Shown: piece by piece, positions 1 to 64,000 of the stretch | Layout: each line of letters opens with the position of its first letter | Numbering within the stretch: the stretch's first letter is position 1 | Source: Utricularia gibba | Lineage: Eukaryota; Plantae; Magnoliophyta | NCBI GenBank assembly: GCA_002189035.1 | Contig: NEEC01000014.1 | Coordinates: 248,001-312,000 of the forward strand | Reading direction: 5' to 3' | Length of the DNA stretch: 64,000 nt | Made by a program: the position numbers and the translations under genes | Notes under the pieces: generated by a model | What the model was told of the DNA's origin: nothing | Databases searched by the model: none | What the model saw: the letters and a program-made list of their open reading frames with translations, nothing else

Positions 1-1465
1 AGACATGACATATGAGGAGAGCATATGATAGACTAATTCAACCTTCAACATTCTCTTGGTTAAACCATGAAAACTATAAAGTATAGAAAAATAGAGATAT
101 TTAGGAGAAATGAAAAAGAAAAAAGATATATTGTTTTGGAGAGAATTCGAAAACAAGAGACCATATATCCAAGAGGAGGGTGGTGAAATGGATCAATAAA
201 GAGGAGCCACCTCAACCGAGACAAAGACCCAAGAAATTATTCTCAAGCGCTATTGCTCCTAATTGGAAGCAATATTGTGGAATCATAACTCGATTTATTA
301 TCATTTGTAGGATTGAACATTTTACTTCGAGCTTGTCGTTTTAATGTTATGACTATAGCTATGAACATGATTTTACCTTTGTTTTATGAGGTTTTGATTT
401 ATTTTGGTATGGGTAGATAGATATTATGTGGTGTGCTTTAGGGAAGAATAGGAAGAGATGTAATATCAGCCTAAGGTTTGAAAACTTGTGAATGTTTATG
501 TGAATTTTTCTAACAAATTGGAATAGATGTAGGAAAAAAGAAAAAAGAAAACTCAATCATAGAGGTAGACAAAAAAAGTGAGATATATTTTCATAAGTAT
601 ATGAATTAATAGAATTCACAGGTAGAAATTAATAGAATTAGTTAGATTTTGTCTTATTTAGCTTAAGAAATGGTGAATCTAAGTATAAGGTGATATTAGA
701 AAACTCGTAAAAATTAAAAAAAATAACCATAAAAATTGGTTCATGTAGAACTAGACCGTCTGAAGTTAGTTAATATTTTTGAATCCTAAAATTCAATATC
801 AAGTGAGGACATTCCCCAGAAATCATTGAGATACTTACGTTTTAATTTTTTAAATTAAGGTCTAATGTTTTATATTACTTTATTTAATTTATATTTTATT
901 GTTTACTTACATTTAATTTTATTTACAACTTAAAATATAATTAACCTGTGTTTTTTTGCCTATTTTCACATCACAATTATTATTTCTTTGAGTTCAACTC
1001 CAAAACCCACTATTCATCTTGTATCTAATTTATATTTAATGAGGATAACAGTTTTATGAATTTCATTGAATACAAAAATTTCTAATTTACTCGACGATGT
1101 GAAATTATCGTTTATCAAATATTTGTATCATTATTATTTATTTGCTATGTTGATAACCCACGCTGCACATGAATGAATTCGTGGTTACATGAATACTTGG
1201 TATTATTATTTTTTGTTTGTATAGGAAATTGCTTTTTTTTTTTAGTTTTTTTTATTTGTGGTGCACTCACTCTGAAAAGATTCCCTACGTGAGCATACGG
1301 TCAAATGAAATAATAACATTCATTTCCTCTAATTCATTATATATAGCGTAGGTTCAATTCTTGCTTATGTCTCGTACAACTCGTTATGCGATATCCATCT
1401 CCATTGACATTTTCCTACGTGCGAGTGAAGGTAATCTGAAGGCTTTACTTATTCCCGTTCAGACC

Positions 1466-2408
1466 ATGGAACGCCAAACACCATTCAAGATGTTACTGAC
1501 GCAATCTATCCGGAATGGGTTGAAACTCGTTTTCTTTTTTCTACTACTTTTGGGATGATCCTCGCATTTCTTTACAAAGGTATGCCCATCTTGAGTATAA
1601 CCCTAACCAAGGCAGTTATCAATTCCAGCATCAAACCAACCTCCCTCCAAGTGGATTCGACCGACGTTCTTGCTATAGCAGGTATGATTTCCTCTTAACG
1701 CAAAGATTAAAGAACGGAAAACCTTCTTTATATCTTCTCTCCAAGTTACGGAGCTATGAGGCTCGGCACAAGAGATGTGCTCCGTGTACATTTCTATATA
1801 ACATGACAATTCATGCCCTCAAATTCAACATGTCTACTGCACTCTTCGAATGCAAGTACGTTATATGGCTCCCTTCGGATGGATTAGGAAATAGAATCCT
1901 CAGTCTTGCTTCCACATTTTTGTATTCTCTTCTCACTGATAGGGTTATCCTCGTTGATCTCTTTTGTGAACCCTTTTCCTGAGAGTTTTTGGTTGCTTCC
2001 TTTGGACTTCCCGTTGGCTCATAAATTGGATGGTTTTAACAAAGAATCTGAGGAATCCTTCGGGAAACTATTGGGAAACAACTTGTTGGGTAATTCAGGT
2101 ATCTCAACCCCTCCACAACTCTACGCATACATCCACCTATACATAAACTTTGGAGAAGTCGATAAACGTTTCTTTTGTGATGAAGATCAATCATATGTAA
2201 CGGAGGTACCCTGGTTGATGATCCTGTTGTATCTATATTTCGTCCCCCTCTTTCTTCTCGATGACATGTTTTGAGCAGGAACTAGATAATCTATTTCCTG
2301 ACAAGGAGAGTGTGTTTCATTTCTTGGCCCAGTATCTGTTCCATCCAACCAATTCCGTTTGGGGCTCGTGAGCAGCTTCTACAAAACTTATCTATAGGGA
2401 TTTGATGT
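1466..2408 (+). pseudogene. GT37 fucosyltransferase-family pseudogene, 5' ~60%, frameshifted and truncated
   Basis: Starts MERQTPFKMLLTQS like 60844-62442; contains DGLGNRILSLAS and FCDEDQSYVT; has stops and frameshifts; homology ends after GFDV at 2408. Confidence 0.93.
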
Positions 2409-4925
2409 GTGCTCCTGATCACCAAGAAATTCATGCCAATTCTTCCTGATTCGTATCCCCTTTACCATCGCATTTGTGCTCGTATATGTGTGGAGATGAT
2501 CGGTATCCATCTCTTAATCAGAACCTGATATTGTTGCATAGTAATTGCAAATACGCCTTGCCCACCGCACACCCTATCACCGTCGTCGACATAACCAGCT
2601 GCATCCCAGAGCATGTACTCGCGCACAGTGAATTGGGACTTTAAAACTCGGATAGCAACAATATTGGTTCCGATTAAGAGATGCGACACCGATCTTCAGC
2701 AGCACCGCTGCCAGCATGAGCCCGACAGTAAAGGTGACGCGGAACAGGGAGAATTGTTGTGAATTGATGACGCTTAGTGTTTTTAGCTTATAAAAACAAT
2801 GTGTTTTAATGTAACTTTTCAATCTTTTAGTAATTTTACTAATATTAATATTTTTATGCCCAGAAGTTGATTAAATAATTGATTTAATAGTTTCCTAGTT
2901 GTTAATAACAATTTTTTCCCAAGTCTTAATAGCAGCATTTCCAAAATCACCAAGTAAATTCTTACAAGCACTATGGCATGTAGCAAGTTGGAAGAGATTA
3001 GACTAAAGTGACAAATTCTTCAACCCTGGATATTTTCATTAGCATCCGTAAACTGACTTCCTTTCAAATTTTTAAGTCATAAAAAAACTGTCAAATTACT
3101 TACACTGATGATCCACAGTTGGAAGGTTTAACTGTGATTGAACCATTGATTTTTTTTAATTTTTTTCTTATGAAAAAATATGACATTTTGATTAAATCGT
3201 AATTGAACCATGATTGAATCATGATTTTTTTATATATTTTAAAATGGTTCAGATTTAATTCAATTGTTTTGATTAATGATTCCCTATTCACTTTCTTCAT
3301 ACGTGAGTTTGGTTTTATTAAGTTTATCATTTTTCATGGAATACAACCCATAAAGCCATTTCAAAGCTCTTCGGCAAAATGAAAGGGATTTGACTTGGTT
3401 CTTTGTTGCTTTTGCACAAGTCATGTATAATTCTTGATCGGAGTCATCATTTTCCCTTCTAGCAAACTTAGAAAACATTTAAAATAGATACGAATATAAC
3501 TTATAGTTTACTTCTCTATCAAAGATGATTTCTTCCTTGATTGTATGTAATAACCGATGCTATCATCTAGTAACTACCACATAGTATCTAAAACCAAACT
3601 ACAAAATAACATATAGATCACCCCTGTAAGTATCCATCCAAAAGCCTTCACCAATCGTTGCCTCATCTATTTTGAATTTATATTTCAACTGAGTGCCCGT
3701 ACACCAAAATTAGTATGGCATGCTATTTTAATCAAGTATGACTTCAGACAAGCTTCCAGGAGGTAGGCTCTAAAGCTCTAATCCACTCCCAATATAAATA
3801 GTATGTTGCAATTTACTGCACTTAAAATGGGCCCAATGCATTTTCCTATTTACTAATGCTTTTGTGTTAAACTTTTCTTTTACAATGAGTTGCATCAAGT
3901 TCAACCGATTGTAAAATAAATACTACAAAAGATTACAATAATTGTCTAATTTAATATTTTTGAATTTTTCATAAAAATTGTTGAGTCAAATCCAAAAAAG
4001 TCATGAGTTTAGATTGAGTCAGATTCAATTCCGAATTCATCCCCAAATTTTAAAACACTGGCACAAGTCATTTAGATCGCCCACCCCTCGCATCCGTGCA
4101 ATTCAGTTCATATATGAGTGTTTCTTTAACCCAAAAAAAAAAAAAGGACTTTCTGCATTTATGCATGTCATCCTTACACTTGGGCCATGCTGATCTGTTG
4201 TATGTTGTTCCAATTTTATCGGGTGTCCACGTAGAGACATGCGTTTCTTCTTCTTCTTCTTCTTCCGTTTATCAGCAAAAAGAAATCACTTTTTTTTATT
4301 GTGATGACAAAACGCTTAATATAACAAGTCAGCCCACATCGCCGTTTCTTCTTTAATATAAATCGTACCTCCATAAACCAGATCTTCTGAAGGAAAAACA
4401 CGAATTCATAGTTATAAAAAACCATTGTTTTTTGTTTGGTTGATTCAGCTTCGTTATGCAATAAAAGGGCTTTGTAAGAACACTAATCCTTACGAAACTC
4501 CAGTATGTTCTGAACTTAAAAATAGGGGCTTATTATTCTATGCATAGCGTCTTAATAGCTTCACTTTTTACTTCAATAACCCTAAAGATGGCAATATCCC
4601 AAGAGGTGGAGATTTGGCGTTCGGGGGTGGTTGCACGATGCCGCATTTCTGGTTATCTGTACGTGCAAAGTTTCCCAAACGAAACATGTAGAATAAGAAC
4701 AGCAGTGTAATTTTTGTATAGACCTCATTCATTCATCTCTTACATAAACGGAGGAAAAGACACTCATATGCAGTCCAAGGGGTAGTTGCATGAGCACAAA
4801 TGGGTTAAGTGACAGCACCTTATTACACTTGAGGACTGTTTATTGTCGATTACATGACATAGGAAAAGATACGGGAGCAAGTGCCGGGGAATTCGTAGAA
4901 GACAAACGCCCACATGTCGTCTTTG

Positions 4926-5462
4926 TTATATGAATTCCCATTTGGGTACACTCGCACTGATAATAGTACCAGCCACTGGTGGTGGAGGGTTGGCAAATAA
5001 TTTTGCATTTAGAAACAGAACCCCATTAGTCAGGTTTGAACAGGCAGCTGCTTGAAGTTGAATGGACAGACGACAAGGTAGCCAAGGAAACAGGAAAACA
5101 ACATTAGAGAAAGAATTTGCGGCCAATGTGAAGGCAACGGTTCCTGTGGTACCCGTTGAAGTTGTGGCCACCACAACCTCCCGTTGCGGCAGTGGCGGTG
5201 GCTGTGGTGGTGGCAGTGGCGGTAGCACTGGCGGTGGCAGTGGGACTGCAAGACAAAGAAGCCTTACAGGTTGGTTGAGAAGAGGAGGGATTGTAGTACC
5301 AGGATTACAGTTCCCGTCACTGGTACAACACACGTTGCTGGTTAGGTTCAATCCGAACATTCCCGGAAAGAGGTTGGCGGATGCCGGCACCATGGCCGTG
5401 ACAAACAGAATGACCATCCCGAGGGATAATGGAATGGACAGAACAAGGTTTGTATGAGCCAT
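4926..5462 (-). CDS. Secreted phylloplanin/Pollen Ole e 1-like protein with internal Pro-rich tract (178 aa)
   Basis: Hydrophobic signal peptide; NLTSNVCCTSDGNC..PVRLLC..VVATTSTGTTGTVAFTL..CRLSIQLQAAACSNL follows the phylloplanin-type Cys spacing; TATA box 56 bp upstream of the ATG. Confidence 0.75.
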   Translation of the reverse strand: MAHTNLVLSIPLSLGMVILFVTAMVPASANLFPGMFGLNLTSNVCCTSDGNCNPGTTIPPLLNQPVRLLCLAVPLPPPVLPPLPPPQPPPLPQREVVVATTSTGTTGTVAFTLAANSFSNVVFLFPWLPCRLSIQLQAAACSNLTNGVLFLNAKLFANPPPPVAGTIISASVPKWEFI

Positions 5463-7448
5463 CTCTTTTCCACGTTAGGCAGTGAATGACGGAGGGTAAG
5501 AAATAACCACTATTTATAAGCGGCTTCGAACTTGTTCGCACAGGAGACTTTTCCAAAGGCAATTAAATCCCTAGACAAATAGAGCAATTAACCGGTCGAT
5601 TGTATTACATACCTGTTCATTTATTGTTCAAATCCATAACCGGGGCGAGTTTGATTAGAGATTAATTATTAGCACATGGTCAGTGCCCACTCGCCAATTC
5701 AAGTCAAATCCCGCGTGGAGGCATCCTTTTCCTCCAATTACACCATCTCTTCGTACCAACTCTTAATAAAGTGTCAAAGAATCGTCAGTAAGAAAAGTGA
5801 AACAAGTGCCAATGATTATGTATCTTGAATATGTGTGTTTTGGTGCACATGAAAAAGCAACTGCTCTTCTCTCTGTGGAAGTGCTCTCTCGGCATTCAAC
5901 TCTGGGATACGTAGGCATACGCTAATTTTGCGGCCAAGCCACTCTAAGAAATAGTATTTTGTACTCTGCAGTAGTTACTCTCAATACAAAACATAAAATA
6001 ATGCTGTGAGGGCCGTAGATTAACGGCTCTTTTGCATTGATTCTGATGCTTCACATTTTCAAAAGATGGCTTTTATGATCCAAGGGTTTTGAGACGAACC
6101 AACAGCTTATTTTTGCCAAGAAAAAAAAAGTTTCATTGCGAAGTTCGCGTGCGAGTGTTCCAGAAGCATGACGCAGGTACAGCAGATGAGAAATGGGGTC
6201 TTGAATTACTGCAACTGTAAACGAGAACAACTGACGAGGTTTAATTGGGGAGCTACGACTAAAACCCTAAACCCTAAAATGAGTGAGGGCAATAACGAGG
6301 TTTAATTACATGCCTAGCTACGCAAAATACACTCAAAGCCCTAAAACATAGATTGCGCAATTACGCGATAAAACCTTCTGAATTTAATTAATTCCCGTGC
6401 ATTCATTCACATTTCAGAATTATACTTTTAGGGGCCCCTCTGAATCCGGAAAGACATCATTATGTCTACTTTCATAGACCCTGAAATCTAAATGTCTCAC
6501 CTACGCGCCATGACTCAACGTTAGTGGATGAGAGATTTAGAAAAAAAAGAACTTGGTATGTTATTTAAAGAAGGATTAACTTTCATGTGTTTTATAGAAA
6601 ATTTTACGATTGAATTAACTGAATTTTTATAGGATATTGATTATAGACAATATTATATAAAATATTATCAAAATACTGATAATTCAAAATCTAATTAAAA
6701 AAGGTATTTTTTTTCATCGTAACCTTAAATTAGAGTGATTTTTGATAAAAGGTTTAAGATGATGAATTTATTCACAAAAGAAGAGAGAATAGCAAATATA
6801 TGTGTAAAAAAAAATTTTTTGACGTAAGAGGGATAATAGTATTTTTTTGAATTATGAGATTGGTTAAATCCATCTAAATATTGATAAGAAAATTAAATCC
6901 ATCCAAATAATGGGTTTGTGTATCACTATTACTTAAGATTTAAATAATAAAATTTTGAAGATATCTATTAGATATTAATTACAACAAAACTTATGAATAA
7001 CTTGTATTATTTAAGATAAAATCAACATTTCATATATTACTGATCCTTATGGGTGGTTTGTTTCGTAGATAAGGTTGTGTAGATATAGCTTATTCGAGTA
7101 TATGCAATTGTATTTTGTGTGTTTAAAGAGTGATTCATATTTGAATTTTTATGGAAGATATTATTTGATAACCTATTATAAATTGTCATAGATTTTGTGA
7201 AAAAGGTTTAAGATACGAAAACATAAATTGAAACTCAAGTGACGTCACTTAATTAAGGGAATTAGTTATTGAGATTTTGTTTCCTACTTTGTATCTCATT
7301 GTATTGATTTTTACTGTTTTTTCCAAATAATCGGTTATAGAAATAAGTAAAAATCTATACTCACTTACATTCTATTATAAGTAGACATAAAAATAGCCTC
7401 ATGTTATTTTTATTAGAAGTTAGAGCAACGAGGTATACACTAATAGGT

Positions 7449-8118
7449 GGATCCCTCTATCGGAAATCCTTTGATGGACCCCTACTGAGATGTATCGGAA
7501 AAGAACAATTTCAAGACTTTATAACTGATTTGCACGAAGGAGAGTATGACTGTCATGTTGGAATGTGATCTTTGTACAGAAAAGCATTGAGAAGTAGGTA
7601 TTACTGACCAACTATGAAAAAAGACATCATGGAGGTAGTAAAAAAATGCAAGGTGTGCCAGTACCATGCGAGTATACCTAGAAAACCAATAAACAATCTC
7701 ACCGTTCTTCTGCTCTCATGCCCATTTGACCGTTGGGAGTAGACATCATGAGGCCTTTTCCCCAAACCTCTGGTCAAAGTAAATTTGTTATCATAGGAAT
7801 TGAATATTTTTCCAAATGAGTGGAAGCAGAAGCTGTGACAAAAATATCAGAGGAAACCGTTATCTGATTTTTATGGAGAAATATTTTCATTTGATTCGGA
7901 ATATCCTGGGAGCTGATAACCGATAATGGGACCTAATTCGCTGGGGGAAGATGGATACATGTTTGGATAGATATTTAATCAAGCACAACTTCACCTCAAT
8001 ATATCACCCAGAGCAATGGTCTTATGGAGGTTACAATCTGAATTCTCAAATAAGGTATCAGAACCAAACTTGAGGATTTCGGAGGATCACGGGCAGACCA
8101 GTTGGACGAGGTGCTATG
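7449..8118 (+). mobile_element. Decayed Ty3/Gypsy integrase fragment in the IR spacer
   Basis: Translates as GSLYRKSFDGPLLRC..GYY*PTMKKDIMEVVKKCKVCQYH (Zn finger)..VDIMRPFPQTSGQSKFVIIGIEYFSK*VEAEA..ELITDNGT*F, with stops and frameshifts. Confidence 0.88.
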
Positions 8119-9642
8119 AATGTGTTAAGTTGATATATGGGAGATGAGTTGGGTAGAAAGTCTAGTGAACTGAACATTTCCACTATTCGGTTTAAGTATT
8201 TGATTCTGGATGAATACATCATCAATCAGGCTCAAGATGGCCGAATACCCCGGGGTATAGGAGAGAGACCCCTTCCTCACTTAAGTCTCCCAATCCCCAT
8301 AGCATACTTGGAAAGCAGTCTTCGCTTTCTACTCCACCCCCTCATTGTTCAATTTCTACATATATTTGCTATTCTCTCTTCTTTTGTGAATAAATTCATC
8401 ATCTTAAACCTTTTATCAAAAATCACTCTAATTTAAGGTTACGATGAAAAAAAATACCTTTTTTAATTAGATTTTGAATTATCAGTATTTTGATAATATT
8501 TTATATAATATTGTCTATAATCAATATCCTATAAAAATTCAGTTAATTCAATCGTAAAATTTTCTATAAAACACATGAAAGTTAATCCTTCTTTAAATAA
8601 CATACCAAGTTCTTTTTTTTCTAAATCTCTCATCCACTAACGTTGAGTCATGGCGCGTAGGTGAGACATTTAGATTTCAGGGTCTATGAAAGTAGACATA
8701 ATGATGTCTTTCCGGATTCAGAGGGGCCCCTAAAAGTATAATTCTGAAATGTGAATGAATGCACGGGAATTAATTAAATTCAGAAGGTTTTATCGCGTAA
8801 TTGCGCAATCTATGTTTTAGGGCTTTGAGTGTATTTTGCGTAGCTAGGCATGTAATTAAACCTCGTTATTGCCCTCACTCATTTTAGGGTTTAGGGTTTT
8901 AGTCGTAGCTCCCCAATTAAACCTCGTCAGTTGTTCTCGTTTACAGTTGCAGTAATTCAAGACCCCATTTCTCATCTGCTGTACCTGCGTCATGCTTCTG
9001 GAACACTCGCACGCGAACTTCGCAATGAAACTTTTTTTTTCTTGGCAAAAATAAGCTGTTGGTTCGTCTCAAAACCCTTGGATCATAAAAGCCATCTTTT
9101 GAAAATGTGAAGCATCAGAATCAATGCAAAAGAGCCGTTAATCTACGGCCCTCACAGCATTATTTTATGTTTTGTATTGAGAGTAACTACTGCAGAGTAC
9201 AAAATACTATTTCTTAGAGTGGCTTGGCCGCAAAATTAGCGTATGCCTACGTATCCCAGAGTTGAATGCCGAGAGAGCACTTCCACAGAGAGAAGAGCAG
9301 TTGCTTTTTCATGTGCACCAAAACACACATATTCAAGATACATAATCATTGGCACTTGTTTCACTTTTCTTACTGACGATTCTTTGACACTTTATTAAGA
9401 GTTGGTACGAAGAGATGGTGTAATTGGAGGAAAAGGATGCCTCCACGCGGGATTTGACTTGAATTGGCGAGTGGGCACTGACCATGTGCTAATAATTAAT
9501 CTCTAATCAAACTCGCCCCGGTTATGGATTTGAACAATAAATGAACAGGTATGTAATACAATCGACCGGTTAATTGCTCTATTTGTCTAGGGATTTAATT
9601 GCCTTTGGAAAAGTCTCCTGTGCGAACAAGTTCGAAGCCGCT

Positions 9643-9650
9643 TATAAATA
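9643..9650 (+). promoter_or_regulatory. TATA box of phylloplanin-like gene (mirror at 5511-5518, minus)
   Basis: TATAAATA in a plausible position upstream of ATG 9699. Confidence 0.65.
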
Positions 9651-9698
9651 GTGGTTATTTCTTACCCTCCGTCATTCACTGCCTAACGTGGAAAAGAG

Positions 9699-10235
9699 AT
9701 GGCTCATACAAACCTTGTTCTGTCCATTCCATTATCCCTCGGGATGGTCATTCTGTTTGTCACGGCCATGGTGCCGGCATCCGCCAACCTCTTTCCGGGA
9801 ATGTTCGGATTGAACCTAACCAGCAACGTGTGTTGTACCAGTGACGGGAACTGTAATCCTGGTACTACAATCCCTCCTCTTCTCAACCAACCTGTAAGGC
9901 TTCTTTGTCTTGCAGTCCCACTGCCACCGCCAGTGCTACCGCCACTGCCACCACCACAGCCACCGCCACTGCCGCAACGGGAGGTTGTGGTGGCCACAAC
10001 TTCAACGGGTACCACAGGAACCGTTGCCTTCACATTGGCCGCAAATTCTTTCTCTAATGTTGTTTTCCTGTTTCCTTGGCTACCTTGTCGTCTGTCCATT
10101 CAACTTCAAGCAGCTGCCTGTTCAAACCTGACTAATGGGGTTCTGTTTCTAAATGCAAAATTATTTGCCAACCCTCCACCACCAGTGGCTGGTACTATTA
10201 TCAGTGCGAGTGTACCCAAATGGGAATTCATATAA
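9699..10235 (+). CDS. Secreted phylloplanin/Pollen Ole e 1-like protein (identical mirror copy)
   Basis: Identical 178-aa ORF; TATAAATA at 9643-9650. Confidence 0.75.
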   Translation: MAHTNLVLSIPLSLGMVILFVTAMVPASANLFPGMFGLNLTSNVCCTSDGNCNPGTTIPPLLNQPVRLLCLAVPLPPPVLPPLPPPQPPPLPQREVVVATTSTGTTGTVAFTLAANSFSNVVFLFPWLPCRLSIQLQAAACSNLTNGVLFLNAKLFANPPPPVAGTIISASVPKWEFI

Positions 10236-12752
10236 CAAAGACGACATGTGGGCGTTTGTCTTCTACGAATTCCCCGGCACTTGCTCCCGTATCTTTTCCT
10301 ATGTCATGTAATCGACAATAAACAGTCCTCAAGTGTAATAAGGTGCTGTCACTTAACCCATTTGTGCTCATGCAACTACCCCTTGGACTGCATATGAGTG
10401 TCTTTTCCTCCGTTTATGTAAGAGATGAATGAATGAGGTCTATACAAAAATTACACTGCTGTTCTTATTCTACATGTTTCGTTTGGGAAACTTTGCACGT
10501 ACAGATAACCAGAAATGCGGCATCGTGCAACCACCCCCGAACGCCAAATCTCCACCTCTTGGGATATTGCCATCTTTAGGGTTATTGAAGTAAAAAGTGA
10601 AGCTATTAAGACGCTATGCATAGAATAATAAGCCCCTATTTTTAAGTTCAGAACATACTGGAGTTTCGTAAGGATTAGTGTTCTTACAAAGCCCTTTTAT
10701 TGCATAACGAAGCTGAATCAACCAAACAAAAAACAATGGTTTTTTATAACTATGAATTCGTGTTTTTCCTTCAGAAGATCTGGTTTATGGAGGTACGATT
10801 TATATTAAAGAAGAAACGGCGATGTGGGCTGACTTGTTATATTAAGCGTTTTGTCATCACAATAAAAAAAAGTGATTTCTTTTTGCTGATAAACGGAAGA
10901 AGAAGAAGAAGAAGAAACGCATGTCTCTACGTGGACACCCGATAAAATTGGAACAACATACAACAGATCAGCATGGCCCAAGTGTAAGGATGACATGCAT
11001 AAATGCAGAAAGTCCTTTTTTTTTTTTTGGGTTAAAGAAACACTCATATATGAACTGAATTGCACGGATGCGAGGGGTGGGCGATCTAAATGACTTGTGC
11101 CAGTGTTTTAAAATTTGGGGATGAATTCGGAATTGAATCTGACTCAATCTAAACTCATGACTTTTTTGGATTTGACTCAACAATTTTTATGAAAAATTCA
11201 AAAATATTAAATTAGACAATTATTGTAATCTTTTGTAGTATTTATTTTACAATCGGTTGAACTTGATGCAACTCATTGTAAAAGAAAAGTTTAACACAAA
11301 AGCATTAGTAAATAGGAAAATGCATTGGGCCCATTTTAAGTGCAGTAAATTGCAACATACTATTTATATTGGGAGTGGATTAGAGCTTTAGAGCCTACCT
11401 CCTGGAAGCTTGTCTGAAGTCATACTTGATTAAAATAGCATGCCATACTAATTTTGGTGTACGGGCACTCAGTTGAAATATAAATTCAAAATAGATGAGG
11501 CAACGATTGGTGAAGGCTTTTGGATGGATACTTACAGGGGTGATCTATATGTTATTTTGTAGTTTGGTTTTAGATACTATGTGGTAGTTACTAGATGATA
11601 GCATCGGTTATTACATACAATCAAGGAAGAAATCATCTTTGATAGAGAAGTAAACTATAAGTTATATTCGTATCTATTTTAAATGTTTTCTAAGTTTGCT
11701 AGAAGGGAAAATGATGACTCCGATCAAGAATTATACATGACTTGTGCAAAAGCAACAAAGAACCAAGTCAAATCCCTTTCATTTTGCCGAAGAGCTTTGA
11801 AATGGCTTTATGGGTTGTATTCCATGAAAAATGATAAACTTAATAAAACCAAACTCACGTATGAAGAAAGTGAATAGGGAATCATTAATCAAAACAATTG
11901 AATTAAATCTGAACCATTTTAAAATATATAAAAAAATCATGATTCAATCATGGTTCAATTACGATTTAATCAAAATGTCATATTTTTTCATAAGAAAAAA
12001 ATTAAAAAAAATCAATGGTTCAATCACAGTTAAACCTTCCAACTGTGGATCATCAGTGTAAGTAATTTGACAGTTTTTTTATGACTTAAAAATTTGAAAG
12101 GAAGTCAGTTTACGGATGCTAATGAAAATATCCAGGGTTGAAGAATTTGTCACTTTAGTCTAATCTCTTCCAACTTGCTACATGCCATAGTGCTTGTAAG
12201 AATTTACTTGGTGATTTTGGAAATGCTGCTATTAAGACTTGGGAAAAAATTGTTATTAACAACTAGGAAACTATTAAATCAATTATTTAATCAACTTCTG
12301 GGCATAAAAATATTAATATTAGTAAAATTACTAAAAGATTGAAAAGTTACATTAAAACACATTGTTTTTATAAGCTAAAAACACTAAGCGTCATCAATTC
12401 ACAACAATTCTCCCTGTTCCGCGTCACCTTTACTGTCGGGCTCATGCTGGCAGCGGTGCTGCTGAAGATCGGTGTCGCATCTCTTAATCGGAACCAATAT
12501 TGTTGCTATCCGAGTTTTAAAGTCCCAATTCACTGTGCGCGAGTACATGCTCTGGGATGCAGCTGGTTATGTCGACGACGGTGATAGGGTGTGCGGTGGG
12601 CAAGGCGTATTTGCAATTACTATGCAACAATATCAGGTTCTGATTAAGAGATGGATACCGATCATCTCCACACATATACGAGCACAAATGCGATGGTAAA
12701 GGGGATACGAATCAGGAAGAATTGGCATGAATTTCTTGGTGATCAGGAGCAC

Positions 12753-13694
12753 ACATCAAATCCCTATAGATAAGTTTTGTAGAAGCTGCTCACGAGCCCC
12801 AAACGGAATTGGTTGGATGGAACAGATACTGGGCCAAGAAATGAAACACACTCTCCTTGTCAGGAAATAGATTATCTAGTTCCTGCTCAAAACATGTCAT
12901 CGAGAAGAAAGAGGGGACGAAATATAGATACAACAGGATCATCAACCAGGGTACCTCCGTTACATATGATTGATCTTCATCACAAAAGAAACGTTTATCG
13001 ACTTCTCCAAAGTTTATGTATAGGTGGATGTATGCGTAGAGTTGTGGAGGGGTTGAGATACCTGAATTACCCAACAAGTTGTTTCCCAATAGTTTCCCGA
13101 AGGATTCCTCAGATTCTTTGTTAAAACCATCCAATTTATGAGCCAACGGGAAGTCCAAAGGAAGCAACCAAAAACTCTCAGGAAAAGGGTTCACAAAAGA
13201 GATCAACGAGGATAACCCTATCAGTGAGAAGAGAATACAAAAATGTGGAAGCAAGACTGAGGATTCTATTTCCTAATCCATCCGAAGGGAGCCATATAAC
13301 GTACTTGCATTCGAAGAGTGCAGTAGACATGTTGAATTTGAGGGCATGAATTGTCATGTTATATAGAAATGTACACGGAGCACATCTCTTGTGCCGAGCC
13401 TCATAGCTCCGTAACTTGGAGAGAAGATATAAAGAAGGTTTTCCGTTCTTTAATCTTTGCGTTAAGAGGAAATCATACCTGCTATAGCAAGAACGTCGGT
13501 CGAATCCACTTGGAGGGAGGTTGGTTTGATGCTGGAATTGATAACTGCCTTGGTTAGGGTTATACTCAAGATGGGCATACCTTTGTAAAGAAATGCGAGG
13601 ATCATCCCAAAAGTAGTAGAAAAAAGAAAACGAGTTTCAACCCATTCCGGATAGATTGCGTCAGTAACATCTTGAATGGTGTTTGGCGTTCCAT
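12753..13694 (-). pseudogene. GT37 pseudogene, mirror copy
   Basis: Mirror of 1466-2408; lacks the extra C, so its middle ORF is 154 aa rather than 122 aa, but it is still disrupted. Confidence 0.93.
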
Positions 13695-16600
13695 GGTCTG
13701 AACGGGAATAAGTAAAGCCTTCAGATTACCTTCACTCGCACGTAGGAAAATGTCAATGGAGATGGATATCGCATAACGAGTTGTACGAGACATAAGCAAG
13801 AATTGAACCTACGCTATATATAATGAATTAGAGGAAATGAATGTTATTATTTCATTTGACCGTATGCTCACGTAGGGAATCTTTTCAGAGTGAGTGCACC
13901 ACAAATAAAAAAAACTAAAAAAAAAAAGCAATTTCCTATACAAACAAAAAATAATAATACCAAGTATTCATGTAACCACGAATTCATTCATGTGCAGCGT
14001 GGGTTATCAACATAGCAAATAAATAATAATGATACAAATATTTGATAAACGATAATTTCACATCGTCGAGTAAATTAGAAATTTTTGTATTCAATGAAAT
14101 TCATAAAACTGTTATCCTCATTAAATATAAATTAGATACAAGATGAATAGTGGGTTTTGGAGTTGAACTCAAAGAAATAATAATTGTGATGTGAAAATAG
14201 GCAAAAAAACACAGGTTAATTATATTTTAAGTTGTAAATAAAATTAAATGTAAGTAAACAATAAAATATAAATTAAATAAAGTAATATAAAACATTAGAC
14301 CTTAATTTAAAAAATTAAAACGTAAGTATCTCAATGATTTCTGGGGAATGTCCTCACTTGATATTGAATTTTAGGATTCAAAAATATTAACTAACTTCAG
14401 ACGGTCTAGTTCTACATGAACCAATTTTTATGGTTATTTTTTTTAATTTTTACGAGTTTTCTAATATCACCTTATACTTAGATTCACCATTTCTTAAGCT
14501 AAATAAGACAAAATCTAACTAATTCTATTAATTTCTACCTGTGAATTCTATTAATTCATATACTTATGAAAATATATCTCACTTTTTTTGTCTACCTCTA
14601 TGATTGAGTTTTCTTTTTTCTTTTTTCCTACATCTATTCCAATTTGTTAGAAAAATTCACATAAACATTCACAAGTTTTCAAACCTTAGGCTGATATTAC
14701 ATCTCTTCCTATTCTTCCCTAAAGCACACCACATAATATCTATCTACCCATACCAAAATAAATCAAAACCTCATAAAACAAAGGTAAAATCATGTTCATA
14801 GCTATAGTCATAACATTAAAACGACAAGCTCGAAGTAAAATGTTCAATCCTACAAATGATAATAAATCGAGTTATGATTCCACAATATTGCTTCCAATTA
14901 GGAGCAATAGCGCTTGAGAATAATTTCTTGGGTCTTTGTCTCGGTTGAGGTGGCTCCTCTTTATTGATCCATTTCACCACCCTCCTCTTGGATATATGGT
15001 CTCTTGTTTTCGAATTCTCTCCAAAACAATATATCTTTTTTCTTTTTCATTTCTCCTAAATATCTCTATTTTTCTATACTTTATAGTTTTCATGGTTTAA
15101 CCAAGAGAATGTTGAAGGTTGAATTAGTCTATCATATGCTCTCCTCATATGTCATGTCTACTCGATTTTATGTACATAATTAGACGTGATTTGCATCATA
15201 GTACTATTAATACTTGCAAAAACATTAAAAAACATAATATGGGCTAAACCATCAATTTACTCTACATTTACACATAAAAAATACAAATAACATTAAAATT
15301 ATCAAAATATTAAAAACCATAATTCAAACATCTAATTGCACGGTTAAACATTGATAGAAAAACACTAACGAAATATGTATTTTGAACTATATTACATATA
15401 TTACGAAAATACTTCAGTTTTTTGTATTAATTACGTATCAATATGTAATACTCAAATATACAATATGATACATATATCAATAGTCTAGCTATTAGCTCAA
15501 TTGGATCTGTTATTATATATATGCATAAAATGTTGAGTTTAAATGCCAAAACAATTTTATCAACTTCTTTTGAGTAAAACGAAAACAAATTGTCTACCTA
15601 TTAGCTTAATTGTTCCACGTGGCTTGTGAGTAAACCGAAAACAAATAATTATTTTTTTTTAAAAAAAGATTACTTATCCAACTAGCGCTTACCATGGGAT
15701 TCGTTCCATTAATTAAGCATCCGGAATTTAAGAAAGCCTAAATATTAATAAATAAATATTGGGGTTGAAGGGAAGCAATGCCTAAGACACCCCTAATTTA
15801 TAAATGTAACTATTTATATATCACGATATGGAATCTTGATTTTAGTATTGAGCTCATTAATATAGCAATTTTGTGGTAGAAAACATAGCAATGCGGAATC
15901 TTTATTTAAAAATGCACGAGTCAAATGAGGGCTTGGTGTTTATAAAATGTAATATCAAATGAAATTTAATTCATTTCTAAAATTAAGAATAATATGACAA
16001 CAAATATATGAGATCACAAGTAATAGTATATTAAACTCTCAACATTAAATTTACTAAACTTAAAAATGTAGATGATTTTTAATTTTTAATTTTTTTAAGT
16101 TTTTTAAAGCATATTATATTTGAGTCTACTATTTTATAAGGTAAATAAGATTAAATTTACCCGATTTCTACCTGTAAATTCATTTGTCTACTTTTTGTCC
16201 TACCTCTAATGGTATGGTTGATGAGGGTCGTGAAATTAAGGATGAAAATTAGATGGATGAATTGGATGCTGTGGTCAAATTCATTCAATTGAATGTTAAC
16301 AAAGATGAAAATAAGGATAAATTCAGATCTTTTTTCTGCATTATCATCTCGATGTTGTATTCTATATGTTGGATTGAATTGTTTGTATACATGTAAAGCT
16401 AACAAAGATGAAAATAAGGATTACACGATTTGCTCACCTGAACATAACCAGATCGGGCTAAACTGCAAGCCTACACTTCTCCAACTCAAATCAAATCTAC
16501 TATTATTTTTTAATGCATTAGTGCATCTCGATCAATATAGATCGACACAATATTCACAAGCAAGATGAATAATCGATAATATATTAACAAATTTCAGAGA

Positions 16601-17134
16601 TAACAACCAATCGAAGGTAAATAACTCACTTTCCTAAATAACCATAAAATTAACAAAACTTACCATCAAATTATCATCTTCTTAAAGTCATTACGTACAG
16701 CCACATATCATGGAAGATTCACTAGTTGCTTTATCACTCAAACTTCCCTTATCCTCAAATCTCATCCACACATTTCTTCATTGACTTTTTATTAGTTCAG
16801 CTTATACTTAGGCTAATAATTTAATTGCACTCTTGTTGTGATTAAAAATAGATTCTGAGAAGGAATCCGATTTGGAGTGTTAAACTGGTATTTATGCTTC
16901 TGATTTAACGGTTTCGTAGTTCGATTTTGGTGTTATGATCAAAGCAATAAAGAAAGCTGAAGATTTTTTTTACATGAAAACCATTAGCATGGAAAACCAT
17001 GGAGTTGGGTAGCTCATCGAAGAAGATGGTTTCACTAAAAAGAAAAAAGGGGAGAATTACAAGTTATGCGTAGAATGCAAGTGAATCTCTCTTAAGGGAT
17101 TCAGAAACAATGGTACCCCTTTTGTGCTGAGTTG

Positions 17135-18330
17135 TTCCATTTTAATTGCTCATCTTTTTTTCTTCCCTTGCATACCAGCTGGATGTGTTCCTTTTCTTGA
17201 CGATAGTTACAAATCTTGCACGGTGATAGAAATAGTTGGTAGGCAGGTGATTTTTCTGGTTGCAATATGGGCACGGTTAAAAGTCACTCTTCCCTTCTTT
17301 ATTATAATTTTGCATAATAGGTCCAGTTTGCATAGCCTTAAACTTATAATTGGTATCTTTTTTCTCTTATTTCAGCATCTTCAAGTGCTTCTATCAATTG
17401 AGCAGGTAAAAGTCTCTTCATTCCTCCTGGCAAAGCGATGGCACTAATACCAGAATTGTAGAGTCTAGGGAGCACTCCAACGATCTTCTCTTTTACTCTA
17501 CTGTCATCCATACTTTCCCCTAGTGCTTTCAATTTTTTGACCGCAGGTATCAACGTGCCCTTGAAAGTTGCTACAGAGATTCCAGAGTATAGTTTCAGGT
17601 CATCCATCTGTAGCTCTCCAATGATTGGTAACCTCTTTTCCTTTCTTTCATCTGCGATTGAGAATTCTTCGACAAGCGCATCCCAAACTTCCTTTGGGAA
17701 GGTGCAGTGGATAATATGATTATAAACTTCCCGCATGAGTGCAGCATCAAGTACACTTCTTCCTAGAGGAGACTTGTCATTCTATTTTTTTGTAGCCTCG
17801 GCATCATCATCATTGAACTTGGGAGTTTCTAGAAAGACATCCCAGAGTTTCAACAGCCGTCTTGAGGTGGTTAGTCATTTTCACAGCCCAAATCGTATAG
17901 TTCTTAACATCAAAGACAGTGGGCGGTAATGAGCTAGCTGATGCCATGATAACGATCTACTATCTGCAGGAAACAGGATGAGTGAAAGAATAAAACCAGT
18001 GGGTGGTAGAGTGACCTGAGTTGATCTTGGTCTCTTGGAATTTCTCAGAATCCCAAAGCTATCACCATGAAAAGGTTCTATAGGTTCCAAGCTTGAAGCC
18101 TTGAGATTGGGTTACCATCTTGAACGCAGAGATTGAGAACTACAAGCTTATAAGTCAAGAAGAGGATTAAATTTCAAAACTTACAATTTTCAGTACAGGT
18201 TATACATATTTATAGGGCAGTCTCAACGGCTAAAAAAACAGCCGTTAATTTGTCTGCTTGTGTGCCTCCTGATGGGCTGAGTGTAGGCTGAGATGTTTTT
18301 CCTTTAACTTAGGAATAATGATTACAATCA
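17135..18330 (-). mobile_element. Truncated Ty1/Copia remnant (partial 5' LTR, PBS, gag), related to 49222-54631
   Basis: ORF 17344-17736 aligns with the gag of 51118-54102 (HCTFPKEVWDAL..LIEALEDAEIREKRYQ). PBS-like AATCCCAAAGCTATCACCA at 18049-18067; LTR starts at TG 18068. Outer LTR end is uncertain. Confidence 0.85.
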
Positions 18331-18809
18331 TAATGTCAAGTTTTATAAAAACATGTACTTTTAGTTTTTAATTTTAAAAAAATATTATTTGAGATAAACG
18401 TGAATTGAGCACTTAAACTTTAACTGCAAAATATTTTACCAACTAAGATACGGACATGGGTTACATAACCCATGCCAATGTATATATGTTTAAGACACAA
18501 GGACACCATGTGGCATATAGATAAATGATGTTGATATGGTTTTCTTGAGCATATAGTTTAATTGATGTTTTTTTATCTTTGTTAAATCTTTGGGTCAAAG
18601 ATTTGATTCGGATTTGTTGTAAATTATATATTTTATAAAATTAAAATTAATTCAAAAAGACATAAAAAAATTGAAAATGATTAATTAAAATATTGAAAAT
18701 TTTATTAATTTTAATTTTTCATAAAACTAATAATATAAAATTGAGATATTGTACATATTATAACAGTTTGTATTATAAATCAGAATGTTATATATATTAT
18801 AAAAACTAA

Positions 18810-18860
<51 letters not shown>
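18810..18860. repeat. Compound (TA)n(TG)n microsatellite
   Basis: Read directly. Confidence 0.95.
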
Positions 18861-18861
<1 letters not shown>

Positions 18862-19312
18862 TTGTTTTAGTGTTTTTTTAATAAAAATTAGTTCTCTCAT
18901 TATATTAAATATGATATATTAAAATTAAGACTATTTAGAAAAAATATAAATAAAATAGTACTATAATGTAAAGATTTTTGAAATAGCACTATTTAACCAA
19001 TTAGTTTGCATATCGGTAATTAGCTAAATTATCCTACAAACAAATGACCCATTGCTTTTCCAGGGTTTCTTAATTAATGTCCTAGAACTGTGTTCCAAAG
19101 CTATGCTCAGATCCCTCAAGGGGGGTTGATTAGAAATTTAGGCGCTGTAAAAATTGTATGTGAGAAAAGTAGGGAGTTTTAGTATAAAATTTTTACCATA
19201 GTGTAAGGATGCTTACATTCATAAATGACCCCTCACGGGGGCTATACAATGATATAAATGGGGGAAGGCTGTGCGCTTAATATCACCTTGTAGTAGTCAC
19301 TCGTATACAAGG

Positions 19313-22300
19313 ATGACGACGGTTGGCCGCTCTATTCCTCTAGTTTTTCTCTGTCTTGCTGCGGCAACCACAGCTTTTCTTCATTGCCCACCGCCACCAC
19401 CACCGGATTCACCTCCTCCGCCCTCACCGCCACCACCCGAATCACCTCCTCCACCCTCACCGCCACCGCCGATTCACCTCCTCCACCCTCACCGCCACCA
19501 CCGGATTCACCTCCTCCACCCTTACCGCCACCGCCCAATTCACCTCCCCCACCCTCACCGCTGTTGGAATAAGGTGTATTGGAGAAGGGATGCTCTATCC
19601 CACATTGCTAGTTGAACACATGTTCAACTAGTTTATAAGGGAAGACAACCCAATACATTTGATGGGCTTGAGAGTAAGTTGGGCCTCACGCGCCCGCAGG
19701 GTCTTAATTTATTAGATCGGGTTGGGCTCCGGGTTGGGCTCCCGGAGGCTTCTCGAAGGGTCTCTTGAATTTTGGGGGATCGTGAAATCTTTAGGACAAC
19801 ATTTATGTGTCTGAGGTTTTCTTCTTTTTTTGTGTTCGATTTACAACAATCTAAAGAATATTCTCGATGGATCCGACTGGTGCCTCTTTGGAAAACCCTA
19901 ACCCGCCGCTGCCCGTGCCTCCGGTGACCTGCACACTGTTCACCAACGCCACTCCGACACTGATGACCTCCCTATTGTAAATCTGGTTGCTATGCCGGCA
20001 TTGCAGATAAATCCTGTCCATCTGGTCCAGAATCCGCTTGTCTCCGTGCCACAGGTCACCTCTGGTCTTCACGATCTGTCCCTGAGTCATCCGGTTGTGA
20101 GTCGCCAGTTCCCTGATACTGCAAAAATCGAGCCCTTTGATGGAAAGAATTTTCGGCGCTGGAAAGATCGCATCTTTGAGTTGCTGGATATGCATGGCAT
20201 TGCCTGGGCTCTTGAGGTTTCCAAACAGGAAGCCACTAACTCTGATATCCTCGCTACAGGCTGGGATTGAGCGAGCCGGGTATGTCGTCATACCATTATT
20301 ACCACCCTTGGTGATAGTCTCTTCGATGTGTATGTAGTCTTCAAGGATGCTGCCTTCATATGGAAGTCGATGACTACCAAGTACACTGCAGAGGAGGCTG
20401 TGACATCCAGATTTGCAGTCACTAATTTTCTGCAGTGGGAGATGACTGATGACAAGGAGGTGGTAGTCCAAATCAATGAGTTCCATCGCCTCCTGGACAA
20501 CATGACTACTCAGAACTTTGATCCACAAGCTGCCACGAGGATGGGATGACTATAAGGCAAAGATTCGTCAATTTGATCGCAAGATGACTCTGGACCACCT
20601 GATCAATCACATTGCAATTGAAGAGAGGCAGAGGAAAACAGGTAAGAAGCCTATGAGCCATGAGTACCCGGCGAATGTTATGAAGAACAAACAAGGGAGG
20701 TACAAATCTCGCTCCAAACCTTATGATTCTGGTTCTCATATTGTATTAGCTCTTACTAATGATGGTATCAAAAAGAAAAAGGGCCATTGTTTTGTCTGTG
20801 GTAAGCTAGGGCACTATGCAGCACAGTGCAAGCACAGGAAGACTGGCAAACCTGGTAGTGAGCTTCCCAAAGCCAATGTTAACATGGCTCAGGGGGATGA
20901 TAATGATGAAGTGATTGTCACCATGCTGGGTTACTTGAACCTAATTGAGGCTAGTGGTGACTGGATCATGGACTCTGGAGCAAACCGTCATGTTTGCTCA
21001 AGGAAGGATTACTTCTCCTCCTATAGTCCACTTGGAGGTGACAATCACGTGATCAAGTTTGCTGACAAGTCTACTACTCCAGTGCCTGAAAAGGGAGAAG
21101 TCACCCATAAGTTCACCTTAGGGAAGACTGTCCTTCTGAGAGATGTGTTGCATGCCCCTGCCATAAAGACCAATGTCATCTCAGCTATCCAGATGGATAA
21201 GTGTGGCCTAAACATCAACTTAGGCAATGGGGTTGTTGTGGTGATGAAGAACAATGTCTTTGTTGGGAAAGAATACATTGGTAGTCAGGAGTTATATGTA
21301 ATGAATGCTATCATTATTTTTGAGAATAAAGTTGATTCTGCTTACATGATGTGTTCTTTTGATATTTGGCATGCTAGGCTAGGTCATGTGAATTATACCT
21401 ACATGAAAAGGATGCAGTAATTAAATTTGATTCCTAGATTGCATGAGTTACCTACTAAGTGTGAGACTTGGGTAGAGGCAAAGATGACTAAGAAATCATG
21501 CTTTTCTGTGACTAGGGAATCTGAGTTGCTTGCATTGATTCATTCAAATGTATGTGATTATAAGATGTGTGTATCTAGATGTGGCAATAAGTTTATGGTT
21601 ACTTTTATTGATGATTGCTCTAGATATACTCGTGTATTTGCTGAAACATAAATCTAAAGCATTTGAGAAGTTTCTGCTATTCAAAGCTGAGGCAGAAAAC
21701 CAACTTGACAAGAAAACAAAGAGAGTCAGATCTGATAGAGGAGGTGAGTATGTATTATTCAAAGACTTCTGTGAGAAGTATGGAATAATATATGAGACTA
21801 CTTCTCCCTACTCTCCTGAGTCAAATGGAGTTGCTGAGAGGAAGAAGAGGACATTGAAAGAAATGATGAATTCAATGCTTATTACTTCTGGCACTCCAGG
21901 TGAAACGTGGGGGGAAGCGATTCTCACTACTTGTCATGTTCAGAATAGGATCCCACATAAGAAAACAGGCAAAACTCCATATGAGATATGGAAAGGTTAT
22001 GCATCAAACCTTAAGTATTTAAGGGTGTGGGGGTGCTTAGCAAAGGTGATGTTACCTGATCCTAAGAAAAGGAAGATTGGGTCAAAAACATCTGATTGTC
22101 TGTTTATTGGATATGCACAAGGGAGTGCTGCATATCGATTCCTTGTGATCAAGAGTGATGTCCTTGATCAGCATACAATAGTGGAAACAAAGAATGCTGA
22201 ATTCTTTGAACAAATCTTTTTTCTAGTAGGAAAACACCAAGATGATGGTGATGAGACACCTATCACTGAACCTGCTGAAACTAGTGAACCCTTGGAGGAA

Positions 22301-25300
22301 GTGCCTCTGAGAAGAAGCAATAGGTAGAGGATAGAGTCTAGCTTCGGCGATGACTTCTATGTGTATCTCACTGATCCTCTGACCTACCATGCTGCAATTA
22401 CTTCCAGATGCTCCATTGTGGATGGAAGCCACTCTGAGTGAGATGGACTCGCTCCATCATAACAAGGTATGGGAAGTAGTGGACCTACCTCTTGGGGCAA
22501 AGTCAATTGGGAGCAAGTGGATCTTTAAGAAAAGGTTCCTTGCAAATGGTAAAGTAGACAAATACAAGGCTCGCCTTGTAGCAAAGGGTTTCACTCAGAA
22601 ACCAGGTGTTGACTACTTTGAGAAATTTGCCCCAATGGTTCACTTCTCTGCCATACGAGTACTCTTTGCAATGGCTCTGTACACAATTGGACAGTACACC
22701 AAATGGATGTCAAAACGGCATTCTTGAATGGTGAATTGGAGGAAGAAATCTACATGTTTTAGCCTGAGGGTTGCATAAAGGCTGGAGATGAACACAAAGT
22801 GTGTCGACTGAAGAAGTCACTGTATGGCTTGAAGCAAGCACCTAAACAGTGGCATGAGAAATTTGATAAAGTCATAACCTCATTAGGCTTCACATCAAAT
22901 ATAGTCGAAAGATGTGTTTATTCTAAGACTTTTAATGATCAATGTGTGATCATAACCCTCTATGTGGATGATATGCTAATCTTTGGGCCAAACCTTCACA
23001 CTGTGCTAGAGGCCGAGAAATTTTTAGCTTCTAAATTTGAGATGAAGGACATGGGTGAAGCCAGCTACATATTGGGAATCAAAATTGTGAGAAATGAAGA
23101 AGGGTTTCTACTGACTCAAAGTCATTACACTGAGAAACTCTTAGAGAAATTTGGGTTCCATGAGGTGAAACCAAGTCGTACTCCATATGATCCCAGTATT
23201 AGCTTGAAGAAAAATAGAGAGGACCCTATGTCCCAGAGTAAGTATGCTCAGATAATGGGCAGTGTGATGTATATAATGAACCATACCCGACCTAACATAG
23301 CGTATGCAGTGGGTAGACTGAGTCGATACACACACAACCCAAATGAAAGACATTGGGCAACTGTGAGATGGTTATTGAGATACCTCAAAGGGACAGCTGA
23401 CCATGGCATTCAGTATCAGAGAGAACCCACTGTACTGGAAGGATATAGTGATGCTAGCTAGGTATCTGGGAAAGAAGAGCCAAAGGCCACAAGTGGAATG
23501 ATTTTCACATTAGGCAAAGGCGCTGTGTCCTGGAAATCCACCAAACAAACCTTGATAGCTAGATCAACAATGGAAGCTGAGTTCATTGTATTAAATCTAG
23601 CAAGAATTGAGGCTAAGTGGTTGAGAAACTATGTGATGGGAATACCACTCAAGCAACATGGATCCTTCTCAGTGGTGCTGCATTGTGACTGTCAAGTAGC
23701 AATTGTCACTGCCAAGAATCGATCCTATAATGGAAGAAATATCCACATGCGATTGAGGCATGGAACATTGAGACAGCTGTTGAAAACCAGTGTGATCTCT
23801 GTTGAATACGTGAGAACGTCAGTGAATTTGACCGATCCACTGACCAAGCCTCTCAATAGAGAGAAGATCTGTGAGCTTTCGAGGGGAATGGGACTAATGT
23901 TGTTGAGCAAATGGCAGTGATGGTAACCCAACCTGTGAGAGGAGAAACACCTTGATCAGGTTCATATGGGTAATAACAAGTCACTGCTAGTTTTGAGAAC
24001 ACAAATTATGGCAAGTGGTCATTCCTATGGAATATGTGTTCTACCTGCAAAGTGATGGATGAGTATTTGCTCTTAATGTCTCTGTAACTGATGAAATTCA
24101 GTAACACATAGAAGTAGGGTATGTTAGGCAGAGACACCTATATAAGTGTGGAGGATAGCCACTCCTATGAGATATATGTGATCTCTAGAGCACTTATGAA
24201 CCAACAGGAGTTGCACCGGGCTTATGGGTGCGCTTGAGCGTTAAACAGTCGATAAATGTCGGGGTAGGCTTGATGTGGTTGGCTATGCCTCTGTATCACA
24301 ATATAGTATTCGGTTCATAGAAATACAATTTCACCGTCTACTTAATCATACATGTGTAGGGCAATCAAGAGATTGGTTCATAATCGAAAGATACCATTCT
24401 CCAGACATTAGAGCCTACATGACTTGGGCCTTCTCCAATATGTGGGGGATTGTTGGAATAAGGTGTATTGGAGAAGGGATGCTCTATCCCATATTGCTAG
24501 TTGAACACTGTTCAACTAGTTTATAAGGGAAGACAACCCAATACCTTTGATAGGCTTGAGAGTAAGTTGGGCCTCGTGTGCACGTAGGGTCTTAATTTAT
24601 TAGATCGGGTTGGGCTCCCGGAGGGTTCTCGAAGGGCCTCTTGAATCCCGGGGGATTGTGAAATCTTTTAGGACAGCGTTTACGTGCTTGAGGTTTTCTT
24701 CTTCTTTTGTGTTTGATTTACAACAACCGCCACCACCGGATTCACCTCCTCCACCCTCACCGCCACCGCCCGATTCACCGCCATCGCCCGATTCGCCTCC
24801 CCCACTCTCACCGCCACCACCGGATTCGCCTCTGCCACCCTCACCGCCACCACCGGATTCACCTCCTGCCCCTCACCGCCACCGCCGGAATCACCTCCTC
24901 CCCCTTCACCGCCACCACCGGATTCACCTCCTCCCCCCTCACCGCCACCGCCCGATTCACCTCCCCCACCCTCACCTCCGCCGCCCTCACCTCCGCCACC
25001 CTCACCGCCGCCACCGTAGCTGCTGCCACCACTCTATGTTAAATTGATTATTTCGAGCGTCCTATGTTGTTCTCCTACTCGGATACGCCCTCCAGTCCTA
25101 CTTTTCCCACCTTGACTTAGCCCACTTGGAGGTGTAACCGTAACTCTGAGATGCCAAAACCAAGACTTGCAGACTGCTACTACTGATTCAAATGGTCGAG
25201 TTATCATCTCGGTGTTTGTTAATTTTTTTGCTATTCCGTCTTTCAGAGTCGTCGTCCCATCAACACGCCAATGCAGAAGTTATTCTCCACCATGGTTACT

Positions 25301-25448
25301 GCCTATCTGTTTCCTACACTACCTGTGCAAGGCATCGTCAACGCCCAACTATGCCTCTGAGTCACCGGCTGGCCATGCCACGGACACTCACAATGCAATA
25401 CAAATAATAATAATGATTATGATGATGATGATGTCCCATCCATTGTAA
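19313..25448 (+). pseudogene. Extensin-like (SPPPP) + Ole e 1/phylloplanin-domain gene, split by a Copia insertion
   Basis: Signal peptide MTTVGRSIPLVFLCLAAATTAF, then ~33-nt DSPPPPSPPPP repeats on both sides of the element, then LIISSVLCCSP..GVTVTLRCQNQDLQTATTDSNGRV. Has frameshifts (~19470, ~24870) and in-frame stops. TATAAAT at ~19253. Confidence 0.82.
19562..24725 (+). mobile_element. Full-length non-functional Ty1/Copia LTR retrotransposon
   Basis: LTRs 19562-19848 and 24451-24725 (TG..CA); TSD ACCGC at 19557-19561 and 24726-24730; PPT GTGGGGGAT before 24451. Order is gag (CFVCGKLGHYAAQC), PR (WIMDSGA), INT (VRSDRGGEY), RT (LYGLKQAPKQW, YVDDML), RH (ADPLTK-like), with many stops. About 20 LTR substitutions by eye. 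Confidence 0.97.
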
Positions 25449-26846
25449 TAAACACTTCCATTGAGGGGATGGGCTAATCATCTCGTTACTTGATTGATGT
25501 AAGATGGCTGAATAAAGATTATTTTATAAAGTAACCATATTTCACTTCAAAACGTTGTAACTAAAAATGATACTTTTTAGTACCAATGCTTATTCTTCAA
25601 AATAACCCCTGAATAAAGACTCATTTAGGCTGGTGCTCCAAACCATAACATTCAATTAACCACAAACTAATAACTATTAGTTTCAGGCTCAGTGCCCATG
25701 TCGACAGTATGCTACAAAAGGCCTAGCGTTTTGCCCCTCCTGGTCTCGTATGCATCATCTCAAATCGAACCAATAACACTGAAAATATAGTTCGCAGCAT
25801 GATCTCAAACCGTTTAGTCCACTGATAAACAAGCAGCCTTTGACTGATAAACAAGTTTAATAAATACGTTTTTTTTATTTATTCATTCTTGAACTTCTGA
25901 GATATCTTTTTTTGTGTATATCAGTTTAATGGGATATTAGGAGACTAACCAAACCATCATTTTTATAATTCAATGAATGCCCTCAAGGCATATTTCATTC
26001 AATTTTTATTTAATTCCCAAAAATGTAGTAGCACGCTTTGGCTACTCCAAATTGGATCCTGTGGGACTAATCGTGTTCAGTTCTTTATTAGGGTTTCCTA
26101 ATAATTTATTTTAATATATTATTATAATAATTTATACATTTTCTCATCTGCAAAACACTAATTATTTAAACTTGTACTATTTTCCGAATAAAAATCCTTA
26201 CCTAATTCATAAATTTCATCTGGGGGCTATACCATGTGTTATAAAGCGTGTCCCAAAAGGTACTGCGACCCGACCTGGAGGCATCCACGATATTGCCATG
26301 AACAGCAGTCGAATAAGCAATTCGATATACCTGTTGCAAAACGTGTATTCCACTTGCTAAGCTTCATGGATTCCGTATTGCCGTCCATGGTATTTGCAGG
26401 TTCATAGATAACGGAGTCAAGCTTCTTAGTCCCGGAGTCAAATAAGCAATTCGATATACCTGTTGCAAAACGTGAACGCTAATAACTATAAACTTTTATG
26501 GGGATGAGGTGTAGGAGTAGCTCATCTAGACGAGAGTAGAATCTGCTTCTTCTCATAGCAGGAATCATTTGTTCAGTTGGACAGAGTGGATTCCACGGAT
26601 TCTCTAGGTGCTCTCTGATGGAATTCCAAATGCTGGATGCGTAATTAATGCGTCAGTAATCAAGTCTTCGCCTCATTAAACCCTATCCAAGATCAGCCTC
26701 GTGATAGTGAAACGCCGGCGTGTGTATTTATTTATGCCTAACAGAATCCTTTCATAGGGATCATGAGAACCCTCTTCCCTCCATTCCATTCATTCTTGTG
26801 GTGACACTAGAATCATTGTAAATATCAATCTATATCGTGCCACATA

Positions 26847-28871
26847 ATGATGGGAGCATATTTCAGTAATTCATTGATAGTGAGAGAAATGGATGGTGAT
26901 TAGTTTTATAAATGATCCAAAGAAAAGCGCTCAACAATTTAAGTAGAACCAACCGAGGGGTCAACTACCCACCCTCCATTTCTATCACACACACTCATTA
27001 TAAAAAATTATATTTAGTATGTATATTTTTTATCATACAATCATTTTATAGTAAATATTTTTCAAAATCATTTCTTTTTTTCTATTTGGGATGACCATAT
27101 TGAACTTGCTCGCGGTGTCCGTATCAAGAGAATGGAATCTGTTGGAGTATGCACTTAATCAAGCTACTAAAGGCATGTTTGGTATGCGAGATAAGTGGTA
27201 TTTTCATTAGTGATTCAACAAACTCACCATAATCTCTTATATGTAGTAATAATGAAACTTGGGGGTGGGTCAGATTGTTAAAACCAATGTAAATTTATCT
27301 AATCACAAATAAATTCAATTATACATACCAAACATAAAAATGTATAAGATATATTATACTTAATATACATCAATCACAAATAATCTATAACTCTCATTAT
27401 ATAATCTCTTGTACCAAACATGCCCTAAGTCCTTCCAGTAGGTTGACGATGAGAATTTGTCAAGCGGATCTGATGGGGTTCTTGTCATAGTAGGTATGAC
27501 TCCCTCTTGCATAAGCATCCTGCAATAAGAAACCCCTCCGCAGATCTCATTTCCAAGTTAAAAAGTTACGAAAGTTTTCACAAACAGTGCGGCCCAAATA
27601 CATATTTGTATAACATGTCAATAGATGCCCTCAAAAGGAACATGTCTCAAGTGGCATCCGAATGCAAATACATCATATATATTGCTTCTTCTGGCTTGGG
27701 GAATAAAATGATAGCCCCTGCCTCTACATTTTTATATGCTCTTCTCACTGAAAGAATTCTCTTAATCGAGGATCAAGAGCTTTATTCTCTATTTTGTGAA
27801 CCCTTTCCTAAAAGTTCATGGCGGCTTCCCTCCGACTTCCCATTGTACGCTAGACTTCGTACTTTTTATAAGGAATCTAAAGAAAGCTTTGGAGACTTGT
27901 TGAGAAACGATTTATTAGGTAATTCTAGTAGTTCATTGCCTCAACCCTATGTATACCTCCATCTGGATCCAACATTTGGCAGTTTTGATAAGCGTTTCTA
28001 CTGTGATGAAGACCACTCATATATTCAGGATGTGCCATGGTTGATTTTATGGTCAAATCAATATTTCATCCCCTCCTTGTTCTCAATAACATCTTTTCAG
28101 AAAAAGCTGCATGATTTATTTCCAGATAAAGAAACAGTTTTTCATTTTTTAGCATCCTATTTGTTCAATCCAGAAGATTCGGTTTGGGGGTTAGTTAGAA
28201 GATTCTATGATACTTATTTATCTGATGCTGACCTCAAATTGGGGATCCAAATTCGAACTAATACTTTCTACAACACCCCATTCGAAGATGTTCTTAGTCT
28301 AATTGTCTCATGCACCACGAATGAGGGTTTACTTCCATCAGTTTATCAGCAAGAGGAAGGAAATTTGACCAAACCCATGTTCAAAAGGATGAAAACAGTT
28401 GTACTACTGACTTCCTTGAGCCGTGACTACTTTGAGCATATCAGGAGGATGTTTTGGGAGCATGCTACTGTAACCGGAGAGACGATCGCAGTTCACCAAC
28501 GAAGCTTCGAAGAGAACCAGAATACTGGGAATCTAATTGATGATCGAAAAGCCTTAGCAGAAATGTACTTGCTTAGTTTAAGCGATGAGTTGCTTACAAG
28601 TCCATCATCAACTTTTGGGTATGTGGCTCAAGGCCTTGGTGGGTTAACACCATGGATGATCTTGATGTCCAAGAACAAGACAGGCCATTACCATCCATGT
28701 CGCCGACTTCCTTCAATGGAGCCATGCTTCCATGTGCCACCATACTACGATTGTAAGACAGGAAGTGATAAATATCCAAATTCTACTGAGCCTCATACCA
28801 CACAGTGCCTGGATGGGATATGGGGCTTGGGAGGACTGCAGCTAGTTAACCACTTCGACGGTACAACTTAG
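26847..28871 (+). pseudogene. GT37 FUT-like gene with disrupted N-terminus and open catalytic-domain ORF (27507-28871)
   Basis: Paralog of 39515-41122. The ATG-proximal region is replaced (~26876-27075), a MITE sits at 27171-27425, and there is a CAG>TAG stop and a 1-nt deletion before 27507. The 454-codon remainder is uninterrupted. Confidence 0.88.
27171..27425. mobile_element. Tourist-like (PIF/Harbinger) MITE, 255 bp
   Basis: TIRs AGGCATGTTTGGTA / TACCAAACATGCCC (13/14 match); TAA TSD at 27168-27170 and 27426-27428. Removing it restores colinearity with the 39515 paralog. Confidence 0.92.
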
Positions 28872-29513
28872 ACTCATTCAGTGACTGCCTACCGCAAGTC
28901 TTTCAATTAAATTGTGTTGAGCAATTGCCACCATTTCAAACGCTCTTGTAACGGACTGTTGGGAAATGGGCCACGTCCAGGTCCGCAAACCAAACTCAGG
29001 GTTTAGTTTCACAATGATCATATCAAACCGACAACAGCAGTAGATTCCAAGTGAACCAATAAGAAAATGAAGGCTCCAAATTTTAGTTTCACAAATGCTA
29101 GGCTTGTTCAAGAAGTGTGTTTCAAATTGGAATTAAATGTTCAGAAAAAAAGATATATCATAACAACAATACATTCGGTGAATTTGGACAAGAATACACC
29201 TTACCTAAAACTCTAAGCTAAAATGTGTTAACACGCACATAATGCAAGTCACAACCTAATAAGGCCTCTTCATGTGGGTCGCCGAGGCGCCGAGGAAAGT
29301 TCCGGCTTCGATGATGACTTTGGGCTTGGCCTAATATGAATATACATATAAATGCCTACATAAAAAAATTGCAAAAAAAAAAAAAAAATCATTTTTTGGT
29401 ATTTAATTTTTAAAGGAATATTAATGATGGATACTTTTCAAAATGTTTTAAGAAGATGGATATTTTTCAAATTAAAATGAAAAGAGATGGATATTTTCCA
29501 TATAAACTCTCTA

Positions 29514-29614
29514 ATGGTGATACTTTTTGTGGTCATCAGTATCCTTGTAGTCAATATGACGTCTTGGACCCTAGTGACAATAAGGATACTAATGACCACA
29601 AAAAGTATCACCAT
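29514..29614. ncRNA. Candidate pre-miRNA-like hairpin
   Basis: 40-bp arms 29514-29553 and 29575-29614 with 3 mismatches (one G:U on the plus strand) and a 21-nt loop. Confidence 0.45.
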
Positions 29615-29803
29615 CAGCTTACTATCCTTATTGTCCTCCGAGTCAGGGGGCGAGCTGCTGCTCCCTTCCACGAGGGAGGCCTTTTTTTTTTTTTTTCGCA
29701 GGAGCCTCAAGTCTTCTTAACTTGAATACTTATTTATAGTAGTTAAATGTACATAGAAAAAAAAGAAACTAATTCAATAGATGCTAATACAAATGTAGAT
29801 GCA

Positions 29804-29956
29804 GTAACCATAATTTGAGTTAGGTACTTAAATGGAGTACTCTCTTCGTATTAAGTAACCATAATTCGAGTTAGGTAATTAAACCGAGTACAATTTTCAT
29901 ATTAAGTAACCATAATTTCAGTTAGGTACTTAAATGGAGTACTCTTTTCGTATTAA
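29804..29956. repeat. Tandem repeat, 3 x 51 bp
   Basis: Units start GTAACCATAATT at 29804, 29855 and 29906. Confidence 0.93.
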
Positions 29957-30165
29957 ATAAATATTAAAGTCAACCCAAGGGCGGACAGGTCTCATTTTGT
30001 AGTTGCGAATCGCATCTATGCAACATTTATAATGCCGAATCTCAAGGCATAATCTATTTAAATGTACCTCATCGCATCTTCTAAGCTCCTACCTAAAAGA
30101 AGACTAAGGTTCAAACCCTCTGCATATAATCCAACAGTCACTAAATTCTCTGTGCTACCAAAATC

Positions 30166-30447
30166 ATGCCTGAGTTTTCTATGCTTCCAATGAATTATCA
30201 ACTTACACTCATTATGTGTGTGACTTTTTTTATGGGTGTTTGTCTGCTCCCCTCGTATTTACGTAGTGTTTACCCTTTCAGATTTTATACATCCGAATCT
30301 GAAGCCGAGAGTCCGTTATATAACTCAAGAATTGCGATTTGTTTGGTGGGTGGAGCCCGGAGATTCGAACTCACCGGCCCTTCCATCATTCAACGAATGC
30401 TTCGAGTTTACCCTAATTCAGATCTTTTTTCTGCATTGTCCTCTTGA
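30166..30447 (+). pseudogene. 5' fragment of an uncharacterised plant type-II membrane protein (At3g26950/DUF7796-like)
   Basis: TM segment then SRIAICLVGGARRFELTGPSI..VYPNSDLF. A frameshift hides the expected LHCPLD, and AT-rich repeat DNA follows. Family label is from memory. Confidence 0.6.
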
Positions 30448-30942
30448 TGTTGAACTAAATTTAATTTTTTTTTAAAATAGAAAAGCAAAAGAAAATCACG
30501 ATCTAATCATGGTTCAATTGCAATTCAGCCATGATTCAACTATGATTTAATTATAATTTGATAATTTTTCATAAAAAAATATCAAAAAAAGTGAGCGGTT
30601 CCGATCATAGTTGAACATTTCCAATTGCAAACGATCAGTACCTGTTTGATGCTAAGGAAAATGTTCAGGAAGTTGCCAGTTGTTTTATATATGATCATAT
30701 ATTTGATGGTTTTCCCTTTTTCAATGCATGGTGTCCACGAAACCATATAGTTGACATTTGAGGTGCATGAATCCAAACATTTTTTGGTACTCTTGTGTTG
30801 TACTTGATTGAGTTGCAAACTGGCGGGATAACCCGAGAACTCAATAAGGGTAGCCTTCCAACTTCACCATCCTGTAAAATGATAATGTTTACAAGTCTTG
30901 ACAGTGTTCAAGGAAGAAACTAATTTCCTACAACACTATGCC

Positions 30943-32428
30943 ATGTGTTCCCTTCGATTCCAGTTGAAAATACTCTGCATCCTAATTGCTTTCCTCTCTC
31001 TATTCGCACTCCTTAATATGAAGTCAGCTCCAACTCTGCTAGCTGAACCATCTTCGTATACAATGAAAAACCATGAACAGGAGGAAGGAATGGCGACGAA
31101 GCGGCGAGACTCGGTCACTTTTCTCCCTTTGATAGACCTACGATTCTCTGAGACAGCTGAGAATGGGAAGACGTGGTTCATGAGCTCACTTACAGATATC
31201 GAAGAAGAAGGTGAAGCCCAGTATATGAAATTCCCTTCAAATGTTACAAAAGGTAGAGTTTTATGTATCAAGGCACGACATGGAAACCTAGGGTCCGAAA
31301 ATTCATATGCATTAGCATGGAGAGATTATCTTCCAAGGGATGCTACTTTGATTCAAGGGATTACATTCATTGCTGACTCTTACTATGTATACCAGAACAT
31401 TTGGCATGGGCAATCCGCTTTGATGTCCTTTGTGGGATGGTATATAAAAACGCACTGCAGGAAACCTGATAGATGGGTTTTATTTTATAGAGGTGAACTC
31501 GTAACGAGTGCAATTCCATGGGTGAAGAATTTGATGGATGCAACATTTGATGGCCACTTTAATATTGAGGATTTGGATAAGAATAAGACAAATTCTGTGA
31601 CTGATGCTCCAACTTGCTTCGAGGAGGCCGTGGTGATGAGACACACTGAAAGAGATCTGTCTAAGGAGAAGAGACGTAAGGTTTATGATTTGATGAGATG
31701 CAAAGCCAGGATCCACTGTAATGTTAGCTCAAAAGAGAAGTCAAAATCCGAGATTGGCATGACACTTCTTTTAAGGCCAGAGTCACGATCCTTCAAGAAT
31801 TCATCCGCAGTGATTAGCATATTTCAGAGAGCTTGCAACAAGGTTAACAATTGTCGTCTTTCAGTGGCCTACCCTCATAGTCTCTCATTTTGTGAGCAAG
31901 TAAGTATGAGTTGGTGCCTTTTATTCCTTGGTTTTTAAAACAAAAAAACTACAACTATCAATTTCAAAAGCATGATTTGTGTTTCATTGTCTGACAGCAC
32001 GCGTGATGGTAATTTAGGTGCAGCTGATGCACAAAACAGACATAATGATCTCGTCACACGGTGCACAGGTCACTAATATGATCCTGATGGATAGAAACAG
32101 CAGTGTCATGGAACTATATCCTAAGGGCTGGCTGGAGCACGCAGGCGTCGGCCAGTACGTGTACCATTGGCTAAGTGATTGGTCCGGAATGAGACACCAA
32201 GGTGTGTGGCGAGACCCTGTCGCAGATGACTGTCATAATTTGACGGACATGAATTCTTGCGTGAAAGCATCCTTCATGGTGAGAAAGATTGGGCATAATG
32301 AATCATATTTCATGGAGTGGGCTGACAGAGTTCTTAATATTATGCAACGTAGCATTCAGGATGCAAGAGGATCTGCAAATGATCCATCTGCTTCTGTTGG
32401 TTGTAGATGTGAATCAATTCATTGGTGA
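30943..32428 (+). CDS. GT61-family glycosyltransferase, 2 exons (30943-31899, 32018-32428)
   Basis: N-terminal TM; NIWHGQSALM motif. GTAAGT..TTTAG intron 31900-32017 (phase 0) joins FCEQ|VQLMHKTDIMISSHGAQVTNMILMDRNSSVMELYPKGW, the GT61 HGA motif. Confidence 0.88.
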
Positions 32429-32695
32429 ATTGATAGAGTATTCAACTATAAGCAAAACTTGCATATGAAATAAACACAAAAACCATAGGTGGGGATCATT
32501 TTTTTTTTTACATCTCATCCTTTTGGACATATCAAAAAGGGTACAAGAGGTGCCTTTTTTGTTGGTCGTACTTTTAGACCATATGGTGGCTCTCCAAACA
32601 TCAGAATCTGTTTCATTCCCCGTGTTCAAAAACAAGTTATCAGCTTGATTCATCATATATCCCAAGTCCTTGTAAACCACTGAACTCTTGATTTT

Positions 32696-33171
32696 TCAAG
32701 CCCAGGGAAACACTTGCGACTTCAGTAATTTGATATACTTCAAACTCGAACTCACGAAACGGTAAACCAGTGTTGCATAAGAATTGAGGCATTTCCCATC
32801 ATAGCAAACTCTGTTCGGGAGGCATATTTTGCTGCATTCTCCACAGTTGAATGGATTCGTGCGCAGATCCACAAACTCAAGCCCACAACGCTTCAACGAA
32901 GATGTTTGAGTACATCCTTCTTCTTTCAAATGTCAAAATAAATAAAAAAAAAATTTACTTGCTTTTGAATCTATGCGAGAGAGAATGAATAAGATGAAAA
33001 TAAAATGGGGAGAATCATAATTCTTATCCTTGTTTATTTCCAATCACCTTGGGGAGAATCTTGATTCTTATCCTTGATTAATTCTTCAGTGTTGGAACTC
33101 GCGAGGGCGGCGGTTGTAGCAGTAATCGCAATGACGGCAATGATCAGAGAATACTTGGCAGCCTTCACCAT
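32696..33171 (-). CDS. STIG1-like small secreted Cys-rich protein (possibly degenerate)
   Basis: Signal peptide MVKAAKYSLIIAVIAITATTAALA; VDLRTNPFNCGECSKICLPNRVCYDGKCLN resembles one STIG1 repeat. Needs a GT..AG intron 33047-32923 (phase 1) to be in frame. TATA at ~33211-33217. Confidence 0.55.
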
Positions 33172-33989
33172 TTTCTTGTAATGCAAACTGCCGGGATCAG
33201 GATGCTCATATTATATAGCCATGGCAACAGTTGCAGGTTGCCACCCGACGTCAATATCGTGTCGCCGGGGGCATGCATCACGCTGGTACGAGACTAATAA
33301 AGGAACAAAGACCAAAGCGAATACAAAACCTAAAATGCATACAATGCTACATGAATACAAAATATTAATCTAACATTCACCTAAAACAAACTTGGCGTTT
33401 GGCAGCATAACAGTCCGAATATGAAACGTTGCATTCAGGAATTTGAAGGGTCAGTTGATGCACCAACTTCAACACTGGCTTCGTTTCGAACTGATTTCTA
33501 AATGAAAATTCGTGAAATCAAGTTTCAGTACTATTAGAAATTTATATTTTATTACACAAAAATGTTAAAATTGGAATCTTGAAAATTGAATTAAATAATT
33601 CGTTAATATTGATTGAACAACATTTGTTGAGGGACAACTGCGACAAGGGTTTTACAAATTCAGACCACACAGAAGACAATGTCCAATCCTAATAACCCTA
33701 GTCAAGCACACTACGGATTAGCCACGCCAAACAACCTAAAAAAATGTCTTGGCGAAATTATTGATGTCCGAAGCAGCGTAGAACCAAGCTGACATAGAAA
33801 AATGCTCATTGCGAAGAATCTCGTGCCCAACTATTCTTCCTACACCATCATTTTTCAGCAAAAAAAAAAAAAAAGAATGGCTCTTTAACCTTGCCATTCC
33901 TGAACCAGCTCAATGGCTTGGAACCTTTCTGTGGACTCGTGAATTGTAACTACAATTAAGTATCAAAATATTACTTTTCAATGAACAAA

Positions 33990-34764
33990 ATAAAAGGAGT
34001 ACATTTCGGTACAATTGTTCCAATGCTGGAGGACATTCATTTTTTCTCATTAAAAAGTAAATGTCAGACAGATGATGCCCCCGTGACCAGGTTATCCACT
34101 GCACTCAACGAAATGACCTAACACTTGTTTTATATTAAACAAATCAGTTAACGAGAATAACCGCAATTCATACTTCATTACAGATGAGAAGACCTGCCAC
34201 TTGGCAATGAAGAAAAACAACGGTTCATTTTTTAAGTCAAATAAAAGGAAAACATTGCGGTACAATTATTCCGATGTCGAGGTACAATTTTTCTCATTAA
34301 AAAACTATACTCTTCCAATTGTCAGATAGATCAGGGCATTGACTGCACTCAACAAAATGACCTAAACAATTACTTAATATTAAACAAATCAACTAATGAG
34401 AATAACAGCAGTTCATATTCAAAGAGGGCTTCATTACAGGATAGAAAACTTGCCAATTGCCAGTGAAGAAAACAACGTTTCATTATTTAAGTCATATAAA
34501 AGGAATACATTGCGGCGCAGTTATTCCAATGTCGAAGGACAATTTTTCTCATTCAGAAAGTATACTCTCTTACAAATGTCAGATGGATTTTGCCCCCGTG
34601 ATCAGGGCATTGACTGTACTCAACCAAATCACCTAACAATTATTTTATATTGCACAAGCCAATGAACGTGAATAACAGCAATTCATACTTCAAACTGGGC
34701 TTCATTACAGATTAGAAAACTTGCCACTTGCATGTGAAGAAAACAACGTTTCATTTTTTAAGTC
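33990..34764. repeat. Diverged tandem repeat, 3 x ~253 bp
   Basis: Units start ATAAAAGGA at 33990, 34241 and 34496; shared blocks include TTTTCTCATT, TGTCAGA, ACTCAAC, CTTCATTACAG and GAAGAAAA. Confidence 0.88.
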
Positions 34765-35801
34765 TAGTAAATACAATCTTAATATTTCAAAACAAGGGAG
34801 CATTGCGCATGTGTTTGCAAGCATGACTTTGATTTTTGTAGCCATTATCCAGTGATCGAGCACCCCTTAGGTGCAATGGATTTGCATGTATTCACCGATT
34901 ACCTCTGACAAAGAAAAACAAGCATTTGGAATGACTCCTAAAGTATACAACAGCAGCAAGCTCCTTTTTTGTTAGATCACAGAGATGACCATAAAACGAT
35001 TTTTTTATTGTCAAATAATGATTATTATTATTATTATTATTATTATTTGTTTAGTATTTTTTATTTGAATAAGTAATAGTGTTATTTATATAATATAAAA
35101 ATAAAGGTAGAGAGAGAAAAAGAAATGATGGATACTTTTTGTAAAAAAAAATTTATGCACTAGGTAGATTTATAAAACCTGTAAGCGTTTGGATTTGACA
35201 TAAATTAGGTGCAATAAATTTCAATTTATCAAAGATCATCATAAGTACCTAATTTTTCAAATAATTCCATTGAAGAGCAAATTCCAACCTTGAAGGCATT
35301 ATTAGGAATGATGGTTTTGAATCTCCCAATAATCTATATCAACAACATGATTGAACTATGGAGTCAAACAATCAAACTTATTTCCAACTCCAGTTTGCTT
35401 AGTGCGGCATATGAATTACAACATGGTCCATGGGAAACATCAATAGAAATGAATACAATTGATAATACTATTAGATATTATTCATGACTTAGGTCAATTG
35501 GTTTTGAACGCAATAAATTGTGAATAAACTGTATATTCAAGGTAAATTATCAATAAGAATGGATACTTAAGGTAAATTACTGATAAAAATATAAACAAAG
35601 TTAAATTTCTAGTAGAAAGGAACATTTAAGATAACTTGTTAATAAAAATATTAAACAAGGATAAGTTAAAGGTAAGTTGCTAATAAACCATATTTAAAAG
35701 GTAAATCACAAATACATTGGATAAGAAAGGTAAAATAGTAATAAAAGATGTCTTGAAAGATTATTTTGCACAATGAGCCCAACACATACATATATCAATG
35801 A

Positions 35802-37091
35802 TTATTCCATCGGCTTCTCGAAGACCGCCGAGAGGTAGACCTGATTCTGCAGTGCCGGATTATCAGTCTTTTTCCCCACATTCCATCTCAAGATATTGAA
35901 ACCTACTCGTTTGAGAACGGGGACATACGTTTCCTCGAGTTGCGGGCTCGAGCAGAAGAAATGGTCTAACCAAAACAGGCCACCAGGTCTCAGTATTCGA
36001 TAAATATCGTAAAGAATGAACTCCAACATAATCCCAGGGATCCAGTTACTGAGCATATGCATCGAGTGAACGATATCAAGTGTGTTTTCGAAGAAAGGAA
36101 GCCTCTGTGAAATGGAGATGTGCATTGACAGCAACCCTCGAGAGGCAATGAAGCTGTTGAAAGGTCCATCTAGGTTCATGCTAGTTGTTATGATCGTCAC
36201 GTTCCTCTCCATCATACGAGCTGCAAACGTACCCGATCCACCACCTATGTCAACACCGATGCGTATCGTTCCATGAGGTTTCAGTGCAAGAACTTGATCA
36301 ATGCCGTACTCGATGCCCCGATCGCGCAGCCACCTCTTTCCTTCTCTGCGTTCCAGGTCAAAGCAGTCATTGCAATCGAAATAGGTTTGTTTGTCACGCC
36401 ACCTTTGCCGCAGGCAAGCGTAGTTCTTACAAGTATATGAATCCCAAACAATGCTTGTGTCTGGTGGAATAGACCACAAGCTTTTTGGGAGGGGAGACGG
36501 TTCGACGTAGTTTTTGGGAGATTTGGGATGGCACCTCCTCCTAGGAAGCGGCTCACATCCACGAAGCATCATACTCTGAGCAGAAACCTCATCCATCGGG
36601 CACTCTCCTCCAGCTTGATAACTCATGAATTTCTCGAGTTCCTCTTTGTGCTTCAAGCAACCAGCTCCATACGAAAATGCAATCTCACTCCCCATTCTTA
36701 GATTATATCCATTAGGAAGATTGTGACTGCCTAGGGCAAGCTTCGCCTCACTGCTTAAATCTGACAAAGGAGTGCGCAATTCCAGCTGCAAGGTGTTACC
36801 TTTTGATGACCCCCCTTCATTCCTCAATTGGTGTACAAGTGAGCGGCAGGCGGCAAGGCCACCACTGAGTTCATGAATGAAAGAAGAATAATCAAACTCT
36901 GTGAGTCTAGTGCCAGAGAAGGCGTAGAATGTGACAACGTTCGTTAGTATTACAAGGAGAAGAACCTTGAACAGTGTACTCCACTTCTCGGTTTTGTCAC
37001 GATAATAAAAGGTTTGCTCCATCCTTGGATTCAAGGGAATGTCAGTTCTATTTCTATTCTCTATTTTCCTAATCGATGGGCCAAGAGGCAT
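35802..37091 (-). CDS. Type-II membrane SAM-dependent methyltransferase (At1g29790-like, Methyltransf_29)
   Basis: Intact intronless 429-aa ORF (alternative ATG at 37022); TM segment; GCEPLPRRRC, IRIGVDIGGGSGTFAARM, RLPFFENTLDIVHSMH and YRILRPGGLFWLDHFFC motifs. Confidence 0.93.
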   Translation of the reverse strand: MPLGPSIRKIENRNRTDIPLNPRMEQTFYYRDKTEKWSTLFKVLLLVILTNVVTFYAFSGTRLTEFDYSSFIHELSGGLAACRSLVHQLRNEGGSSKGNTLQLELRTPLSDLSSEAKLALGSHNLPNGYNLRMGSEIAFSYGAGCLKHKEELEKFMSYQAGGECPMDEVSAQSMMLRGCEPLPRRRCHPKSPKNYVEPSPLPKSLWSIPPDTSIVWDSYTCKNYACLRQRWRDKQTYFDCNDCFDLERREGKRWLRDRGIEYGIDQVLALKPHGTIRIGVDIGGGSGTFAARMMERNVTIITTSMNLDGPFNSFIASRGLLSMHISISQRLPFFENTLDIVHSMHMLSNWIPGIMLEFILYDIYRILRPGGLFWLDHFFCSSPQLEETYVPVLKRVGFNILRWNVGKKTDNPALQNQVYLSAVFEKPME

Positions 37092-37889
37092 GAAACTCGA
37101 TGTGGGTAGGACAGCGGAGGTGCTTCAAGATCTGAAGATGATAAGAACTACTTCAAGAGCTCATCCTTTTTATAACTGGGAAGTCAAAACTACGAAAAAT
37201 TACACATGTTCCAAAGTGGATCTCGCCCTCAGAGCATTCTGACTTTCATCCCAAAAAATTAGAAAAAAAAAAAATGGAATGCGGGACCTTACAGAATGGA
37301 GGTTGTACCACATCGTCGTTACAAGATAGAAAAAGATGTATCTTGAAATATTCAAGATGTGGACATATATTATGCTTGAATATCGATTGAAATTTTGAAT
37401 GTGTACACAAGTTATCGAAATAAATTTATTATTCTATGTTTTTATATAAATACACAAAAAATCATAATAGTTTAATCATTTGCCACCCAGAAAAAATAAA
37501 AGGGTTGGAGGGTTATCCAATCTTAAATCTAAACGTGGAGTGACGGTGAATAAACACGTTGATTTCGATATACGATTTGTTCACAAAGTGTGTTGTAAGG
37601 CTCAATACATGAAACTGTGTTTACACATGTTTTGAAGATCTCATTATAAAATAGTATTAATGGATAATCATTATAATACCATCTTTTGTCTTTTTGAAAT
37701 TGTTAAATTAGCATATAACAAAATTCATATAATCTCTTATTATAATCCAAGTTTCTGCATATCCAATCTCATTTTCGACAATTCACACTCTTGTACACAA
37801 CTTAGGTTAAAATATACTTTCATAATAATTTCCAATTGATCCTTTAGTGTATAGGGTTAAAATATAATTTCATAATAACAAGTCAGACA

Positions 37890-38463
37890 TGTTGAGGGAT
37901 GATGAATTGAAGCCGCTGCATTCGATTGAACAGATCCAAGATGAAGGGATTACAAATGAGAAGTAGGGATTCTGAGAAAACACAAATCACAGATAAAAGA
38001 GAAGATGGGTATATCAAATCTCAGGGACATGGTCTAATCATGAGGGTAGTATTTTATCATGGTGAACTCCCATACAATTCTTGCGAGGAAACGAACTCCC
38101 GCATTCCGGCCGGTCCGTAGGCGATCGTAAACGATCCTTTGATTTTGGAATCCAATACCTAAACATAGGATGAAAGCAGTAAGTACACGAACGAAGCTGT
38201 CATACTTCTGGGTGAAAGCAGGCTGACTTATCTGCGGCTTGTCCGCTGCAGGCATATGGTTCTGGTGCAAGATGGAATAAGGCTCGGATATCCATACCTA
38301 GTACCTAGTCTATAAATAAGTAAAATCTATACATAAATCTTTGTCTTTCTGAGCAATACATACTCAACTCCTCAATTTGCAAGCACTCAAATCTCAAACC
38401 TGTGGTTCTAGATAGTAACCAATCTTCAAGTCTTCAAGCTTGGAAGCTATAGAACCTCTTTCA
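37890..38463 (+). mobile_element. Solo LTR, 574 bp
   Basis: TGTTGA..TTTCA with TSD AGACA (37885-37889, 38464-38468); internal TATAAATA. Its 3' end matches the reverse complement of the LTR at 18068 (CTTCAAGCTTGGAA.CTATAGAACC). Confidence 0.92.
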
Positions 38464-39514
38464 AGACAATGCATGATGGATGTAAATTTTTGCACCAAGA
38501 TGGTTGCAATTAAAATTCATGTATCAAATAAACTAATAAATCTAGTCCACACAAATTATTTTCTAAATGAAAGAGTGTAGTTGTTCAGGGTAGATCGCAA
38601 ATGCACTATCTTATCTAGTTGAAAATTGGTTTTTCATGGTTATTTTCAACCTTTGATCAAAATTCATTTAGGGTTTATTTTTCTGTGAGGACGTGAATGA
38701 TAGAATAGATGGACATCATTTTTTCTTTTTTTTTTTTTTAAAGAAATGGTATCAAAACCAAGAAATGAATTCCTTTACATTTCGTTGAAGTTACACTTCA
38801 AATGTAATTAAATTAGTATGCGAAAGCCTTTGAAATTCAACTGCAAAAAAAGCACTCTTCCAAATACATGAATTGCCAAATCTCTCAGATTCCGTTTGGT
38901 TTGTGGGTTTAACCAAGTTTATACATAGGTTTAATATTTTACCAATGTTTGATATGTAAGTTATTGTTGAATATAAATTTACCTGACAAGTTTAGATAAA
39001 CTCATCAGTAACCCATAGATATGGGTTTATATAAATCCACCTGAAGAGTGGGTTTAAGTATAACTAATATACCAAATATATGTAATAATAAACCCAAATA
39101 ATTTTAATACACAAATCAAATACGTTTCTACATAAAACGCATGGATATGGGTTTAAACATACTCAAATAATTTATATCACCAACCCCTCAACCAAATATG
39201 AAAAGGATGTCCCGTACGTTGACTTAACCAATTCACCTAACAAGGTACAATTATCTCTTATTAAAAAAATGAATTCTAAGATATGGAGCATGAGATGTCT
39301 TTTTGTTTAGACATTTCCTCAATAATACTTCAAGAAATTCGCCATGAAGGAGCTCAACTTTTGCATATAAATGGTGTCTCCCTTTCCAACATTTTTACAG
39401 CGCAAAAACACTATTCTTTTCAGATGGATCATGAGAACCCTCTTCCCTCAATTCCATTCATTCTTGTAGTGACACAAGAATCATCCTGAATATCAATCTA
39501 TCTTGTGCCACAAA

Positions 39515-41122
39515 ATGACAGGAGCATATTTGAGTGATTCATTCAGAGACTCTCGGTTGCATCTACTTAAATTGGTGGGCGTTTTTCTCCTATTAGGGAT
39601 GACCATATTGACCTTGCTTGCGGTGTCCGGATCAACAGAATGGAGTCTGTTGGAGTATTCACTTAACCAAGCTACTGATTCCTCCCATCAGGTTCACGAT
39701 GAGACTTTGTCAAGCGGATTTCATGGGGGTTCTTGTCATAGTAGGTATGATTCCCTCTTGCATAAGCATCCTGCAATAAGAAAGCCTTCCGCAGATCTCA
39801 TTTCCAAGTTAAAAAGTTACGAAAGATTGCATAAAGATTGCGGCCCAAATACATATTTGTATAACATGTCAACAGATGCCCTCAAACGTAACACGTCTCG
39901 AGTGACATCCGAATGCAAATACATCATATATATTGCTTCTTCTGGGTTGGGGAATAAAATGATAGCCCTTGCCTCTACATTTTTGTATGCTCTTCTGACT
40001 GACAGAATTCTCTTAATCGAGGATCAAGAGTTTTATTCTCTCTTTTGTGAACCCTTTCCTAAAAGTTCATGGATGCTTCCCTCCGAATTTCCATTGTATG
40101 CTAGACTTCATACTTTTCATAAGGAATCTAAAGAAAGCTTTGGAGAATTGTTGAGAAACAATTTATTACGTAATTCAAGCAGTTCAATGCCTCACCCCTA
40201 TGTATACCTCCATTTGGATCCAACATTTGGCAGTTTTGATAAGCGTTTTTACTGTGATGAAGACCACTCATATATTCAGGATGTGCCATGGTTGATTTTA
40301 TGGTCAAATCAATATTTCGCCCCCTCCTTATTCTCAATGACATCTTTTGAGAAAAAGCTGCATGATTTATTTCCAGACAAAGAAACAGTTTTTCATTTTT
40401 TAGCACCCTATTTGTTCAATCCAGAAGATTCGGTCTGGGGGTTAGTCAGAAGATTCTATAATGCTTATTTATCTGACGCGGACTTCAAATTAGGGATCCA
40501 AATTCGAACTAATACTTTCTACAAAACCCCATTCGAAGATGTTCTTCGTCTAATTGTCTCATGCACCACGAATGAGGGTTTGCTTCCATCAGTTTATCAG
40601 CAAGAGCAAGGAAATTTGACCAAACTCATGTCCAAAAGCATGAGAACTGTTGTACTACTAACTTCATTGAGCCGTGACTACTTTGAACATATCATGAAGA
40701 TGTTTTGGGAGCATGCTACTGTAACCGGAGAGATGATTGCAGTTCATCAACCAAGCTTCGAAGAGAACCAGAAGGCTGGGAATCTAATTCATGAGCAAAA
40801 AGCCTTAGCAGAAATGTACTTGCTTAGTTTAAGCGATGAGTTGCTTACAAGTCCATCATCAACCTTTGGGTATGTGGCTCAAGGTCTAGGTGGGTTAACA
40901 CCATGGATGATCTTGATGTCCAAGAACAAGACAGGGCATTACCATCCATGTCGCCGACTTCCCTCGATGGAGCCATGCTTCCATGTGCCACCATACTACG
41001 ATTGTAAGACAGGAAGTGATAAATATCCAAATTCTACTGAGCCTCATACCACACAGTGCCTGGATGGGATATGGGGATTGGGAGGACTGCAGCTAGTTAA
41101 CCACTTCGACAATCCGCCTTAG
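39515..41122 (+). CDS. FUT: GT37 fucosyltransferase-family protein, intact (535 aa from ATG 39515)
   Basis: TM anchor; SGLGNK, LFCEPFP, LGIQIR, VHQPS and ALAEMYLLSLSDELLTS..STFGYVAQGLGGL motifs; TATAAAT at ~39367. Confidence 0.95.
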   Translation: MTGAYLSDSFRDSRLHLLKLVGVFLLLGMTILTLLAVSGSTEWSLLEYSLNQATDSSHQVHDETLSSGFHGGSCHSRYDSLLHKHPAIRKPSADLISKLKSYERLHKDCGPNTYLYNMSTDALKRNTSRVTSECKYIIYIASSGLGNKMIALASTFLYALLTDRILLIEDQEFYSLFCEPFPKSSWMLPSEFPLYARLHTFHKESKESFGELLRNNLLRNSSSSMPHPYVYLHLDPTFGSFDKRFYCDEDHSYIQDVPWLILWSNQYFAPSLFSMTSFEKKLHDLFPDKETVFHFLAPYLFNPEDSVWGLVRRFYNAYLSDADFKLGIQIRTNTFYKTPFEDVLRLIVSCTTNEGLLPSVYQQEQGNLTKLMSKSMRTVVLLTSLSRDYFEHIMKMFWEHATVTGEMIAVHQPSFEENQKAGNLIHEQKALAEMYLLSLSDELLTSPSSTFGYVAQGLGGLTPWMILMSKNKTGHYHPCRRLPSMEPCFHVPPYYDCKTGSDKYPNSTEPHTTQCLDGIWGLGGLQLVNHFDNPP

Positions 41123-43889
41123 AGTCATTTCTTCCATTTGTTTTTCTTTCTCATTGTTAACGATTTATACCTTTACCACTTATATTTTTCAGAACTTCGT
41201 GATTGCTGTACCCATTTAACATTGCTAGTTTCCAGTCAACACCTGCAAATCGTTTTGAGAAATGCGCCATTATGCGCTACGGTAGAGAGTGCGTGGATTG
41301 GTGTAGTATTTTTGTCTAAGCCGCATTTATCCCACAACTTATCTACCAATCGATAGTTTCAGTCTCCAATGCCATAAATAATTCTTCTTAATAACCACTA
41401 CAAAATCAAGTTAGCATCATCTGATTCAAACCCGTTTTTTTTTTGTCCTGTTTACTACAGGAAATTCTTGATACGATTACTCGGAATAACTGTATGTTAC
41501 CAGAAATGTCATCGAGACTTGAATAAAAAAAAAAAGGTCTTTTATGCGGCAATAATATTGCCCAGATAAAATTAAACCAGGCAGTTACTACTTGGAAAGA
41601 ATTTATGTAAATTAAGTTTTAAAAAATCACTTTAGAATTGATTTTAACATAATTGAAAATTCGAATAAGAATTGATAAATATTTAGAAGTATTTTTTAGA
41701 ATAATTATTATAAAATGAATTTATGTTTTGAATATAAAAAATAAAAATTAATTTAATAAATAAATGCCATATTTATCTATATTTATTAATAATTCTATTT
41801 TAGAAATTCATATTTTGAAAATATTTTTTATACACCAGTTATATTATAAAAATATTATATGATTTTTAAATTAGAACTTAAATTATTATTTTAATTTAAA
41901 TATATTTATATTAAAATAATGATTTAAAAATTATGGTAATTAAATTATTAATTATAATTATTTATAAGGATACAAATATAACTTCAATTATAAAATTATT
42001 TATTGAAAATCAATTCTGATAAAAGAGTTATTATTTCATGTTTCTCATAAAAATAAAATGATTTTTAAAAATTAATTCTCGTAAAATATAATTTGATGTA
42101 CATTTAAAAACAGAATCAATTTAATTAAGAATAATTTTAAATATAATTGATTTCTGATGATTTCCAAACTGGTTGTAGTTTCCTTTGGTAAAGGTGCCTA
42201 GTAATTGTGTATTAAGGTGAAACTTGTCTCCGGAATAAGTGTGTAGGCTTGAACTCCATTCTATCTTTTCCTTTTCGCTTGCTTAGTTTCCTTTGCAAAT
42301 TGTGTTGAGCTTTTGTGCAAAAACAATTTCAGAACTTTTTTGAAGTTCTTCAGCCTTTACCAAGGAATTATCCCATTTCGCTATAATGGGATAAACAATG
42401 TAAAATGAAATCAGTAATGCCAATTATTGAAATTAACTCAACATCTTCGATTCGCCATTTCCCTTGGGATTTCTTGTTTTCTTTAGATCTACCTCAAGAA
42501 CGCATACTGATCCTAGATTTCCTCCTCCAGTGTGTGGTCACATTTAAATCCATGATGACCACAACTTTTGTTTTATAATGGATTGAGACTATAAATTGTG
42601 TTCGAGGTGTAAATATGATGACAACCACTTTAGTCCGAATCTAAAATGTAAATCCATCGACACTCCAAGGATGTGAAATGTATTAGCCAACCCGGGGGAG
42701 TAGGGCATTTAATGCACTCAACAAACTTACCTAACGATAAATACCTTCAAAGAAAGTCGTTAATGAGAGTGTCAACCAACATATGCTTATATAGATCCGT
42801 GTGAACATATGACTTTTTCCATGAATTTCTGATTTTTGTGATGATGAAGAGACTATGGATTTCTTGAATGTTCATATACTGGCTTCGATTATCCTTTAGA
42901 GAATTCCACTAAAGAGAAAATTCCAACCCCACAAACATTATTGAGGATGAAAATTTTGAATCTTCAAATGCTCTGGTCAATAGTCCTGGGCCCTATGCAA
43001 AGTTTTTTTTTTTTTTTTCATTTTTTACAAAAATGTTCCTTTTGCTTTTCTTGCTACTTCTCTGAGGCAATTAGTAAAATGTCTTGACTTTTTTTTAAAT
43101 TATCATATTACCCTAATTTATAAATCAATTATTATGTTACATTAATTATTGAACATAGTTCACAATTTATATTATTTGTATTGTTATTTTCGTATTATCC
43201 TAATGAAGGTCTAAATTAAGATTTTATAAAGCTGAAATGTCAACTCCCCGGACAGTGTATACTCAGTTTTCAACTTGGCAGGTTAACCAGGTTTTGGTAA
43301 CTTGCTATTTAATTGGGTTCCAATTATTGGTTTTGGACAACAAACTTTTTAAGTACAAAATCCTTTTTTTTAAAATTTAAAAATAATAATAATAAGAGGA
43401 ATATATGAAAGGGTATTCTAAAAAAATATGGTCAAGAGCTTAAAAAATTTAGTATTACGATATTACGATACTTTACTTGGATTTAATGTAATTCACAAAA
43501 AATATTTAAGAAATATAATTATTATGGTAAAAGCTGTGTTTGAGCGTTTGAAAGCATACCACTCTTCGAAATACATGAGTTGTCAAATTATTTCAGGGAT
43601 AGGAATGCCCCGTACTACCTAACAAGGTACACTAATTTCCAATTAAACAAATTTACCTAACATGGTACACTTATTGCTTAGGCATTTCCTTACAATAATA
43701 CATTTGCAGAAGTTCTGAAGAAGAAGCTCAAGTGTTGCATATAAATGGTGTCTGGCTTTCCAACTTTTTAAAGCACATAGACAGAAACCTTTTATTTGGA
43801 TCACCAAATCTCTGCTCCCTCCGTGTCATTCATGCTTGTAATGACATAAGGATCATCGTCGATATCATTCTATCTTGTGCCACGTGATC

Positions 43890-45485
43890 ATGAAAACACG
43901 TGTCAATAATTCATTGACAAAACCTTGGTTGCTTCTACTTAAATTGGTGTGCTTCTTTCTCCTAGGGATAAGCATATTGTCCTTGCTCTCCGCCTTCGAA
44001 TCAACGAGATGGAATGCATCGCTGTATACGCTTAATCAAGGTATTGATTCCTCCAAAAAACTTAATGATGAGCTTTTGCCAAGTGGATTTGATGGAGTTT
44101 CTTGTCGTAGTAGGTATGATTCCCTCTTACATAAACATCCCGTAATAAGAAAGCCTTCTACAGTTCTCATTTCCAAGTTAAGAAGTTACGAGAATTTACA
44201 CAAAATCTGCCGTCCACATACACATTTCTACAACATGACAGTAGATACCCTCAAAAGTAACATGTCTCGCGGGATATCTAAATGCAAATACGTCATATGG
44301 GTTGAAACAAATGACGGCATAGGGAATAGACTGATTACTCTTGCCTCTACATTCCTATATGCTCTTCTCACTGACAGAGTTCTCCTGATCGAGAATAAAG
44401 CGGTTTATTCTCTCTTTTGTGAACCATTCCCTAAAAGTTCCTGGTTGCTTCCTTCGGATTTCCCGTTATTGAATAAACTTGAAAGTTTTCATAGGGAATC
44501 CCACGAAAGTTTTGGTCAGTTGTTGAGAAACAATTTATTAGGTAATTCAAGTGGTTTATTGCCTCACCCCTATGTATACATCCATTTGGATAATGCGTAT
44601 GACAGTTTTGATAAACTCTTTTATTGTGACAAAGACCACTCATATATTCAAGATGTGCCATGGTTGATATTACGATCAAATCAATATTTCGCTCCCTCCT
44701 TGTTCTCAATGACGTCCTTTCAGAGAATGCTGGACAATTTGTTTCCAGATAAGGAAACAGTGTTTTATCATTTAGCTCGATATTTATTCAGTCCAGGAGA
44801 TAATATTTGGGGGTTAGTTAGAAGATTCTATGATACTTATTTATCTGATGCTGATTTCAAATTGGGGATCCAAATTCGAACCAATAGTTTCCATCACCCC
44901 CCAGTGGAAGATGTTTTCAATCTAATTCTCTCATGCACCACGAATGAGCGTTTACTTCCATCAGTTTATCAGCAAGAGCATGGACATTTGACCACGTCCG
45001 TATCCAAAAGGAAGAAAATTATCGTACTATTGGCATCATTGAGTCGTGACTACTTCGAAAAAATGAGGAAGATGTATTGGGCCCATGCTACTGTGACAGG
45101 AGAAATGGTTGCAGTTCATCAACCCAGCTTTGAAGAGCGCCAATATTTTGAAAACCTGGATCATGATAAAAAAGCCTTGGCGGAATTGTATTTGCTTAGT
45201 TTAAGCGACGAGTTGCTTACAAGCCAATCATCAACTTTTGGGTATGCGGCTCAAGGTTTAGGTGGGTTACAATCACGGATGATATTCATGTCTAAGAATC
45301 ATACAGGCCATTACAATCCATGTCGTCGAGTTCAGTCGATGGACCCATGTTACCATATACCACCATATTACGATTGTAAGACGAGAAGAGGGACATATGG
45401 AAATGCTTCGGGGCCTCATACTAGACCGTGCCTCGATGGAGTACAAGGTTTGGGAGGATTGCAGCTCGTTAACGATGCACCTTAA
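43890..45485 (+). CDS. FUT: GT37 fucosyltransferase-family protein, intact (531 aa from ATG 43890)
   Basis: DGIGNR, LGIQIR and ALAELYLLSLSDEL motifs; same GCATATAAATGGTGTCT promoter block (~43737) as the 39515 copy. Confidence 0.95.
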   Translation: MKTRVNNSLTKPWLLLLKLVCFFLLGISILSLLSAFESTRWNASLYTLNQGIDSSKKLNDELLPSGFDGVSCRSRYDSLLHKHPVIRKPSTVLISKLRSYENLHKICRPHTHFYNMTVDTLKSNMSRGISKCKYVIWVETNDGIGNRLITLASTFLYALLTDRVLLIENKAVYSLFCEPFPKSSWLLPSDFPLLNKLESFHRESHESFGQLLRNNLLGNSSGLLPHPYVYIHLDNAYDSFDKLFYCDKDHSYIQDVPWLILRSNQYFAPSLFSMTSFQRMLDNLFPDKETVFYHLARYLFSPGDNIWGLVRRFYDTYLSDADFKLGIQIRTNSFHHPPVEDVFNLILSCTTNERLLPSVYQQEHGHLTTSVSKRKKIIVLLASLSRDYFEKMRKMYWAHATVTGEMVAVHQPSFEERQYFENLDHDKKALAELYLLSLSDELLTSQSSTFGYAAQGLGGLQSRMIFMSKNHTGHYNPCRRVQSMDPCYHIPPYYDCKTRRGTYGNASGPHTRPCLDGVQGLGGLQLVNDAP

Positions 45486-45686
45486 AAGTAAATTTGTCTT
45501 TTTGTTCCATTCTAAGTTTCAATGTTTAATTTATGCTTTTACCTCTTGTCGTATATTTTAAATTTAGTCATCAAATTGAACGATAAAAAAATTTGTGATT
45601 TCTGTACCCATATATATAGCCTTTCTAGTTGGGACCAAAAATATGGGAAACATGATTGTAGAATCTGGATCAACACCTCCAAATCA

Positions 45687-47025
45687 TGATGAGATATGTG
45701 ATTTTATTGTGCCAGATGAAATAAAAAGTGTGGGGAAGAAATTCTATATATTTCACTCACTAAATTTTACATGAATCCATGCTCTATATATACAGCAAGT
45801 TAAAAAACTAATAAATTCAACTACTAGACAATCAAATAATAAGTTTTCAATCTGCACAAATTTGAATAAAGTTGTCGAAACTTTTGTGCTCTTCCAACGG
45901 TTCATTTACCTCTAGGAGTTGATGGACCATAAAGTTGTGCTAAATGTCATGGTTTAGCATAATGCATCAAAATAAATTTATAAACCAAACTATTATTCTA
46001 AATAAATCACAGAAATTAATGTAGTGTAGCAAGCAAGGATTGAATCCCTAGAAAATGTTTGCAATTTTTTGAATTCCTTTATATTTACTGAAAACTAATG
46101 GTTATATAAGTTAAATTCTTACTTGCATAAGACATAAAATAATAGTAAATGTTGTGAATAGGTTGCAAGTCAAAAGAATGCAAGAAATGTCATGAATGCT
46201 CATAAAATACAAAAGGTAAGTGATTCGGTTGAGTTTTGCACCAGTATCTAGTTCTTTTATCACTTTATTACATCTAGAAATAGAGAAAAGTATTGTGGGA
46301 ATAGTTGTCATATTAAACTAAAAAAAAAAACTAAAGATAAAAAAACTCAAAAAAGAAACAGGTTGGTAAGCTAATATAACATCTACAGGAAGTTTAGCAT
46401 TCACAACTAAGCATCATAACTATAAGAAACGTAGAGAAATGACAGAAAATGCAAGAGCATGTTCAATGTTAGAAATAGAAGTACAGAAAACTAAAATAAA
46501 ATGTCAATCAATTGCTATGAAGCAGAGATCTGCTGAAACTGAAAGTTTTGGTAGTAAATCTAATCTGGAAACTAACTGGAGCTATCACTAGAGAACCACC
46601 GTTCTCCTTGCTTCATGCAATGCTACCTTCTCTTTCTTACTTCTTCTTTTCTTTTCCCACTTAAAAGAAGGGCATTTTCATCTTTTTCATGGGTTTTTAG
46701 AAAGAAAATTTTTAATTCATATCTTTTCTTTTCATAAGCGGATTACTTTTGGTTAAAAGCCATTCTTTCTCAATTTTTCTGACTTTTTTTACTTTTTAAC
46801 GTGGAAAGTGCGTTTCAGTACTTTTTATACTACTAAGACTTAATGATAGATTAGATAGAAACATTAAAGTTTTTGACTTAATTGTTGCCAATTAAACCTA
46901 TTTTCACAACAAACATATTCCTACTAATTCACAAAAGTAAATAATTAAGCATATGAAACAATATTTTAACATACAAAATACTCCTAAAAATACATACAAA
47001 AAGTATGATAAAAACAGTATTATCA
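45687..47025. mobile_element. LTR-like insertion in the 3' flank of the 43890 gene
   Basis: Interrupts 3'-flank homology shared with 41150-41430 and 60230-60460; TGATGAG..TTATCA ends; no TSD found. Confidence 0.3.
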
Positions 47026-47915
47026 GGAAAAACCTCATTTTTCCTCAATTACCAAAGTATTAAAAGATTATTACACAAAAAAGATATCACATTTCCCAAT
47101 TATATTCATATTTAGGGTAATCCTTCATTGTTTCTCTGCATCCTTATCACTCCATTGACCTGGCAAACTTGTGATATTAATACTAGAGTGGGGTAATGGT
47201 CTGGTTTTCTTTCCATCCCTCAACTTATCAAACAATCAACAGTTTCATTTTCTAATTTCACATAAATAATTCTTCTTAATATCTATTGCAAAATCAGGTT
47301 AGCATTGTCCTGATTCAAACCTTCTTTATTCCTATTTATTATAAATAGTGTTTGAATGTGTTAAAGATGAAAATCGGTGTTCGAGATGAGTCCGATTTTT
47401 GGGTGATAGATGTGGCCGAAAGTACCGCACCTTGTTATGTTTTTTGCGATTTGTTTGACTCAATCAACAGAAACGAGGGTAGGCGGAGATTTTTACGTGG
47501 AAACTATCAAAGAACGGAAAAACCACGGAGCTATCGAAGTTCGCCGAAGAAAATCCTTATTAGACGGAGATGGTGAAGAAGAGTACAGGTTGGGAGGATT
47601 AGGGTCCAACCCTTTCTCTGTTATGATTTCTTCTATTTTTTGAGTTTTTCATTGTATTGCATAAAGACAAGATCACTAAGTTGTTTATGATCTAATCAAT
47701 TGTGTTTCTTTGCGTCTACATGATCAAAGACTTTCCAATTTCTCTCACAACCTGAAGAAAACTTGTTTGCCCAAGAATCTTCACAGCTAGATCTTTTACC
47801 AAAGGAGTACTTGATTCAAAGCACTTCTACCATTGATCTACAAAAGTGCAAATCATATGTATCAAGTGTGATATTGTATACCATAGAGAATGTAATAAAA
47901 TGAATCCAGACAAGG

Positions 47916-49200
47916 TTACATTTTCTTATTCTTGGCTGCTTGTTGTGTTTGTGGTCTTACAAACATATTCTTCTCATCTCTAAAACAACTCATTTGTATC
48001 AAATATTCATCAATGTCATTGCCTCCAAACTGATCAAATAAATCAATAACATCATCAACCACTCTACCCATTTCACTTGAATGCTTTGGATCATATTGAA
48101 AGTGTGGATTCAAGAAGTAAGCTGCAGTATTAATTTGTTTCTTATACTTATCATCCCAACACCTAGCAATGATTTTTGTAAATGCACCATATACTTTTTC
48201 ATTGTAACCACAAATTACTTTTATTGTTTCAACAACCTTTGGCATGTCACCATAAACAAATCTCATTGTTGCCCATATTTTCCATATCCACAAGTCTTAG
48301 AAACTTCATAAGAGGCTTGAGAATTGTGATTACAACTTCATAATCATTCCAAAAACTTGCATCTCTAATAATGTCTTTAAACTATCAGCCCTCTCAGCCT
48401 TTTCGGCCTTTTTTGGTCCAATCCACTCAATCACTTCCACAAACAACAACAACAATGTTTTTGCATCCTTAATCTTTGAAGACAAATTAATAGACGTGTA
48501 AAATATAGTTCTATTAGGACTATATATAAGAAAATTCACTAGACATTTTGAGCTCATATCAGTCTAACTATCAGCCATCACAGAAGTACCCGTTTCAGCC
48601 CAACTATTTTTCAAGCTATCTATCCAAAGCATTAATTCCATTTTGACATGTTTCAATAAAGAAATACGTATCTCCCAATATGATGGAGCATTTAAAGCAT
48701 CTCCTAACTTTGATATTGTAACTAACATTTTTATAAAGCTCTTAGATCTACAAGTACTTAAAGAAATACTTGTATTATAAAAGAACTTTGCAATAAATAC
48801 TTTTGTTTTTGCTATTGAATCCTTCTCTACAATGAAGAAATTCATTGTAGTTTGCTACATTCCTTTTTGTGTTGCTTTGAACACTTCTAGCTCGAACTTA
48901 CTCCTCAAAGTTCATTTAATCTGAATCAAAAATATTAAGATCATATAAAGAGTTCGGTTTCTCACCAATTTTTCTTTTGTTGCTCCTAGATGATTTAGAA
49001 TTCAGAGCTTTAGAAATCTCTTCTTTCACATACAAAGAAACCTTTAGACATTTAACAATTTGTCCTTTGATACAAGTAAGATGTTGTTTGACGATATATC
49101 CCATCTCCTTCAAACTTCTTGTCACAAAAATTACAGAAAATGATTTCTTTTCACTTAACCTTTTGCACTCTTGCATATTTCCATTCCATATCAGATCTAT
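47916..49200 (-). mobile_element. Decayed hAT-superfamily transposase (DUF659-type)
   Basis: Fragments KQHLTCIKGQIVKCLKV, KFFYNTSISL..APSYWEIR..SWAETGTSVMAD and RWDDKYKKQINTAAYFLNPHFQY. Confidence 0.85.
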
Positions 49201-49536
49201 TGCTACTCTGTGATGGATTAGTTAAAGGAGGAGACGTTTTTTAGCTTTCGAACTTGAAGCCTGGCCTGGTTTTGAGCTTCCGAACTTGAAGTTAGACACT
49301 AAGAGACTTGGGTGAAACAGTTGAGAGAGATACAGCAGTATTCTTTTGACACAAAAAATATTTTTTTTATACATCTGGTTTCAATTCATATTTATACTTC
49401 AGTGCTGAATCGCACCCCAGGTCTAACGGTTATATTTGTAGCCATTGGAGGTCCCTATCTCGGGCCGCTCACAAGTGTGATTGGGCCTATCGAGTCCAGC
49501 CCAGTAGGTTGTTGGTACAGCCTGCATGGTTATCAC

Positions 49537-52500
49537 TCAATTTATGGCCCATTGTTGTTTCCATCTTCCCACTCCTCTCGCTGCGCGATTTCCTCTCTCT
49601 CGGAGGGTTTGATCAGATTCATCACCATCCAACACTCCACCTTGATGCTCAGATTCTGATGGTTCCGAGTCTCGGTAAATTGATTTTGTCTCTTGTAGTC
49701 CCATCAGGTTGCGCAAATAACAGAATTGCCTTGGGTAGAGGAGTTTTGTGAGTGGGTCGGCAATCTGTTCTTCGGTTGACACATACTCCACCTCAATTGT
49801 CTTGTCTCGTACATAATTTCTGAGTACGTCGTATTTTATGTGTATATGCTTGCATCTCCCAAACTATGCTGGATTTTTGGCCATGCAGAGGGCAGATTTG
49901 TTGTCGATCTTGAGGCTTATGTTCTTTTCCAAGTTTATTCCGAGGTCCCTCAAGAGTTTCAGTATCCATACAGCATGGTTTGCAGCTGCTGCCCCAGCCA
50001 TGTACTCAGCTTCGGCTGATGACTGTGCAACTATTTCTTGTTTTCTGCTGTTCCACACAAAAGCAGTCCCTCCAAGTAAGAAAATATAACCGGTGGTTGA
50101 TTTGTAATCTGTGGTGTCCCCTGCAAAATCACTATCTACGAAGCATTCCAAAAGAAGGTTAGCATGTTTTTTGTAATGTAATTTGAGGTTTACCGTGCAC
50201 CTTACATAATTTAGCACCTTCTTTGCTGCCTCATAGTGGTTTTGATGTGGGTTGCTCATGAATCTAGCGAGAAGGCTTATAGCATAGGCAATATCAGGCC
50301 TGGTTGCAGATAGATACATCAAGGACCCTATCAAGCTTCGATAGGCTTTAGCATTTGCCAGATTTCCCGGATCACAGATTTTGTTTGCTGTTTTTTCTGT
50401 GATGGCCACAAGTTTGGCATCAGGAGACAGCAGCACAGAGATATGTTTCCTTTTATTGAGTTTATATTTTTGTACCAGATCAGTAGCATACTTTGTTTGA
50501 CTCAAATAAATGCCTTTGCTTGTCTGAAGTACTTCCAATTCTAAGAAATAGCTCATGAGTCCTAGATCAATCATCTCAAACTGAGTCATAAGTAGTTTTT
50601 TTTGTTCTTGGAGCATGTCTTCGTTGTTCCCTGTGATGAGTATATCATCAACATACAAAGAAATAATGACTTTGTCACTTTTATTGCAGGTGAGCACATA
50701 AAGAGTGGGATCATTGCTGCTTCTAATAAATCCTTGTTGGCTGAAGTAAATGTCAATTTTGCTATACCACTCTTTTGGTGCCTGTTTGAGGCCATAGAGA
50801 GCCTTGTGCAGTAGGTACACCTTATTCTCATCTCCTTCAATTTTAAAACTAGGGGGTTGTTCTACATACACTTCTTCCTTTAACTCCCCATTCAAAAATG
50901 CTGATTTTACATCTAAGTGAAATACTTTCCAACCCATGCAAGCAGACAGTCTGAGAAGAAGTTTAATTGTGTCCAGTCTTGCCACCGGTGCAAAGGTTTC
51001 TTCGAAGTCTACTCCTTTATGCTGTGAGTACCCTTTAGCCACTAGTCTCGATTTTAGTTTGACCACTGAGCCATCTGGATTTAACTTGGTTCTTAGTATC
51101 CATTTGGTTCCTATCACCTACTTGTGCATAGGCCGATCAACTAATGTCCAAGTGTTATTTTTTTCTATGGTGGTTAGCTCAGTAATCATAGATTTCCTCC
51201 ACTCTGGATGCTTTGTTGCACTCGAGACAGAATTAGGTTCTGTAGTGATGAGAGCTTTGTCTAGGATTTCTTCCCAACTACGGTATCTCTGGTTTAAAGG
51301 TATGTCTTCAGGATCACTAAAGCTTCCATCACAAGGTACGAACTGATCACTGTCGCTATAGTTTTCAAGTGCTTCTACGTTTTCGGCTTGCTCTAAGGTT
51401 AATCTGTCAAATCTGTTCTTGCTGTCAACATTTACTCTGATATCTTGAATTTCATGGACTATTTCGGTTTCTTTTCCAGAGTTTTCATCTTGAATGATGG
51501 TTTGAATAGGTTCTGGATTTTGCTCTTCCAAGGTTTCTGGGGCCGGTACTTCAGTCCCTGAGAGGTTGCCTATGTGCTCTTCAGCTGAATTTTCAATTTC
51601 TATTTGGACTTCATTTTCCATTGCGTTTGCTGCAGTGTGATCTACAGGTCTGAATGAGGTGGAGATCAGGTTCCCATTTCGTTCTACTTGGCTTTCTTCA
51701 TTGGCACAGCTGAGTTGATCACCTTGTTGACTTTCTGTGTCTGAACTTTCTGTGATCACTTCAAGCAAGGGCAAGCATTTTACGATCTGGTTCATGGATA
51801 TTCCGCCATTTGTAGATGTTTTACTTTCCTCAGCTTTCCACTTCCAATTTTTGGATTCATCGAAGGAGACATCTTTGCTTACAACAATTTTCTTGCTATT
51901 TAGATCAAGTACCCTGTATCCTTTAATTGTCTCACTGTACCCCATAAGAATTCCCATTTGTGCCTTTTTGTCCAGTTTGCTTCTTTTCTCTTTAGGAATA
52001 TGTACATAGCATACACTACCAAATATTCTGAAATGCTGAATATCTGGTTTTTTTTCATAGAACAACTCATACGATGTCTTGTAGGTTTCAGTTCCAGAGG
52101 TAGGTAACCTATTTAGGATATACACTGCTGTGTTTACTGCTTCTGCCCAATATTTCAGAGGTACTTGATTCTCATAGAGCATGCATCTAGCCATTTCTGT
52201 TATGGTTCGGTTTCTTCTCTCACTGACTCCATTCTGTTGAGCAGTGTAGGGAGCTGTAAACTGGTGAATTATTCCTACAGAGTCACATATGTTGGTCAGT
52301 TCCTTGGGAGTATATTCTCCCCCGTTGTCAGTTCTGAGATGCTTAATTTTTACCCCACATATGTTCTCAGCTTGTGCTTTAAATTTCTTGAAGCAATCCA
52401 GTACTTTAGACCTGTGTTTTAGAAAGAAAACCCAACAAAGTTTAGTGAAGTCATCAACAAAAATTAAGTAGTGTCGATTTCCAATTGGTGAGTCAACATT

Positions 52501-54090
52501 CATTGGCCCACAGACATCACTGTGCACTAATTCCAGTTTTCTAGTGGTTCTCCAGGAGCTTCGGGGAAAGGGTGGTCGGGTCAATTTTCCATATTGGCAA
52601 CTTTCGCATAGGTCATGATTGGCTGTGAGCATAGGTAACCCTTCTACCAAGTTAAGCTTCTGGATATTGTTTAAGGAGGTGAAGTTGTGGTGACCACATC
52701 TTTTGTGCCAGAGGTTCGCAGTGTCTTTAGTTGAAAGACTCATATCTGAGTTTATGCAACCTCTTTCCTCAGGTTTCAGCGGAAAAACTCTATTTTCCAT
52801 TCCAACGGTCAGTAAAATCTTTCCTGCAAAATTCCTGACTTCACATTGTCCTTGAAGAAAAGCCACTGAATGACCCCTTTTTATCAGCTGCCCCACGCTG
52901 ATCAAGTCATGGGAGTAGCGAGAGACATGGTACGTGTCTTTGATGTCCAAGAATTTGTCTATAATTTCCAACCTAACAGTCCCAATTCCATCCACCTTTA
53001 TTTCATTTCCATCTGCTATCTCTATGCTTTTTCCATGTAGGGGTTGGTATGTTGTGAAATTTGTGAAATCGTTGCAGATATGGTTGCTACATCCACTATC
53101 TATTAGCCATGTTTGGTTTCCTTTCAGCTTGGTGGTGATTGCTAGCATTGTATCCCTCCTAAGCATGTAGAGGTCAACAACTTCCTTTTCATTGAATAGT
53201 TTTGAAGTAATTACAACAAACATGGCTTTTGAGTTTTCAGATCCGAAGTCTCCTCGTTTTCCCTTTTTGTTTCCTTCCTTTTCATCTTCCTTCCTAGCTT
53301 TGCACACCCTTTGAATATGCCCCTTCTCTTGACAGTAATTGCAGATTTTTTCTGGGTGGTAGAAACAATTTTCTGGCATGTGGTTTTTATGTTTGTAGTA
53401 AGGGCAGGTAGGGTAGTCCCCCTTTTTTTCTCTCTCACGGTTTTGAGTAGTTGACCCATTGAACAGGGCCTTGAAGGCTCCTTCACTGGCTTCCAAATAT
53501 TGATATCGTTTTTCTCTTATTTCAGCATCTTCCAGTGCTTCGATTAGTTGGGCTGGGGTGAGTTTCTTGATGCCTCCAGTTGAGACAATGGTAGTAACAG
53601 CGGAGCTGTATGTTCGAGGTAAGACCCCAATGATCTTCTCTTTTACTCTTCGGTCATCAACAAGCTCTCCAAGTGCCTTGAGTTTCTTTACTGCAGGTAG
53701 CAAGTTGTCCTTGAATGTTGACACGGAACTTTCAGGCGCAAGTTTCAGATCGTCTATCAGCCGCCAAAGGTTGGTAATCTCTTTTTCTTTCCATTCCTCC
53801 GTAACAGAGAATTCCTCAGCGAGGGTATCCCAAACCTCTTTGGGCGTGGTGCAGTGTATGATTAGGTTGTAGACTTCGCCAACTAGTGCAGTGTCCAAAA
53901 CACTTCTGGCCATGAGAATCTTGTCGTCCCATTTTGCTTCAGCAGTAGCATCTACATCTGTGAACTTGGGATCTTCTTGAAAGACTTCCCAAAGCTTCAG
54001 TGTTCTCAGGTGATTGGTCATTTTTACTGCCCATATAGTATAATCTTTTCCATCGAAGATAGATGGTGGTAGTGCGTTTGAGGATGACAT
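49537..54090 (-). pseudogene. Copia gag-pol, one reading frame with two premature TAG stops (51118-51120, 49864-49866)
   Basis: ORFs 51118-54102, 49864-51117 and 49537-49791 share a frame. Motifs WLIDSGCS, LRTDNGGEY, LYGLKQAP, YVDDIL and QIADPLTK; the frame runs into the 3' LTR. Confidence 0.93.
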
Positions 54091-54184
54091 TTCAGCTTTC
54101 ACAATTCCTGCAAGAAAGATTTATGAACGAGTATAATTGTAAGTGTGATACAGTTAATCTTTGGGATCTTGTGGGACTTTTCAG

Positions 54185-54203
54185 AATCCCACAGCTGTCA
54201 CCA
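54185..54203 (-). other. Primer-binding site complementary to a tRNA-Leu 3' end
   Basis: Plus strand AATCCCACAGCTGTCACCA abuts the LTR and matches my recollection of the plant tRNA-Leu(UAG) 3' end including CCA. Confidence 0.75.
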
Positions 54204-55325
54204 TGAAAGGAGGAGATATTTTGTAGCTTCCGAACTTGAAGCCTGGCCTGGTTTTGAGCTTTCAAACTTGAAGTTAGACACTAAGAGACTTGAGTGAAAC
54301 AGCTGAGAGAGATATAGTAGTATTCTTTTGACACAAAAAATATTTTTTTTTATACATTTGGTTTCAGTTCATATTTATACTTCAATGCTGAATCGCACCC
54401 CAGGTCTAACGATTATATTTGTAGCCATTGGAGGTCCCTATCTTGGGCCGCTCACAAGTGTGATTGGGTCTGTCGAGTCCAGCCCAATAGGTTGTTGGTA
54501 CAGCCTGCATGGTTATCACTCAATTTATGGCCCATCGTTGTTTCCATCTTCCCACTCCTCTCGCTGTGCGATTTCCTCTCTCTCGGAGGGTTTGATCAGA
54601 TTCATCAGGATCAGTTCATCACCATCCAATAATTAGTTGATTGAGTTCAGGCTGCTAACAGAAGAGCTAATTACATCCACTTAATATTTCTGCAAAATTT
54701 AAATTATTGTAAGTAGAAAAGCTTAAGATAGAGACATCGCCTAGACAAACCCAAACTAGAAAAAAATATAAAAATTGTAAACTTAATCTAAAAAAATCTG
54801 AACAATGAAATTTTCACTAACTCAAACATTGACCATGAAAATAGCAGAAAAATGCATTGATTGAGATGTCATTTACATACAATTGCAAAAACAAAACCAA
54901 TATTACAAAATTAGCAAAATACAGAACTTGTGGCGTGCAATCTAATCCCTTAGAAACCCAAAATAGGAAGAATCGTTGCTCTTAGAAATCTAAAATATGA
55001 AGAATTGATTGATTAAAAAATAACCCTAAAAAACTAATAATTGCTTGGCTGGTTAACTGGCCAGGTAAGAAAAATCGGTTAATCGATTTGATTCACTGGT
55101 TAACGGCCGAGTCACAGTCACAGTTGTGGTGACACTATTCTACACTGATTGGTTAGGGATGGTAAGAAGAATATCGGGATCTTTAGCAGGCCGTTATGGT
55201 TGGGAACCAATTCACACCAGTCCTTCCTGATCAGAATCGCATTTTAGTGTGTTATGCTCATGCACATATTGGTGCTGGTGATGATCGGCATCGTATCCCT
55301 CAAGCAGAACCCAATATTGAAGCGC

Positions 55326-55645
55326 TTCATCGCCTCACCCCTATGTATACCTCCGTTTGGATAATTTGTATGACAATTTTGATAAACATTTTTTTTATGA
55401 AAAGACCCAACATATATTTTGAATGTGCTATGGTTGATATTTCGTTCAAATCTATACTTTACTTCATCCTCATTCTCAATAATATTTTTTGAGGAAACAC
55501 TTCATAAACTCTTTCCACACAAAGAGGTAATTTTTTCATTTTTAGCTAGATATTTGTTCAATCCACAAGAGTCAATTTGGGGGTTAGAAGATTTTATGAA
55601 GCTTATTTATTTGATGCTCACTTCAAATTAGGGATTCAAATTTGA
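55326..55645 (+). pseudogene. GT37 pseudogene, middle fragment
   Basis: PHPYVYLRLDNLYDNFDK..LARYLFNP..FKLGIQI, frameshifted; closest to the 43890 copy. Confidence 0.85.
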
Positions 55646-55671
55646 AATAACTGAGATGGTTAAATATATGC

Positions 55672-57028
55672 TGATGCGTGTCATTTCCACAACAAATTTT
55701 AATACTTTTAGGACTCGTAAAACACAAAAGCGTAGTATGGGTGTCGAACACAGGAAATTGTTTTTGAGTGAAAGATGAGGTACTCCGAATACAACTGTCA
55801 CGATTTGTAAACGGTTTTGAAAGTAAAAGGTGCGAGAAACGTTGATGATGAAGCTTGAGTAAGGGAATAAGAGGAGTTTTGAACAGATAATAGAAATAAA
55901 CGTAAGCGATGAACCTTAAATAAAGTAAATGTTCCTGGGTTTAGAATCCTGTCCAGCTATATTCGTTGCATCTTCACTCTTTTCTAATCTTCTTGAGTAC
56001 TCGGTTATAGGAGTAAGGAATTGCTTATTCTCCCTTATACTCTCTTGTAAGAAGGCACGGGAATAGCCCGATGTTGCTCCTCCTTGGACGAACGTGAGAA
56101 TATGAGGTCCTGCCAGCGTACCCTCACAGCCGAATTGCACGCGTGCGCCCAAGTGCTGCCAATAACTCAATGAGTCTAGATACGAGGTCACTACCTGTCT
56201 ATTGATCCTGAGGTACAGCCACAGACAAAATGTAGTCTTCCTCTTGCCAAAGGGGCGTGAGTTGGTGCTCTCCACCTTGCTCCTCTCCAAAACTCGTGGG
56301 AAGTGATCAACTAACCATGAATCTTGAATAAGGGGACTGTTACAGAAAGACTGCAACATAGTCGCGCGAAGACATACGAAACCCGTTCGGATTCAGAGAA
56401 AATGTGAAGATAAGCTAACGAAACATAGATCTGGTGGTGTTCCAACCCAGAAGCAGAAGTTTCTAGCCGCGAACGGCCATACAAACTAAAGGAAAGGAAA
56501 ACAAAGTTCTAGAGAGAAGTTCGAGGAAAAATCCTCTAGATAGAGAAAACAAAAGGGAAAAAAACTAAAACTAACTCTTCTAACGTCTGAAGAGAATGGA
56601 ACTTCAATGAGAGTCTGAGATTTCGTGTTCCTGTGATTCTGCTGAACTTGGGGTAACTTGCAAACAACATCTGACATTGATACGCTAATGATGTCGTCTG
56701 TTAGAGACTACCGTATTCCGCACGTCAAGGCTCATGATTAAGCATGTGCAGTCTTCCGGAAATCAAGAGAATGTTAGCTTGGGAAGATCCAATTTGTCGC
56801 CATCTGATGCCCTCTTTCTCTCATGCTACCACGTGTGCGCCTCTAGAAAAACTCAATTAAAACTAATAAAATTAACATATAAAATACAAGATTTAGGATA
56901 ATTATCCTAAACTAGATAAAAATCTAAATCCCATATTATAAACTCCTAATTATACACTTCTAATAACATTTAGACATAAAAGCAGCCTAAGAAATAGTAA
57001 GAAAATGACACTTAATATATGCTCTATG
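55672..57028. mobile_element. Nested LTR-like (probably Gypsy) non-coding debris
   Basis: TGATGCG start and AAAATGACACTTAATATATGCTCTAT end resemble a Gypsy LTR; inner TGTCACG..CTGACA block 55796-56676; no TSD confirmed. Confidence 0.4.
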
Positions 57029-59976
57029 AGAAGCAAATACTTTTAAAAGATTGGACTGAAATTGTAAACACAGCCGTGTACATTCTAAACAAGCTACCTA
57101 CCTATGGAATTGAAGACTAAAACACTCCTTATGAGCTTTTCTATGAGAAAAACCAGATATTCAATGCCTCATAATTTTTGGTTGCATATGTTATGTGCAC
57201 GTACCTTTAGAGAAAAGAATCAAATTGGATAAAAAGGTACAAGTGAGAATCTTCATATAGTATAACGGCATAATCAAGGGATATAGAGTGCATGATCTGG
57301 ATAGTAAGAGATTTGTTATAAACAGAGATGTCTCCTTCGATGAATTTAGGAAATGAGACTGGAAAATTGAGGAAAGTGAAGCTCCGACAAGTGGCAGCAC
57401 AAATGCTTACCACTTCTTAAAGCTATCTTAGACAATTGAGACATGGAAAATGCACACAATGATCAATCCAACTCCACTGATGAAGAAAGCCAAGTGGAGG
57501 AAAATAATAATTTAACTTCCACCCCTAGGAGATCTATAGATCACACAATATCAAATGCATTGGGAAGTCATGAACTAACTACAAATGACAATTTAAGTGA
57601 AGAACACACAAGTAACTTCTCAGACAGTGAAGAACCAGTTTTGGAAACATTGGAAGAGCAAAATCAGATATTAAATCAAAGCACTAACCTACATGAAAAC
57701 ACTAGAGAAGAAATTGCCATAGTTTGTGAAAATCAAGATGTTAGGGCAAGTGATGATTGTAATTCTGGAAGTGTCAATAACGGCAGAATTGATGGTCTAA
57801 ACTTGGTGCATTTTGAAAATAAAAAGGAAACCAATGATTTCAGAAATAGTGAACCACTCATACCTTGTGATGGAAGTTTTAGTGATCCTGAAGGAATATC
57901 ATTGAATGAGAGATATAGAAGCTGAGAAGAAATTGTAGATAGAACTATTGTTACTATCAAACCAAACTCTATGTCAAGTGCCTTAAGACATCCAGGCTGG
58001 AAAAAATCCATGATCACAGAGTTAAACCACCATAGAAAAAAACAACACATAAACCTTAGTAGATCGACCATTACATAGGAAAGCTATAGGAACAAAATGG
58101 ATACAAAGAACAAAGTTGAATTCAAATGGTTTGGAGCTTAGACTATAACCGAGATTGGTGGCTAAGGACTACTCACAACGAAAAGGAGTGGACTTTGAAG
58201 AAACATTTGCACTAGTAGTAAGACTAGACACAATCGAATTTATCCTTGGACTTTCTGCCTACCTAGAATGGAAAGTATTTCATTTAGATGTAAATTAGTC
58301 TTCTTAAATGGGGAATTAAAAGAGGAAGTTTATGTAGCACAACCATCTAGCTTTAAAATTAAAGAACATGAGAACAAAATGTATTTGTTGCATAAATCTC
58401 TTTATAGCCTCAAAAAAGCACTTAGAGAATGATATAGCAAAATTGATACTTGTACAATAAGGATTCACCAGAAGCAGCAATGATTCCACTCTCTGTGTGC
58501 TAAACTACAACAACAATGACAAAGTCATGTTTTTTATGTATATCGATGATATCCTCATCATAGTAAACAATGAAGAGTTGTTTTAGGAACAAAAAAATCT
58601 GCATATGAATCATTTTGAAATGATTGATTTAGGACTCATGAGTTACTTCTTATGGTTGGAAGTACTTAAGACAAATGATGCTATTTATTTTAGTCAACAA
58701 AATATGTTACTAACCTAGTGTGGAGGTATGAGCTAGATAAGAGAAAATATGTCTCGCTGCCGTTGTCCCTAGATGCTAAACTTGTGGCTACCACAAAAAA
58801 AAAAAAAAAAACAGCAGGCATAATCAGCAATCCAGGAAATCTAGCCAATGAAAAAACTTATCGAAATTTGATAGAGTCCTTGATGTATATATCTACAACC
58901 AAACCAGATATCAATTATGTTGTAGGACTCCTCTCTAGGTTCATGGCCAATTCACATCAAAATCTATGAGGCCGCAACAAAGATCTTAAATTATGTAAGG
59001 TGTAAGGTAAACCTCAAAGTCAATTATAAAAAAACATTCTAACCTTTTTCTGAGCTGTTTTATGGATAGTGATTTTTTAGGTGGTATCATAGATTATGAC
59101 TCCATCACTGGATATATCTTCTTGCTAGGAGGGATTGTATTTGCATGGAACAATAAAAAAAAAAAGAAATAGTTGCACAATCGTGGGCTGAAGCTGTGTA
59201 CTAGCAAGAGTGGCTACAGCGAATAACACCATCTGGATCTTGAAACTCCTAAAGGACTTGGGCATAAATCTGAAAAAAGACATAAGTATCAAGGTTGACA
59301 ACAAAATCCACCATCTGTATGTTTAGAGACCTGATATAGTTTGGAAGATGCAAGCATATAAACATAAAATACCACATACTCAAAAATTATGTACGAGACA
59401 AGATGATTGAAATGGAGTATGTGGCCTCTAAAGAATAGATTGCAGACCCACTTACAAAACTTCTTTATCCAAGGCAATTCTACTATTTGTGAAGCTTGAT
59501 GTGGCTACAAGAAACTCAATAGATCAACAAAAATTCCGAGGCATTTGAATCTGAGCATCAAGGTGAAGTATTGGATGTTGATGAATTGATTTTAATGAAC
59601 TTAGTAAAACCCTTCGAGGAAGAATAAATCGCATCACGTGATGAATGGGAAGATGAAAATGTTGGATCTAGAAATTAGATTATGAAATGTGCTGGTTGAA
59701 ATAGTAACTCACTAGGCTCAATTTTAATATGCCCGATCACACTCAAAGCAAAAGGTTCAAGACAAACAATTCCAATGATCATAAATGTAACTGTTGGATT
59801 TGTCCTCTAGCTCCATACTGTATTATAAATACTTGTAGGAACACATTGAATGATATACTTTTAAACTGCAAAGTTTACACAATATTCTTCGAAACATCAG
59901 AATACAGCTTCAAGTTCGGAAGCTTGAATCAGACTAGGCTTCAAGTTCAAAAGCTACAAACCATCTCCTCCTTTCA
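57020..59976 (+). mobile_element. 5'-truncated decayed Copia of the 49222 family (INT-RT-RH, 3' LTR 59569-59976)
   Basis: PCDGSFSDPE..LNERYRS shared with the 49222 element; PPT CAAGGTGAAG; LTR ends ATCTCCTCCTTTCA. Confidence 0.9.
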
Positions 59977-60194
59977 TATGACTCAAGGTTTTGTTGGGTT
60001 CACACCGAGGATGATTGTTGCACCTAGTACATCCATGTCCTCGAGTTCAGTCAATGGAACCACGCAACCATGTCCCACCAAACTATGATTGTATGACAAG
60101 AAGTGTGAAATCTGGGAAAGCTAATGATCCTCATACTAGACTTTGCCTCGATGCCATATGGGGAGGACACCAGCTAGTTAACGATGCACGTTAG
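59977..60194 (+). pseudogene. GT37 pseudogene, 3' end
   Basis: TQGFVGFTPRMI..HVPPNYDC..PHTRLCLDAIWGGHQLVNDAR*; its 3' flank is homologous to that of the 43890 gene. Confidence 0.85.
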
Positions 60195-60843
60195 CATCAT
60201 CTTGTCATGTTTTCACTATAATTTGCAATGATTTCTGTTACCACTTTCCGTTATGTTTTAAATTGAGTCATCAAATTGAACGATACAACAATTTGTGATG
60301 ACAGGTGTCCATTGAGCTTCAAGCTAGAGGTGAGTAGATTGGTCTTGTTGTCCGCAATTATCCCTCAACTCTTCAATCAGCTAACTGTTTCGTTTTTAAT
60401 TTCGCATAAACAACCACCACAAAATAAAGAGTCTGATTTAAAACTTCTTTAGTTCTAATTATCATAAACAGTGTTTGAACCTAACATGAAAATGATTTAT
60501 GAAAGCTGAGTACGATGTGCTTGTCTACCGGTTTTTTCCTATATTGGTTTAGTGAACAGATATCGACAGAATGGCGCCTTTGATTCATTTTTAAAACTGG
60601 GATTTTCCCAAGGATTTATTCGCTTAGAAATATAAACCACGTTGGAAATCAACACTCCATTTTCTTCCCTATCGTTCAAAAACTTTTGTAGTTGGAACAC
60701 TGATATTCATCTTCAATATCATTATGATAAGAGATTATATCGCTGCAAGATATCCATTTGAGAAGGTGAGAGATGCAAGAGAACAGCTTTCAGTCAATGC
60801 GCTAGCATCATTAAGTGGACATTTCCGATCAAAATGGTATGCT

Positions 60844-62442
60844 CTAGGATGCATTGGTATGGTCATTAACTAACTTCACTCCTCCCCAGTAATTATCAGC
60901 ACACGGTCTTGTATGCCTTATTACGCTTTCATCAATCACACGTTTCATCTTGCAGTCATATCTTGGGGGTATGAGGTAGCATGGTTCCATGGATACCACT
61001 CGTTCGCAGGGTCGATCATGGCCGGTTTGGTTCTTCGACTTGAAGATCATCCTTGGTGTTAACCCGCCTATGCCTTGAGCCGCATATCCGAAAGTTGATA
61101 ACGCACTTGTAACCAGTTCATCTGCTAAACTAAGCAGATAAATCTCGGCCAGTGCTTTTCGATCATGATCTCGGTTCCCAGTAGCTTGCTTCACTTCAAA
61201 ACTTGCTTGCTCAATCGCAACTATTTCTCCAGTTGTTGGAGCATTTTCCAAGTACAGTTTTCTGATTTCTTCAAAATAGTCTCGGCTCAGTGACGCTAGT
61301 AGAACAACGATCCTTTTTCCATTCTTCTTCATCATGGGCTCAGTCAAATTCACAGGCTCGTTTCGTGGGAGTAAGCCATTGCTCATAGTACACGAAAGGA
61401 TTTGATTAACAATATCTTGTGTTGGGATATTTTCGAAATCAAAATTCCGAATTTGGACCCCAAGTTTTACATCAAATCCTAATAGATAAGTTTTGTAGAA
61501 GCTGCTCACGAGCCCCCAAACGGAATTAGTTGGATGGAACAAATACTGTGCTAAGAAATGAAACACCGTCTCCTTGTCAGGAAATAGATTATCTAGTTCC
61601 TTCTCAAAGCAAGACATTGAGAAGAAAGAGGGAGCGAAATATAGATCCGAAAACATCATCAACCAGGGTACATCCGTTACATATGACTGATCTTCATCAC
61701 AAAAGAAACGTTTATCGAGATCTCCAAAGTTTATATATAGGTGGATGTATACATAGAGTTGTGGAGGGGTTGAGATACTTGAATTACCCAACAACTTGTT
61801 TCCCAATAGCTTCCCAAAACATTCCTCGGAATCTTTGTTAAAACCACTCAATTTATGGGCCAATGGGAAGTCCAAAGGAAGTAACCAAGAACCCTCAGGA
61901 AAGGGTTCACAAAAGAGATCAGAAATGGCATCCTTGGGATCAACGAGGAGAACCCTGTCGGTGAGAAGAGCATACAAAAATGTGGAAGCAAGACTGAGGA
62001 TTCTATTTCCCAATCCATCCACAGGGAGCCATATAACGTACTTGCATTCAAAGAGTGCACCACTAGACATGTTGATTTTGAGGGAATGAATTGTCATGTT
62101 ATATAGAAATGTATATGGAGCACATCTCTTGTGTCGAGCCTCATAGCTCCGCAACTTGGAGATAAGATATAAAGAAGGTTTTCTCATCTTTGATCTTTGC
62201 GTCAAGAGTAAATCATACCTACTATAGCAAGAAGGTCGATCGAATCCACTTGGAAGGAGGTCGGCTTGATGTTGGACTTGATAACTGCCCTCGTTAGGGT
62301 TATGCCCATGCTGAGCATACCTTCGTGTCATGTTGTAAAGAAATGCCAAGATCGTCCCAAAAAGTAGAAAAAAGAAAACAAGTTTCAACCAATGTCTGCT
62401 AGATTGTGTCAGTAACATCTTGAATGGTGTTTGGCGTTCCAT
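60844..62442 (-). CDS. FUT: GT37 fucosyltransferase-family protein, intact (532 aa)
   Basis: TM anchor; DGLGNRILSLAS, LGVQIR and ALAEIYLLSLADELVTS..STFGYAAQGIGGL motifs; closest intact relative of the IR pseudogenes. Confidence 0.95.
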   Translation of the reverse strand: MERQTPFKMLLTQSSRHWLKLVFFFLLFGTILAFLYNMTRRYAQHGHNPNEGSYQVQHQADLLPSGFDRPSCYSRYDLLLTQRSKMRKPSLYLISKLRSYEARHKRCAPYTFLYNMTIHSLKINMSSGALFECKYVIWLPVDGLGNRILSLASTFLYALLTDRVLLVDPKDAISDLFCEPFPEGSWLLPLDFPLAHKLSGFNKDSEECFGKLLGNKLLGNSSISTPPQLYVYIHLYINFGDLDKRFFCDEDQSYVTDVPWLMMFSDLYFAPSFFSMSCFEKELDNLFPDKETVFHFLAQYLFHPTNSVWGLVSSFYKTYLLGFDVKLGVQIRNFDFENIPTQDIVNQILSCTMSNGLLPRNEPVNLTEPMMKKNGKRIVVLLASLSRDYFEEIRKLYLENAPTTGEIVAIEQASFEVKQATGNRDHDRKALAEIYLLSLADELVTSALSTFGYAAQGIGGLTPRMIFKSKNQTGHDRPCERVVSMEPCYLIPPRYDCKMKRVIDESVIRHTRPCADNYWGGVKLVNDHTNAS

Positions 62443-64000
62443 GGCCTGAACTTCAGATTACCTTCACTCGCACGTAGGATAATGTCAATGGAGATGGATA
62501 ATTTATGATGAAGACATCATTGCACGAGATGAAAACCAGAGTTGAGCATACGCTATAATCGAATATGCAACATGAATCTTGAGGTTTCAAAGATTTTTAA
62601 ACTATTCAAATCCATGCATACTCTTTGCCACAGCCCCCATCCTTAAGGCACTCTATAGATTCACCAAACATTGTACAATAATAGGCGTGCCAATCCACAT
62701 TCGATTTTGCATTATATTATTTTATTACCTATGGTCAAATATTTCATGGTCGTCACAGTTTTGACCATAATGTAATTGAAGTGGAATAAGGTTGTGTACA
62801 TTTTATTGAGTCGGCCCACATAGGCACGTTGTGTACGATTGGCTTAATTGTGCTTTTATTATTATTATTTTCTAAAGAATCATAAAACCAAAATTTGCTA
62901 TTATTTTTTTATATTATTGTGATTTTTTAGCTTTTGTTTCCCACTTGTGTGACCATGTATCTGTGGGGGTGTACGTATTATCCAAAAAAATTCGAGAAGT
63001 CTGCAATAGATGAGATTTCTACACCCAAGGCACAAACCCAAATATTTCAGAATATATATTTGATATATAATAACATCCAAATATATCAGTACTTTATATG
63101 GATCTTATTTACTGAATCTATCTTCAAGATATAAGAGAATCCACCTTTGTCATTGTTGAAGGCTTCATACGTCCACATAGGATTATTGGGGAGACCCTTT
63201 GGAGGATAATTTTAGGAGTTAGGGAGGAACTTTTATCTCTTTGTTTCTACACGATCTATATTTGTAACACTGTATTTGATTCTATGATCTTTTTTTCTGG
63301 TTGTTTTGTTAAATTTATTCATCTTGTTCTAGTGAAATAATTTATCTAGCGTGTTTAGCGTCCATAACTTTTCCTTTGGATTTCAGAGTCACCAAAGTAT
63401 GTCCTTTGTCTTCATGTGTCTTCCAATCACTACACGCATCCATCCATCATCATAATCAAATTTGAACAGCTAGCTTATCGCTTTACATGGGAATACTATT
63501 TTCTACGATCCCTTAAAAGGGATTCCTAATGGATCTTAACAAGTGCTATAAATAGCTCGTTTTCCTCATGAGATATGCATTCCCAAAAGCACAATAAGCA
63601 TTATGAAAATTGGGAATGCAAGATGATTTCGATAAACCGCTGTCACAGTTTGATGCTTCAGGGTGAGTATTATTTGGTTATGAGTGTAGACAAAGCCTTA
63701 ATGTTTATCAATTTTGAGATCCTGTAAACTCAACTGAATGTGTGTAAGGACACAAAATGTTTCAGGTAAAAACCGAGTTTTTTAGCTGGTAAAACCTCTT
63801 ATAATCTGGTTAATCACCCCAGATTTCAGAGTTCACTATAAACAAGAGGAAGCACACTTGATCACACACATAGAACAACTACAATGCACACCAGTGCAGG
63901 AAACACACACTCCTTGTGATCACTTCTCCAATAGCTTTTGTGATCATCCACCGTGCCCCACATCCAGACAGAATTCTCACTCCTTGGATCAGGTTCCACA

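Follow-up and report, generated by a model that had tools for sequence, protein, structure and literature searches.

Introduction

Inverted duplications of several kinds have been described. The palindromes of the human and primate Y and X chromosomes (P1-P8) and of the willow W chromosome have kilobase-scale inverted arms more than 99.9% identical, a unique spacer and resident genes, and the identity of the arms of sex-chromosome palindromes is ascribed to arm-to-arm gene conversion. Unique spacers of kilobase scale are also typical of fold-back inverted duplications, as in human inverted-duplication rearrangements (disomic spacers of 1-10 kb) and the products of FoSTeS/MMBIR, where one junction is ancestral and the other novel. 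Arabidopsis PAI1-PAI4 and maize Mu killer, which function as silencers, contain inverted gene-fragment copies that share perfect 21-mers with a nearby intact paralogue. Long-read fold-back artefacts (a missed SMRTbell adapter, palindromic chimeric reads) likewise combine perfect inverted identity with differences confined to homopolymers; they are spacerless or adapter-spaced and lie at contig ends, and when an adapter is missed, the palindrome in the read has no spacer and its centre is the random end of a fragment.

Here, we describe an inverted repeat at the start of a 64,000-nt stretch of the Utricularia gibba assembly (contig NEEC01000014.1, positions 248,001 to 312,000; hereafter the window, to which all coordinates refer). 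Unlike the sex-chromosome palindromes, its visible arms reach only at least 6.8 kb, it lies in a tandem gene cluster of autosomal type, its arm content is mostly pseudogenic, its conversion is something we can only infer, and its centre lacks confirmation from independent reads. Its topology, an inverted duplicate around a kilobase-scale unique spacer, fits that of FoSTeS/MMBIR-type products, and 2013 reads contain its right junction but not its left one. It differs from them in its interstitial position, where no terminal deletion is visible, and in a spacer patched together from AT-rich DNA and part of a retroelement; the reads also suggest that an older pair had another inner limit. Whereas it resembles PAI1-PAI4 and Mu killer in its 21-mers, its fragments are convergent, more than 10 kb apart and a small share of each arm. 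In contrast to the fold-back artefacts, it has a 1554-nt unique spacer and sits inside a large contig. Our preferred reading, to which we assign a probability of roughly 0.55, is a genuine inverted segmental duplication within a tandemly duplicated cluster of cell-wall genes (FUT and extensin/Ole e 1-like genes).

Results

Arms and spacer of the inverted repeat

The repeat consists of the following parts.

1 to 6803, strand not applicable: left arm, cut by the window start, mirroring 8358-15159 except for one indel
6804 to 8357, strand not applicable: unique spacer of 1554 nt, AT-rich in its left part, with retrotransposon debris on the right
8358 to 15159, strand not applicable: right arm, with 8357|8358 bridged by short-read contigs
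2244 to 2248, plus strand: sole arm-to-arm difference, C5 against C4 at 12913-12916
5941 to 6803, strand not applicable: innermost arm part, its second copy without read support

Exact comparison of 1-6803 (6803 nt) with the reverse complement of 8358-15159 (6802 nt) gave no substitution and a single 1-nt indel. The earlier note had read these two intervals as near-perfect mirrors with a lone C5/C4 difference, and the comparison bears this out; its 1.55-kb spacer is likewise present and unique in the window. A repeat search of the window returned two inverted collinear blocks, 1-2247/12913-15159 and 2245-6808/8353-12916. The strict arm limits are 6803 and 8358; the wider limits of 6808 and 8353 take in two mismatches. 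A mirror identity of 6.8 kb cannot have arisen by chance. Since the left arm ends only at the window start, 6.8 kb is a minimum arm length, in line with the earlier note's remark that the repeat may be larger. A similarity search detected no further arm copy elsewhere within the window, and exact-pattern scans with inner-arm sequences gave no match in metagenome contigs.

The C4 of the right arm preserves the frame of a fucosyltransferase (FUT) fragment across aa 177-310, and the C5 of the left arm shifts it. Because short-read contigs contradict the assembly at 4132, 7734 and 7942, the C5/C4 difference falls within the homopolymer error rate of the assembly and thus provides no evidence of arm divergence.

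In the spacer, the AT-rich left part (6804-7368) has a GC content of 0.24, and the right part holds decayed retrotransposon integrase debris (about 7347-8144, plus strand) with a match to Pfam Integrase_H2C2 at 7608-7739 that stays below the family cut-off (E=4e-4). Each spacer 31-mer occurs once in the window, and no similar sequence lies elsewhere in it. Adapter-like sequence was absent, as judged with an adapter core and up to 3 mismatches allowed.

To the left the contig runs on for at least 37 kb and to the right for at least 2.8 Mb, so the repeat is contig-internal. Two readings were rejected. A fold-back of the whole contig is contradicted by an SP4/Ole e 1 gene 37 kb to the left that has no mirror at 46.8-52.5 kb, and a missed-adapter PacBio chimera by the contig-internal position, the unique, non-palindromic 1.55-kb spacer and the lack of any adapter remnant.

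Gene fragments and an intact reading frame in the arms

Each arm carries a gene fragment, a degenerate snRNA copy and an intact open reading frame (ORF).

1466 to 2409, plus strand: dead 5' fragment of a xyloglucan fucosyltransferase (GT37) gene, located by tblastn with the intact FUT ORF 60847-62442
12752 to 13694, minus strand: mirror copy of the FUT fragment in the other arm, the pair converging on the centre
4137 to 4238, minus strand: degenerate U6 snRNA copy, aligned to Rfam RF00026 with 57.9 bits
10923 to 11024, plus strand: mirror copy of the U6 sequence in the other arm
4929 to 5462, minus strand: intact 178-codon ORF, from the ORF list
9699 to 10232, plus strand: mirror copy of this ORF in the other arm, the pair diverging from the centre

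The FUT fragment covers aa 1-325 of about 532 and carries frameshifts; at the DNA level, arm 1342-2408 is 85% identical to 62557-61469. The intact FUT paralogues gave PF03254 matches. In the U6 copy, alignment showed that the ACAGAGA box is disrupted. The product of the 178-codon ORF has a signal-peptide-like start followed by a Cys/Pro-rich linker. It had no Pfam match, a search for sequence homologues came back empty, and no contig is on record as encoding the exact protein. Exact-protein look-up of 10 ORFs, two of them spanning a junction, gave no recorded cluster members. In a feature search of the ESM Atlas, Ole e 1/AGP31 clusters ranked first (0.93, with 198 of 256 features in common), a lead from which the product may possibly resemble an Ole e 1/AGP31-like domain.

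The convergence of the FUT fragments on the centre is what a functional hairpin-RNA locus would show, in which read-through would give rise to double-stranded RNA and to small RNAs silencing the FUT paralogue nearby. Consistent with such a target, 106 of the 1047 21-mers of the fragment recur in the FUT gene at 60847-62557, whereas the other three FUT genes contain none of them. We nevertheless consider this function very unlikely: the fragments are 10.3 kb apart and only about 124 nt of homology upstream of FUT is kept. The species is also reported to carry a truncated DCL3 and to have an atypical set of small RNAs (PMC8333044). We find it scarcely credible that the repeat is a transposon of the fold-back or long-terminal-inverted-repeat type, with the arms as its terminal repeats; a short unique centre flanked by long inverted arms is the layout of such elements, but what makes up the arms is host gene debris (FUT, U6, the Ole e 1-like ORF), not subrepeats or remnants of a transposase, and the window holds no other copy.

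Short-read evidence from the genotype of the assembly

We compared the repeat with Logan contigs from three short-read runs of two 2013 samples, X1 and X2 being from one of them. As no base differences separate X1-X3 from the assembly, they represent the same genotype. The depths given here are contig means from low-coverage contigs and are noisy, with X1 and X2 differing by 30% on one segment.

The right junction 8357|8358 is bridged in all three runs, by X1 record 7 (7369-8745), X2 record 15 (7478-8491) and X3 record 23 (7804-8380). The arm contig 2366-4546 has a depth of 10.1/9.5 in X1/X2 and the spacer contig 5.3/5.8, and a third copy, which is partial and overlaps 4132, is at 4.7/4.0. The arm thus has about twice the depth of the spacer, indicating that the outer and middle arm are two-copy; this doubled depth (about 2x single-copy) spans arm 2366-5970. 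Further inward, arm 5941-6445 has a depth of 3.3-6.7 in the three runs, which is 0.6-1.2x that of the spacer, where a true palindrome would give 2x. The contig graphs of X1 and X2 share a fork at 5941-5970. No contig of X1-X3 lies over 6461-7368, leaving the left junction 6803|6804 without independent support, and the left spacer (6804-7368) has zero depth in these runs.

GC bias was rejected as an explanation for the step in depth, since the GC content of 5941-6445 (0.39-0.41) equals that of the right spacer and of 4517-5970. A deletion joining 5970|7369 in the 2013 plants was also rejected, since X1 record 7 stops exactly at 7369 without extra letters. The window contains no match to the loose ends of the diverging contigs, even when up to 4 errors are allowed, and in alignments the similarity of these ends to the local continuation did not exceed that of shuffles; the diverging copies therefore enter unrelated DNA outside the window.

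The earlier note had offered fold-back, conversion and artefact as options, and these results are compatible with all three, although the two-copy depth of 2366-5970 and the bridged right junction speak against an entirely fictitious repeat. The note had also held that junctions without independent reads, or an arm depth of about half the single-copy level, would indicate an artefact. On that measure the evidence divides: the left junction has no contig and 5941-6445 is at single-copy depth, whereas contigs bridge the right junction and 2366-5970 has about twice single-copy depth. A perfect palindrome is accordingly only half proven, the left junction and the second copy of 5971-6803 lacking read support.

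An assembly error could account for this pattern if there are two copies only to about 5970 and the assembler made the left inner 0.83 kb together with 6803|6804, or the whole left arm; in the extreme form, the second copy lies elsewhere. The single-copy depth at 5941-6445 in three runs and two samples of the same genotype, the fork common to X1 and X2, the left junction and left spacer without a contig in X1-X3, and arms that differ in nothing but the length of one homopolymer, a type of error proven elsewhere in the assembly, all point this way. We regard such an error as possible but doubtful. No known artefact mechanism accounts for a unique, asymmetric spacer of 1554 nt, the search for adapter-like sequence was negative, and a repeat inside a multi-megabase contig requires two false joins. 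Furthermore, 15% of the left spacer words are present in run X7 and 6% in X9, the sole runs returned (query 6774-7368, left junction included), indicating that the left spacer is real DNA, although this says nothing on the junction. An arm join in a diverged sample, described below, would also be unexpected were there a single inner arm.

A diverged sample and the age of the copy pair

A 2019 sample, X5, departs from the assembly at scattered bases. Across 4500-6100 its summed depth amounts to about 70-110, against about 33-45 further on, sites 4555, 5301 and 5913 each have two states at equal depth, and a contig departs from the arm at 5976 into unrelated sequence. Depth and two-state sites together indicate a pair of copies that stop near 5976, with a single copy beyond, and that differ from each other at three or more sites, where the reference genotype has no such differences. 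With the X5 copies assumed to be orthologous to the two arms, this suggests that the copy pair already existed when the two genotypes split and was homogenised along the lineage of the reference. One X5 contig reads 6796-C-8387, with the inverted arm ends adjacent and no more than 30 nt away from where the assembled arm ends.

A new fold-back (template-switch) duplication, formed in one step without an older pair or gene conversion, would have an ancestral right junction and a novel left one. It would agree with the absence of substitutions across 6.8 kb and with a kilobase-scale unique spacer, typical of fold-back inverted duplications, and 2013 reads showing the right junction only are expected of plants that predate or lack the event. 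We find this origin unlikely, however, because 2366-5970 is already two-copy in the 2013 reads and the X5 pair ends near 5976; a pair present in both predates any such event. The runs yielded no ancestral allele free of the duplication.

Taken at face value, the data would give three arrangements of the centre. In the assembly the arms extend to 6803 on both sides of the 1.55-kb patchwork spacer; in the 2013 reads one arm would stop at about 5970; and in the 2019 run the arms would be joined almost directly (6796-C-8387).

An unstable, polymorphic palindrome centre, with three structures among close relatives and ongoing breakage and repair-by-copying in the plant germline, is a tentative proposal to which we give a low probability.

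Discussion

The reading that we prefer, a genuine inverted segmental duplication, would involve a block comprising the dead FUT 5' fragment, the decayed U6 copy and the intact small secreted-protein ORF, mirrored across the 1.55-kb patchwork spacer. The identity of the arms would stem from very recent arm-to-arm sequence copying, a step that we infer and that might be the duplication itself, later conversion or break-induced copying. The symmetric centre may reflect a recent change in the plant behind the long-read assembly, or else an assembly error. Accordingly graded, the two-copy inverted segment is probably real in the plant, and its symmetric centre is either polymorphic among plants or mis-assembled, with the error confined to the centre.

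The feature is of an ordinary kind, a further example of known inverted duplications. Should the centre prove mis-assembled, it would be a warning that giant inverted repeats of perfect identity in this assembly need both junctions confirmed, by long reads or PCR, before they are read biologically. If the repeat is real, it would add another young or homogenised palindrome to a very small, fast-turning-over plant genome, in which a small secreted-protein gene has been doubled, and it could be of use in studying how inverted duplications originate and how their centres are revised.

Structure and content of the inverted repeat

An inverted repeat search of the window returned two collinear inverted blocks. 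The earlier note described 1-6803 as mirroring 8358-15159 with one difference; direct comparison with the reverse complement proved this exact, the arms differing by 0 substitutions and a single 1-nt indel, the run of five C (C5) at 2244-2248 being only four long at 12913-12916. Arm identity breaks off abruptly at 6803/8358. The 1554-nt spacer lacks self-complementarity, and each of its 31-mers is unique within the window. As the note also suspected, the repeat may be larger, extending past 15159, because the window start truncates the left arm. The contig reaches at least 37 kb to the left and 2.8 Mb to the right of the window; the repeat thus sits inside a large contig.

The content of the repeat is as follows.

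Features of the arms and spacer
One per arm: FUT (xyloglucan fucosyltransferase) 5' fragment, aa 1-325 of ~532, several frameshifts, from protein and DNA comparison with intact FUT
One per arm: U6-like sequence, 57.9 bits, ACAGAGA box broken
One per arm: intact 178-codon ORF, signal-peptide-like start and Cys/Pro-rich stretch
Spacer, left part: 565 nt, AT-rich, GC 0.24
Spacer, right part: ~1 kb, decayed retrotransposon integrase (Integrase_H2C2, E=4e-4, below the curated cut-off)

Both FUT fragments are oriented towards the centre, both 178-codon ORFs away from it. The FUT fragment shares 85% identity with the intact gene at 60847-62442 over 1.1 kb and is more remote from the other three FUT genes of the window. 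The four-base state in the right arm retains the FUT frame, which C5 disrupts at that point in the left arm. The 178-codon ORF had no Pfam match and no homologue by sequence search; by language-model features it lies nearest Ole e 1/AGP31-like proteins, and a possible protein of this kind is a lead only. The degenerate U6 segment (4128-4273) also has a third, partial copy elsewhere in the genome.

Other features of the window
27480-28871 (+), 39503-41122 (+), 43875-45485 (+), 60844-62442 (-): FUT ORFs (PF03254), apparently intact, intronless, 454-539 aa, pairwise protein identity 54-59%
55389-55586, 60033-60185: small FUT fragments of the same array
35802-37091 (-): 429-aa ORF between FUT copies, SAM-dependent methyltransferase domain (PF03141/PF08241)
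19271-19615 and 24742-25010 (+): extensin-like Ser-Pro4 gene, signal-peptide-like start, apparently split by a copia-type insertion at 19851-23461 (gag, Pol_BBD and pre-integrase ORFs)
49353-54612 (-): copia-type element, gag-protease-integrase ORF (994 aa) and RT ORF (417 aa), flanking direct repeats of 277 nt at 95% identity (49353-49629, 54336-54612); a diverged inverted relative at about 57.1-59.6 kb

Independent short reads and the junctions

Public short-read runs assembled as Logan contigs were aligned on 2701-8700: X1 and X2 from one 2013 sample, X3 from a second 2013 sample, and X5 from 2019. Contigs of X1-X3 carried zero base substitutions relative to the assembly and thus represent its genotype. 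At the homopolymers at 4132 (mirror 11029), 7734 and 7942, short-read contigs from two samples are one base longer than the assembly; these differences are residual long-read consensus errors, the one at 4132 being common to both arms. The C5/four-C difference therefore falls within the consensus error of the assembly.

Spanning of the junctions by independent reads was obtained on one side. The right junction (8357|8358) is bridged by X1 record 7 (7369 to 8745), X2 record 15 (7478 to 8491) and X3 record 23 (7804 to 8380); no X1-X3 contig covers 6461-7368, and hence none bridges 6803|6804. This gap is partly AT drop-out. Sampled words of the left spacer occur in two other runs (15% and 6%), indicating that it is real DNA.

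Artefacts from missed adapters or palindromic reads have no spacer; their centre falls at a random fragment end, and they occur at the ends of contigs. Such an origin, one form of the artefact raised in the earlier note, does not fit: the arms here are separated by a long, asymmetric stretch of unique sequence, a search with an adapter core allowing up to 3 mismatches gave no match, and the contig continues on either side.

Copy number from depth

In X1 and X2, the third U6-segment copy formed a separate contig overlapping 4132, with an unrelated left portion; its depth (4.7 and 4.0) set the single-copy calibration at about 4-6.

Mean contig depth in X1 and X2
Arm 2366-4546: 10.1 / 9.5
Arm 4517-5970: 6.6-9.7 (range over both runs)
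Arm 5941-6245: 6.0 / 6.7
Arm 6216-6445: 3.3 / 5.4
Contig over spacer and inner arm: 5.3 / 5.8

The depth check proposed earlier thus gave a divided answer: the outer and middle arm are two-copy, and the inner arm (measured over 5941-6445) is at single-copy depth. X3 repeats the pattern (inner arm 3.1-3.3 vs spacer 3.9), and the graph forks at 5941-5970 in both X1 and X2. GC bias was ruled out as the source of the step, median GC being similar across 5941-6445 (0.41), 4517-5970 (0.43) and the right spacer (0.39).

Were the palindrome genuine in the 2013 plants, depth would be two-fold as far as 6803, which the observed depth does not match. This mismatch speaks for a mis-assembly of the left inner arm, or of the left arm as a whole, the part of the artefact option that we retain as a less likely reading. 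Inserting an arm internally would take two false joins by a consensus assembler.

A diverged genotype and the origin of the repeat

X5 is a diverged genotype whose base differences from the assembly are scattered. It carries the same species label, and its contigs sum to 730 Mb, far larger than the other runs. At its main depth, X5 covers arm 3100-4500 and the greater part of the spacer little or not at all, but low-depth contigs (3-5) lie there, and it may be a mixture of diverged and reference-like genotypes. Over 4500-6100 the depths sum to about 70-110, three sites there showing two states of equal depth; further inward the sum is about 33-45. One X5 contig departs from the arm at 5976 into sequence unlike anything in the window. 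Depth together with the fork or exit in two genotypes therefore indicates that both have two copies, with the common part ending near 5970-5976. Unlike the 2013 and X5 reads, the assembly extends arm identity to 6803.

Another X5 contig, of low depth (5.2), runs from 6796 through a single C straight into 8387 without a change of strand, which places the inverted arm ends adjacent with only a 23-nt loop. The join lies <30 nt from the assembled arm end, where a random library chimera would fall by chance in about 2% of cases. Either a fold-back artefact driven by the sequence or a real allele lacking the spacer could account for it.

We favour a real inverted duplication whose centre is unverified (probability roughly 0.55); included in that figure, a structure real exactly as assembled comes close to an even chance. 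The alternative, a wrongly assembled centre, carries less weight, and what is left falls to other readings. The most coherent reading, inferred from these data, is a two-step history. An older inverted pair, its common part ending near 5970, would be shared by the two genotypes; in the reference lineage its copies would have been homogenised. Later repair in the long-read-assembled plant would have copied from the right arm past the old boundary to 6803, the copied tract being end-joined to AT-rich DNA at 6804.

Function and significance

Nothing indicates selection for the inverted structure. A putative hairpin-RNA locus formed by the arm FUT fragments is possible in principle: 106 of 1047 21-mers of the fragment are common to one FUT paralogue, and 0 to the other three FUT genes of the window. 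Atypical small-RNA machinery has been reported for the species (PMC8333044).

The closest known kinds of repeat are conversion-maintained palindromes, such as those of sex chromosomes, and inverted duplications with kilobase spacers that arise by fold-back or template switching. Among these, the present repeat would be a small autosomal case inside a tandem gene cluster. Its practical value is one of caution: in repeats of this kind, both junctions require confirmation by long reads or PCR.

Follow-up and report, generated by a model that had tools for sequence, protein, structure and literature searches.

A lineage-specific GT37 array interspersed with GT61 and methyltransferase genes in Utricularia gibba

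The window analysed here is the whole of a 64,000-nt stretch of Utricularia gibba DNA (contig NEEC01000014.1 of assembly GCA_002189035.1, positions 248,001-312,000, forward strand), and all coordinates below are positions within it. An earlier sequence-only reading had counted seven GT37 copies in this DNA, had described all of its recognizable non-transposon genes as secretory, and had proposed a metabolic-cluster-style locus for a mucilage or surface glycan. Three of the seven GT37 copies are intact and carry an N-terminal anchor: copy c (39515-41122, ORF 39503-41122, + strand), copy d (43890-45485, ORF 43875-45485, + strand), and copy g (60844-62442, - strand), which begins with ATG and represents the array's oldest branch. 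These provide three uninterrupted ORFs, each of at least 530 codons, with signal anchors seen as Kyte-Doolittle hydropathy peaks (19-residue span) that reach 2.1-2.6 around residues 18-42. Copy b (26747-28871, + strand) has an intact catalytic ORF (27507-28871, 454 aa), but its 5' end is scrambled: the first ~75 codons are split three ways, a small inversion is present, and the anchor region is disrupted, leaving this copy without the N-terminal anchor of type-II Golgi topology. All four match PF03254 at 481-528 bits (E 1e-144 to 1e-158), with coverage of up to positions 10-475 of the 475 in the profile, a full-length match. The remaining GT37 sequences are fragments: fragment a (1466-2409, + strand), which spans approximately residues 1-325 and is frameshifted; fragment a' (12752-13694, - strand), its palindromic twin; fragment e (55333-55651, + strand; ~110 residues); and the C-terminal fragment f (60033-60188, + strand; ~54 residues). 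The closest relative of fragment a is copy g, with which it shares 64-90% identity by tblastn, in pieces whose frames differ.

Fragments a and a' lie within the two arms of an inverted repeat, of which the left (1-6808) reaches the window edge, and may consequently exceed its visible length, while the right (8353-15159) is its reverse complement except for one base. The 6.8-kb arms differ solely in a run of C5 versus C4 (2245-2249 / 12914-12917), and it is this one-base difference that places residues 181-313 in a single frame in a'. The arms also carry a 178-aa Pro/Cys-rich ORF (PRP178) with a signal peptide and hydrophobic N-terminus (4926-5462, - strand) and its twin (9699-10235, + strand), which is 100% identical. 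Because the arms are nearly identical, two of the supposed GT37 copies and two of the supposed Pro-rich genes are each one sequence counted twice, and the window thus shows how palindromic duplication, together with gene fragments, can inflate the appearance of a cluster. It is possible, but on balance doubtful, that the 15-kb inverted repeat arose when a single 6.8-kb segment was mis-assembled as a fold-back, which would double the GT37 fragment, the Pro-rich gene, and a U6 gene and make the apparent richness of the locus partly an artefact. Apart from the length of one homopolymer, the arms are identical throughout their 6.8 kb, which would fit such an event, homopolymer length being the kind of error typical of long reads. 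However, the repeat lies inside the contig rather than at its end, and the 1544-nt spacer between the arms is unique.

PRP178 was searched against Pfam at E up to 1 and against 1.84 billion representatives at E up to 1e-3, and no match or homologue was obtained at these thresholds. The protein has no Ser-Pro3+ run and no [Ala/Ser/Thr]-Pro dipeptide, and its structure model has a pLDDT of 45.7. Atlas language-model similarity to "Ole e 1 / extensin family" and "non-classical AGP31" is 0.93. PRP178 thus has no sequence match to the Ole e 1/phylloplanin proteins (PF01190), and the similarity of 0.93 is the one point in favor of placing it among them. A second Pro-rich gene, rich in Ser-Pro4 and His, is split by a Ty1-copia insertion into a 5' part (19253-19612, + strand), which is cut off, and a 3' part (24727-25445, + strand), which has in-frame stops followed by a possible Ole e 1-like tail and has no Pfam match. 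The three Ole e 1/phylloplanin-type Pro-rich genes of the sequence-only reading are therefore one distinct intact gene, its palindromic copy, and a copia-split third (19253-25445), none with a PF01190 match, and the candidate glycoprotein substrates proposed there shrink to that single intact gene, which has neither the Pro motifs sought nor a detectable homologue. The STIG1-like sequence (32699-33171, - strand) is a remnant or short gene composed of a signal-peptide ORF (33171-33037) and a Cys-rich ORF (32932-32699); the latter does match PF04885 (Stig1), with 25.6 bits, but only over profile positions 13-57 of 85, and the rest of the Cys-rich domain was sought nearby and not found. A DUF7796 first-exon fragment (30166-30447, + strand) had been recognized correctly as a piece of a membrane protein: it consists of a membrane anchor and 36 domain residues (58 bits, profile positions 3-38 of 346), and no other DUF7796 piece was found by Pfam among the leftover ORFs of the window.

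Transposable elements are interspersed with these genes. The Ty1-copia element that sits in the Ser-Pro4 gene (19621-24726, + strand) has gag, integrase, and SH3 domains and LTRs at 19621-19849 and 24509-24726 that are 88-93% identical. A second Ty1-copia element (49353-54612, - strand) has 277-nt LTRs that are 95% identical; a degenerate copia remnant (57148-59586, + strand) is inverted relative to it, giving inverted pairs (I5-I10) that are 73-79% complementary. Remnants of a hAT-like transposase (DUF659) were identified by Pfam at 47919-49221 (- strand). Together, the four GT37 fragments, the two copia elements, the copia remnant, and the hAT remnants mark a region prone to duplication and insertion.

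Two further enzyme genes, both intact, lie among the GT37 copies. A GT61-family gene with an N-terminal anchor is encoded by two exons (30943-31908 and 32018-32428, + strand), which are collinear with Buddleja P0241 over residues 21-493 (21-368 and 366-493, respectively). Exon 2 alone scores 21.3 bits against PF04577 (cut-off 27) at profile positions 108-137, and exon 1 alone gives no match; PF04577 is present in full-length homologues that are 49-55% identical. It belongs to a conserved, uncharacterized branch, whose members are named AER61- or POMGNT2-like in the sources, and among solved GT61 structures it resembles only animal POMGNT2/EOGT, weakly and in a single motif. Of the 114 columns with conservation of at least 95% among homologues, it keeps 100. 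Like the plant enzymes XAT/XAX1 (xylan side-chain transferases), MUCI21, and N-glycan XylT, it has an N-terminal anchor, and its C-terminal part would hold the PF04577 (DUF563) motif region, but it lies in a branch separate from theirs. Thus, a complete GT61 gene is present, but the analogy with pentose transfer had been drawn from other subfamilies.

The second gene (35802-37091, - strand) is intronless and encodes an intact SAM methyltransferase of 429 aa with an N-terminal membrane anchor. It is similar to At1g29790-type proteins (E 1e-160, 86-95% of the query covered), groups with Genlisea inside the Lamiales, and keeps 141 of 147 conserved columns (96%), a pattern that would be expected of a conserved housekeeping-type gene. 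The anchored type-II methyltransferase previously described is therefore present, but its proposed link to pectin through Methyltransf_29 had been drawn from another subfamily. PF03141 matches with 32.9 bits over positions 98-217 of 506 only, that is, 120 positions rather than the full-length domain expected of the QUA2/PMT group, and Methyltransf_11 matches the same stretch. The window protein resembles QUA2/PMT in having a type-II anchor and a class-I SAM-binding fold, but differs in its length (~430 aa), its partial PF03141 match, and its membership in the uncharacterized At1g29790 family. No mention of At1g29790 was found in the literature searched, and public collections held no record for either the methyltransferase (queried one residue short) or the copy g protein.

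The relationships among the GT37 copies are well ordered. Copies b, c, d, and g are monophyletic (SH-aLRT 100) and fall within the core-Lamiales FUT1-like clade, where their stem has a length of 0.9. Copies b and c are 90% identical in amino acids, and dS is graded from 0.135 (b-c) through ~0.5 to copy d and ~1.5 to copy g (maximum 1.6), with dN/dS values of 0.20-0.36. The copies arose one after another by local duplication and have evolved under purifying selection, which is the usual pattern for plant GT37 genes. In Arabidopsis, GT37 tandem arrays comprise FUT1/FUT2, FUT4/5/10, and FUT6-9, and the proteins there, like those in the window, belong to PF03254, have a type-II anchor, and are encoded in tandem arrays specific to a lineage. 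Such species clades have been described in plants (PMC7900004), and the window offers a clear example of the growth and decay of a GT37 array within one lineage. It differs from the Arabidopsis arrays in the very long stem of its copies within the Lamiales FUT1-like clade, and from Arabidopsis FUT1-type proteins in that about a quarter of the near-invariant columns are altered: when such columns are defined as those at least 95% conserved among 100 FUT1-like homologues, 53-63 of 222 (24-28%) have changed in each copy, and none of the four retains the set expected of an AtFUT1 orthologue. Among solved structures, the copies score higher to AtFUT1 (5KOP, 457-472 bits) than to AtFUT4 (9NQH, 410-414 bits). 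They are therefore not closer to the AtFUT4/FUT6 type, the AGP arabinose fucosyltransferases, than to AtFUT1, and the AGP-fucosylation analogy made from the sequence belongs to another subfamily. GT37 acceptors cannot be read from sequence; the family includes enzymes active on xyloglucan, on AGP arabinose, on RG-I, and on RG-II (PMC10933551).

Given this inventory, the families had been named mostly correctly from the sequence, but the copy counts were too high. A Pfam scan of the 139 leftover ORFs of at least 55 aa returned only GT37 fragments, hAT (DUF659), copia gag, DUF7796, and Stig1; at that resolution, no non-secretory protein gene had been overlooked in the window, which bears out, for protein genes, the statement that all recognizable non-transposon genes are secretory. 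The physical part of the cluster proposal also stands: intact enzyme genes of three unrelated Golgi-type families (GT37, GT61, and the membrane-anchored methyltransferase) lie within 18 kb, at 27-45 kb, and by the measure of at least three co-located non-homologous enzyme genes, they qualify in physical terms as a biosynthetic gene cluster. At eight loci (+-10 kb) around homologues in six species (Salvia, Nyssa, Mercurialis, Buddleja, Genlisea, and Musa), a second window family was found at none, and thus the grouping is lineage-specific rather than ancestral synteny. The methyltransferase homologue adjoins an LRR receptor kinase in Salvia and Mercurialis, and the GT61 homologue adjoins a Ser/Thr kinase in Nyssa and Buddleja; in Nyssa, the methyltransferase and GT61 genes are 4.2 Mb apart. 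The Genlisea locus, which holds the closest relative of the methyltransferase, is surrounded by unrelated genes. The grouping is real and is not inherited from other plants.

Taken together, these results are best explained, probably but by no means certainly, by a GT37 array into which rearrangement has brought a GT61 and a methyltransferase gene, the enzymes having independent Golgi functions and the other pieces being bystanders. The lineage-specific tandem array grew by repeated local duplication, with g arising first, then d, then b/c, and has left fragments behind in DNA rich in transposons. In this model, rearrangement would have placed the intact GT61 and At1g29790-type methyltransferase genes inside the array in a fast-evolving Lamiales lineage, probably the Lentibulariaceae. 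Because of their N-terminal anchors and families, the enzymes are probably located in the Golgi, where each would most likely act on its own glycan substrate, whereas the Pro-rich, STIG1-like, and DUF7796 pieces, mostly broken, would be bystanders. Against this explanation, three unrelated Golgi-type families within 18 kb would exceed chance expectation. If ~1% of plant genes are assumed to be Golgi glycan-modifying enzymes, the chance of two such genes among about four non-GT37 neighbors is near 1e-3, a rough, post hoc figure that applies per locus and not genome-wide. In addition, a lineage-specific grouping is also typical of true metabolic clusters.

In another hypothesis, which we regard as unlikely, the diverged GT37 proteins, the GT61, and the methyltransferase act sequentially in the Golgi on a single glycan or glycoprotein that is secreted, for example gland mucilage or a surface glycoprotein, with linkage kept by co-regulation. 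Plant biosynthetic gene clusters such as those for thalianol and avenacin yield small molecules, their defining features being co-expression and a common pathway. The window is like them in its close set of at least three non-homologous enzyme genes, its assembly in one lineage, and its interspersed transposons, but its enzymes are of Golgi glycan-modifying types. Three intact, membrane-anchored, non-homologous enzyme genes at 27-45 kb, the secretory nature of every recognizable non-transposon protein gene, and the absence of the grouping at the eight loci, which implies assembly in the window's lineage, would all agree with a joint function. So would the rapid change of GT37 (24-28% of columns) and GT61 (11%) at otherwise conserved sites which, coming despite purifying selection, fits a new specificity. 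However, neither a Ser-Pro3+ run nor an [A/S/T]-Pro dipeptide nor a homologue was found for the one distinct "substrate" gene that is intact, STIG1 and DUF7796 are fragments, and the Genlisea relative of the methyltransferase lies among unrelated genes. Furthermore, the methyltransferase has not diverged as a gene recruited to a cluster typically does, neither the window GT61 branch nor the At1g29790 family has a member of known activity, and we are aware of no Golgi glycan for which plants have a gene cluster. A more specific form, which we consider a long shot, is that the FUT1-derived GT37 clade has gained a new acceptor and, with the GT61 and methyltransferase, makes up a Golgi "glycan gene cluster" whose enzymes decorate a mucilage or glycoprotein destined for secretion. 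If so, we know of no earlier operon-like cluster for an extracellular glycan in plants. Should the three families cooperate, the idea of the plant metabolic gene cluster would extend from small molecules to Golgi-made glycans, and candidate functions would be at hand for the window GT61 branch and the At1g29790 methyltransferases. It is very improbable, finally, that the array is simply decaying after loss of an ancestral role such as xyloglucan fucosylation, in a neighborhood without functional meaning. The changed near-invariant columns in every copy, the broken 5' end of copy b, and the fact that half of the GT37-derived segments are fragments would fit decay, but dN/dS has persisted at 0.20-0.36 over dS values of up to 1.6, and the three long GT37 ORFs, in DNA of ~36% G+C, argue for function.

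The sequence-only reading had postulated a metabolic-cluster-style locus for a mucilage or surface glycan, with Golgi enzymes, among them seven GT37 copies, standing beside secreted Pro/Cys-rich candidate substrates. The GT37 count needs revision. The window is plant nuclear DNA (G+C about 32-45%) and contains four long reading frames matching Pfam PF03254 (E 1e-144 to 1e-158), designated GT37 b (27507-28871, + strand), c (39503-41122, +), d (43875-45485, +), and g (60844-62442, -). A tblastn map of the window adds four GT37-derived fragments: a (1466-2409, frameshifted and comprising residues 1-325 only), a' (12752-13694), e (55333-55651), and f (60033-60188). A hydrophobic N-terminal anchor is present in c, d, and g and was not found in b, whose first ~75 codons are broken up over three separate stretches (26838-26876, 27088-27195, and 27477 onward). 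Relative to c, the 5' end of b (26747-27549) is rearranged, with two insertions of ~200-260 nt and a small inversion of a 37-nt piece (26921-26957 in b, 39552-39588 in c). Thus, by Pfam, tblastn, and the anchor check, the seven copies come down to three intact genes, a fourth gene damaged at its 5' end, and fragments.

In the protein tree, all four GT37 copies fall into a single clade (SH-aLRT 100). The clade sits within the core-Lamiales FUT1-like proteins, and its stem measures 0.9 substitutions per site, a branch so long that its placement is uncertain. Synonymous divergence is graded (dS of 0.135 between b and c, rising to about 0.5 for d and about 1.5 for g), and dN/dS among the copies is 0.20-0.36; together, these values indicate that the array is the product of serial local duplication, with purifying selection acting on the copies. 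Of 222 columns with at least 95% conservation across 100 FUT1-like homologues, each copy has changed 53-63, and the copies score slightly higher against AtFUT1 than against AtFUT4; they are thus neither FUT1 orthologues of the plain kind nor FUT4/6-like. Within GT37, the acceptor varies by member and may be xyloglucan, AGP arabinose, RG-I, or RG-II (PMC10933551); consequently, a home-grown array with an unassigned acceptor is the expected pattern for this family.

The two other enzyme genes named in the earlier reading are intact. The GT61 gene (30943-32428, +) is split into two exons (30943-31908 and 32018-32428), which together run collinear with residues 21-493 of a homologue from Buddleja. 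When the exons were searched one by one against Pfam, the end of PF04577 was seen in exon 2 at 21 bits, under the cut-off; the full-length homologues (49-55% identity) carry this domain and are mostly unnamed, or else labelled AER61-like or POMGNT2-like. Comparison with solved structures gave a weak motif match only, to animal POMGNT2/EOGT. Across 74 homologues, 114 columns show at least 95% conservation; the gene keeps 100 of these, and five control homologues each keep all except 1-4. The membrane-anchored SAM methyltransferase gene (35802-37091, -) is intronless, with its anchor at residues 40-58, and retains 141/147 conserved columns. It is a member of the "probable methyltransferase At1g29790" family, which is widespread; At1g29790 is not mentioned in the literature searched. 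Since PF03141 is matched only over positions 98-217 of 506, it is not a pectin methyltransferase of the QUA2/PMT type. In the tree, it pairs with a Genlisea aurea sequence within Lamiales, and both branches are long, which fits a fast-evolving Lentibulariaceae-like lineage.

Ancestral synteny across angiosperms, which had been named as grounds for refuting the cluster, can be rejected for the species that were sampled. Eight loci from six species were compared, covering +-10 kb around the homologues. The GT37 locus of Salvia miltiorrhiza has a rotamase as neighbour. Methyltransferase homologues lie beside an LRR receptor kinase in S. miltiorrhiza, a START-domain gene and an LRR receptor kinase in Mercurialis, an epimerase/3-beta-HSD-type gene and an RWP-RK gene in Nyssa, and peroxidase, ANTH, RUS6-type, and GH9 genes and a DEAD-box helicase in Genlisea. 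GT61 homologues lie beside a Ser/Thr kinase in Nyssa, a Ser/Thr kinase and a bHLH gene in Buddleja, and a RING gene, a 2OG oxygenase, and a second GT61 in Musa. A second family from the window was absent from the first seven loci, searched by tblastn with the window proteins, and from the called genes at the Musa GT61 locus. Chromosome-level linkage of the methyltransferase with GT37 or GT61 was at first suspected in Salvia, Nyssa, and Mercurialis; by coordinates, families sharing a chromosome are 34 Mb (Salvia) and 4.2 Mb (Nyssa) apart. The lone families and these distances argue that, as judged from the sampled species, the neighbourhood was assembled in its own lineage. The idea that Arabidopsis has GT61-like genes close to FUT1/FUT2 was set aside, a literature search for the gene codes having given nothing. 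The comparison also brought out two conserved arrangements: in one asterid and one rosid (Salvia and Mercurialis, loci L002 and L004), an LRR receptor kinase adjoins the At1g29790-type methyltransferase tail-to-tail, and in members of the Cornales and Lamiales (Nyssa and Buddleja, loci L005 and L006), a Ser/Thr kinase precedes the GT61 homologue. Both partners have been lost beside the window genes.

The candidate substrates have fared less well. The window opens with a palindrome, inverted copies at 1-6808 and 8353-15159 separated by a spacer of 1544 nt, which may be genuine or else a fold-back assembly error. Both arms contain a GT37 fragment, a Pro/Cys-rich ORF of 178 aa that includes a signal peptide (PRP178; 4926-5462, -, and 9699-10235, +), and, adjoining it, a U6 spliceosomal snRNA gene (4137-4238, -, and 10923-11024, +; full-length match, 57.9 bits against a gathering score of 44). 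The palindrome thus accounts for two of the listed GT37 copies and two of the three Pro-rich genes, a single sequence that had been counted two times. The 6.8-kb arms differ only in the length of one C run, which has five residues at 2245-2249 and four at 12914-12917, so that fragment a is split over two frames and a' lies in one; the missing or extra base may be a homopolymer error of long-read sequencing or the first mutation to follow the duplication. PRP178 has no match in Pfam, nor among 1.84 billion representatives at E up to 1e-3. The sole pointer to the Ole e 1/extensin/AGP31 group is a language-model comparison (0.93); a single-sequence AlphaFold model was unusable (pLDDT 45.7). PRP178 lacks Ser-Pro3+ runs and [A/S/T]-Pro dipeptides and, judged by the Hyp-contiguity rule, makes a poor candidate for glycosylation of the arabinogalactan or extensin type. 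A 131-aa Gly/Ser-rich ORF antisense to it (5062-5457, +) most likely arises as a side effect of the opposite-strand Pro codons.

The third Pro-rich gene (19253-25445), extensin-like with Ser-Pro4 and His-rich repeats, is broken: a Ty1-copia element sits inside the Ser-Pro4 repeat, and in-frame stops precede the tail. The LTRs of this element (19621-19849 and 24509-24726) are about 90% identical, and thus the insertion is old. Two further proposed members are fragments. The DUF7796 match covers 36 residues of a 346-position profile, and the one to STIG1 spans positions 13-57 of an 85-position profile (25.6 bits), with a possible signal-peptide ORF (33171-33037) 100 nt upstream and no more Cys-rich sequence found nearby.

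What stands of the cluster-style locus is its enzyme side: three unrelated enzyme families, all intact, lie inside a stretch of 18 kb, in an arrangement particular to this lineage. At any one locus, such a grouping would seldom arise by chance: if ~1% of genes encode Golgi glycan enzymes, the probability is about 1e-3, a rough, post hoc estimate for one among >1500 windows. These points favor a truly co-functional locus, whose enzymes would act together. However, hardly anything is left of the substrate side once it is inspected, two of the listed members turn out to be fragments, the methyltransferase resembles an undiverged housekeeping gene, and the activities quoted as established for GT37, GT61, and the methyltransferase are those of other subfamilies. 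Taken together, these results make co-function rather improbable. An ordinary lineage-specific GT37 array, with neighbouring enzyme genes that would act independently, is the reading to which we lean.

The claim that all recognisable non-transposon genes are secretory holds for protein genes at the resolution of a Pfam scan of 139 leftover reading frames of at least 55 residues, from which short exons would escape. The scan yielded only GT37 fragments, hAT DUF659, copia gag, DUF7796, and Stig1, with no non-secretory, non-transposon protein gene and no further DUF7796 piece among these frames. At the nucleotide level, the stretch in which the DUF7796 exon fragment ends (30415-30452) has a 38-nt match (92%) at 16320-16357, which may be a second tiny remnant. 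The DNA between GT37 b and the DUF7796 fragment contains a local inverted repeat, a hairpin (29511-29617; 109 nt, 83% complementary).
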